Origin: Reclinomonas americana ATCC 50394
Lineage: Eukaryota
Length of the DNA stretch: 47,931 nucleotides
NCBI GenBank assembly: GCA_048213135.1
Contig: PS015462.1
Location: 1-47,931, forward strand
Reading direction: 5' to 3'
In this document: piece after piece, positions 1 through 47,931 of the stretch
How the letters are laid out: every line of letters starts with the position of its first letter
How positions within the stretch are numbered: the first letter of the stretch is position 1
Position numbers and translations under genes: made by a program
The notes under the pieces: generated by a model
What the model saw: the letters and a program-made list of their open reading frames with translations, nothing else
What the model was told of the DNA's origin: nothing
The model's database searches: none

Positions 1-54
1 AACCGCACCGGTCGCTTTATCGTGGCGATACAACACAGAGAATACATTTTTGGT

Positions 55-3000
55 TTACGTGGGTAGCGCTGTCGACAAGTCGGCAGCGGGTGTGAGCAGT
101 GAGGTAAAGTAGTCCTTGATGGAGAGATTGAGCTTGTGGCGATCGACGATCTCGGCCAGCAGATCTTGTCGTGTTGGGTGTCTGCGAAGGAGCGAGTGAG
201 TGAGTCGAATGCCGAGGTGTGGTGCATGACCATCATCGTCATTGGACGCAACGGCCTCTTGTATCGCTCGTCGGTGTAACGCACGGCGCGATTCGCGTTG
301 ACCGAGGTCATGCGAATGAGCGGGCCGAGAAGCCGTGCCGGCACCAGCATGTGATTCATCAGGGGGCCGAAGAACGGCACTTGATCCTTCACGAACAGCT
401 GGATGCGGTACAGGGAGTTGCTGACGGGGTAGATGACGATGCGCACGTGATTGAAGTTCGACTTGATCGTCGACGGCCAGTAGTCCCACGAGTGTTCGCA
501 CCACACGATTTGCACAAAGTCGTTGCCAATGTGCCGTTTCTGCAAGCGCACCTCGTCGTCAGCCCACGCAGACCAACAGGAGAGAAAGAACCTTTCTTTC
601 TTTCTCTACCACCACGCACCTTGTGAATCTGCCGCCCGTCGTCTGTCGCCACGTTAGGCATGCGAGTGGCCACGTGGAACAGTGCCTCGGTGGTGGAATT
701 TGACCAGTAGGGTGCTGTGTCGCCCGTCTGACCGTCGGTGGAGAGGCCACCGAGAAAGCCGCGGTGTGCCTTCAGGTCCACATTCCAGCCGAGAGAGAAC
801 AGGAAGCGCTCATATTCAGCGCTACCGCTCTCGTTCAAAAACAGCTCCCTCTCATCCTCCTGTCCGAGACGGACGTACACGATACCAATCTTGTGCGATT
901 CGCGGCTGCGTTTCAGACCCCCTCCGTGAGTGCGACGGGTATTGCGGTGCGGTACATGCGCGGACACACACGAACACGCAAGACGCAACTCTGAACGCAT
1001 GTCGAGCGCACGCAGACTCCTCAAAAATTTGTGATTCAGCTCGAGCGGGCAAAAATGCTCTGGCCCACTCAGCGACAGGAACCCGAAATGCGTCAGCAGC
1101 AGTCGACTGAAGCGTGTGAACGGGTGCTCGGGCGACGGCAGCGGTGGTCGAGCGGGTGTCCTGTGCATCGTGTTAGGCAAAGAGCGGCACACAATGTGCT
1201 GGCGCACGGCGGCTACGCAACATTTGCAATTGTGTGCGTCGCGAATGACTCTGCTGTCGAGCCTCTTGCCGGTCCATCTCCGTCTCCATGTCTTTCCTTC
1301 GCACCTCCACATTCGCCGGTATTGTTGGCAGGACGACTTGCGCAAATGCAGCGGCTTCCGTGTAGGTCGCCAGCACGCTGCGCCACGCACACAGGTGAGC
1401 GACGACTCCACGACGGACGCAACCATTCACCAGGCGATTCGCAACGCAACTGCTCGTGTAGTCGCTTGAGCATGTCGACCTGATCAAAATTCAAATCTTC
1501 GCTAAACATCGGTGGTTGGTCGGGTGTCCACAGCTCGGGCGGCGCCGCCGCTGCTGACGCCGTCAGCGACGACGACGACGAAGAGGCAGAGGATGCACCG
1601 GCAGCCACAGCGCCGTCAGAGGCCGATCCAGATGGTGAGTCTGGCGTTCCCAGTGTCAAGCTGTTCACCAGCGCCGTCGCTCCCGAGCCACCAAGAGTGG
1701 CGAAGCGCACATTGCGGGGACTGCGCGGATTGCCGGTCTCCGATGATGCAGTGTCGGTGGAGTCTGTGCGATCGTGGCTGGAGCCCGCGCGCCGTGGTCT
1801 GCACCGACGTGGCAACAGTGTTCAGCAATGGGAACGAGCAAAGCAGCACAATTCGTACACAACTGGAAATGGCCTCCGGTGGGAGTGCTTCGTGGCGCAG
1901 ACAGCGTGTTCCCGAGCGCCACGGCGGCGAGTGCGGCCGCACTACCAGCCGTCGTCGCCTTGTCTCCGCCAGCCGTCACCGTGGCCATGCTGTGACCACG
2001 CGAGCGCACATCCGCCACCAACGCTGATCCGGCTGCTGAGGCAACGCACGTCTCAGTGCAATGGACTAAACAAGAGGAGACAGAGACACACACGCACAAT
2101 CCTGGTAGACAGACGAGCTGCGCGGATGTGCTCCTGGTGGTGACAATAGGGGAGATACTGGCGATGGAGAAGGGGATCCCGACATGGAGCCACCTTCTGG
2201 AATCGACACCGCGAGAGAAGTTGACTGGTTGCGATCCAGCATTTCACCGCCGGAAATCACGGTTGGTAATGACGGCTCCTCGTCCACCATGCGGCACTTC
2301 CAGGCATACCGGCCAGTCATGTCACGAGTGACAACAATGACACATGGCGCTGTGCAAAATTCCAGTCAGCACAGAGTGTGATACTGCAGCTGCTGGGGAG
2401 TGAACCCTGAAACGCAACTGCCGTCGTCGTCGACAGCGTCTTGTACAGAGATTAGCCGGCGGGCGTGCATTTCAAAAAACATCGGTGGCCGGGTTCCGTA
2501 CGGGAACTCGGTCCCGGGGCCGGCCACCACAAATGGACCAGCAGTGAGTGGCTCCACCGAGTTCTCCGAATACTCTACATAGGAACTCGACAGAGTCTCC
2601 GCGCCTGAGGAGTAGGGAACAGGATATGAGACCACGCTGGCGTCAACTCGCACAAGGGCAAAAAACAAACAGCAGCTCACCGCCGGCCAGTGGGAAATTG
2701 TTGAATTGATGGAGGATGTGGGCGAGAAGGCTCTCCGCGGCCTCACGCACCACCGGATGCAACATGACAGACTCGGCACCGACAGAGTCATCTACGGAGG
2801 AGCCGCCTCGGGTCGACGAGCTGAAGCGACTCGCACCACTGCCGCCGGCGGGGCTGCCACTCCCCGATGCCATTGGCGACGCTGACGGCGACAGTGGAAC
2901 CGCTGGAATCTTGACAGACTTGCGCATTGCGGCGCGCTTGTCGGCCGACACACCCTGCACACAGCATTAGCGCGACGAAGATTGGATACAAACAGAATGC

Positions 3001-6000
3001 GGGGCATGCAGCTCACCACGAGCGACGGGCCCATGACTCCCGCAAGTGCGGTGGCGGCAGTGTTGGGATCCATGCCGCACGCAATCACATGGAACAGAGC
3101 GTGTGAGATCAGCGGATTGGCCAGCACGTCGGGTGTCAGTGCCATGGTGACATCCAGCAGCGCATCGTACAGGCCAACGATAACAGGCACTGCGACAAAA
3201 ATGAGGACGCTGCTGTGGAGGAGAGAGGAGGCAATGGAGACGCACAGCGAGTTTCTGTGAAGCGCATGATTTCCTCCTCGATGCGCGATCCCAGCGTGAT
3301 TACGAGATATTGCGCCGCTCCCTGCACACGCGCGGGGAGGAAAAGGTAAGCAGCAGTATGGCGGCACGACTGAAGGCGACAGCATAGTGGGGCAGCCACA
3401 CGCACCGGGTCGACTTCGACAACGCGACTCATCACCTCAGAGAGCATGCGAAGACAGTCGTGAGCAGCTTTCGCCGTCTGTTGTCGCTGGTCGACGCTCT
3501 TTTTCAACAACAACTCCAAGCACGAGTGCATCTGGACGCGCATGTCACTGCGCACGACAGAACATGCATGAGCGCTCGAGTTTTAGCAGCGGCGACAGCA
3601 CACAAAAATACGCTTGAAATCCCCACCTGCTGGACAAGAGCAAGTCCTGCAACAGCACGAGGCTGAGACCCCACACAGACATAATGTCGCACAGCTCGGT
3701 CAGGTTTTGTGACGCGGCCCTTGTGAACAGAACGTATAGGCGGTGGTGCAGCTAGGAGGAAAACAAAGGTAAGTAACCAATACCAGCTTTGGGGAATGAA
3801 CAACTTGGACGATGGCAGTGTACCTGAGCAAACGTGACGCTGGTCGACTCGAGGCCAGAGGGTGAAAACTGCACAGGAGACGGCAACGGAGCGTCACCAC
3901 CAAGTGAAGAGTGCGAGTAGACGGCCAGTGCACGTTACGCAACTCTCACTTGCGGAGTATTGGCAAAGTGATGCGGCAAGAACACGATGCTGACCATGAT
4001 GGACAGACCGGCCTCCTTCAGCTCGCTGTTGGTCGACGATTGTTGGAACTACAGTGACAAGGAAGAACGCACTGTGAGCATCAGCACAAAGAGAGAGAGA
4101 GAGAGAGAGAAGCTACTGGAATCGATCGCAACAATGCTCTGAATGGCGTCCAGGAAGGCCGGCAACAAGAACCGGCTGCCGGGGTGGTCGAGAGCAAAGA
4201 AGCCACGCGAGTGCATGATGATGGCTTCGGGAATCTTGGACGATCTGTCGCTGAGGCCCTGCAAGAGACAAAACACACACACGCGTCACGAACAATCGAC
4301 TGTGCTCACAATGGCGCGCGATCATACACACCTCTTGCAGCAAACTGTACACCAGGGCCAGATGCTGCGGGAAAATCGGGCGACTCGTGCGGCTGCACAC
4401 AATGCGACACAACACACTGTACGCTGACGCTCGGCCATCCTCGAAGCCACTGTGGCACACGGAAGTGTCAATAATAGAGCGGCAACTACATCGTACCGGC
4501 AGCTGGACGCAACGAGTCGGCACGACTGCACGCTTCCAGCAACCATTGCCCGAAAATGTGCAGCAGCGAGTTGGCCTCTGGCGGGTGCACAATGGTCGGT
4601 TGTGATGAACCACTGCTACCGCTGCCGCTGCTGCTGCCGCCACCACTGCCGCCACCGCCGCTACCCGATCCACCTGCATCAGCAACCAATAAAGGGACGT
4701 CAGCGACGAAGGATAGAACGGAACGAAGAAGAGCAGGAAGCTGATACGCACCGAATTCGGTCTTGGCCTCACGGCGTCCGACCGACAGGAAGAGGTTGAT
4801 CACATCGGCGAGTCCGCGGAAAGCCAAGGCGAAAATACCAGCCTCGGTGATCTCATTCGGGTTTCCCATGATGTCTGCAGACGACGGTCAGAAACACGGC
4901 TGGCACACCGACGGCGCGCGTGTGAGAGAAGACGCACAGAGAATCTTGTCCCACAAAAAGGCGATCTTGGAGCGCTTGATGGTGGCATCCGGGTGCACTC
5001 GATCGTCCTTCCCATAGTACAAGTAATCAATGAGCTGACCAGTGAGTCGCATCAGGGAGCCCTGTTCACGGCGGTGAGGATCTGCTCACTGCACAATCGT
5101 GAGACGATGGCAGGCATCGTGCGCAACTCTCCACTGTTGGACCGCCTGATGATAGTTCTTCCACAACGACATAAAGTGGTGCAGTTCGCCCCACAGCTCC
5201 TCACTTGCATCCGACAGCAGATCGGCGCGAACAAACAAATCAAAAAGAACCTGGCACAACACTGTGAGTGTCATGCCCATCGTCGCGCGCGCTCAGTATT
5301 GTTGTTGTCGCACCTTCAGCAACACATCGGCCACATCCTGCAAATAGTCGGCCGTCCCGCGACTCTCCACCAACAAGTAATTCGCAATGTTCATCTGCAA
5401 CTTCAGTACGCGGTCCCTGCACATATTCATGAGAGACTCGTCCAACTGGTGCCTGCGCGACAGCTGACGCACCATGTGGGACGCTCCAACTCCACATCCT
5501 TGACAACCAACGACGAAAAGATCTCCACGGCAGCACGACACAAACTAATGTGCGCACTCTCCGAGCCGCCCCTTCGTGGCAAGAAGAACACTTGCGCCAC
5601 CAGATCCGACATGGCCTGCACATCGTCGTCAAGCACAGGCAGCGAAGAATGACGCAGGGCGACAGAGGAATGCATACCATAATGTACAACTGCAGATTGG
5701 AGGCCATGGTTGGTGGTCGCTGAATCGTCGACCGCGACGTTGGTTTCATCCAGCCTCGCAGAATCTCAAACACACTCTCCAGCGTCTCCGTGTTGGTCAC
5801 CGGCAGAGTCATGCTCTGCGAAACAAAGAGGTGAGCGTCAACATGGAATCGTCACTACGTCCGTTCCAACAACCGCAACCACACCTGACGCAAAATCTCC
5901 AGTACCAAGTCGATTCGTGCACTGACACTGCAAATGGCGGCCATCTTCTGATCGTTGCGCAGTGATTCGGAAAGCCAGCGCACCAAAACCGCCAGCAGCG

Positions 6001-6031
6001 CACCGGGGCACTGTTCGAAGCCCCAGTCGCC

Positions 6032-6067
<36 letters not shown>

Positions 6068-7227
6068 GGAGACAAGCGGTGAGCGGTGGTGGCGAGCGTG
6101 CGTCGCCNNNNNNNNNNNNNNNNNNNNNNNNNNNNNNNNNNNNNNNNNNNNNNNNNNNNNNNNNNNNNNNNNNNNNNNNNNNNNNNNNNNNNNNNNNNNN
6201 NNNNNNNNNNNNNNNNNNNNNNNNNNNNNNNNNNNNNNNNNNNNNNNNNNNNNNNNNNNNNNNNNNNNNNNNNNNNNNNNNNNNNNNNNNNNNNNNNNNN
6301 NNNNNNNNNNNNNNNNNNNNNNNNNNNNNNNNNNNNNNNNNNNNNNNNNNNNNNNNNNNNNNNNNNNNNNNNNNNNNNNNNNNNNNNNNNNNNNNNNNNN
6401 NNNNNNNNNNNNNNNNNNNNNNNNNNNNNNNNNNNNNNNNNNNNNNNNNNNNNNNNNNNNNNNNNNNNNNNNNNNNNNNNNNNNNNNNNNNNNNNNNNNN
6501 NNNNNNNNNNNNNNNNNNNNNNNNNNNNNNNNNNNNNNNNNNNNNNNNNNNNNNNNNNNNNNNNNNNNNNNNNNNNNNNNNNNNNNNNNNNNNNNNNNNN
6601 NNNNNNNNNNNNNNNNNNNNNNNNNNNNNNNNNNNNNNNNNNNNNNNNNNNNNNNNNNNNNNNNNNNNNNNNNNNNNNNNNNNNNNNNNNNNNNNNNNNN
6701 NNNNNNNNNNNNNNNNNNNNNNNNNNNNNNNNNNNNNNNNNNNNNNNNNNNNNNNNNAAAGGGAGAAGAACACACACCAGCAGGAAGGAGAGCAGAGAAG
6801 AGAGAGGAGAAACTGCGAGGATCATCACACACGCACGCGCACCCTTCTTTGCAGCCACCCGCTGATACTCCATCAGACTCTTCCAGAACACATCCCAGCA
6901 CTTATCCGCACGCTCTCGGAAGAACACGCACACCTCGGGCGGAGGCAGTGCATCTGCGCATCATTCAATCAATCAAACCGCACTCACACACACTCACACA
7001 CTCGCTGCATGCAAAACTCACCAATGAGCGCAAACACATACTTGAGTCGCTTGGTGATGTTGTAGGTGTCGTCAATGATCTTGCTAAAGTGCTTGAACTT
7101 GGTTCTGTGAACATCAAAGTGAGCCCGCTTTTCTCTCTCTCTCTTTTTGATTCTCGATTTCTGCTCACCCGGCGACACCAGGCGGGTAAGCCGCCGCAGA
7201 GGCCGCTGCACCACTTGACGAGGCCAT
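55..7227 (-). CDS. RALGAPA: Ral GTPase-activating protein alpha subunit (C-terminal Rap-GAP domain); about 28 visible introns, spans N-gap 6108-6757
   Basis: Spliced C-terminus RSLRALDMRSDRESHKIGIVYV...HRGFLGGL...FHVATRMP...IHK|KRHIGNDFVQIVWCEH...VPFFGPL is the RalGAPA-type Rap-GAP domain. N-terminus MASSSG...KRLKYVFALID...FFRER resembles the RalGAPA N-terminus. ATG at 7227, TAA at 55-57, GT-AG introns restore frame. Confidence 0.85.
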
Positions 7228-7767
7228 TCTTCCGCGCACAAGAGAGCGAGAGAGCGCAAGAGAAGGAGAGTGGAAATGTCCCAACAAAAGTGCAACACCC
7301 GCACGCGATGCACTCGCACACGCACTCACACACACGCACTCACGCACAAAGCGAGCGAGCGAGCGACGAGAGAACGCGCGGAAGGACCTCGCGAAAGTGT
7401 GTTGGCTGCGGACAAAGGACAGTTAGAGCCGCATTGTCCGCAATCATCATTGGGAGGGTCCGGGGCCAGTGAGATCTCGGTGATCCGGGCCGAAAAAGAA
7501 TGGATCTCGGCCTCTCAAAAGAATGGATCTCTCAGCCGGAGCTGTGAAAGCAAATAGCAGCCGGGAAATTGCAGCCGGCCGCGGAAAATTGGCACATTCC
7601 GAAAGTGGACGCTTGCAGCATGCAGCTGACTATCTAACGTTAACCAAAGCAGTCTAGAGGAGCACGCAGAACACTAGCCTTCGTGCTATCGCTGTTTTGG
7701 CACGTTACCCAGAGGTTTTGTCAGTCAATTCCACTCGATCAACTGATTCGGGTCACACGCGACTTTG

Positions 7768-8070
7768 ATGGTGAAGGCAAAGTTCATTGTGCGTCTGCAC
7801 TCGTTCTCTGCCACGAACCTGCTTGCCAAGGATCGGTGAGCGCACACACAGAGAGAGAATGGGTGAAGAGGGTGAGTGTGTGGGCCATGCCGCTGATGTT
7901 GTTGTGTTTGTTTGTGTGTTGTCCAGTGGTGGCACCAGTGATCCGTACCTGAAGGGCGACTGGGACCACTTCAAGACCTTCAAGACGCAAGTGATTCCGC
8001 GCTCGCTCAATCCCACATGGAGTGATGTCATTGAGGTGATAATATTACACTCGCACGCACGCACGCACGC

Positions 8071-8107
<37 letters not shown>

Positions 8108-10571
8108 NNNNNNNNNNNNNNNNNNNNNNNNNNNNNNNNNNNNNNNNTGAGCACTTGATTCCGCGCACTCGCTTACTCACGTGGTCCTCACCTGTGGTGG
8201 TACCACCAGCGCCGCATCCGGGTCCGGCAGTGGTGGTTTTGCCGTCGACGGAGCACCAGTTCAGGTGCGCAACGCTGGCGGTGCCATGGGTGGCTTCCTG
8301 GCGGGACCAAACAGTCCGTCACGCGCCGTGTCGAGCTCCTCTCCAGCAGCAGCCTCAGCAGCAGCAGCTCCGTCGCCTGTTGCCGCACCCACACCCATGC
8401 TCACACCCATGCAGCCAGTGATGCAGCTGGCACCATCGGCGGCGGCAGTCTCCGTGGCCGCTGTCGCGGTTCCAGTGGCCGCAGCCATGCGTGCGTCTAT
8501 TATTCCGCATGGCCAATGACATTGGTGACTATGTGAGCTGACTATGTGATTGGGCTCGCAGCTCCGCTGCCGGAGGGTTGGACTGAGCGGTTGGATGTGG
8601 CCAGTGGGCGTGTATATTATCAAAATGACGTGACTCGTGTCACACAGTGGGATCGTCCAGTACCTCCACCGTGCGTGCCTGTCCCTCCGTCGATACGTTT
8701 GTGTGTATGCGTACTCACATATGTCGACTGTTAATCAGGGGGTTGGTCGGCGTGACGCTGGTTACGGAAGACATGGCACGTATGCAGATCGGACCGGGTG
8801 CTGCTGCACCACCGGGTCAAGTTGCTGACGCTGAATGGAGCAAGATGCGCAATGCCGAGACCGCCATTGGCCTGCTTCGTTGCGTATACGAGTGCCAGGA
8901 GAAGAATGGTTGATGGTTGCACTCAATCCGTGGTATGTGCAGGTTCTGGAATTCCCGGCGTCCCTTCGCTGCCGCCAGCCGCACCTGTCGTGTTGGACTT
9001 CTCCAACGGCTCCACAGTGGCACAAGCCGCCAACTCGGCCGCCGCCGCAGCTGCTGCTCCCATTCCCGCCGCCGTTCCGACTCCGTATGCGCCTCCAGTC
9101 CCTCCCGTCCCCTCCGCTGTCCCCGTCGCCGTTCCAATGGCGCCCGCTCCGGCTACACCGGTTGCTCCTGCTGCACCAACGTCAGGACCTCGACCTGTCG
9201 CACCAGTGGCTGTTGTTGATGAGACGGTGAGCTGCGGGCAGCTGCAGTCTCGCACGCACATGTCGATTTCTTGTGCTCATGTGTGCGTGTGTGTGTGTGT
9301 GTGCAGGGCATTTCCGTGCCGCCTGTGGAAGCGCTCCCGTTGCCAGACGGCTGGGTGATGCGTTTCGATGCCACGCACAATCGTAACTACTTTGTGGATC
9401 ATGTTAACAAGACCACCTCGTGGTCGGATCCGCGCATTGAGATTCGGCGCAGGATGGTTGATGATGCACGAAGTTGAGCAGTGTGTGCACTCTCTGATAT
9501 GTCCGTTAGACTATGTCACTTACACATTCCTGCGTTGCATCTACCAGTGGCGTTGGAGGTGGCTCGCCGTGCTGATGCCGAAGATGCGCGTCGGAGAGAG
9601 GAAGACATGCGGCGTGCCGAGGAGGAGGCTCGTCGTATTGCAGCCGAGGAGGAGCGGTTGCGACAGGAGGAGTTGCGCCGCCGGGCTGCAGAGGAAGAGG
9701 CACGTCGTCGTGCGGCCGAAGAGGCTGCGCGCCGTCGGGCAGTAGAAGAAGAGGCTCGCCGGCGGGCGGCGGAAGAGGAGGCGCGTCGTCGCGCGGCAGA
9801 AGAGGCTCGTCAGGCGCAGTGGCGCAGGGAGGAGGAACAGCGACGGCAGCGTGAAATCGAGGAGGCCGAGCGCGTGGCACTGGAGGCACAGCAGATGGAG
9901 GAAGAGCAGCGCCGGTTGCGTCACTTTGTTGTCTGTATTGCGACTCGCACGCGTCGGCCTGTTTCTCACCATGTTTACTTGCTTGTTCGTGCGCAGCCTG
10001 CAGGAGGAGGAGGACATGCGGTACGCACAAGAGCTGGCGGAGGCTAACGCCAACGCCGCCAATTCTCTGCCGCCGGGCTGGGAGGAGTGCATTGACGCCC
10101 AAGGCCGGTGAGCAGACCGTGATCGACCCGCCGCAGTCTTTTTTGTGGCATTCACACTGTTGATACGTTTGCAGAACGTACTTTGTGGATCACAACACGC
10201 GCACCACTACGTGGAACGACCCTCGTCGCGCGCCTCCAGCGCAGCCGCCGATGCACCAACAGCACCCGCAAGTGGCGCAACCCAACCCCTACGCTGGCTA
10301 CGGACAGCCGGCGGCGCAACCGGTACGTCGCACGTGTGCACCCTTGCTGACTCAACCACCTCCTCCTTCTTGCTCACAATCTGTGCAGTACGGAGCGTAT
10401 GGCTACGGAAACCAGTACCCGCAGTACATGCAGCCGCAACAAGCGTACCCTGGCGCGCAGGTTCGACCGACTCCTTTCTCCTCCTGTCTCTTGTTGTCGC
10501 AAACTGAGGGAAGTCGCACTGCCACACAGCAACCTCCGTATGGATACGGCAACTACTCGCAGCAACGTTAA
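7768..10571 (+). CDS. C2 domain + 3 WW domains + ER/K single-alpha-helix protein, no HECT domain
   Basis: MVKAKFIVRLHSFSATNLLAKDRGGTSDPYLK...KTQVIPRSLNPTW (C2). Three WW motifs: PLPEGWTERLDVASGRVYYQNDVTRVTQWDRP, PLPDGW...YFVDHVNKTTSWSDPR and [39 protein letters not shown] repeats at 9600-9900. The C2 domain is cut by gap 8108-8147, so the join across the gap is assumed. Confidence 0.75.
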
Positions 10572-10802
10572 TGATCGTACGGCGCGAGTGGGGAACCTGT
10601 GGCTTGTGTTGCAGTCGGCAGTCGCGAACCGATTGATTGTGGTGGTGAATGAAGAAAAACAAACTTCGTACACTTTTTTCTGCGACACAAGAAGAAGAAG
10701 AAGAGGAGGAGGAGGAAAAGAGAGAGAGCTCTGGCAAGGATAAAAAAGCAAAACTATGCACACAGACCGAAATCAAACCAAACATAATCGGGAGAGCCCG
10801 GA

Positions 10803-13800
10803 TTACGTCGGTGGCACCTCGCAATGATCGCCACTCCAGCCGAGCTGGCATTCGCAGCTGCCGTCTGGACGGCACGTGCCACGGGCATTGCAGGTCTCCA
10901 CCGGTCGGCATGTGCAGTGAGCGCCGCCGACGCCCGGGTAGCATTGGCAAGTGTTAGTCGCCAGATTGCACGTGCCGTTGTACAGTGTGGGCCAGTCGGG
11001 CAGGAATGGCGCACGGCAGTCCAGGTCTGCGCAAGAATTCAAGTGCACTTAGTATGACAAGCATCGCGCGTAAGGACAGAGAGAGAGAGAGAGAGTAAAC
11101 GTGTGCTCACCACTGGCGCAGAGGTAGGGGTTCGGGAACGGAACCGGTGGTGGCGGTGGCGGCGGTGGCGGGGGAACCGTCTGCGGATCACGCACGTTGC
11201 AGCTCGGACCAGTCCAGCCCAAGTGGCAGCGGCATGTGGCATCGCTGTTGCACTGGCCATTGCCGGAGCACGTCTCCACCGGTCGGCACTCGCAGTTCTT
11301 GCCATTGATGCCCGGGTAGCACTGGCAGCGACCGGCCACGCACACGCCGCTGAACAGGAATGCATTCGGCACGGGGCTGTTGCACTCGGCATCTGTCGCA
11401 CACGGGCCACCACCCGGAATCGGTGGATTCGGTGGGCCACCGTACACATCGCAGCGCGCGCCACTCCACGACGCGAAGCACGAGCACGAGCCGTCGGTGT
11501 TGCACAGGCCATGGCCATTGCACGTCTCCAGCGGACGGCACGAGCAGTCGGGTCCACCAATGCCAGCAAAGCACTCGCAGCGATTGGTGTCCTTGTTGCA
11601 GAAGCCACTGTGAGGGGCGTTGCAGGCGAACGGATCCGAGGCGTCGCACATTGGCGGCACTGGGATGGTGTTCTGGCAGTTGTCGCCCGAGAACCCACTG
11701 TTGCACACACAGGCACCGCTTCCGTCCAATCGTCCGCGGTTCGAGCAGTTGCGCGTTGTGCATCCGTACGCCACCGACGCAAACTTGTACTGCGACGGGC
11801 ACGGATCTGAGCCCGTGTTGTTCGGGAAACGATCCAGGTTGCCACCGCTGGCCAGGAACTCGTAGCAGAACGACGTCGGCGGGTTCTGGTTGCACAGACC
11901 CTGGAAGTGTGCCGTCACGTCCTTGATGCATGTGGTGGTGTTGGTCAGCAAGCTGCTGCCCAGCGGCTTCGGGCATGTCGTGGCTGTGTGGAATTAACAT
12001 GAGCAAACTGATTCTTCTCAACTCTCTCCCTTTCAAAAACGCAACTGTCGGTGCGGCCCCAGTTGGCCGAAATGGCAAACACATACTGGCCAGCCGGGCA
12101 TGCCACCACAATTGTACCGTCACTCGTAGTTCCCGCATTGTTGTCGTCCTGGCAGCCAGTCTGTCGCTGGATCGGCACGCAGTCCGGACCAGTGAAGCCC
12201 GACTTGCAAGTGTTGCAACGTGGGCCAGTAAAGCCGTCAGCGCAGACGCAGTTGCCGTTGCCGTCGCACGTGCCGTGTCCATTGCACGTCGTGGCCGCGC
12301 TGCAACCCTTGTCGCACTTCGGGCCGTACATGCCGTTGATGCACTGACTGCAGTCAGAGCCGCCATACGGGTAGAAGCAGTTGCAGGTCGCGTCCGCATT
12401 GCATGTGCCCTGCCCGCTGCACGACTCCACCGGACGGCACTCGCAGAATGGTCCGTTGATGCCCGGTCGGCACCCGCACTTCTTCGTCACCGGATCGCAG
12501 ATGCCGTTGTTGAAGTCCGTGCAGCTGTTGATGTTGTTCGGGTTGCACATGTCGCACTTGTCGCCCACAACACCAGGCTTGCACGCGCAGCCGGTGCCCA
12601 GCACGCCCTCCGAGCACGACGTCGTGCCGTTGGACAAGCACTCGCTGCACAGGCCGGCACACTGCGGTCCGTACCGACCAGGAGCGCACTTGTCGCACAG
12701 CGGGCCAGTGAAGCCCTCCTTGCACTGGCAGCCCGTGCCAAACACACCCTCCGAGCATGTCGCCGTGCCGGCACCGTAGCAAGCGCTGCACTGGCTTGTG
12801 CATGTCGGACCAAACAGTCCCGGCAAGCACGTGCTGCACGACTTGCTGGCATCGAAGCCAGTCGTGCACACGCACGATCCGTCGGTCTGCGCCACACCCT
12901 TGCCGCTACACGTCACCGCGTCCGTGTACTGGCAAGCCGAGCCAGTCGAGCCTGGCTTGCACACGCAGCCGGCACCTGAGCGACCCGGCACGCACTCCAC
13001 CGTGTTGGCCACCACGCAAGCAGCGCACCGGCCACTGCAATCAGCACCAAACGCCTGCGCAATGCACTGATCGCACAGCGTGCCGGTGAAACCGCTCTTG
13101 CACACGCAGCCGAGACCAGTGATGCCCTCGCTGCACGTCTGAGTGCCGCCGACATCGCACTGCGAGCAGAGGCCGGCGCAAGCAGGTCCGTACCGGCCCG
13201 TCTGGCAGTTGGCGCAGTTGGGCGACTGGAAGCCAGAGTTGCACAGGCACTGCGCATCCGACTGGCACACTCCGTAGCCGCTGCATGTGCCGGCGTTGGT
13301 GCACTGGCACAGCGGGCCGTTGGTGCCGGCCGGGCACGAGCACTTGCCGTCGCCCAGCGCACCCTGGTTGCACGTGCCACCATTCTGGCACAGCGGGCAC
13401 ACACCCGAGCAGTCGGCACCGAAAAAGCCGGCCGGGCATGTGCACTTGCCGTCGCCCAGAGAGCCCTGGTTGCATGTGCCACCGTTGAGGCAGGTAGGGC
13501 ACACGCCCGAGCAGTCGGCGCCATAGAAACCGGCAGGGCAAGTGCACTTGCCGTCGCCCGAGGCGCCATCAGCGCACGTGCCACCATTCTTGCAGTTGCA
13601 CGTGCCGAGGCAAGCCGCGCCGTAAAAGCCCGGCTGGCAGAAGCACAGGTTGCCACCGGCCACTGTGCCGTTCGGGTTGCACGTGCCGGCTGGCTGGCCG
13701 TTCGGGAGCACCGTCTGCACGTTGCTGAAAGAGGGGAAGGGGAGAGCAATGAGGACGAGGACAAAGGGAGACACCGATTAAGGTGAGCCTCACCAGTCAG

Positions 13801-14520
13801 TGGCCTGGTTGCACTCGCAGGCGGCTCCCATGAAGCCCGCCACGCAGCTGCACGTGAAGTCGACCGTCAAGTACTTGTACACGGTCGGGCACGGCTCGTT
13901 GAGCGCGCCATTGGCGCTCTGGCCCACGCGGTTGAGCGGGCCATCATCCGCCACACTGACGGCGCACGACGCTTGCCCAGCGCACGCCGCCGCCACAAAG
14001 CTCGTCACATCCACATCCGACGGAGCGCACGTTTGCGAGTCGACGCGCGTGTTGCCAAACATCGACGAGATCGGGCACGTGGAGGTCACTGACACACACA
14101 AACAAGCGAGGTCAGCCACCAACAAAGGGTCGTCCTGGCTTCTCTCATGGCCGCGGAAAAACTTCTCACCAATGCTTCGACCCCAGGAAGCCGAGTTGAT
14201 CGCCACCGGCATGGCGTTACCGAGTGGCCGCACCTGACCTCCGCACGTGATTGTCGCCTGCACATTAGTATCGCTCACAGATGCTGTGTGTGTGTACACG
14301 GTCAGTGGTGTGGCGATGCAGTGCCGCGCACAGAAAGCAATCGCTGCACTCAACTCTGTCCGCACTTGACCGTTCTCCCTGTGCAGAGAGCGTTGTTGTG
14401 AGCGATCGCGACGAAGGGCAAAACAACGAGAAGAAAAATGTCGCAACTTGCATCCACAGAGGAGCACGACACAAAGAGCACCAGCAACAACACCAACAAC
14501 ACCGACGCAAGACGGACCAT
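10803..14520 (-). CDS. Secreted protein with two SUEL (galactose/rhamnose-binding) lectin domains and many EGF/laminin-EGF repeats
   Basis: Signal peptide MVRLASVLLVLLLVLFVSCSSVDA. SUEL motifs ITC...INSASWGR...TCP...C.GQASCAV...EPCPTVYKYLTVDFTC and VACPAGQYVFAISANWGRTDTTTCP...DPCPSQYKFASVAYGC. Repeated CxCxxGFxGxxC. 6 introns, no transmembrane segment, TAA at 10803. Confidence 0.85.
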
Positions 14521-14773
14521 TATCGTTGACTCTCCGATAAACGTAAGAGAGTGCAACTATAGGTAAAGAAAAGGAGAAGAAAGAGGACGAAAGAGGAGAC
14601 TTTGTTGTTGAGTCGGTCGGTGTCCAGGGTTCCTGTGCGTACAGGCACACGGGCGAATATCGGGATAAGCAGGCACTCGGGCCACACGCGCTGCTTGAGA
14701 CATCGTATCGGAAAAATAAGGGCGGACAATGAGACAGATTGGTTGGAGCGTGATGAGTCATCGGCGGTTGGAG

Positions 14774-15151
14774 ATGAGCGGCGAGGAAGTGTCGGCCACG
14801 TCGCTCTCTATTGGCGAGCAACAGCAGTTGAATGCGCAGAAGGTGTGTACGTGTGTGAGAGAGAGAGAGAGTGGAGAGCGAGAGTCTGACTCATTGTTGC
14901 AGATTGCGTTTCGTATTGCGAATGAGCGGTATATGCGCGCGCATCCTGAGCTGCGGAGAATGATCTCAGCAGTTGCGTGCGCGCTCTTTGAGTGAGTGAG
15001 TGTGTGAGTGAGTGGGCGCGCTCAATTTTTCGTCGCTTTGCAGTTTGTGCAAGAGTGTTTGCATGAGAAGCCCGACGATGTGTGTTCGCTGGCGGTGGCC
15101 TTCTTCACGCATCCGAACTTGAAGGGGCGTATTGAGGATGTGCATGAGTGA
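14774..15151 (+). CDS. RIIAD1: RIIa domain-containing protein 1 homolog (exons 14774-14842, 14903-14971, 15044-15151)
   Basis: Spliced MSGEEVSATSLSIGEQQQLNAQK|IAFRIANERYMRAHPELRRMISA|FVQECLHEKPDDVCSLAVAFFTHPNLKGRIEDVHE* matches the RIIAD1 pattern (K..TRIANEKYLR.H.E...LIS.F..E....RPD.I..FAA.YFT.P.L) as recalled. Confidence 0.85.
14972..15043 (+). other. Intron with +1-shifted donor A|GTTGCGT (RIIAD1 intron 2)
   Basis: GT-AG excision gives ISA|FVQE and keeps the conserved F. Confidence 0.85.
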
Positions 15152-15349
15152 ATGTCTGTGTGTGTGTGTGGAAGGTGGCAGATGGAGGGGGAAGAACGGA
15201 GTTGCGGTGAGCGGGAGAAGGAGAAGGAACAGGCTGGAGGCGTTCACTCGGGGAGTGGAAGGGATTTTTGCTGAGGAAGCTTGTTGTCGGAGCTGAGCGT
15301 TTGCTTGTTTGCGCGCACGAGGAAGACTGGTGAGGATTCGAAAAGGCAG

Positions 15350-15710
15350 AGCTTACCGCTGTGCCTTTGCTTGCTCATGGCGATGGCGTGGAGAAAGGCT
15401 GCAACACTGCGTCGCTGAGAAGCCTTATGTCACGAGGAAGAGCTTACTCACGGCGATGGAGTGCAGGGGAGCCGCAACACTGCGTCGCTGTTTGGAAGCT
15501 TTATGTCGCGGAGGTTGAGCATCCTCGCTGTGCATTCGCTTGTTCACGGCGATGGCGTTTGAAGGGAGCCGCAGCACCTCGTCGCTCTGTTCACGTGGGC
15601 GGAGCCTCCTGTCGTGGAGGCGCGAAGAGAGGTGAAGGGGAGTTATAACTTCACGTCGCTGTTTGGAAGCTTTATGTCGCGAGTCAGAGCTTTTGCGCTG
15701 TGCCTTTGTG
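15350..15710. repeat. Degenerate intergenic tandem repeat, about 3-4 copies of a 75-100 bp unit
   Basis: Recurrent blocks cgctgtgc(c/a)tt, tca(c/t)ggcgatgg, gc(c/t)gca(a/g)cac, cgtcgctg(tttg)gaagc(c/t)ttatgtc(a/g)cg. Confidence 0.7.
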
Positions 15711-16371
15711 GAATGCTTTGACACTGTTTCGAAGTCGCTGTGCGCGACAGTCTTCAGTCGCGGATCCACAGCATCTACTCTGTCGTTGCTTGCGTTGATG
15801 TCGAGAGGAGTTCCACACCATTTCGTTCTCGATCCTCCGCTGTGCTTCTATGGCTCTCTACGGTTCACGAAGCAGACTTATCAGCCAGTACTCATCGTCG
15901 GCAAGGGATTTGTGGACATTTGTCGCATTATTGGAATGTGGTGAATGAAGTGTTTTGTTTTTGTTGTGTCTTCTCTATCTCTCGGCACTGGAGACGGCGG
16001 TCTGCTGTGCGGGCGTCGGCTTTGTCAGCGCAAAAGTCACACAAATTCGCAACGATCGTCGAAATAGAGTCCATGACACTTGCACAGCCTCAACGCGCTT
16101 ATGTTGTACACACATACCTCGTACTGCCGGCGTAATGTCGAGAGGGTCGCGGACGCGATATTGTCGCATTTGCGATCGGAGTTCTCGGCCCCGCGCGCTG
16201 CAGTCAAATCGCGCTCCCCTCGCACACTCTCGCCACGATTGCCCACGCATACAAGTAAAACAACAACAACAACACCAGCAGCAGCAACAGCAAGCACAGT
16301 GAAAAAACCGACTTCACGACGTCCCACTTCTCGCACCCACCCACCAACACTCACACACTCATTGTCGTCGC

Positions 16372-17641
16372 ATGTCACAACGAGGCTCATTACTGCCTCC
16401 GCCACTGGGAGGCACCACTGTCCCACCTTCTGCAGTGGCCACTCTCACCGACCAGAAGGCAGCCACAATGCAACAGAGTAGGCACTCGCTGAAGAGCGCA
16501 ATCACACAGGCGAGTGTAAGAAGGGCGCCGCCACTGTCACTGGCGACGAAACTCCTCAACTTTTTTGGATACATGTTACGCGCGAAAGAGAAAGAGAAAG
16601 AGAGTGTGTGTGTGAGAGAGAGAGACTCATTGAGGTGTGTCTGCAGATCGTTTTTGATTCTGCTGGGCATGGTGTACATTCTCATCAAGGTGTGTGTCTG
16701 TCACGCACATACTCACACACACACACACTTGCCTGCGCATGCTCTCTGACACGCATTTTCCATTGCAGCTGTTGGCCCGATGGTTCCCTCCGGTACGCGA
16801 GCTTTGCACTCTGCCGCACACACACGCACATACACACATACATACAACACACACTCGCACACACTCACTCACTCACTCATCCACACAGATTTGCATGGCT
16901 TCTGTGCGACTGCTCAGTGGCGGTCTCATATTGCTGTTCTTCTTGCTCGGCTACTCGTTGTTTGTGCCCTCATTTCGACCCAAGTTCAGTCTTGCCCCCC
17001 GCCAACCGCTGTTTGTGTGTGTGTTGCTCTTCTGACGCTGTCTTGGCGTGTGCGCGGAACGCAGGCTACGCTTGGCGCTGTTCACGGTCAGCGGCTTATG
17101 GAGAGTCATGTTCTTGGCGGTCACCAATTCCCTCATTCCGAGTATCATTATCATGGAGGCGGAGGTTTGGGTGTCTGTCATCTGTGGTTGGCTGGCTGCT
17201 GCGTGTCTGACCACTCCTTCGTTGTTGTTGCTGCAGTCGGCGGGAATCAATGCAGGCAGCGCGGCCATTTTCATGTCCACGGCACCGCGTTGCGTGCACT
17301 CCTGTTCTCGTTCCTCTGCTGCGCGCGCTCTCTCTCTCTCTCTCAACCAGCAGGCTGGCACAGTGTTCGCCATGGTTCTGGCCCACTTTTTCGTCGGACC
17401 CACGGAGCGGTTGGTGTTCAGACGCGCGCCTCCTCCCCGTGTCCTGTAGTTCTCACGCTCCGTGTGACAGTTACTCGTTGAAGAAGTTGCTGGCGTCGCT
17501 GGCGGCCTTCACGGGCGTGGTGCTTGTGATCCTCGATGACTTGGCCAACACGTCGGACGGCACGGGTGCCCCTGTTTATTACTACCCGCTGCTGCTCGTG
17601 TCGTCGTTCATGTATGGCATTGCACCGGGTGAGCCGTGGTC
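16372..17641 (+). CDS. EamA/DMT-family membrane transporter, 3' end lost in gap
   Basis: Spliced: GMVYILIK|LLARWFPP|ICMASVRLLSGGLILL...INAGSAAIFMSTAPLFAMVLAHFFVGPTERYSLKKLLASLAAFTGVVLVIL, a typical EamA repeat. 8 donors visible. Confidence 0.8.
17289..17363 (+). other. Intron with +1-shifted donor C|GTTGCGT (EamA gene)
   Basis: GT-AG excision restores the EamA motif STAP-L-F (c|tg). Confidence 0.8.
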
Positions 17642-18356
17642 NNNNNNNNNNNNNNNNNNNNNNNNNNNNNNNNNNNNNNNNNNNNNNNNNNNNNNNNNNN
17701 NNNNNNNNNNNNNNNNNNNNNNNNNNNNNNNNNNNNNNNNNNNNNNNNNNNNNNNNNNNNNNNNNNNNNNNNNNNNNNNNNNNNNNNNNNNNNNNNNNNN
17801 NNNNNNNNNNNNNNNNNNNNNNNNNNNNNNNNNNNNNNNNNNNNNNNNNNNNNNNNNNNNNNNNNNNNNNNNNNNNNNNNNNNNNNNNNNNNNNNNNNNN
17901 NNNNNNNNNNNNNNNNNNNNNNNNNNNNNNNNNNNNNNNNNNNNNNNNNNNNNNNNNNNNNNNNNNNNNNNNNNNNNNNNNNNNNNNNNNNNNNNNNNNN
18001 NNNNNNNNNNNNNNNNNNNNNNNNNNNNNNNNNNNNNNNNNNNNNNNNNNNNNNNNNNNNNNNNNNNNNNNNNNNNNNNNNNNNNNNNNNNNNNNNNNNN
18101 NNNNNNNNNNNNNNNNNNNNNNNNNNNNNNNNNNNNNNNNNNNNNNNNNNNNNNNNNNNNNNNNNNNNNNNNNNNNNNNNNNNNNNNNNNNNNNNNNNNN
18201 NNNNNNNNNNNNNNNNNNNNNNNNNNNNNNNNNNNNNNNNNNNNNNNNNNNNNNNNNNNNNNNNNTCCGCCACTCGCGCTGCAAGCACCATCGACAGTGT
18301 CAACTCACCACCACCACCATCAACAACAGCTATTTCGCCGGCAACAGCCACGCAAC

Positions 18357-20201
18357 TCGGTACTTTTCGTACATCTTCACCGCCTTTTCTCGATCCTCGG
18401 CCGACACCAGCACGGCGCCATTGCTCAGCAGCGCCAGCTTCTCCGACAGGCGAACATTCTGTGGCGCACCATCCTCAACAAAAAAACCAACCCCACGCGC
18501 TCTATGCAACACCACCCATCCACCCCCTCACCTCCTGCTCCATTTGCGTCAACTGCTTGTCCAGCTCGGCCTCGGTTGGCTCCGACTCCAGGCGCTTCAC
18601 GTCGTTGGCGAGTGCATTGCGCTCGGCGGTGACGGCTTCATCCTGCGCCTTGGCGTCCTCGATCTTGGCGTCGAGTTCGGCGAGTTCGGCCTCGTTGAGA
18701 ACCGGGAACTGATCCTGGTCGGCAAAGTAGATGCGCTGCTTGCCGGACCCGTCCTTGGCTCCGATCTTGTTGGCGGTGGCCATCGCCTCCAGCACCTTGG
18801 TCAGCAGCGGCTTCTTCACCGCGCCTTTTTGGGCGTCGAGAATGTGCTGCACGCTGAATGGCCGATTCAACTCGCGCAAGTAGTCCAGCAGCAGCTTCTC
18901 CACTGCGCCCGCACGTCAGCTCAATGAACGAGACAGATGCCACAGACTCATTAACGCACCCTCCTTCTCGTTGGTGATCGCCTTGACCTTCTCCTCCTTC
19001 TTGCCACCCGAGGCCTTCTTGCCACTAGCCGGTGCCTTCTTGCCGCCCGTCGCAGACGTCGCAGTGGAGGCGGCTGTGCGAAGCTTGTCACACAACAGAA
19101 GAGATATATAGAGAGAGAGAGATGCTACTCACCAGCTGCCTTGCCTCCAGTCGCCTTCTTGGCCGCCGGCTCTGCGTTGACAAAAAAAAAAGAGTGAACT
19201 CATTGTCTGTGGTGGCTGATGAAGAAGAAGAAGCACGCAACTCTTTTCCTCGTCGCCACCAGCATCGGCGGCCTTGCCTGCAACACGAAATGGAGTGAGT
19301 GGAGGCACCAAGAGAGCGTGCATCACAAACCACCGCCACACCCTTCTTGGCCGCCGGAGCCTTCTTCGCTGCCGGGGCCTTCTTCGCGGCCTTGCCCTGC
19401 TTCGCCTTCTTCTTCTTCTTGCCTCCACCGTCGGAATCCGAATCGTTAAAGTCGTCGTCCTCATCCTCCTCGTCCTCCTCCTCCTCGGACTCGTTATCCG
19501 CGGCAAAATCATTGTCGCTGTCGCCGCCCTCATCGTCCGACTCCACCTTGCGCTTGGCAGGCGCAGCAGCAGCAGCACGACCACTGCTCGCCACCGCCTC
19601 CGCATCGTCAACCGCCATGGCCGCCGCCGTATCCTCCTCCACAGAGCGCTCCGTGGTCGCTGATTGCGGAGTGCCTGTGCACCCCAGTCGGTCAGCACAT
19701 GCACACACGCATTCTCTTTCTCTCTCTCTCTCTCGTGCACGCACCAGTCACTGAGGGTGGTGTGCTTCCACTGGCCTCGTCGCTCTTCACAGCCTTCTTG
19801 CCGCGCTTGCCAGGCGATGCTGCGCCCTTCTTGGCACTCGGCGCCTTCTTGGCCGACTTGCCCGCCTTCTTCTTCGGTGTCACCTCGGTGGCTTTCAGTG
19901 AGGCGAGCGCCTCGGCGTCGCGCTCACGCACTCCAGGGCTCTCGCGATCAGAGTTGGGTTCTGTGTGTGAGAGAGAGAGCGTGTGTGTAAGTGGAAGCTT
20001 GGCGACATGTCGCGTGCACAGCGAGAGAGAGAGAGAGAGAGATGTGTATGTGCGTGTGTGTGTCTCTCTCTCTCTCTCTTTGTGTGTGAGTGTGTGCGCA
20101 CCAAAGTCGCTTCCATCAGACTCGTCTTCGTCTGAGCTGAACAGCTCTTTCATGTCAAAGTCACTGTCGTCATCGTCGTCGTTGTCCTTCTTGCGGCCCA
20201 T
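18357..20201 (-). CDS. HOP2: Hop2/TBPIP meiotic recombination protein with long acidic/Lys-rich N-terminal extension, 3' end lost in gap
   Basis: EKLLLDYLRELNRPFSVQHILDAQKGAVKKPLLTKVLEAMATANKIGAKDGSGKQRIYFADQDQFPVLNEAELAELDAKI followed by coiled coil and ...LVSAEDREKAVKMYEKYR. Joined in frame through GT-AG introns to the ATG at 20201. Confidence 0.85.
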
Positions 20202-20496
20202 GTTTCTTCAATGTCGCACGCACACACGAAAAGAGAGAGAGAGAGAGAGGAAAGGAGTGGGAAGAGAAGATGACACACACGAGGTGTTCACTGCGCGGTG
20301 ACAAAAGTGAAAAGTCTGGGGGTTTGCCCGCTGCGCGCGCCCCCGGGATGCTCGCGATGTCAATTTGTCTTGACCGAAAACTGATGCGCATGCAGTTGTC
20401 TGGAACGCGCGCTGCTGCCGCTGCTTCTGGTTGCACACTGTGGCTCTTGTACCTGCACACACTGTGCTCGAAAAGTGAACAAGCGGGTTCGAAATA

Positions 20497-20515
20497 TTTC
20501 GCGCGCGAATTCAAA
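20497..20515. promoter_or_regulatory. Possible E2F site (TTTCGCGC, within palindrome TTCGCGCGCGAA) next to a CHR-like TTCAAA, upstream of HOP2
   Basis: Sequence tttcgcgcgcgaattcaaa in the divergent HOP2 / secreted-protein intergenic region. Motif match only. Confidence 0.3.
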
Positions 20516-21028
20516 AATGCGCATGCGCGTGCGCGCGCGGGGTTTGCAATTTGCATAAATTCTATTTTCTTCATTGATTTTTCAACCCTCGCGAGAGCAC
20601 TCGCCACACACACTCAACTTTCTCACTCTGACACAGCTGCTGCTGATATACTCGTACATTTATTGGTGAGCTCGAGAGCATGTTCGAAGAGCGCAGTGCT
20701 GCTTCACAACACACACACAATCAGCATGTATACCGCAACACTCGAACATGATGATGATGCACAGCGACAGCATACACACCAGCGCACGCACCAGGACACG
20801 CAGGTGTCATGTCTCACTCACTGTGAACGGGGAGGAGCGAATAGTGGGGGGACGCACAGTTTTCGTCGCACATGTCGCGCACTTGTCATGCTCTCTCTCT
20901 CTGTCCACGTACGCGTGCACGTGTGCATGCCGCCTGTCGTGGGTCGCGACCGTCGCTGCGCCCCATTTTGCACGCCGTTTTGTCTCACATTCGTGTGATA
21001 CCACACGCAGCGCTTTCGACAACCAACC

Positions 21029-24000
21029 ATGACTGCCACCAAGGCGATCGTGTTCTGGACAATGCTGGCCTTTGTGCTCGTGGCCATGGCTCCCCTGGCG
21101 TCAGCTGCGCCTCTCAGTTGCGTCACATGCACCACACTCCTTCTCTTTGTGTGTGTGTGTGTGTGCGCGCGCGCGGGCGAAAGGCGGCGCGCGACCGTTA
21201 AACATGTGACCGTTTTGACATTTTTTCGCGCCCAATTTTTGTTCTCTTATTCATCGAGCTGCGCGCAGCCCTCTCGCCCGGCAACATCGCCATCAAGGCC
21301 GGCACCGCTGGTCAGATCGTCGACATCAGTGTGACTGGCTCGGCCATTGCCTGGTCAGCTGCCTCCACTGCCACTCTCTTCCTCGATCGCGCGTGCACTG
21401 GCGCCTCTCCGACCACTGTCGTCAACTCCAACGCCGCCGCCTCGCTCACCTTTGATGCCTCGGGTGACGCCAATGGTGGTGAGCGATACCTGTGCATCGA
21501 CGTGGACGGAGCGGGCACCGCCGCCCGCAGCGAGTTTGTGGCCACTGTGTTTGTCTGTTGCGTTGCCCCTCCCTGCATCATTTCTCCGGATCCATCACTG
21601 ACTCGCTTCTACTTCTCCTCTCTCTCTCCCTGTCTCCTTCCTTCTCCTCTGTCTCCTTCTCTCTCCCTCCCTCTCTCCCCCCTTCCCACCACCACCGCAG
21701 ATGCCATTGGCACTCAGCTGAACAAGACGCCGCAACTCGTGAACGGTCTCGCCGACTTTCGCGTGACGGTGACTGGTCAGCACTTTGCCAATCGTCAACT
21801 GGGTACTGGCGGCTTGTTTGGCCTGTTCGCGGCCGCAGACTGCAGCGGATCTTCGGCACCAAACTCGAGCGTCACTCTGCAGGCCAGTGATCCGTCCGGC
21901 TTCTACACTCTGTTCTCGGTGGCCACTGGCGCATCGTTCGCGCAGGGTGCTCTGGGTGCAACGGCAACCGGGTCATGCACGCTGGTGTCGCCGGGCGTGT
22001 ACTATCTGTGTGGCAAGTTGCGTCGACGTTTGGGGGGAAAGGAGGCTGACATTCTGCGGTGTGCGTAACACTCCTTGCCGGCGCTTGGTGGCTTGCCTTG
22101 TCGTGTGCGTGCTTGTTGTGTCTGACCCTCCCTTCTCCACTGTCGGGTTCACCTTGCTTTGTCTCTCTGCATTCTTTCTTTCTCTTTCCTCTGTTCTTGA
22201 TTTCTTCTTCTTCTCCTCGTACACTTCCTGTCTCCTTCTTCTTCTTCTTCTCCCTCTCTCTACTTCTCTCTCTCCTCCCCCCCCCCCCCCCCACTCCTCT
22301 CCGCCGTCTCTCATAGCCTCCCTTCCCTTTCGCCAGGTTCCAGACCGGTGGCTCCTCTGTGTACCGCCTGCAATCACACCCACTCATCGTCACCGCCGCC
22401 TCGTCGTCGCCTGTGATCTCCTTTGCCAATCCGCCCGTGCTCAAGTACGGCAGCGCCAACTCGGTAGTGATTGGCTCCTCTGCCGAGAACCTCACCGACT
22501 GCACGAGCTTCAAGCTGGTGCCGGCGGGCGTCGATTGCGCCGCTCTGTCGGACTACTCGACACTGACAGGCAGTGTGGGTGCGGTGTTTGTGCGCGGCGG
22601 CGCCGATACCTGCCAGTTCGCGACTGGCTGCCGCGTGTTCCGTGCGACCATCACGCCGAACGGATCGAGCGGCGGCGGGGCGTACAAGCTGTGTGTGGCG
22701 GCCAACAACGGACCATACGCGTCGGCGGAAGAGTCGTTCACCTCCGGCTTCATGACGGTCGGTGGCCTCAGTGCAAGTGGCGCGACGCCCAATTCGACGC
22801 CATTGGTCGCTGATGATGCCACCACGAAGCCAAGCATGTCGACACTGGCGGTGACGGCGACCACCATCCAGTTCACGTTTGCTCGCGAGTTTTACCGCCG
22901 CCCGCGCGTGTTGCTCGGCTTTGCCAGTGTCGGCAGCCAGCAGGCGACTGCTCCGATTTCCACTCTTGCCAACGAGCCGGCCGACGGTACTTTCGCGTTT
23001 TGTGCGGAACCAGAGGTGACCGTGGCGAGGCTGTCGACTCGCTGTCATGGCGTGTCGACTGACGGGCAACCGGGACCCACCATCACGCTGAGTTGCGTTC
23101 ATGGAGGGAAAGGTGTGTGTGAGTGAAGTACGACTCATCAGCGTCCCTCTGCTGTGCTGCACATGCAGGCTACCTGGCGTACTATGTGCATCACACGAAT
23201 GCTCTGTCGATGGACGGTCAGCGCACGTTGACGAGCACTGCGTGGTTGACGGATGCGGCGAACAAGAACAGCTCGACTGTTGCGTTCTTGTAAAGTCATG
23301 TTGTCGTGTGAGATCGTGACCTGACTCGCTGTGCACAGTTGGTGAGTGTGTCTTCCGCGTACCAGTTTGCGTCGGTGCCAGCTATTCCAGTGGCCGTCAT
23401 TGGTGTGCTGTCGATTCGACAGTCGGCAAGGGGTAACGACGGTCGCGTTCGAGGCGATAACTTCTCGGTGACCAACAGCTCAGCGTCGCGTTCGAGTTTC
23501 GTGATCAAGGGCTTGGTGAGCGGCGACTCACGTATCGAGGCTGTGTCCGCGCGCTTTGCCGCGGCACCGACACGCCCCGACAGCACCAACAACAGCGGAT
23601 TCGTCATGCTGTCGGGAGGTGCGTTCTCATCCTCTCCCCTCTGCTCGAGTGTATTGCTTCTCTTTCTGATTTCTTTGTGAGTGGCGCAGAGACGACGCAC
23701 ACCAGTAGCACGACGACACAGACCGCCAGTCTGGTGACTTCGTCGACACCCAATGGCCTTCTGCGTGCCACCATCAGCGTGCAGCTGTTCCTGCGTGGGT
23801 GGAAGTCGTCGACAGTCACCGTGCAGAACCGGATCGACCAGCAGTCGCTGCAGTTCACCGCCAAGCGTCTCGGCAACGAGGACTATGTGACGGCGATTTC
23901 ATTCAACGCCAGCGGGGCTGACGCGTCCGACATTGAGTACGTGACGTGGGTGGCGATTGGTCGTGCGGCGCAGGGCGCGCCGATCTCGTGCCCTGTCGGC

Positions 24001-27000
24001 TACAGCGGCTCCAACTGCGGCGTGTGCGCGCTGCCCGACGGCACCACGACGTGCTCACTGAACCGTCGTGCTGTGCTGAGCTGCGCCTATGGTACCACCC
24101 AGATCATCGCGCAGTGTGCCGAGGGTCGCGAGTGCTTTGAGGCGTACGGCTCGGCGCAATGCGGATGCTCGGCAAACGGTGCTGTGTGCTCGACTGGTGG
24201 TGACTGCTGCTCTGGTAGCTGTGATTCTGGTCTGTGTGTAGCACTGTGCAACCCTTCCACGACGTGCTCTGGACACGGAACTTGCAACACCGACGGCTCC
24301 TGCCAATGCGATACTGATTATTACGGCTCATCGTGCAATGTGAACTGCGTGGCGGCCACGACATGCTCTGGTCAAGGAACGTGCAAGAGCGATGGAACGT
24401 GCCAGTGCGATACCGACTATTACGGTGCATCTTGCAATGTGAACTGCGTGGCGTCCACGACGTGTTCTGGCAATGGAACTTGTAAGAGTGACGGCACGTG
24501 CCAGTGCACGGGCGACTACACCAATGCCAGCTGCAACTGCAGTCCCAGTGTCACGTGCTCAGCTCACGGTACCTGTGGCATCGATGGAACCTGCACCTGC
24601 ACCGGCGACTACACCAATGCCAGTTGTAACTGCAGTCCCACTGCGACGTGCTCCAGTCACGGAACGTGCAACAGCGACGGCACGTGCCAGTGCACGGGCG
24701 ACTACACCAATGCCAGTTGTAACTGCAGTCCCACTGCCACGTGCTCTGGCAACGGAACATGCAAGAGTGACGGTACTTGCCAGTGCGACAGTGACTATTA
24801 CGGTGCTGCGTGCGATGTGAACTGTGTGGCATCCACCACGTGCTCTGCAAACGGAACGTGCAAGAGTGACGGCACATGCCAGTGTGATGCTGACTATTAC
24901 GGCTCTTCGTGCAATGTGAACTGTGTGGCGGCCACCACGTGCTCTGGTCACGGCACGTGCAAAAGTGACGGCACGTGTCAGTGCACTGACGACTACGCGA
25001 ATGCCAACTGCAACTGCAGTCCTAGCATCACCTGCTCCAGTCACGGAACTTGCAAGAGTGACGGCACGTGCCAATGCGACGCTGATTATTACGGTGCATC
25101 GTGCAACGCGAACTGTGTGGCGGCCACGACGTGCTCTGCAAACGGAACGTGCAAGAGTGACGGCACATGCCAGTGTGGTGCTGACTATTATGGCTCCTCG
25201 TGCAATGTGAACTGTGCAGCAGCCTCGACGTGCTCTGGCAACGGAACATGCAAGACTGACGGCACATGCCAGTGCACGGGCGACTACACCAACGCCAGCT
25301 GCAACTGCAGTCCCACCACGACGTGCTCTGGCAACGGAACGTGCAAGACTGACGGTACGTGCCAGTGCACGGGCGACTACACCAATGCCAGCTGCAACTG
25401 CAGTCCCAGTGTCACGTGCTCTGGCAACGGAACATGCAAGACTGACGGTACTTGCCAGTGTGACATTGGTTATATCGGTGCATCGTGCAATGAAACCTGC
25501 GTGGCAGCAACGACATGCTCTGGTCACGGATCGTGCAACGTCGATGGATCGTGCCTGTGCGATGCTGACTACTACGGTTCATCGTGCAACGTGAACTGTG
25601 TGGTGGCCACAACGTGCTCTGGTCACGGAACGTGCAAGAGTGACGGCTCGTGTCAGTGTGACGCTGACTACTACAGCGCATCGTGCAACGTGAACTGTGT
25701 GGTGGCCACAACGTGCTCTGATCACGGAACGTGCAAGAGTGACGGCACTTGCCAGTGTGACGCTGACTACTACGGCGCATCGTGCAACGTGAACTGCGTG
25801 GCGGCGACGACGTGCTCTGGACACGGAACATGCAAGAGTGACGGTACATGTCTGTGCACGGGCGACTACACCAATGCCAGCTGCAACTGCAGTCCCACTG
25901 CCACGTGCTCGGGCCACGGAACGTGCAAGACTGACGGCACGTGTCTTTGCACAGGCGACTACACCAACGCCAGCTGCAACTGCAGTCCCAGCGTCACATG
26001 CTCCGGCAACGCAACGTGCATGGCAGATGGTACGTGCCAGTGCACTGGCGACTACACCAATGCCAGCTGCAACTGCAGTCCCACCGCTACGTGCTCCGGC
26101 CATGGAACGTGCAACACCGATGGAACGTGCAGTTGTTCAAGTCCGTGGGGTGGTGAGTGATTCCTTTGTTTGTTTGCTGCATATTTGCTTCATCTAAACC
26201 TTGTTTTATCTCGACTACCAGGGTCAACATGCTCTACTGTTAACTGTTCCACCAGCATCAGTCTTGGGTCAATTGGCAACTGGGTGGCAGTGGCCTCCAG
26301 CAGTGACGGCACCAAATTGGTGGCCGTAATGTTCCTTCGTCAGATCTACACCTCCGCTGACTCTGGTGTGACATGGACTGCTCGTGAATCCAATCGCGTT
26401 TGGCAAGCAGTGGCATCCAACAGTGACGGCACCAAGTTGGTGGCTGCAGTGAGCTCTGGTAACATTTACACCTCCACTGACTCTGGTGTGACGTGGGCGT
26501 CTCGTGATTCCAGCCGCAACTGGCTGTCAGTGGCCTCCAGCAGTGACGGCACCAAGTTGGTGGCTGTAGTGGGCTCTGGTAACATTTACACCTCCACTGA
26601 CTCTGGTGTGACGTGGATGGCTCGCAGTGTAGTTCGCAACTACACGTCCGTGGCCTCCAGCAGTGACGGCACCAAGTTGGTGGCTGTAGTGGGATTTGGT
26701 AACATTTACACCTCCACTGACTCTGGGGCGACGTGGACGGCTCGCGATTCAAGTCGCCAGTGGCGGTCTGTGGCCTCCAGCAGTGACGGCACCAAGCTGG
26801 TGGCTGCAGTGAGCCCTGGTAATATTTATACCTCCACCGACTCGGGTGCGACGTGGACGGCACGTGATTCCAGTCGCAACTGGTATGCAGTGGCCTCAAA
26901 CAGTGACGGCATCAATTTGGTGGCTGTGGTGAACACTGGGCAGATTTACACCTCCACTGACTCCGGAGTGACGTGGACAGCTCGCTCTTCCCCGCGACCG

Positions 27001-27939
27001 TGGAGTGGTGTGACCTCCAGCAGCGACGGTACCAAGCTGGTGTCCGTTGTGAACGGAGGTCAGATCTTCACGTCGACCGACTCTGGTGTGACGTGGACTG
27101 GAGTAGCGTCCCAGGGACTGCAGTTTCCCAGTAATTGGCGGGCTGCGGCCTCCGACAGTAACGGTACCAAGTTGGTGGCCGCGGCCACCAGTCTTCCGAT
27201 ATACACTTCCGCCGATTCGGGCGTGACGTGGATAGATCATGAATCCAGTGGCCGCCGCCAGTGGGCGTCTGTGGCCGCCAGCAGTGATGGAACCAAGCTG
27301 GTTGCTCTTGAAAACGGTGGGCGGATTTACACCTCCACTGACTCTGGCGATACGTGGACGGCTCGCGATTCAACTCGCCAATGGCAATCGGCGGCCTCCA
27401 GCAACGACGGTGCCAAGCTTGTTGCTGTTGAAGTTGGTGGTCGGATTTACACCTCCACTGACTCCGGTGTGACGTGGACTGCCCGCGATTCGAATCGCAA
27501 CTGGATTGGGGTGGCCTCCAGCAGTGATGGCACGAAGCTGGTGGCTGTGGTGCTTGGCGGTCAGATTTACACCTCCACTAACTCGGGTGTGACATGGACG
27601 CCTCGTGAAACCAGTCGCAACTGGCAGGCAGTGGCCTCCAACAGTGATGGCACCAAGCTGGTGGCTGTGGTGCTTGGCGGTCAGATTTACACCTCCACTG
27701 ACTCTGGCGCGACGTGGACTGCCCGTGATTCCGCTCGTGACTGGCAGGCAGTGGCCTCTAGCAGCGACGGCGTCAAGTTGGTGGCTTTGTTGAACCCTGG
27801 GCAGATCTACATCTCCATCGACTCCGGCGCGACGTGGACTGCCTTTGATTCCAGTCGGAACTGGAAAGCTGTGGCCTCGAGCAGTGACGGCACCAAGTTT
27901 GTGGCACCTGCAGAAAAGGTGTATTTGTTTTCGTGTTAA
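21029..27939 (+). CDS. Large secreted mosaic protein: signal peptide, beta-rich 'Y.LC' modules, H-lectin-like region, about 20 EGF repeats, 14 BNR/Asp-box repeats
   Basis: MTATKAIVFWTMLAFVLVAMAPLASA signal peptide. 7 introns (donors 21117, 21557, 22017, 23092, 23279, ~23619, ~26153) keep the frame open to TAA 27937-27939. Confidence 0.8.
24247..26140 (+). repeat. Coding tandem array of about 20 EGF-like units of two types (99 bp/33 aa and 93 bp/31 aa)
   Basis: CVAATTCSGxGTCKSDGTCQCDADYYGASCNVN and CSPTATCSxxGTCKxDGTCQCTGDYTNASCN are interspersed, with high nucleotide identity. Confidence 0.95.
26281..27939 (+). repeat. Coding array of 14 ~120-bp (40-aa) BNR/Asp-box beta-propeller repeats, last one partial
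   Basis: WxxVASSSDGTKLVAVVxxGxIYTSTDSGVTWTAR units start at 26281, 26401, 26521, 26641, 26761, 26881, 27001 and continue to ~27862. Confidence 0.95.
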
Positions 27940-28372
27940 TTCACCTCGTGTGAATTCTGCCATGTGGTTGTGATGGCGACAAAAGGCGTTGTTCGTGCGA
28001 CCCTCTGCTGTCTGTGCGCTCTTTTCTGGCTCTTCTCTCTTGATTTTCGTTTGATATCTTCAGTGCCTGCTCTCCCGTCCTCTTTCTATTGTGAGTGGCC
28101 AATGATAAATGATCGACCTTGAACTCTTCTGACAACTATTGTGTTCACAGTCACCGCAAAAGAGAAAGCTCCGCCAGCGTGACTTCGCCAACTGCTCGCC
28201 CATGTTTGAAATTCATTGGTTTTCCCATCCCTCCCTACATCCCTCCCCCCTTCCCCTCCTCCTCCTCTTGCTGCTACTGCCGCCGCCACCGCTATTCAAT
28301 GTCGTTGTTGCTACTGTTAATTACTCTCGCAGACGGGGGTGGTGACGGCCCTTCCCTCTCCTATTGTCACTG

Positions 28373-29116
28373 TTACTCGTCAACCAAGCCGTAAAACTCG
28401 TGAATGTGAGCGTCGAACTCGGCCTTGGAGATGGTGCCGTCTGCGTACACAGTCAGTCACACGTCGCGCGAGAACGAGACGGGGAGACGGCGACGAAAAA
28501 GAGACTGCTCACCACCATCGCTGTCCATGAAATCGAACTCGGTCTTGACAATCTCCTCTGCCATGGCCAGTCACACATCGTCAGCCTCTGCATGGAGAAG
28601 ACGAGGAGGAGTGTGCGCACGAACCATTCAAGTCCCACAGCTCCAGCAACTCCACACGCGCCTCGTCGCCACACGTTTGAGCCTTTTTGTGAGCCATCTC
28701 CAGCAAGTCGAGCATTAAGCTCTTGAGCTCTGCCACGGCTCGCGTTCAGCCAGACACAAACTCACACGCACACTGAGAGGAGAGTGAGCGCACCAGAGAA
28801 CTCGATCTTCCCGTTGTTGTTCTCATCGTACTGCGCGCGAGGATGCGCAACAATGTGATCAGGGCTCCTTCATGTGCGCGCGCACACACACACACACACA
28901 CAGTTGACACCCACCTTGTCAAACACAATGTCGACTTCGTCCTTGGAGAGGCGAAGAGCGGGGTCCGGTGTGATGACACACTCTGCCATCTTGCCGAGAA
29001 TGTCGCTGAGCTGTGATGGGCGGGAGAATCGACATGAGCGCACAAAAAACATCACTGTGCGCGCGGCAAGAGAACAAACGGAGGGCAAACGCAACAGTGG
29101 AAGACTTGGCGCCCAT
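28373..29116 (-). CDS. Small N-myristoylated two-EF-hand calcium-binding protein (6 exons)
   Basis: MGAKSST (MGxxxS). EF loops DKYDENNNGKIEFSEL and MDSDGDGTISKAEF. Ends FYGLVDE*. Confidence 0.85.
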
Positions 29117-29231
29117 GGTGTGTGTGTGTGTGTGTGAGTGAGTTGTAAACGATGATCAACCAACCAATTGCACCTCGGTTCACGTGGCTTGTATTCGGCA
29201 GGGAAGCTGCTTCCTTTCTTCTTCTTGTTAC

Positions 29232-29798
29232 TCACTCACTGAGAATCTTGACATTCTCCACCGAGACCGCATGGTGGTGGACCAACCGGCCTCCGATCCA
29301 CCCCGAGATGGCCAGTCCGACACACGACGTGGTCGACAGCGCCACCGGCAGGAGCATGCTGTCGCGTGGAGTGGCGCCCGATCGCAGCCACAGATTGGCC
29401 GTGTACATTAGCAGCGCCACGGCATTGAGGATGAAGTGATAGAGGCCGAGGCGGAAGGTGGGCCCGCGCGTCAGCGTCAACCAATCGATGAGGCCCGGCA
29501 CCGCCGCCAAGTGCGCCATAATGTAGCCGCCCCACATGTTGTAGTACGACACGGTGAACCACGTGCTGCTGGTGCCTGCCTTGCCGCTACTCACCAGCCC
29601 AATGTAGTCGCACGCCAGCGAGAAGAGCCAGAGACCGACGGGGAAGGCGACCAGTGCCGGGTGCATCGGATTGCCAAAGAGCCGCAAACGCGACGGCTGG
29701 CCCACTCCCGCCACCGCCGCCACCGCCGACGGAGAGGCCACTTGCAACACTGGTTTCTGCATCTCAAACGGGAAGCGCTGCTGCTGCACGGTACTCAT
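29232..29798 (-). CDS. DUF2231-family membrane protein, intronless, prokaryote-type
   Basis: FGNPMHPALVAFPVGLW...D...GG...LAAVPGLIDW...GLYHFILN...GWIGGRLVHHH matches the DUF2231 pattern. The start codon is uncertain. Confidence 0.85.
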   Translation of the reverse strand: MSTVQQQRFPFEMQKPVLQVASPSAVAAVAGVGQPSRLRLFGNPMHPALVAFPVGLWLFSLACDYIGLVSSGKAGTSSTWFTVSYYNMWGGYIMAHLAAVPGLIDWLTLTRGPTFRLGLYHFILNAVALLMYTANLWLRSGATPRDSMLLPVALSTTSCVGLAISGWIGGRLVHHHAVSVENVKILSE

Positions 29799-30229
29799 AC
29801 ACACACACGCACGCTGATTGCTCGCTCACACACACGCACAGAGAGAGATTCTTCTGTCTTGCTTCGTTGGTTTACTGATAGTCAACCTCCTTCTATCTAC
29901 GGGGCATCGTCCATGGCCGTCGTGAAGGCATCACTCGTGGCATCCAGTTGCGTGTCGATTGCCTCGTCGACATTGCGTACCTCGCTCAGTGTCTCCTCGT
30001 CTGCTGGCACGGTGGGGTTGGAGGACCACGTGATGAGGTCAACGGGGGAGTCGCACATGATATGAGAGGCGAAAGAGTGAAGATTGGAGAGATGAGTCAT
30101 GCAACTTTGTGTCACAACAGTCCTGCCTTGCGCGTGCGTCGGTGCACCACACTTCTCTGCTCGTTGTGTGTGCGTGCGTGTGTGTAAGTGTGAGTGTGAG
30201 ACAGAGTGTGTGTGTGTGTGCGTGTGACC

Positions 30230-33200
30230 ATGGACGGGGCATCGCCTTCTGCCTCGCCTGTGGACTCGCCGCAACTGCTGCCCACTGCTGATGCACCAGT
30301 GGAAGACGAAGAAGTGGCAGCAGGCGGAGAAGAGGATTTCGGTGATCATCACGATGCATCAGACGAGGAAGAACAACAAGACGAAGAAGATGATGATGAT
30401 GAAGATGATGATGATGAGGGCAGTGTGGCGTCCTCCGCAGCCTCTGCGTCTGTGCCGCGCCTGAGTCTCACACGCGCGACAAGTGCCTCTCGGCGAGTGT
30501 CGTCTCCCGGAGGCGACTCGCTGTCGTCCATGGGATCGTCGGTGGTCATGCTCGACTCACCCGGTGCGGCGAGTGTCGACAGTCCCTCCTCCAGCAAGCG
30601 GAGACGCTCAACTCCGGGGGGTGGAGCGTCGCCGACTTCGGGGCAGAACATCAAGGTCTCTCTTTGCTTTGCATAAGTGAGAGGATTTTTGCAGGTTCGG
30701 ATTTGCGTGACCATTGTTGTGCCTCTGCAGGTGATGTGCAGGTTCCGCCCGTCGAACTCGATTGAGCGCAAGGCTGGCGGCAAGGACTGCGTGGAGTTTG
30801 ATTTTGAGGGCAATGCGCATACTGTGCGGCTGACGGTGCGTGTGTTACTGAGCCTGGTCTGTCTTCTTCATGCATGACTCACTGTGTAGCTCTCTTCTCC
30901 CCTGGCCAGACCAAGGATAATGTCGCGCACAAGTTCTCGTTTGATTGCGTGTTCAGGCCCGGCGATCCGCAGGAGTCGGTCTACGAGTATGTCGGGTCGC
31001 CGGCCGTGGATGGTCTGTGATAACTCACTCCATCGTTTGAGGCGAAGCATGTCAGATTCTCATCATCATATGTGTGTGTTTTTTCGGCAGCGCTGTTCGA
31101 GGGCTACAATGCNNNNNNNNNNNNNNNNNNNNAGGAGATTGACAATGCCGATCTCAACATCATGTTCTACCTGTACGTGTCGTACGTGGAGATTTACAAT
31201 GAGCAGATTCGCGACTTGTTGAATCGTTGCGTGCACTCCCACCCTCTTGCTGTGCTCATCGTCTTTCATGCCAACATTATCGGTGCACCGCAGCGGCCAG
31301 CGGTACACTGTCGTTGCACGAGAGCAAGGACCATGCCATGCACGTCAAGGGTGCCCGTGTGGAGCAGGTGTTCCGAGTGGAGGAAATGTTTGACTATCTG
31401 CGCATTGGAGCCACGAACCGCGTGGTGGCGGCCACCAGTTACGCAGCGTTGCACGCGTGCACAGTGCACTGCACGACTTCATTTCTCAAACAATTCCTTT
31501 TCCCCCTCAGATATGAACGCCGAGAGCTCGCGGTCGCACTCCCTCTTCATCATCTCACTTACGACGGAGAACACGGCAACGTCGGAGAAGAAGAACTCCA
31601 AACTGCATCTCGTGGATTTGGCCGGTTCCGAAAAAGTCTCCAAAACCCGCGCGGAGGGTCAGCAGTTGGAGGAGGCCAAGCACATTAATCAGTCGCTGTC
31701 CACACTCGGTCTGGTCATTCAAGTGCTCACCAAACCCAGGAGACCTGGCGAGGTCTGTTGCAGACAGCAGCGCGTGTCATTTGTCTGACCAACTCACTCT
31801 TCCCCGCGCGCAGAAACTCGTACACGTGCCGTATCGCGACTCGAAACTCACACGACTACTCAAAGACTCCCTCGGCGGCAACTCGCGCACCACCCTCATC
31901 ATCAATTGCTCCGTCAACAGCTGGAACGATCAGGAGACGCTATCGACGCTGCGTTTCGGCGACCGAGCCAAGCAAATCAAGAACAAGCCGCGAGTCAACA
32001 AGGAGCTGTCGGTGCAGGAGCTGACCATGATGGTGCGACAGCTCGAAGAGGATGTGCGGCAACGTGACGAGATCATTTCCAAGTTCCGAGGTCTGTGGAC
32101 CGCAGCTCCGTGTCGTCTACTTCTTCTTCATCTCACGCTGCTGACTGTCTCCTTGGCAATGCACACACAACAGTGGCGGGCGAGGCCGGTCTGCAGGAGC
32201 GGTTGTTGGCGCTCGAGTCGTCGGAGCAGGGTGAGCTGGTGCAGTTGCGCGCCGACAATGAGCGGTTACGCGACGAGCTGCTGGCCGAGCAGGAGGAGAA
32301 CCAGACGCTGCGCGAGTCGCTGAGCAGCAAGGATGCCGAGCTGCAGGCGACAGAGGAGTTCAAGGCTGAGAAGTCGCGCATGGCGGGCGATCTCGAGTTG
32401 CTGCGCTTCCAGGTGGAGAAGATGCAGTTCCAAGAGAACAACTACGCCGTACAAGTGCAGGATCTGGAGGCCGCCAACACCTCGCTGCGGGAACAGGTTT
32501 CCTCGCTGGTGGCGCAACTAGAGGAGCAGCGGAAGGCACTGTCAAGTCCCAGTCGGCCACGTTCTGTGGAACTGGCTGAAGAGGTTTGCAGCGCACGCAC
32601 TCACCTCCGTCGTGTCCATGTTGCTCACCACCCGTATGCCTGTGTGCAGGAGCCATCACCTCTCTCGCCTACGGCCGCGAGCGGACCTTCAGCGGAAGAT
32701 ACGACAAAGGCGGCAGCGGTGCGACATTCGTTCCGCTCTCTGCTTCAGCAAGTCTTATTTGTCTCACACATTCCCACAGCCATCCTCAACCGACGATCCT
32801 CTGGCGGCACTGAAGGAGGCAGTGGCGTCGCGAGACCAAAAGATTCAGCGCCTGGTGCAAGCGCACTCACATCAAGTCTCCAAGCTGAAGACCGATCTGA
32901 CCGCGAAGATCCAGGCGCTCGGTTCGTGCGGCTGCCGACTCACTCGTTTCTTGCACGTTGCCTTCTAACCCGCCTGGGTTGCAGAGAAAGCCGAGGCGGC
33001 GGCACATCAAGAGTGCGAGGAGCTTGGACGACAGTTGGAGGTGTCGGCGGCTGCGGTGGCTGAGTTGACGGCGCTGCTGGAGAAGGGCTCCAGCGGTGTG
33101 CCTGCCGACGTGGTTCAGATGCAGAAGAGATTGCGTCGACTGGAGCAGCACAACGAATCGCTGACGCGTGAGAACGCCATGCGAGTGGAGATGGTACGGT

Positions 33201-34151
33201 CGAGTGTGATGGAGAGGGTCGTGTCCTCTTCTCCCCTCTCGCTGCTCCCCTTCACAACCTTTCGCTTCTCTCTCTCTCTCTCTTTCCCCTACTCTTTACC
33301 TTATCGCTCTCTCTCTCCCTCCCTCTCGCTTCTCTCCCTCTCGCTCTCCCTCCTCTCCTTCCTCCTTCCTCTCCTTCTTCCCTCTCTCGCTTCTCTCCTC
33401 CCTCGCCTGCCCTCCGGCTTGCTCACTCTCTCCCTCTCCCCTCCTGCCAGTGTGTCGACTTGCAGCTCGAGGCCGACGAGTTGCGCGAGAAGAACGCCCA
33501 GTTGCAGGCGTCGCACTCGATGCAGGCGCTGCATTTGCTCGAATCGAAATATCTGCAATTGCAAAGCGAAGTCACTACGTTGCGCCAGGAGCTGCAGGTG
33601 CGTACATTTGTGTGTTTGTTGGGGAGACGGTGTGCGCGCCTGCGTGATTGCTCATCGCCTCTTCCCGCAGAGCTCCAAGCAGCAACTCGGAGTGCGAGAC
33701 AAGCGAATCGCTGCACTGGAAGCGTCTGTCGAGGAGCGCACGAGACTACACAGCAGCGAACTGTTCCGCGCCAACCAGCTCATCGAGGAACAAGAAGAGA
33801 AGGTGGCGGCCCTCAAGAAGCAATTGATGCAGTTGCAATGTTGCGGTCGAGTTCCTCTTGTATTCGGCAATGTCTCTCTTCTCCGTTCGTCTCACTCTCG
33901 TTATTGTGGGGTGCAGCCGAGCGCATGCTTCGAGTGCAGGATTCGCAGCGCATCGTTCCACAGGCACTGCGCGGCGGTGGCGGTCGGCAAAGTCCGCGGT
34001 TAATGCCCGGATTCAATCCGAATGCCAGACGAGTTGCGCACAAGTCCGACGTTCCCTGTCGCCAACAGCAAAGCTCACTTTCCTTTCTTTGTGCGTCACC
34101 ACCTTGCAGAGCAGTACCGCATTCGAGGGTGCCCTCTTGCCTGGCTTCTGA
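30230..34151 (+). CDS. Kinesin heavy chain, kinesin-1-like; P-loop region hidden in gap 31113-31132
   Basis: [115 protein letters not shown]. Long coiled coil, and an IAK-like tail [12 protein letters not shown]. Confidence 0.9.
31226..31293 (+). other. Intron with +1-shifted donor C|GTTGCGT (kinesin)
   Basis: GT-AG excision restores the conserved IRDLLN-P (c|cg). Confidence 0.88.
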
Positions 34152-34224
34152 TCCGCCTGTATATCAGGGAGAGTGAATCATTTTGTGTATCGATCGTCCC
34201 ACAGTCCTCTCTCTCTTTACAACC

Positions 34225-34740
34225 ATGAGCGAAGACGAGGGCGCCTCCTCCTCTTCCGCACCACCACCACCACCACCAGAGGTGCCCGAAGTGGGCGAGG
34301 TCGTGGAGGTTTCACTGTTGGAGATTGAGATCCGCGAGATCGAGCACAGCATTGTGCACTTGGAGAGAAGCAACAGAGAAATGATCGAATTTGACCCGCA
34401 ACTGGAGGACGAAGACTTGCGAGTGGCCGTGGAGGAGAACTTGGGAGTGATGGAGAGAAAGCGATTGCGGTGTGTGTGAGAGAGAGTGCGAGAGAGAGTG
34501 TGTGTGTGTGCAGTTCACTCACTTGCGCTTGCCAGGATTGAGCGTCTTCGGCGACTGATGCGAGGGGAGGTGCTAGACGAGGAGGCAGATGCAGAGGAGG
34601 AGAGACGGCGACGGGAGGAGGCGAGACGAGTGGAGATTATGAGTGATGCTGAGCTGGAGACAAGGCGACGCGGTGTGTTGGTGCCCCCGGAACAACCACC
34701 ACCACCACCAGTTGCAGAGGAGGAGAGCTTGTACCTGTGA
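34225..34740 (+). CDS. Small uncharacterised coiled-coil protein (1 intron)
   Basis: EIEHSIVHLERSNREMIEFDPQLEDEDLRVAVEENLGVMERKRLR|IERLRR...ESLYL*. Resembles a small eukaryotic family with L..SN.E...D...A..EN..V and a C-terminal 'YL'. Confidence 0.7.
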
Positions 34741-34816
34741 GCCTCCTTTGTCTCTCTCTACGTGAACGTGGCAATGGTATAGAGAGCGGCATGCATGCAT
34801 TGCTTTTCGCGTTGCG

Positions 34817-37800
34817 TTAGATGTTGTCCGCGAATGACTCCCAGCCGCGAGGTGAGTTGCGACGACGCGACTCGGCCAGGAAGGCCGCCTGTCGTCTGGG
34901 ACGTTCGGTCAGGGTTGCCAGCAGCTGCAGTGGCAGGTCGGGTACGTCGACGGGGGCTGCTGCAGCGGCGGTGACGGCCGCGGTGGCAGAGTTGCGTGGG
35001 TCCTTCAGCTTGCCGCGTCGCAAGAACACTCGGTACTGCATGTCGGATTCCGCCGCGTCTGCCGGCTCTGCTGTGCCCGCACCGTCTCCGTGCTTCGCAG
35101 CCACCGCCTCGAGAGCCTTCGCTTCGTCATGTGAGCCGGCCAGCTCGTAAAGCAGCTGGTTGACTCGTTTGCGCGGTGTCGCAGCCCTCTTCTTCTTGCT
35201 GGTGGTCTTGTTCTCCGGATTCGGCTTGTCGACTTGCATGTCTTCAGCGACGACCGCAACGACTTCATCGCCTGTGACAGTGGCCTCGGTGATGGCAGTG
35301 TCGGCCGGCGGCAGGTCGACCGGACCGATGGTGGTGGCGGCGCTGCTGTGTTTGAACAGTCAGGCGGGTACAAAACGCATGCCGGTTGACAGACGCACCT
35401 GCCGACGTCCGTCTTCATGTGCGTGATGCCGCTGCCGCTCTCCGATACCGGTGAAGGCAGCAGAGAGTTGGCGATCGGAGCTAGCAGCCACGTCGGTATT
35501 GGCGACTTCGCAATCGGAGCAGGTGGAGGCGGTGGTGGTGGTGGTGGCGGTGACACCAGCGGTGGTGGCTGCGGTGCTGGCGGCTGTGCCTTGTATCGCT
35601 CAGTCCGCACGGCGGTGTTGATGTGCTTGATCTCGTCCGTTCCGAGATCGCGAAAGCACGCCGTGCACATTTTGCGGGTGACAAAGCGACTGGCCAGCAC
35701 TGCATCACAAACAAACGGCAGATGAGCGCCACATCACTGCGTCTTATACTGGTGCACGTAACTCTTGGACAGGCACTCCAAGTGAAACGAGTGGCCACAC
35801 GCCGGCAACTGAAAGACCCCGTGCTCCATGTCCAGGAGGCACAGCGGGCACTCCACCACATCGGCAGCGGCCTTTTCGCGCTCCACCTCGAGTCCCTGAC
35901 GGTACTGCAGGTAGGCTGCGTCGTCGGTGGACGACGACGATGCCGCCTGCTTCTCGAACGCATCCTGAATCATCTGCTCCATCTTGCTGTAGCGCACGAG
36001 TGGATCCTCGTCAAACAGCGAGTCGACACTCGGATCCACCGCCGCCGCCGCCGCCATTGCAGCCGGCTTTTCTTTCTTCTTGGAGGAGGTGGTGGTGGTG
36101 GCCGTCATTGCAGAAACCGACACTGCTCTGTCGACTGCGGCGATGGCCGGCGACGACGCATCGGTGACACGACGGCGCTTCTTTTCTGCCGGCTCCAAGG
36201 CAGCCACATCGCTAGCAGCCACGGCGCACCCGATGAGCTCCTGCGCGGGGGAGGTGCGGCGCGCATGAGTCAGGGAGACTACGAGATGGATCAGGCGCAC
36301 AGCGACGCAACATTGGTGACCGAGTTGAAGACAGTGAATGAGCGCTTCGGTCGGTAGGCCTCAACGTGCGCAGGAACCGACAGAAGCGTGCTCGAAGTCG
36401 TGGTAGAGTCGACAGACACTGCGGAGAGATCAGCAGCGCAGAGGAGCACCCAATGGCAAAGGAAACACAAACGCACCATCCATCAAGAACTGCATGTCGG
36501 ACGATGCACGACGAATGTCTTCGTGGAAGCGCTGCAGTTGCAGCATGCGCCGTTGCAGGTGCAAAACGCGCAGATCCCGGCACCGGAGCTGTCGGCGTTG
36601 GTGAGTCAACCAACGAAAGACACAAACGATGACGCAGCGAGCACACCTGATTCTCCATCTCTTGCAACTGCTGCCGCTGTTGCTGCTGTTGCTGGCGCAT
36701 CGCACTACGCTCCTCTTCCATGTCATCGGCGGCGAGGTTGACTTGTGTGGAAACATGTCGCACAGACGCCCGATCCGTGTTGCATCCGCGCTCCACGAAC
36801 GGCAAGTCGCGAGATTCCACAACTACCGGTAGCGCGGGTGCCGGTGGCGGAGGAAGCGGCAGTGGTGACGGTAACGCTGGTGGAGGAGGTGGCGGAGGCA
36901 GTGGCGGTGGCGACGGCAACGCTGGTGGAGGAGGCGGTGGTGACGGTGACGGTGGCGGCGAAGGCAACGCTGGAGGGGGAGGAGGAGGTGGTGGTGGGGG
37001 TGGCTCTGGTCGCAGAGAGGCTGGTGGCGGTGGTGGTAGCGGAGGCAGTTGTCGCATCGGTGGCAAGGCCGAAGGCTCGGGCAGCGGTGGCAGCACCAGA
37101 GGAGGAGGCGGCGGCGGTGACGGAGGTGGAAGCGGCGGCAGCCTCGCCAGTGGACCGTCATCAAAAATGACAGTAGCCGTCGTCGCTGTCGTTGACGTGG
37201 TGGCAGTGGTGGTGGTGGTGGTGGTGGTTGCCGTGGCGGGCACTGGCAACGCACGCGCACCAAAAGACTGCGCCTGTGCATCAAAAGTAATATTAGAGAT
37301 ATTGCACGAAACCGGCGGCAGTACATAAAGACGCACCAAACCCGGCTTCGACTGTACGCTCAGCAAGAACTGCATGAAGGACTGGCACTGCTGGCCGTTG
37401 CGACTGTCGATCAGCAGCGACAAGAGGCCCCACTGCGCGTGCAGATGCGGGAAGCGACGAATCATGCGCAGAAAGTTGTCGCCCTCGACCTTGGTCCACG
37501 CATCGCGACGGACGGTCTTCCCCGGCAACACATGCTGCATCAGATACGCATTGGCATCGCGTCGCAGCTGCACATTTGCATGTGTGTCAGAGTTGCAGCA
37601 GCAGGCATGCACACACACGCAAAAAGGACCTCGCAGAGCACTCCGAGCTGCTCGGCTGACATGCTCGACTCGTCGACCGACGCAAAGTCGCAGTGGTGGT
37701 GGTTGAACAGATGCGGAACAACCAAGTCACAGAACTGGCCTGTGTGTTGTGTGCGAGCTGCACATGTGAGCAACGACTGTGCGTGCACAGTGAGGCAAGT

Positions 37801-37947
37801 CACGCACTGTTGCTCAGTGTCGCCTGCGGTGGAGGCAGTGGAGGCAGCAGGAGAGGAACAGTCGGAGCTGCATATCACATAAGCGAGAGAGAGAGGCGAG
37901 TGGTAAAGAACAAAGTGCACAGACGCACGTTGTTGTTGTTGCTCCAT
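34817..37947 (-). CDS. Myb/SANT-like + proline-rich + coiled-coil + RING-H2 protein (9 introns)
   Basis: AWTKVEGDNFLRMIRRFPHLHAQWGLLSLLIDSRNGQQCQSFM (Myb-like). CPLC...PACGHSFHLECLSK|MLASRFVTRKMCTAC (RING-H2). The halves are joined in frame by intron 36241-36311. Confidence 0.7.
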
Positions 37948-39084
37948 GTTTTTCGCGTGATCAAAGTGCCTTTCACGCAATTGAAGTGCGCTCAATGGAC
38001 GCGCGATCGATGCAAATCACCTCGCCGATTCAGATCGCCGCTTGCCGGCTGCTGGCGATTGTCCGGCTGCTCACGCCGTTTTTGTCACACCAACAGCGGG
38101 AGAGCGACGAAAAAAAGAGTCGAACGTGTGAGAAAAATGCATTGAGGAGACAACTCAGCAAAATGCAACAGGCACAAAAACTAACGTCGCTTTCTCTCTC
38201 ACACACACATTCACATATGCGCACACTCTCTTCTCTCTCTCTCTCNNNNNNNNNNNNNNNNNNNNNNNNNNNNNNNNNNNNNNNNNNNNNNNNNNNNNNN
38301 NNNNNNNNNNNNNNNNNNNNNNNNNNNNNNNNNNNNNNNNNNNNNNNNNNNNNNNNNNNNNNNNNNNNNNNNNNNNNNNNNNNNNNNNNNNNNNNNNNNN
38401 NNNNNNNNNNNNNNNNNNNNNNNNNNNNNNNNNNNNNNNNNNNNNNNNNNNNNNNNNNNNNNNNNNNNNNNNNNNNNNNNNNNNNNNNNNNNNNNNNNNN
38501 NNNNNNNNNNNNNNNNNNNNNNNNNNNNNNNNNNNNNNNNNNNNNNNNNNNNNNNNNNNNNNNNNNNNNNNNNNNNNNNNNNNNNNNNNNNNNNNNNNNN
38601 NNNNNNNNNNNNNNNNNNNNNNNNNNNNNNNNNNNNNNNNNNNNNNNNNNNNNNNNNNNNNNNNNNNNNNNNNNNNNNNNNNNNNNNNNNNNNNNNNNNN
38701 NNNNNNNNNNNNNNNNNNNNNNNNNNNNNNNNNNNNNNNNNNNNNNNNNNNNNNNNNNNNNNNNNNNNNNNNNNNNNNNNNNNNNNNNNNNNNNNNNNNN
38801 NNNNNNNNNNNNNNNNNNNNNNNNNNNNNNNNNNNNNNNNNNNNNNNNNNNNNNNNNNNNNNNNNNNNNNNNNNNNNNNNNNNNNNNNNNNNNNNNNNNN
38901 NNNNNNNNNNNNNNNNNNNNNNNNNNNNNNNNNNNNNNNNNNNNNNNNNNNNNNNNNNNNNNNNNNNNNNNNNNNNNNNNNNNNNNNNNNNNNNNNNNNN
39001 NNNNNNNNNNNNNNNNNNNNNNNNNNNNNNNNNNNNNNNAACGTCGCTTCTCTCTCACACACACATTCTACATATGCGCACACT

Positions 39085-39132
<48 letters not shown>

Positions 39133-39612
39133 TCCCTCTCTTCTCCCCTTGCACACACCTTTTCCATTATATGCATTTCGTCTCCATCGACATTCGACTT
39201 GCAGCGCGCATTGTGTGCATTGCTGTCAACCTCACGTATCAGCCTGCACAACACGCAAAGGACGTGGTGTGTGTGCGTGCGTTTTGCCGGTCCATTTAGT
39301 TGATCCATCAACTTGTCGACCAACCACAACGACACACACAGACACACACGCAGACACACACACACACGGGCAGACAAGCAGGAAGCTTCACACGCACACA
39401 CGCAGAAACGCACACAAAAAAACAACAACAACAAAAAAAGCAAGAAAAGTCGACTGATTTTGGCATCGCCTTGCAGGTACGCAAACAGCACACTCATTCA
39501 CACAAACACACACGTGTGTGCTCTCACACGCACTTTATCGTCCTCTCTCTTTCCCTTTCCGCCCTCTCTCTCCTCTCTCATCCTCTGACACGCGCATTCC
39601 GCTGCAGCAGTA

Positions 39613-42600
39613 ATGTTGGGTGGCGATGCCGAGCATCCCCATGGCGCAAGGACAACACCGCCCAACACCACATCTGCATCAGTGGCTGCTGTCTTTGCTG
39701 CTGCAGCGGCCGCCTCTGCTGCAGCAGGAGGAGGAGGAGCAGCAGCACCACCAACAGCAGGTGGTCCTCGCTTGTCAACGTACCACCCGGCACCGCCAGA
39801 AGCGCGCGCCACTCGCTTTGTGTACTCGCTGGCACACATGAACGCGTTGCGCATGTCTCCGCTGCTGGTCACTGATGAGGCGTGGCAGTTGATCCCGCGC
39901 GGCTTGCGGAAGCCGCAGCCATGGTTGGTCACCTGCAATGCGCGCTTGTGTGTCTCGCGTGTGTCTTTGTGCACGCTGCTCATGCGTTGGTAGGGATCCC
40001 GAGGAGGAGCGCATGATGGCGCGGCTGACCGAGGCCAAGTACAAGGGCGGTGGTGGCATTGGCGAGGAGCTGGTTCGTGCCAGACTCTCTTTTGCGTCGT
40101 GTCCACACTTTTTTTGTGACGTTTGCAATGCGTGCAGGAGCCCAAGCGCTCTGCACATCGGGAGCATGGAGAGGGACGGTTGGGTGCTGCAGGTGAAGGT
40201 GGGTTGGGCAGGCGAGGGGCGGCGGGAGGTGGGACTGGTGGCGACTCGCTGCTCGGACGCAGTACGACGACGACTGGACGGGGTCGTGGCGCGAGTATCG
40301 ATGCGCCGCCTGCGTCGGGAGACTCGTGGCGCACACGAGGAGCACCTGCAGGTGTCGGTTCGTTGGCGTCGTCGTCGGCATTGTCGTCGTCGTCGTCGTC
40401 GTCGTCGACAGCGCAGGGTGACAAGCGCGATCGGTGTGTCTGTTTGCAACTGGATGGGGCGGCGGTGTCCACAAGTGCTCACCAATGTCTCGTGACAGGG
40501 GATCGCGAAGCAGCAACGACTCGAGCTGGCGTCGTGCCGAGGGCGCGTCCAAGGTGTGTTTGTTTGTGTGCGTGTGTGCGCACACAGTTTGTGACTCTAG
40601 CACGCGCCACGCAGCCGGGCTTCGACATGCGCTCGCTGGGCAATGTGGCGCCCGCAGGTGGCACACTTCCCAGCGGTGCCGTGTCGCTGAACGAGATCGA
40701 GAGCTCGTTTGGTGGCAGCCAGTCTTCCACTGGCAATCGCCGCAGCAACAAGACCAAGGACGGCAACGCGGGCGACTACATTGCCTTTGTGAAGAACCTC
40801 GAGTCGGGAACCTCCCGCGAGGACCTCATGATGTTCTTTGCGGCGCAGCGTCCGCTGTCGGTGCAACTGAACGGTTCGCAGGCGCATGTCTACTTTGGCG
40901 ACGAGAGTCACCTGCGAGGAGCACTGGAACTGACCAACAAGGTACTGTCGTGTGCGTTGGCGGCGTCGGTGGGGCACCGCAGATTCACTGTGCTCGCACG
41001 CAGCCGCTCAAGTCGCGGCCGATTCGAATCGTCGTCGACAATCAATCACGGCCGGTCGGAGGCGGAAGCTCACAGGGCCGTCGCATTGCCTCGGTGATTC
41101 AACCGAATTCACGAGACGCAGACTCCAAGGTGATCATCATCACACCATGGGTTTGAGGGGGGCGGGGGTGGTATGTGCCGCGTCGTTCTGACACGCCGCA
41201 ATGCTTTGCTAGTCTACGGCAACCTCGACCGCCGATGCCGACAGTCGTGCGCGTACGGAGAACAGGAAGGGTGCGGAGGGCGGGGCTGCTGGCGGCTCTG
41301 CCGATGGTGGTGGAAATGGTGGTGGAAATGGCGGTGACGGCGACAGTCGTTCAGGAAGTCGCTTTGCGCGCTTCTTTGAGGCCACTGTTGTTGCGTAGTC
41401 TTGTGTCGTCCGTCTGCCCCACTCCTACTTCTATGCTGATGTGTCGCCAGACACCTGACGACTTCCCGGAGCCGTCGGAGCAGAGCTCGGGTGTGCAGCA
41501 CGGAGAAATGGTGATTATTGGCACGGTGAAGAATTTCGACCCCACACAAGGCGGCAGCGGCACTAGTGCCAAGCTGCAGCGCAAGTCGAGTGGGCCAGCT
41601 GGGGAGACGCCGAAAATGTCACCGACAAAGACGGTGGCGCAGTCGCCGGCCAAGTCGACCACGGTGTCGCACTCGTCGGATTCGGCCGCCTCGTCTGCCG
41701 CCGCGCTGCTCTCGTATGACGCGGCATTGCCGTCGTCACCCGAGATGCCGTCGCGCCGAGCGCACCTCGATGCGCCCAACGCGCTGCCGCCCATCATGTC
41801 GGCCATTGGTCCGGGCGGTTTCTTTGGTGACATGAGCAGCCCTGGAGTCGCTCTGGTACGTTGCATGTGTGTGCTTGCGCGTCGTCTTTTTCTACGACTC
41901 TCATGCACGGGCGGCCACACACAGGAGGAGGGTCTGGAGGAGCTGGGCGGCAGTGATGCACCATCGTCGCCACCGTCAATGGAAGGGCAGGCGTTCGAGT
42001 CATCCTCGTCGTCCTCGCCGTGGGGTCGACCCATGGGTCTCATGGACGGTGGAGCTGGTGGCGGTGGCGTTCCGGGGGGTGCTGGAGGCGGCGGCAACGG
42101 TCGACCAATGCCGACTAATATGGACTTCCACTCACTGGATCGTCAGCCTCATGCTGCGCGCAATTTGGAGAGCGCCTTCTCCAGCAATGTTCCAGTGGAC
42201 TTTGGTGCCGTACTGGCGCCTCCGCGTGGACCTGTGCCCGGCTTGTCGATTCCACTGACGCAGATGACGGCGAAACCGGCGCCGGAAGCCTCGTCGATGC
42301 GGCCGTCCGACATTGAGAGTGTGCTGCGCCAGATGCTCTCCATCGATCCGGGACCACCGCGAGCTGGCCCTTCGCATCAATCACAGCCTCCGCTTATGAT
42401 GCAGCAAGGCATGCCCTACGGCAATCCGTATGGTGGTGGTGGTGGTGGCGCGTACGCACCTCCATCATCACTACCGCCGTCCATGATGCACCAGCAGCAA
42501 CAGCACCAACAACAACAACAACAGCATGCACGACAGCCGTCCCAGCCCATGCAACAGCAGTCTCCCGCTCCTGCATCCTCGGTGCATTTCCCGGGTGCCA

Positions 42601-42977
42601 TGGTGCCGCCGCCACCGTCCGGCTATCCGTACTCTGCGCAGGCGCCGCCGCTTGCAATGCACCCTGGTGGCTACGCCATGCCACCGCCACCACAGCAGCA
42701 ACAGCAGCAGCAGCAGCAGCAGCTGGTGAGTGTCCATGTGCTGCATTCCAGACCACCATGTCGTGTGTCTCATCTCGTGTTGTTGCATGATGAGGAGCAG
42801 TACAACAAGGGCGCCAACATGTACCCGACTGGTGCGACACAGGCCGCCAAGCCGGCGGAGCAAGCCGCCAGCAGTGCAACTGTTGCCACAAACACGGCAG
42901 GTGGTGGCACCGACTGGATGCAGAAGATATTGGCGGGCGAGCTGACACAGGCGCCGCCGTCGACCGCAGTACCGTCG
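39613..42977 (+). CDS. Putative translation/mRNA-decay regulator: 4E-T-like motifs plus eIF4B/4H-type RRM and Q/P-rich tail; last exon probably on the adjacent inverted contig
   Basis: RFVYSLAHMNALRMSP, GAVSLNEIESSF and GSRFARFF motifs. RRM YIAFVKNLESGTSREDLMMFF...AHVYFGDESHLRGALELTNK|PLKSRPIRIVVD. About 10 coding introns. Confidence 0.65.
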
Positions 42978-43341
42978 GTGAGTTGTTACGCGGCGTCATG
43001 ATTGCATTCCAGTGAGTTCTGTAGCCGCTGATACCNNNNNNNNNNNNNNNNNNNNNNNNNNNNNNNNNNNNNNNNNNNNNNNNNNNNNNNNNNNNNNNNN
43101 NNNNNNNNNNNNNNNNNNNNNNNNNNNNNNNNNNNNNNNNNNNNNNNNNNNNNNNNNNNNNNNNNNNNNNNNNNNNNNNNNNNNNNNNNNNNNNNNNNNN
43201 NNNNNNNNNNNNNNNNNNNNNNNNNNNNNNNNNNNNNNNNNNNNNNNNNNNNNNNNNNNNNNNNNNNNNNNNNNNNNNNNNNNNNNNNNNNNNNNNNNNN
43301 NNNNNNNNNNNNNNNNNNNNNNNNNNNTTCGTCAATCGACG

Positions 43342-43848
43342 TTACCCGTGCGTCCTTCGGAGGCTACCAGCCGCCTGCACTGATGCGCCAAAGAGCGCGT
43401 TCACGTCGATACGGTTCGACGCCGCACCGCCGCCCGACGGGGCGATTTGCGGCGGCTGTTGCAGAACCTGTTGTTGTTGTTGTGGCTGCTGCGGCTGCAG
43501 CTGGGGGAGAGGCTGCGCCGGCATCGCGTACCTCTGCTGCGGGAGCGACTGCTGCACAGGTGCCATGGGGGCACCTCGCGGCGCACCGCCGTACATGCCA
43601 GCCGGGTACTGCGCCTGCGGCTGCTGCTGGTACATGGTCGGCATGCCGTAGCCAGGCATAGGACCCGCCATGCGACCAGCCGGCGGCTGTGCCGGCTGTC
43701 CGTACATGCCGTAGTAGCCGGGTGGCACTTGCTGCTGTTGTTGCGCCTGTTGTTGCGGCTGCTGTTGCTGCTGCTGGGGTGGTGGCGGTGGCGGATACGG
43801 TTGTCGCTGCTGAGGAGGGTACTGCGGTTGACCAACCCATGCGCCGGC
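43342..43848 (-). CDS. Orphan terminal exon, Q/P/Y/G-rich, on a small contig between two gaps
   Basis: Acceptor tgctgtag|GCC, open frame to TAA at 43342, ending ...RIDVNALFGASVQAAGSLRRTHG*. Confidence 0.7.
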   Translation of the reverse strand, partial: AGAWVGQPQYPPQQRQPYPPPPPPQQQQQQPQQQAQQQQQVPPGYYGMYGQPAQPPAGRMAGPMPGYGMPTMYQQQPQAQYPAGMYGGAPRGAPMAPVQQSLPQQRYAMPAQPLPQLQPQQPQQQQQVLQQPPQIAPSGGGAASNRIDVNALFGASVQAAGSLRRTHG

Positions 43849-44290
43849 CTACAGCACACAAGTNNNNNNNNNNNNNNNNNNNNNNNNNNNNNNNNNNNNN
43901 NNNNNNNNNNNNNNNNNNNNNNNNNNNNNNNNNNNNNNNNNNNNTTGGAGTCGCAGGTGCGCTTGTGTCTCCTGTGACTGAGTGTTGGCGTATTTTCGTG
44001 TCTCTCACATGCGCGTTTCTCGCGTTACAGCTGTCTCGGAGATGACGCTTGGGGGCGAGTGAGTGGTGGTGGAAGGGTTGCATGTTTGGTGGATGTTGTG
44101 ATGGGATGATGATGACGGAGGAGAGCCGCAGTGTAGCAGCAGTGGCCAATGTGGCAGTGGCTGCTTGCGGAAGGAATGAAAAAAACGCGACATTTGCTAA
44201 TTAATTCTACACTGCTTACACTACTCTGCGGACTCCGCAGACTGGTGCTCCATTTCCCGCAATTCAGGGGCGTAATGTTGCTGCCGTTCA

Positions 44291-47200
44291 TCACGTCGTG
44301 AGATCCTGCGGGCACACACACTCACAAAAGCACGCACGACGTACCGCCAGATACGCATAGTCGGTCTCGGCTTCACGCGGACGGTTCTGTGCGCGATAGA
44401 TGCTGATGCGACCGAGAATAGCACGCACACGCTCCCGCCGATCCTTTGTGCGGTTGGCAATGCCAGAGAGGCCTTGAATTGCACCCTCCAAGTCTCCCAT
44501 GCGTCGCTGCAAGCTGCAGCGGTAGTAGGCCAGCGACTCGGACGGTTGCACTGAGAGCGCCTGATCGATCACACTCATCGCCTCGTCGTACTGCACGTGC
44601 GTTCGCGCAACGGTGAGAACACTCGCCTCCCACCATCCACTCGGCCACACCACGCACCTTCTGTTGCCGCTCACACAGCATGGCGTACATGCGGAGCGCA
44701 AGCAAATGTCGTGGATCAATGTTCAACGCTTGGACCAGCGTCTGCCGTGCGGCACTGAGCGATTGATTCTGCACACGCACCACCCTCCACGGTGAGTTCA
44801 CCGCACGCAACAATCATGTGTGCCGGTTGTCACACGCACCTCGGCTTCACGATTGCCGGCATTGATATTGGCCAAGTGCAACATGAAGCGTGCGGCGTCG
44901 GCCAGCACATCTGCTCGGTCTGGGCTCAGCTCCTTGGCCTTGTTGAAGTCGTGCATGATGTCGAGCTCCACAAAGCCGAGCTTCCACTTGATGTTGGCAC
45001 GCAGGCAGTACAGAGAGCCGGTATTCGGCGACATTTGCAGTGCCGCCTCTGCGTCCGACAGTGCGTCTTGGAGTCGATTGGACCGCTGTGACGAGTTAAC
45101 GAATGAGCGAGCGCGCCAGACGACCCAAGCCACGCGACAGAATGACGTACCATGAAGCAGGTGGCACGCCGGAAGAGAACATTGTGCATGTGCTCACACC
45201 CGATTGTAAGCACCTGCGTCAAATCCTCAATGGCCGCGTCAAACTGTTCCATTCGCTCAAAGACTTGCGACCTCCGCAGGTACAGATTGGCATCGTCCGG
45301 ATGCTGGGTAATGGCAGCTCCAAGCACTTCCACTGCACCGTTCGTGTTTCCTAGCGAGAGCAGCGCTCGCGAGCATTGCACCAGCAAGTCGACATTGTTC
45401 GGTTCAATTTGCAGGCCTTGCTGGACATCCTGTCATCGCAACCAGTGTCAGTACCCGCACTCTCTCTCACACACTCACACACACACGGTCATTCTGCAGA
45501 AGCTGACGTAACTTGCAGCGCTTCCTGCGGACGCTTGACGCCCAAAAAGAGACTTGCACGGGCGCAATACGTGGCAGCTCGCTGCGGATTGCACTGCAGC
45601 GACATGTCAAAGTGCTGGAAGGCGGCCTCCGTTTGTTTCTGGAACGAAGCCAGGTCTGCGTTCTTGATGGCCATTAGCGCCTCCGCTCGGCACGCGTGCA
45701 CGTCGGCCAGGAGTGCGGGATCGTTTGGCGCCGCATACCTACATCGTAACGATCAGACACCCGAAAGCACACACAGACAATGAGTGGAAGGAAACCAAAC
45801 TGCAACGCGGCTTCTGAATCCTGCAAAGCGTGGTCTGCATTGCCGAGCAGCCGAGACGCCGTGGAACGCAGCATGTAAGCCGACGAAAGGGTGTAGTCCG
45901 CAGCCAGTGCCGACGAAGTAATCTCAATGGCGGCCTGCAAGAAAAGTTGCAGAGGTAAACAAGTGAATACCTCACACGCCGCTCTCCGACCACACACGCA
46001 GCGCACCTGGTAGTTGCCGGCTCTGATGGCGTCGAGCGCCGCCTGCATCTCACCCTGCTCGCCATCAACACTCGCAAACGACAAGCTGCGACTCATCATG
46101 AGATCGCCACCGTGGCCGCCACCACCCACAACTACACCACTGCCGCTGCCACCAGCCGCGTCCATGTTCGGTGCCGACGACTCCTGCCCGCCAGTGTCAT
46201 CGTGTGTTCCTGTTGGCGGAGCAAGTGTCAGGCCAGGAACCTTGAAAAATTGATGATACACGCATACCGTACTGCTGACTCGAATACGACGCAGTGCTTG
46301 AACCGTCCGAGTCCGGTGTCATCTCGCCCTCCTCACGTCCACCATTGTCGCGGCCGCCAGTGCCACCGTCACCACCCTCAATCGCCGCACCGGATTCGTC
46401 TGCTGTACCGTCTCCGTCACCACCATCACCATCACCATCACCGTCGTCATCGTCGTCGTCGTCGTCGTCGTCTGCCCCAATTCACTTATGAGTGAGTTGC
46501 CGCGCGTCCACACAAGAAAAGATCACAATCTGCATCGTCGCACCATCGAGAAGATTCGGATCCAAATCAACGGCCTTGCTCCAGTCCGCCGCCGACTCCT
46601 CCGCGCGACCAAGCTCGTCTAGCACCATAGAGCGCGACAAATACACCTCGCCAGTGTACGTCGCCTCCGGCGCACACTTGATGGCTTTCGTATAGTGCTC
46701 CAGCGCCAAATCCAGTTTCTGCTGCTCACGATTCATGTCGCCGAGGAACTGCTCGATGGCCACAATATGCCTAACAGCACACACAAGTTGAGTGCGCGAA
46801 ACTCGTCCACACTGACTTTTCTTGCAGCAGACGCACTGTGGATTATCGGTGGCCTCAAACGCACTCGCACACGATGCTTCCGCTGCTTCCCACTCCCCAC
46901 GCTCGGCTTGGAGCTGTGACCACCAACAGCACAACAACATCTCAGCATCANNNNNNNNNNNNNNNNNNNNNNNNNNNNNNNNNNNNNNNNNNNNNNNNNN
47001 NNNNNNNNNNNNNNNNNNNNNNNNNNNNNNNNNNNNNNNNNNNNNNNNNNNNNNNNNNNNNNNNNNNNNNNNNNNNNNNNNNNNNNNNNNNNNNNNNNNN
47101 NNNNNNNNNNNNNNNNNNNNNNNNNNNNNNNNNNNNNNNNNNNNNNNNNNNNNNNNNNNNNNNNNNNNNNNNNNNNNNNNNNNNNNNNNNNNNNNNNNNN

Positions 47201-47931
47201 NNNNNNNNNNNNNNNNNNNNNNNNNNNNNNNNNNNNNNNNNNNNNNNNNNNNNNNNNNNNNNNNNNNNNNNNNNNNNNNNNNNNNNNNNNNNNNNNNNNN
47301 NNNNNNNNNNNNNNNNNNNNNNNNNNNNNNNNNNNNNNNNNNNNNNNNNNNNNNNNNNNNNNNNNNNNNNNNNNNNNNNNNNNNNNNNNNNNNNNNNNNN
47401 NNNNNNNNNNNNNNNNNNNNNNNNNNNNNNNNNNNNNNNNNNNNNNNNNNNNNNNNNNNNNNNNNNNNNNNNNNNNNNNNNNNNNNNNNNNNNNNNNNNN
47501 NNNNNNNNNNNNNNNNNNNNNNNNNNNNNNNNNNNNNNNNNNNNNNNNNNNNNNNNNNNNNNNNNNNNNNNNNNNNNNNNNNNNNNNNNNNNNNNNNNNN
47601 NNNNNNNNNNNNNNNNNNNNNNNNNNNNNNNNNNNNNNNNNNNNNNNNNNNNTATGCACCCAAGCTGGAGGGAGCAAGCGCCAAACCCTTGCGCGCAGCA
47701 AATGAGCCTTGTGCTTGTAGTCATCGTAGTCGTCGGACTTGCCCATCTCGAACAGTGCCGCATCCACCCACTCCAGGGCCTTGTCCGTTGCTCCCAGCAT
47801 CACAGCCACACGGGCAGCCACCACCAAGCTCGGAACGTGTGAGTGATCCGAATCGACGGCCTTTTGCAGCGCGTCGAGGGCCTTGTGCATGTCGCCCAAC
47901 TCCATGTGTACCTTGCCGAGTACTGCACAAC
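44291..47931 (-). CDS. Multi-TPR protein; 5' end outside the window, spans gap 46951-47652
   Basis: Repeated TPR units (ALEHYTKAIKCAP...VYLSRSMVLDELGRAEESAADWSKAVDLDP; DANLYLRRSQVFERMEQFDAAIEDLTQVL). About 11 introns, ends DLTT*. Confidence 0.85.

Follow-up and report, generated by a model that had tools for sequence, protein, structure and literature searches.

Evidence for a second class of 5′ splice site, with a consensus displaced by one base, in an intron-dense nuclear locus of Reclinomonas americana

Introduction

Shifted and bulged registers at 5′ splice sites have been proven in human cells, where non-canonical registers are reported for 2.1-5.1% of 5′ splice sites and the shifted register is a small part of these (PMC4856993). 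At mammalian shifted (+1) sites (Roca and Krainer 2009, as described in Tan et al. 2016, PMC4856993) the cut is made at GU, the pairing block lies one base deeper with G at +6, and the exon ends in A, with A|G mimicking AG|; the shifted-register test oligonucleotide of Tan et al. 2016 was ACA|GUCAAGUAUA. Bulge +2/+3 sites (Roca et al. 2012, cited in PMC4856993) look on the intron side like an ordinary donor with an extra U after GU. Archamoebae depart as a lineage from GURAGU, by +3U (Entamoeba, GUUUGU) or +4C (Mastigamoeba, GUGCGC), and the 5′ end of their U1 has changed to match (Roy and Bowser, 10.1101/2022.06.08.495308), and LUC7 paralogues are described as governing left-handed and right-handed 5′ splice sites, two major donor classes of one spliceosome of which one leans on an exon-side and the other on an intron-side consensus (Kenny et al. 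2025, PMC11842720). U12-type introns form a second class with a rigid donor consensus beside ordinary introns in the same genes.

Here we describe a GTT class of donors in a stretch of 47,931 nucleotides, hereafter the window. Like mammalian shifted sites, these donors are cut at GU, have their block one base deeper with G at +6 and follow exons that end in A; unlike them, they make up about 21-32% of introns, have a tight GUUGCGU consensus of their own and can be predicted almost completely from the base that ends the exon, and the role of U1 is here one that we infer. The preliminary description of the locus held the class to be much commoner than non-canonical registers are in mammals, and its share, set against 2.1-5.1% in humans (PMC4856993), bears this out. 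The intron side has the extra U of the bulge +2/+3 sites, but the exon-side G expected of such sites is absent (1/36). As in Archamoebae, the departure from GURAGU appears lineage-wide; there, however, one transformed consensus is described in the normal register, whereas here two discrete consensuses coexist, one displaced by a base. Two major donor classes recall the LUC7 case, and the GTT donors, which miss the exon-side G, are akin to its intron-side-reliant class, but the LUC7 classes are described as a continuum in one register (PMC11842720), whereas the present ones differ by a one-nucleotide displacement of the intron block. Unlike the U12-type donor, the GTT donor is not (A/G)TATCCTT, and in branch site, spacing, length and acceptor the GTT introns agree with the local ordinary ones.

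Results

The window, a nuclear locus from a GC-rich and extremely intron-dense eukaryote, has about 115 modelled introns, which measure about 70 nt and have a branch motif CT(C/G)A(C/T) about 20 nt 5′ of a CAG acceptor. The ordinary donor consensus is G|GT(G/A)(C/A/T)G(T/C), and that of the GTT class is A|GTTGCGT or A|GTTACGT. All 36 positions at which GTT donors had been listed carry GTT(G/A/C)(C/A/T)G on the strand given for them, as GTTGCG (28), GTTACG (4), GTTGAG (2), GTTGTG (1) and GTTCAG (1). T is found at +7 in 28/36 of them and at the mirror position +6 in 24/38 ordinary donors. As a bare hexamer, GTTGCG is mildly over-represented: the two strands together have 70 copies, where 50 would be expected.

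Genes were parsed in a donor-agnostic manner, with GT required, no further donor knowledge and no credit for the motif. GTTGCG stood at 9/91 introns in the first such parse (8.6x background, p=1.2e-6) and at 12/86 in the second (12x, p=3.7e-10), in which GTTACG stood at 3/86 (19x, p=5e-4); donor-agnostic parsing recovered 15 of the 36 sites exactly. In a coding-free test, GT hexamers were scored for a branch-site and CAG module 55-100 nt downstream, and GTTGCG ranked first (30/69, as compared to 16.7% of all 5979 GT sites, p=1.6e-7), followed by GTGCGT (29/82), with GTTACG at 6/10. The score of a parse without the GTT class fell by 180 units, and when GTT-type donors were penalised they were still used by 15/108 introns. 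As the donor-agnostic parses, the coding-free test and an independent third line, the protein homology presented below, agree, the GTT donors are confirmed at the sequence level as real intron starts.

Our gene models include 30 of the 36 sites; 25 of these introns are unreadable in frame if left unspliced, while five are retainable in frame. No ordinary alternative donor (good 3′ module, at most 45 nt away, both frames kept) accompanies 24 of the 30, and an in-phase ordinary-type alternative is present for six. The donors occur in all three phases (7/15/8 across the 30) and in many unrelated genes, both as previously described. The share put forward earlier was about 30%; the computed value is about 21-32% and depends on how ordinary donors are defined, being 36/114 introns under a narrow definition (28 of them previously listed sites) and 24/115 under a broad one (22 of them previously listed). 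The gene parser was home-made and error-prone, as seen from a false intron at 1068-1017 within a conserved RalGAP block and a mis-modelled kinesin intron at 31753-31813.

Two junctions of the kinesin-1 gene (plus strand) are fixed at residue resolution, at intron positions common to other eukaryotes. The exons around intron 31226..31293 (GTTGCGTG, 68 nt, phase 1), in the motor domain, abut at human kinesin-1 residues 147/148/149, and the metagenome kinesin genes L002 and L004 have an intron at the same codon and phase. Similarly, intron 31438..31510 (GTTACGCA, 73 nt, phase 1) splits an Asn codon before the switch-I motif, its exons abut at residues 195/196/197, and its position is common to L002 and L004, where the donors are GTGAGC and GTAAGC. 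A further intron at 33840..33916 (GTTGCGGT, 77 nt) lies in the kinesin tail region, in a low-scoring gene segment.

The curated RalGAP-like gene (minus strand) is a 1289-codon open frame, and protein homology fixes five or six of its GTT junctions: a single homologue alignment (E=2e-61) crosses those at 1221, 989 and 252, and further alignments cross those at 5127, 4513 and 4132. When the last intron, 182..252 (GTTGCGTC, 71 nt, phase 2), is spliced at 252, the C-terminus aligns without gaps to Strigamia RalGAP-alpha to the end. Intron 906..989 (GTTGCGTC, 84 nt), within the Rap-GAP domain, is in frame and stop-free, and would be a 28-residue insertion against the homologue, whereas the spliced product aligns gaplessly; for most of 150 homologues among the matches listed, the best match begins at its acceptor. 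The junction of intron 1161..1221 (GTTGCGTA, 61 nt) lies inside the single homologue alignment, and the home-made parser overlooked it. Gapless alignments at the junction were also obtained for 4049..4132 (GTTGCGAT, 84 nt, phase 0, TAG acceptor) and 5062..5127 (GTTGCGCA, 66 nt, phase 0), while at 4450..4513 (GTTGCGTC, 64 nt, phase 2) the alignment has a 1-residue gap nearby. Intron 1378..1450 (GTTGCGTT, 73 nt) is not retainable in frame and is without an ordinary alternative, and 2350..2418 (GTTGCGTT, 69 nt, phase 1), found by donor-agnostic parsing, has zero alternative GT-AG pairs preserving both frames. Intron 1799..1863 (GTTGTGTA, 65 nt) has an in-phase GTGTAC donor 3 nt downstream, a one-codon ambiguity, and candidate intron 3869..3943 (GTTGCGTA) is rivalled by an in-phase GTGAGA 6 nt upstream.

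Elsewhere on the plus strand, intron 8879..8942 (GTTGCGTA, 64 nt, phase 1) of a WW-domain gene was present in every parse, donor-agnostic ones included, and has just one alternative GT-AG pair preserving both frames. Intron 9473..9547 (GTTGAGCA, 75 nt) carries an in-frame TGA within the donor itself, and 9915..9996 (GTTGCGTC, 82 nt), the sole GTT site preceded by an exon-final G, supplies the frame change needed before the third WW domain. The probable intron 14972..15043 (GTTGCGTG, 72 nt, phase 0) was read by eye and has an in-frame stop, a CTCAA branch motif and a CAG acceptor; 16575..16646 (GTTACGCG, 72 nt) is retainable in frame, and 17289..17363 (GTTGCGTG, 75 nt) lies further downstream. 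The GTTCAG site of 16984..17064 (GTTCAGTC) is doubtful, the parser favouring a same-phase GT-repeat donor at 17017. Two introns are unusually long: 21117..21268 (GTTGCGTC, 152 nt) contains a GT repeat with GTGTGTG alternatives, and 21557..21700 (GTTGCGTT, 144 nt as modelled) is a weaker case, retainable in frame and lacking a clear branch motif. The GTTGCGT motif at 22017..22023 had been claimed as a donor, and no acceptor was found downstream of it. Intron 23092..23168 (GTTGCGTT, 77 nt) has two in-phase GT(G/A) alternatives inside it; 23279..23338 (GTTGCGTT) measures 60 nt, and 34033..34109 (GTTGCGCA, 77 nt) has zero alternative GT-AG pairs preserving both frames. At 41390..41450 (GTTGCGTA, 61 nt) an in-phase GT lies 3 nt upstream, and donor-agnostic parses took this 41387 as the donor in place of 41390.

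On the minus strand, donor-agnostic parses gave 11984..12045 (GTTGCGTT, 62 nt), in an EGF/lectin gene, and 19172..19241 (GTTGCGTG, 70 nt), for which zero alternative GT-AG pairs preserve both frames. Intron 14379..14447 (GTTGCGAC, 69 nt) comes directly after a signal peptide; 14284..14354 (GTTGAGTG) and 36241..36311 (GTTGCGTC) are both of 71 nt, and 29006..29095 (GTTGCGTT, 90 nt) is retainable in frame. The probable intron 18279..18356 (GTTGCGTG, 78 nt), read by eye, adjoins an assembly gap and has an in-frame TAG inside. Intron 35700..35762 (GTTACGTG, 63 nt) lies inside a RING-H2 finger, where the upstream exon stops at RING profile position 32/44 and the remaining Cys pair follows the junction; 45430..45512 (GTTACGTC, 83 nt) lies inside a TPR repeat, and the exons on either side both match the TPR profile. 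Nearby GTs had been flagged earlier at three sites, and this caution holds for 3943 and 41390, while 18356 appears sound by eye.

The two classes differ sharply on the exon side. The last exon base is G in 29/38 ordinary donors and in 1/36 GTT donors (Fisher p=1.3e-11), and A in 1/38 and 21/36, respectively (p=6.5e-8), so that it predicts the class: G goes with an ordinary donor, and A, and mostly T, with a GTT donor. The view of the GTT donor as an ordinary donor plus one T is thus correct for the intron side, where G and T stand at +6/+7 and not +5/+6, and fails on the exon side. This contrast argues for a shifted register and against a bulged extra U. When exon positions of the GTT class were scored against the ordinary columns, the log-likelihood was -148 shifted by one and -201 unshifted. 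Ordinary donors have A at -2 in 24% and are not A-rich there, hence the A that precedes GTT donors is a separate feature and not a mere shifted image of the ordinary site. The consensus is also tighter in the GTT class (+5C in 89%, against +4C in 58% of ordinary donors; +6G in 100% and +7T in 78%). The 3′ halves, on the other hand, are indistinguishable, with branch motifs and their spacing common to both classes (class against class, median length 72 vs 71 nt, GC 0.55 vs 0.54, CAG 38/39 vs 26/27).

In duplex predictions with the canonical U1 5′ end, GTT sites had a mean of -1.4 kcal/mol, weaker than 400 random GT sites (-2.6), and adopted the shifted register at just 7/36 sites. With the +4C-adapted end ACGUAC the values were -5.2 and -4.0 kcal/mol, a partial and slight gain, with +6G predicted to pair with C4 in 34/36 sites and G+1 with C9 in 21/36. 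Whichever end was used, G+1 was predicted to pair with C8 in 3/36 sites. As modelled, pairing with the canonical U1 5′ end leaves the GTT class unexplained. An Rfam search of the window gave zero matches.

Discussion

The window holds two donor consensuses, exact GTT junctions at several sites, an exon-side rule and a 3′ architecture common to both classes. Because the 3′ halves cannot be told apart, both classes would be excised by the same major spliceosome, and we give an even chance to a sequence-based reading in which, on GTT donors, the organism's own U1 snRNP sits one base upstream of its usual position with respect to the cut. The slot held by exon G-1 in ordinary donors would then be filled by intron G+1, U+2 would be the single mismatch, the GCGU block would retain its usual partners, and A as last exon base would contribute a compensating pair; the cut would still fall 5′ of GU, its place presumably being fixed at a later step by U6, U5 and Prp8. 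The involvement of U1, the register and the fixing of the cut site are what we infer. As possible causes, the preliminary description put forward a variant U1 or U6 snRNA or a changed tolerance of U1-C, Luc7 or Prp8. A consensus tighter than the ordinary one would not be expected if the shifted register were a mismatch-tolerant second-best mode.

That tightness (GTTGCG in 28/36, besides the +5C, +6G and +7T preferences) would suit a second U1 or U1-like snRNA, complementary to A|GUUGCGU and dedicated to GTT donors, as would the finding that pairing of the canonical end with GTT sites is predicted to be no stronger than its pairing with random GT sites. U1 ends are described as having co-evolved with atypical donors (AACAAAC in Entamoeba, ACGUAC in Mastigamoeba; 10.1101/2022.06.08.495308), and humans have expressed variant U1 genes (PMC3561869, PMC10870369); however, Thecamonas and Mamiellales are reported to keep standard U1 ends despite +4C donors (10.1101/2022.06.08.495308). 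From a limited literature search we know of no organism in which two U1 species divide the introns of the major spliceosome, which counts further against this explanation, and we regard it as tentative and rather unlikely.

If ordinary U1 were instead to bind in the normal register with one additional U, at +2 or +3, looped out, an intron side equal to the ordinary consensus plus a single U would follow, and human cells provide validated examples of such bulges (PMC4856993). The exon should then prefer a final G as in ordinary donors, yet GTT donors have it at 1/36, and the predicted duplexes set G+1 on C8 at 3/36 sites only; we consider such bulging improbable. It is very improbable, in our estimate, that many GTT junctions are misplaced, with nearby ordinary GTs as true sites or the segments unspliced. 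The five introns retainable in frame and the six with in-phase alternatives would allow it, as would the individually ambiguous sites 3943, 1863, 41390, 16984 and 22017, but the enrichment also appears in parses without motif credit and in the coding-blind test, the kinesin-1 junctions are fixed at residue level at conserved intron positions, alignments run gaplessly over RalGAP junctions, and 24/30 sites are without an ordinary alternative.

The shifted register of a single U1 snRNP, to which we return as the preferred reading, suggests that this organism may have a second routine mode of reading intron starts, one which in humans is confined to rare sites.

Gene content of the locus

The 47,931 bases of the window carry roughly a dozen nuclear genes, densely interrupted by short introns, the G+C content being about 57-60% in gene regions and nearer 47-49% in the spacers. 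Domain and homology matches identified a RalGAP-alpha/tuberin-like GTPase activator (55-5944, minus strand), a WW-domain protein, an EGF/lectin protein and a very large EGF-teneurin plus sortilin/BNR protein, while a kinesin-1 heavy chain (about 30725-34151, plus strand) was recognized by homology, and a RING-H2 protein and a TPR protein by domain matches. Word-indexed and exhaustive protein searches, together with a cluster look-up, returned no named protein that was closely related, let alone near-identical; the RapGAP query matched an insect protein best (51% identity) and the kinesin query the ENA protein P0277 (74% identity). The sortilin/BNR query was uninformative, as it brought up mostly metagenome proteins, the few named ones being bacterial, and a scan at gathering thresholds gave no match to Rfam families in the window. 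The EGF-repeat ORF (23461-26157) and the sortilin/BNR ORF (26161-27936) lie in the same frame on the plus strand with a single stop between them, and since this stop sits inside a 69-nt GTGAGT intron (26153-26221, plus strand), the two would be parts of a single, very large gene some 2070 codons long. Eight runs of N, 3203 N in total, interrupt the window (6108-6757, 8108-8147, 17642-18265, 31113-31132, 38246-39039, 43036-43327, 43864-43944 and 46951-47652); the one at 17642-18265 cuts two genes, and the kinesin P-loop exon is partly lost to the one at 31113-31132. Introns and spacers abound in dinucleotide repeats (for example at 9275-9303, 16610-16625 and 21150-21170), with 200 occurrences of AGAGAG/CTCTCT and 183 of GTGTGT on both strands of the whole window, and the many pseudo-donors arising from GT repeats confused gene parsing.

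The GTT motif is concentrated at intron starts

Ordinary donors of this genome read G|GT(G/A)(C/A/T)G(T/C), where the bar is the exon/intron border, with G at +5 and T at +6. The preliminary description had listed 36 introns starting instead with GTT(G/A/C)(C/A/T)G, the conserved G and T being at +6 and +7, and we found this motif on the appropriate strand at every one of them (28 GTTGCG, 4 GTTACG, 2 GTTGAG, 1 GTTGTG and 1 GTTCAG). Counted simply as a hexamer, GTTGCG exceeds expectation only slightly (70 copies, 50 expected), and the question is therefore whether its copies really sit at intron starts. We addressed this with a dynamic-programming gene parser which scores reading frame, stop codons, a self-trained coding model and a 3' module, namely a CTNA(A/C/T) branch motif 10-40 nt upstream of (C/T)AG, and which in the motif-blind parse required nothing but GT of a donor. 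An early parser using codon usage only was too weak, and a site-by-site scorer with acceptors chosen by coding score gave implausibly long introns and was replaced. In the parse with a codon model GTTGCG started 9 of 91 introns, 8.6-fold its frequency among the 6084 GT sites (p=1.2e-6). The three-periodic Markov parse placed it at the start of 12 of 86 introns (12 times background, p=3.7e-10) and GTTACG at the start of 3 of the 86 (19 times background, p=5e-4). GTTGCG was the commonest donor hexamer of this motif-blind Markov parse (12, against 6 for GTGCGT), and 15 of the 36 listed sites were matched exactly. A test that ignored coding altogether gave a similar ranking: a branch motif and (C/T)AG lay 55-100 nt downstream of 16.7% of 5979 GT sites, the best hexamer for this module being GTTGCG (30/69, p=1.6e-7), with GTGCGT at 29/82 (p=3.4e-5) and GTTACG at 6/10. 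Within exons GTTGCG occurs 4 times in sense and 19 times in antisense orientation, but the control hexamers GTTGCC (9/25), GTTGGC (5/20) and GTTGCA (9/38) are equally skewed, so these exon counts give no evidence either way on depletion of unused GTTGCG in sense exons.

Homology places exon junctions directly before GTT

The curated model of the RalGAP-like gene, built with the GTT donors, is a 1289-codon frame with no internal stops, whose 3870 nt of coding sequence are broken up by 27 introns, roughly one every 140 nt; almost all of these introns are 56-110 nt long, two modelled ones measuring 108 and 142 nt. A single alignment to centipede RalGAP-alpha (E=2e-61) crosses the junctions at 1221, 989 and 252, and two more cross those at 5127, 4513 and 4132. 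The alignments are gapless at 989, 252, 4132 and 5127, with a one-residue gap near 4513; as read from genomic sequence, the junction at the four gapless donors would lie directly before GTT, where frame and homology together fix it. The intron at 906-989 (minus strand, 84 nt) is in frame and without stops and is thus revealed by homology only: an ORF scan reads through it, unspliced it shows up as a 28-residue insertion relative to the homologues, and of the 150 homologues listed by the exhaustive search a majority have their best match beginning at query residues 172-175, which is the acceptor of this intron. Elsewhere in the gene, a Gly/Ser-rich low-complexity insert (4590-4690, minus strand), some 20 residues when compared with the centipede protein, is exonic and not an intron.

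In the kinesin gene, the three exons around donors 31226 and 31438 (plus strand) were each searched separately against solved structures, the residues being numbered after the solved kinesin chain 4hna_K. The first exon, whose residues 4-29 align with 121-146, ends at 147; the second covers 149-195 (residues 4-47 aligning with 152-195) and the third begins at 197 (residues 1-65 aligning with 197-261). Both junctions leave exactly one residue for the codon split by a phase-1 intron, which at 31438 is the Asn preceding the switch-I motif, and frame and homology would again fix the junction directly before GTT at both donors. Phase-1 introns occur in the same two codons as 31226-31293 and 31438-31510 in the kinesin genes of two metagenome contigs, L002 (1060-1345) and L004 (2240-2505), which makes these intron positions ancient. 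Both contigs have ordinary donors there, GTCGGT and GTGCGT in the first codon and GTGAGC and GTAAGC in the second, and the introns of the window start GTTGCGTG and GTTACGCA at these positions. The exon preceding the second intron likewise ends in A in L002 and L004, from the Asn codon, yet the donors there are ordinary. The kinesin of a further contig, L001 (74% identity), has no introns in the matching region, so the metagenome scan yielded no relative with the same introns and GTT donors. Another kinesin intron of the window (31753-31813, plus strand), mis-modelled by the parser, has the donor GTCTGT after a last exon base G, as has the ordinary-register donor at 32091 (plus strand), which shows that the ordinary class is wider than GT(G/A)NG.

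Necessity and share of the GTT donors

The gene models contain 30 of the 36 sites. For 25 of these 30 introns no in-frame read-through is possible, the ones retainable in frame being, besides 906-989, those at 16575, 17289, 21557 and 29095; at 24 of the 30 the surrounding 45 nt offer no donor of ordinary type that has a good 3' module and leaves both frames intact, and the alternatives at the other six are mostly GT repeats inside the intron. Penalizing the GTT type lowered the summed gene score from 2145.0 to 1964.5 (180 lower) and gave a modelled coding sequence of 23,990 nt against 25,274 nt otherwise, and even then 15 GTT-type donors were used. With equal scoring of ordinary (GT[AG]NG) and GTT-type donors, 114 introns divided into 63 ordinary, 36 GTT-type and 15 other, and 28 of the 36 sites were recovered; when the ordinary class was widened to any GTNNG, 115 introns divided into 84, 24 and 7. 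Against the share of about 30% of introns initially proposed, the parses thus give about 21-32%, according to whether the ordinary class is defined broadly or narrowly, and these censuses are approximate because the parser errs, having wrongly called an intron at 1068-1017, within a conserved RalGAP block, and missed the true kinesin intron at 31753-31813. Among individual sites, 16984, 22017 and 3943 are candidate GTT-class donors only, 14972 and 18356 were assigned to the class by eye, and at 1863 and 41390 the GTT junction is ambiguous by one codon. Single-exon Pfam searches gave a partial RING match adjoining junction 35762 and a partial TPR match adjoining 45512, with no match at the lectin junction 12045 nor in the gene at 20927-23617. 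Taken at the level of the sequence, the GTT class is confirmed as real, frequent and shifted by one base.

Nature of the class and proposed register of U1 pairing

GTT and ordinary introns are alike in median length (72 vs 71 nt), G+C content (0.55 vs 0.54), CAG acceptor (38/39 vs 26/27), branch motifs and branch-to-acceptor spacing, and on this matching 3' architecture we rejected a separate spliceosome or a different mode of 3' recognition. U12-type introns have the donor (A/G)TATCCTT and, near the 3' end, the branch site TCCTTAAC; the GTT donors read GTTGCGT or GTTACGT and their branch motifs (CTCAC, CTCAT, CTGAC) are as in ordinary introns, and we accordingly rejected a U12-type identity. 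All-against-all blastn of 114 modelled introns, run to look for an introner-like mobile family, returned 72 non-self matches; the 30 viewed were 15-28 nt long with sliding offsets, such as simple repeats give, and this explanation was likewise rejected.

In a donor with an additional T that pairs with U1, the extra U may be looped out as a bulge, or the pairing may be displaced by one base, so that intron G+1 falls in the slot of exon G-1. On the intron side G is at +6 in 36/36 GTT sites, this being the criterion by which they were selected, and T is at +7 in 28/36, compared with T at +6 in 24/38 ordinary donors; the intron block is hence displaced by exactly one base. The last exon base differs sharply. 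It is G in 29/38 and A in 1/38 ordinary donors, and A in 21/36, T in 9/36, C in 5/36 and G in 1/36 GTT donors (Fisher p=1.3e-11 for G and p=6.5e-8 for A), so that a GTT donor follows 21 of the 22 exons ending in A and 1 of the 30 ending in G. A mere bulged U should keep the exon G, and its loss fits the shifted register, in which A rather than G before the intron G mimics positions -2/-1. The +2/+3 bulge register, in which the exon G would pair with C9 and G+1 with C8, is unlikely on this count, and G+1 lies on C8 in only 3/36 predicted duplexes. Comparison of G|GUGCGU with A|GUUGCGU illustrates the shift: the strings GGUGCGU and GUUGCGU are one letter apart, hence G+1 can take the place of exon G-1; it would sit in that usual slot and the preceding A would add a pair. 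A human test site for the shifted register, ACA|GUCAAGUAUA, given in PMC4856993, has the same exon end as the GTT donors. Donors at 28624 (minus strand) and 32922 (plus strand) read G|GTTCGTGCG (GTTCGT), with T at +3 and G at +5, and on the exon side they contrast with the GTTGCG class by keeping G; this is as the normal register predicts, and two cases are too few to weigh. The wording "ordinary donor plus an extra T" captures a real, frequent, one-base shift and misses the exon side; a shifted-register class tied to exons not ending in G is the better description, and the preliminary interpretation is partly supported.

When duplexes were computed for the canonical U1 5' end, the ordinary donors had a mean of -5.7 kcal/mol, G+1 pairing with C8 in 36/38. 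The GTT donors had a mean of -1.4 kcal/mol, poorer than that of 400 random GT sites (-2.6), and their G+1 paired with C9 in only 7/36, for a U1 end from which the host's own may differ. With the ACGUAC end, which is that of Mastigamoeba and may not be the host's, GTT donors reached a mean of -5.2 kcal/mol vs -4.0 for random sites, +6G pairing C4 in 34/36 and G+1 pairing C9 in 21/36. According to the preprint 10.1101/2022.06.08.495308, this ACGUAC end is reported for Mastigamoeba and U1 co-evolved with the donor in Archamoebae, while it stayed standard in Thecamonas and Mamiellales despite their +4C donors. The GTT donors also conform more closely to their consensus than the ordinary donors do (+5C in 89% vs +4C in 58%), and because of this and the poor pairing with the canonical U1 end we give substantial weight to the possibility that a dedicated or specially adapted U1 reads the GTT donors. 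More speculative, and in our estimate rather unlikely, is that two parallel 5' splice-site systems serve one major spliceosome, ordinary U1 acting beside a reader reserved for A|GUUGCGU, either a second U1-type snRNA or a U1 with a 5' end suited to two registers, and the choice between the systems falling to the last exon base.

Significance

In the searchable literature we found no description of a GTTGCG/GUUGCG donor class, although one may exist. Gene finders with a single donor matrix would mis-annotate about one intron in four in this organism, a concern borne out in our own parses, where leaving out the GTT class gave shorter coding sequence and a lower gene score. U1 binding and spliceosomal cutting are normally coupled in position, and rare human exceptions uncouple them by one base. 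If two parallel systems truly exist, they would amount to a third intron class beside the U2-type and U12-type, differing only at the donor. If a quarter of the introns of this genome uncouple binding and cutting in this way, under a sharp consensus and a simple rule on the exon side, the genome would offer a natural system in which to study what sets the cut site once U1 has left, how donor recognition is shared between base pairing and protein, and how donor signals and snRNAs co-evolve.

Follow-up and report, generated by a model that had tools for sequence, protein, structure and literature searches.

The introns predicted in a 47,931-nucleotide window of the Reclinomonas americana genome (contig PS015462.1, analysed over its whole length) are ordinary GT-AG introns that carry two kinds of donor site, about a quarter of them using a class in which the conserved donor motif lies one base further into the intron than it does in the commoner class. 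The choice between the two classes is coupled to the last base of the exon, since donors of the commoner class mostly follow G, whereas the displaced donors follow A, C or T with very few exceptions.

Donor classes and the last exonic base

Introns were called on the basis of coding frame, signals and homology. The donor model of the gene finder was limited to intron positions +3 to +8 and the exon bases at donors were hidden from the program, which therefore cannot create a dependence on position −1. Donors with T at +3 and G at +6, mostly GTTGCGT, were designated S-type and those with G at +5 U-type. The gene finder called 137 introns, 93 of which survive a strict filter (flanking exons of at least 30 nt, an intron of 50–400 nt and no N). 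S-type donors make up 33/137 of the unfiltered and 26/93 of the filtered introns, and U-type donors number 80 and 54, respectively. These introns have GT...AG borders and their removal restores a continuous frame or a match to homologues, with 80 of the 93 filtered introns being required by the frame. The identical model applied to the reversed window called 24 introns, none of which passed the filter that the 93 real ones clear. The DNA is GC-rich, with approximately 8–9 introns per gene. Four GTTGCGT donors were already visible ahead of any donor model, and this heptamer, which constitutes 18 of the 33 S-type donors, is found 29 times on the two strands compared with 12.0 ± 3.8 expected from dinucleotide shuffles (0/100 shuffles reach 29). 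The base preceding these 29 sites is A in 13 cases, C in 7, T in 7 and G in 2.

A preliminary description of this DNA had claimed that the last exonic base predicts the type of donor, and tabulation of S-type and U-type donors against −1G in the window's predicted introns bears this out. Filtered introns have −1G at 0/26 S-type and 44/54 U-type donors (Fisher p = 3.3e-13), and the unfiltered set gives 2/33 and 50/80 (Fisher p = 1.4e-8), so that the association strengthens with stricter filtering. The coupling runs in both directions, as S-type donors are used at 26 of 36 filtered non-G exon ends and at none of 44 G ends. GTGCGT sites that are not used as donors are preceded by G in just 5/62 cases, and in the remaining class of donors with a weak core, exon ends are nearly all AG or GG. 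The counts given previously were roughly right rather than exact: 35 of 36 shifted donors had been placed after a non-G base, where the blind set has 31 of 33, and about 75 unshifted donors after G, where we find 61 (50 U-type and 11 of the weak-core class). Unshifted donors after non-G, put at 8–9, number 10/54 in the filtered and 30/80 in the unfiltered set, many of the latter adjoining micro-exons and being doubtful.

One clear exception to the rule, G|GTTGCGT at the start of the intron at 9915..9996 (+ strand), was found where it had been reported, in an intron that the reading frame needs. It is not the only exception in the unfiltered set, in which a donor after G was also called at 1423. 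Here, at 1378..1450 (− strand), a single acceptor serves two GTTGCGT donors, both of which are in frame: the donor at 1450 follows A and gives a 73-nt intron, and that at 1423, which the gene finder picked, follows G and gives a 46-nt intron. We favour 1450 because of the length distribution of the introns (median 69–71 nt).

Donor usage in individual genes

The two classes are seen side by side in the gene at 21029..27939 (+ strand), whose eight exons form a frame of 2005 codons from the ATG at 21029 to the stop codon at 27937, uninterrupted once seven introns are removed. It encodes a secreted protein that contains EGF repeats of the teneurin type and repeats of the BNR/sortilin type, with Pfam matches to EGF_TEN, EGF_Teneurin, Sortilin-Vps10 and BNR on its two large exons. 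As described previously, five of the seven introns start with GTTGCGT, after A, T, A, A and T: 21117..21268 (152 nt, phase 1), 21557..21700 (144 nt), 22017..22336 (320 nt), 23092..23168 (77 nt) and 23279..23338 (60 nt). The two exons that end in G are followed, again as claimed, by GTGCGT at 23619..23689 (71 nt) and GTGAGT at 26153..26221 (69 nt). All seven are supported by the gene finder and the open frame, although the length of the intron at 21557..21700 is a multiple of three and it contains no in-frame stop, so that the frame alone is not proof in this case. The exceptions in the opposite direction, C|GTGCGT at 8491..8561 and 8671..8738 (+ strand), were likewise confirmed in a WW-domain gene, where they fit one open frame in a manual model that spans four introns. 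This model also includes an S-type intron missed by the gene finder, C|GTTGCGT at 8879..8942 (+ strand). Both kinds of donor coexist in 9 of 15 gene models.

Ten junctions could be checked against homologues or Pfam profiles, and in these all five S-type donors follow a non-G base and all five U-type donors follow G. The checked S-type junctions, each contiguous in homologue or Pfam-profile coordinates, fall within the conserved cores of a tuberin-like Rap-GAP gene (− strand) and a kinesin-1 gene (+ strand). In the Rap-GAP gene, C|GTTGCGT at 182..252 interrupts a region that is unbroken in the homologues P0131 (residues 1555|1556) and P0123 (1357|1358), A|GTTGCGT at 906..989 is contiguous in P0128 (1263|1264) and P0131 (1365|1366), and the junction of C|GTTGCGT at 4450..4513 is spanned by residue 615 of P0124 and flanked by residues 613 and 615 of P0128. 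The U-type intron G|GTGCGT at 540..619 in the same gene separates positions 2–77 of the Pfam Rap_GAP profile on one exon from 78–174 on the next, and is also supported by homologues. In the kinesin-1 motor domain, C|GTTGCGT at 31226..31293 is confirmed to within one residue by P0004 (78% identical), of which residues 131–158 match up to 31221 and residues 163–208 from 31299. The second S-type intron of this domain, A|GTTACGC at 31438..31510, is confirmed to the residue, since the Pfam Kinesin match ends at 193 and resumes at 195 with a split codon between them, and P0004 continues as 208|209|210. The checked U-type donors are those at 619, 30836, 31013, 31753 and 32091, four of which are in the kinesin gene.

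The shifted motif and its probable reader

Positions +4 to +7 of S-type donors repeat +3 to +6 of U-type donors, with +4, +6 and +7 mirroring +3, +5 and +6. In the filtered set, G is present at S +4 in 20/26 and at U +3 in 45/54, and T at S +7 in 19/26 and at U +6 in 34/54. S-type donors are nevertheless not merely U-type donors with an added T, as +5 demands C (24/26) and is never A (0/26, and 0/33 unfiltered), whereas U +4 is C in 26/54 and A in 16/54 (p = 1.4e-4 for C and 9e-4 for A). The extra T also occurs on a second core, GTCTGT being used after G at 31013, 31753 and 32091 and GTTCTGT after C at 32561 and 3733. On the exon side, the last base before filtered S-type donors is A in 14, C in 6, T in 6 and G in none. 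A, with a background frequency of 0.25 in exons, is thus enriched (p = 0.0014), and G is depleted, given that it precedes GTT in 19.4% of instances in predicted exons (p = 0.004). An A-rich and G-poor composition is expected opposite the U1 base to which −2 normally corresponds, and the filtered S(−1) bases have a log-likelihood of −32.8 under the U(−2) profile compared with −71.1 under the U(−1) profile. However, the U(−2) profile barely beats plain exon background (−32.8 versus −35.1 filtered; −46.3 versus −44.7 unfiltered), which leaves the positive evidence for a shift over no exon contact at all thin.

In other respects the introns of the two classes are alike, with median lengths of 71 (S) and 69 (U) nt, GC contents of 0.54 and 0.55, a GCAG acceptor in both and a CTNAC motif in 12/26 and 24/54, respectively, which points to a single spliceosome. 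Minor introns of the U12 type are defined by a long fixed donor, ATATCC or GTATCC, together with a matching branch box. The S-type introns do not belong to this group, since their donors resemble GTTGCGT and their 3′ ends are the same as those of U-type introns.

We infer that the 5′ splice site is most likely read by U1 snRNA and that its register is most likely shifted at S-type donors. The reader, U1 or a form of it, would bind both classes alike relative to the TGCGT core, so that in S-type introns the intron's own +1G would take the place of the exonic −1G of U-type introns and the last exon base would take the −2 place, while the cut, settled in later steps, would still be made just before GT, one base upstream of the place that the register of the reader implies. 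Experiments in human cells have shown that U1 can pair in a shifted register while cutting occurs at GU, according to the relevant part of Tan et al. (2016; PMC4856993), citing Roca & Krainer (2009). We regard shifted-register reading by U1 or a U1 form as the best explanation of the data and hold it with middling confidence.

Pairing calculations qualify this proposal. Using nearest-neighbour energies and the 5′ end of standard U1 given in PMC4856993, with pseudouridines and proteins left out, the 26 S-type donors give mean energies of 0.0 kcal/mol in the canonical, −0.5 in the shifted and −0.2 in the bulged register, compared with −6.2 kcal/mol for U-type donors. The shifted register is better than the canonical one for 12 of the 26, a count that depends on a standard U1 end which may not be the organism's own. 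By number of pairs, shifted N|GTTGCGT is no better than unshifted N|GTGCGT, so that plain compensation fails to explain the preference for S-type donors. Moreover, A is the base that pairing with a standard U1 would be expected to select at S +5, and the complete lack of A at this position counts against a shift of the standard molecule. The earlier suggestion that +1G stands in for a missing −1G is thus upheld in that the motif has moved by one base, the preference for −1G is lost and A is enriched at −1, as expected of a shifted register, but not in that a standard U1 end would gain appreciably in any register. The strict C at S +5, taken with the near-zero pairing to standard U1, suggests a reader with G opposite that C, which may be an altered U1 5′ end or a second U1-type RNA.

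The last possibility can be taken further, to two parallel readers within the major spliceosome: ordinary U1 for G|GTNNGT and, for S-type donors, a reader whose 5′ end is complementary to (A)GUUGCGU over its full length, be it a variant or rewritten U1, a second U1-type RNA or another small RNA. This reader would bind in the same register as in the shifted model but without the mismatch at +2. Such a reader would account for a motif far stricter than that of U-type donors, for the predominance of GTTGCGT, for the predicted failure of standard U1 to pair with any S-type donor and for the preference of non-G exon ends for S-type over unshifted donors (26 versus 10), which a mismatched shift leaves unexplained; with A at −1 the duplex would be longer. 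A similar idea was put forward for the GTGCGTG donors of Ostreococcus, as the consulted section of Irimia & Roy (2008; PMC2483917) relates. Against this, a −1G should be tolerated by G-U wobble but is depleted, and a search of the 48-kb window for snRNA genes found none. To our knowledge, the U1 5′ end is also almost invariant across eukaryotes. On balance, we consider two parallel readers unlikely.

Alternatively, the pattern could reflect history and not function, S-type introns being a separate cohort, such as a mobile intron family with a GTTGCGT 5′ end that inserted at non-G sites, in which case the coupling to −1 would record insertion sites and not recognition. Families of inserted introns occur in several protists, and the strictness of the heptamer would agree with such an origin. 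However, S-type introns are dissimilar past the donor: comparison of 132 introns under a low-complexity filter gave nine matches, none between two S-type introns, whereas copies of an introner-like family should be alike along their length. The features shared with U-type introns from length to branch-like motif, the location of S-type introns in the kinesin-1 and Rap-GAP cores and the presence of the extra T on the GTTCTGT core further argue against this origin, which we find improbable. More doubtful still is a bulged register, in which U1 would pair normally with −1, +1 and +2, the U at +3 (or +2) would bulge and pairing would resume on GCGU. Under such pairing +1G and +2U would retain the positions normal for U6 and catalysis, and a few dozen human sites with a +2/+3 bulge have been documented (68 predicted; Tan et al., 2016, Table 3). 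However, −1G would then contribute a further G-C pair and should be at least as strongly preferred as at U-type donors, which is the reverse of what is seen. The predicted energy with standard U1 is negligible, and any such site would be improved by loss of the T, so that S-type donors should be rare at all exon ends. It is scarcely credible that the association is an artefact of picking introns by eye or by program, since, although the gene finder errs (micro-exons, missed genes, an initial donor at 26157 instead of 26153) and both motif families served as seeds for its donor model, the program was blind to −1, the reversed control was empty after filtering, stricter filters sharpen the association and all ten homology-checked junctions obey it.

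Relation to known donor systems and implications

The S-type donors are a variant of the rare human shifted-register 5′ splice sites that here forms a major class. The human sites were described by Roca & Krainer (2009), whose results we take from the pertinent parts of Tan et al. (2016; PMC4856993) and a review (PMC9311317). As in those accounts, the consensus downstream of GU lies one base out of place, the last base of the exon loses its usual role, and U1 is proposed to pair one position off while the cut is kept at GU. In the human case, however, all non-canonical registers together amount to around 1.5% of sites, of which shifted sites are a tiny subset, whereas the S-type share here is 26/93 to 33/137; and in the example set out in the same part of Tan et al. 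an AAGU core pairs with the pseudouridines of U1, whereas here the core is GCGU, with an obligatory C and no pairing to standard U1. The extra U after GU, followed by a normal consensus, also recalls the human bulged +2/+3 sites (Roca et al., 2012, as outlined in Tan et al., 2016), but that register keeps its exon-side pairs and −1G remains useful in it. The bulged register does not fit the S-type donors, where −1G is absent from all 26 although retained exon pairing would favour it.

The passages concerned with splicing in accounts of Ostreococcus and Micromonas (PMC2483917, PMC3879977) describe GTGCGT(G) donors with the same unusual C in the core, at +4, as the U-type G|GTGCGT here, but a second class of GTT type, present in our window, goes unmentioned in them. 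Ostreococcus is moreover described there as intron-poor, unlike the densely interrupted genes of the window, and the ACTGAC branch motif of these picoalgae is not dominant here, with CTGAC in 14/80 introns. There is also a likeness to the left-handed and right-handed classes of 5′ splice site that LUC7 proteins govern (Kenny et al., 2025; PMC11842720), in that one genome has two donor classes, leaning on the exon side or the intron side. S-type donors would represent the extreme intron-side form, and the weak-core donors are nearly all preceded by AG or GG. Handedness, as presented in the consulted portion of that study, is nevertheless a shift of consensus strength within a single register, whereas here the motif itself is displaced by one base.

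Donor models have long captured a dependence between −1G and +5G, as in maximal dependence decomposition. Here too, the base that ends the exon and those within the intron make up for one another, but the known effect is quantitative and stays within one register, whereas the trade-off seen here takes the form of an inserted base and a separate second motif.

Gene prediction that relied on one donor matrix would miss or misplace roughly every fourth intron in this DNA. If two readers do operate, approximately a quarter of introns would owe their definition to another guide sequence, with the cut lying one base out of its register, which would be the first donor code of a major spliceosome to be split between two guide sequences. 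In human cells, only rare sites and minigenes are known to show an offset between reader and cut. Should the pattern extend to the whole genome, R. americana would offer thousands of natural cases in which the binding of the reader and the cut site lie one base apart. With these it could be tested directly at which step the spliceosome determines the cut, and also whether the near-invariant 5′ end of U1 can change or duplicate, and they would show how exon ends escape the −1G constraint.

Gene content and intron calls

The window comprises 47,931 bases (~57% GC), of which 3,203 are N, in eight runs. Eukaryotic genes with short introns are densely packed along both strands. These are a tuberin-like Rap-GAP gene (~55-7450, minus strand), a C2/WW-domain gene (~7770-10570, plus), a teneurin-EGF gene (~10800-14900, minus), a Hop2/TBPIP gene (~18330-19100, minus), the focal EGF/BNR gene (21029-27939, plus), a minus-strand DUF2231 gene, a kinesin-1 gene (~30300-34150, plus) and, downstream of kinesin-1, RING, Myb and TPR genes. 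The top protein match of the kinesin is a relative at 78% identity. For the Rap-GAP gene, a word-based protein search gave two matches and a full scan retrieved tuberin-like proteins (identity no higher than 59%) that served as homologues for the junction checks; the Hop2 exon had no match in the protein search. A 20-N gap in the kinesin gene (31113-31132) hides ~55 motor-domain residues (homologue residues 76-130), so the true gap is longer than 20 bases. The WW gene encodes a C2 domain, then at least three WW domains (8562-8670, 9307-9455 and 10176-10322) and a long Glu/Arg-rich stretch; it was broken up by the gene finder, and the donor past the second WW domain, at ~9456-9473, is ambiguous in position. 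DUF2231 is known as a bacterial domain. Here it lies complete on a single 187-codon exon (29238-29798, minus strand; E 5e-28) that is part of a eukaryotic gene model with introns; Pfam describes it as a predicted membrane protein, and the exon may represent an old transfer.

Introns were called from coding frame, signals and homology. We trained a Viterbi gene finder on the window itself, combining three-periodic Markov coding scores, an antisense-coding shadow state, an acceptor matrix and an intron-length prior, with a donor model that used only intron positions +3 to +8 (counted from the GT), divided by the presence or absence of T at +3. Since exon positions -1 to -3 were never a signal, a link to the last exon base cannot have been introduced by the gene finder itself. 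Runs that lacked a donor model, or whose seed motif was kept fixed, found too few introns (7, 12-25 and 69), and four GTTGCGT donors were already present in a 25-intron run that preceded any donor model. Version 1 gave 119 introns with some donors misplaced (for example 26157 for 26153); the set reported here is that of version 2, with the length prior, which converged on 137 introns (57 on the plus and 80 on the minus strand). Ninety-three of these pass a filter requiring flanking exons of at least 30 nt on both sides, an intron of 50-400 nt and no N, and the same trained model applied to the reversed window gave 24 introns, none of which passes. As the gene finder is imperfect, producing micro-exons and missing part of the WW gene, both filtered and unfiltered counts are given. 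Intron lengths are tight window-wide (median ~70 nt, interquartile range 63-82). Microsatellites of the (GTGAGT)n, (GTGCGT)n and (GT)n types, at 7325-7347 (minus), 14992-15010 (plus), 16868-16876 (minus) and 20007-20092, look like donors and raise the raw number of motif matches.

The last exon base and the donor class

The preliminary description of this DNA had claimed that the last exonic base predicts donor type. We defined the shifted class (S-type, mostly GTTGCGT) by T at +3, G at +6 and a base other than G at +5, and the unshifted class (U-type, such as GTGCGT) by G at +5. The association is real and strong inside the window: in the filtered set of 93 introns G precedes 0/26 S-type and 44/54 U-type donors (Fisher p 3.3e-13), in the 80 filtered introns that are also required for frame 0/22 and 37/46 (p 5e-11), and among all 137 introns 2/33 and 50/80 (p 1.4e-8). 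Put the other way, filtered S-type donors occur at 26 of 36 non-G exon ends and at none of 44 G ends, the S:U ratio per exon-end base being 14:2 for A, 6:3 for C, 6:5 for T and 0:44 for G. The original counts were near but not exact, with 35/36 against our 31/33 shifted donors after a base other than G, ~75 against 61 unshifted donors after G, and 8-9 against 10 (filtered) unshifted donors at non-G ends. GTGCGT copies that do not serve as donors are preceded by G in 5 of 62 cases. Within predicted exons G precedes GTT at a frequency of 19.4%, and relative to this background 0/26 is a depletion (p=0.004; p=0.03 for the unfiltered 2/33). The two S-type exceptions after G are 9915, already named as an exception in the preliminary description, and 1423, for which an alternative in-frame GTTGCGT at 1450 follows A and yields a more typical 73-nt intron. 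Tandem in-frame donors occur at 3943-3949 and 1423-1450 (both minus), 6 and 27 nt apart, with at least one GTTGCGT per pair; they could be alternative donors or merely ambiguous calls.

Ten junctions, across which Pfam profile or homologue coordinates are contiguous, were confirmed by scanning the exons one by one with Pfam and by running tblastn locally with relatives. A base other than G precedes all five of the S-type junctions among them (252, 989 and 4513 on the minus strand; 31226 and 31438 on the plus strand), and G precedes all five of U-type (619 on the minus strand; 30836, 31013, 31753 and 32091). In a hand-built model of the WW gene, a single open frame is preserved across 8491 and 8671, which are indeed C|GTGCGT as first described, 8879 (C|GTTGCGT) and 9227 (G|GTGAGC). 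The focal gene likewise bears out its original description: GTTGCGT at 21117, 21557, 22017, 23092 and 23279 follows A, T, A, A and T, respectively, and both GTGCGT at 23619 and GTGAGT at 26153 follow G. Once these seven introns are removed, the ATG at 21029 opens an uninterrupted frame of 2005 codons that begins with a signal-peptide-like stretch and runs to the stop at 27937, and four of the seven are required for frame since their lengths are not multiples of three. Introns 1-3 of this gene (152, 144 and 320 nt; CT-rich) are length outliers.

We also compared motif contexts alone at 80 metagenome kinesin loci, the closest of which (L003) is 73% identical. GTTGCGT occurs at 0-2.6 per 10 kb in 38 of the 40 loci longer than 5 kb, as against 6 in the window. 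The other two, L065 and L063, share one set of six sites and are apparently overlapping copies; G precedes two of the six, and five are on the opposite strand to the kinesin match.

Anatomy of the two donor classes

In the filtered set, G is found at S-type +4 in 20/26 and at U-type +3 in 45/54, and T at S-type +7 in 19/26 and U-type +6 in 34/54; S-type donors carry the U-type motif displaced by one base. A second core likewise occurs with an added T: three kinesin donors have GTCTGT after G, and GTTCTGT follows C at 32561, again in the kinesin-1 gene, and at 3733. The predicted GTCTGT-core donors of kinesin-1 (30448-32173, plus) lie at 31013, 31753 and 32091, with a possible further one, after C, at 30448; this core is scarce in the window outside kinesin-1. 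The S-type core is stricter than, and different from, that of U-type donors: C occupies S-type +5 in 24/26 (30/33 unfiltered) compared with U-type +4 in 26/54, and A is found in 0/26 (0/33) compared with 16/54 (20/80; p ~1e-3). The last exon base before S-type donors (A14, C6, T6, G0) is enriched in A (p=0.0014), and its log-likelihood is far better under the U-type -2 profile (-32.8) than under the U-type -1 profile (-71.1), but about equal to that under plain exon background (-35.1).

Beyond the donor the two classes are alike. Median intron length is 71 nt for S-type and 69 nt for U-type (p=0.36), and no difference was detected in GC, acceptor (GCAG|) or branch-like motifs; both types are mixed in nine gene models, and S-type introns share no mutual similarity outside the donor. 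On these features they are ordinary introns served by one spliceosome, and not minor-class or mobile introns. Splice phases 1, 0 and 2 (12, 8 and 6 for S-type; 25, 21 and 8 for U-type) do not differ either, so S-type donors are independent of codon position. The motif of the predicted acceptors carries an unusual extra G, at -4 in 51 of the 80 filtered S- and U-type introns, with C at -3 in 78 of 80 (for example 21261-21268 and 23682-23689), and the pyrimidine tract is merely weak.

Register, U1 pairing and alternative readings

We calculated the duplex energy of each donor with the 5′ end of standard U1, taken from Tan et al. (2016), limiting pairing in turn to the canonical, +1-shifted and +3-bulged registers. 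For bare RNA, with pseudouridines and proteins outside the model, the mean is -6.2 kcal/mol for U-type donors (canonical) and, for S-type donors, 0.0 (canonical), -0.5 (shifted) and -0.2 kcal/mol (bulged). Position 5 of standard U1 pairs with A, which predicts the opposite of the S-type preference for C over A at +5. By pair count, shifted N|GTTGCGT does not exceed unshifted N|GTGCGT, and is nevertheless used 26 times against 10. On this modelling, the strictly conserved S-type heptamer is not explicable by pairing with the standard U1 end alone. The "compensatory code" initially proposed stands well as a description of the statistics and not in its energetics, which would hold only if a G faced +5C in the RNA that reads the donor, whether a U1 whose end is altered or a second variant. 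An Rfam scan of the window returned nothing at gathering score and, at E≤1, six weak miRNA- or snoRNA-like matches and no snRNA; four of the six fall on the (GT)n tract at 20007-20092, where the miRNA-like matches are probably due to chance.

The reading we favour, with about even confidence, is that both classes are bound in one register with respect to the TGCGT core. The reader would sit at an equal position on S- and U-type donors, the intron's +1G would occupy the slot of the -1G in S-type donors, and cleavage would remain at the GT. This retains from the original shifted-register proposal the one-base displacement and the loss of -1G (0/26), although that proposal left the reader of the motif incomplete. 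A bolder form of the same idea, in which a dedicated variant reader serves S-type donors, seems unlikely to us. That S-type introns are a historical cohort of inserted introns is a step less probable again, the similarity among them that would support it being absent. A bulged U with pairing in the normal register is very improbable, as -1G should then persist but is absent before filtered S-type donors. An artefact of intron picking is scarcely credible given the blind design, the reversed-window control and the homology checks.

Shifted and +2/+3-bulged registers have been demonstrated at human sites (PMC4856993; reviewed in PMC9311317), where validated non-canonical registers together are estimated at 1.5% of donors and the +2/+3 bulge is predicted for 68 sites (Tan et al., 2016, PMC4856993). 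G|GTGCGT is the published main consensus in Ostreococcus and Micromonas (PMC2483917, PMC3879977), and in work on LUC7 proteins (PMC11842720) donors fall into two classes, one with its weight on the exon side and one on the intron side. Motif and topic searches of the literature found no description of a GTTGCGT or GTT-type major donor class. Judged from sequence, the S-type donors in this stretch of Reclinomonas americana DNA would represent a high-frequency form of a register mechanism known elsewhere as rare, and would be new in that respect.
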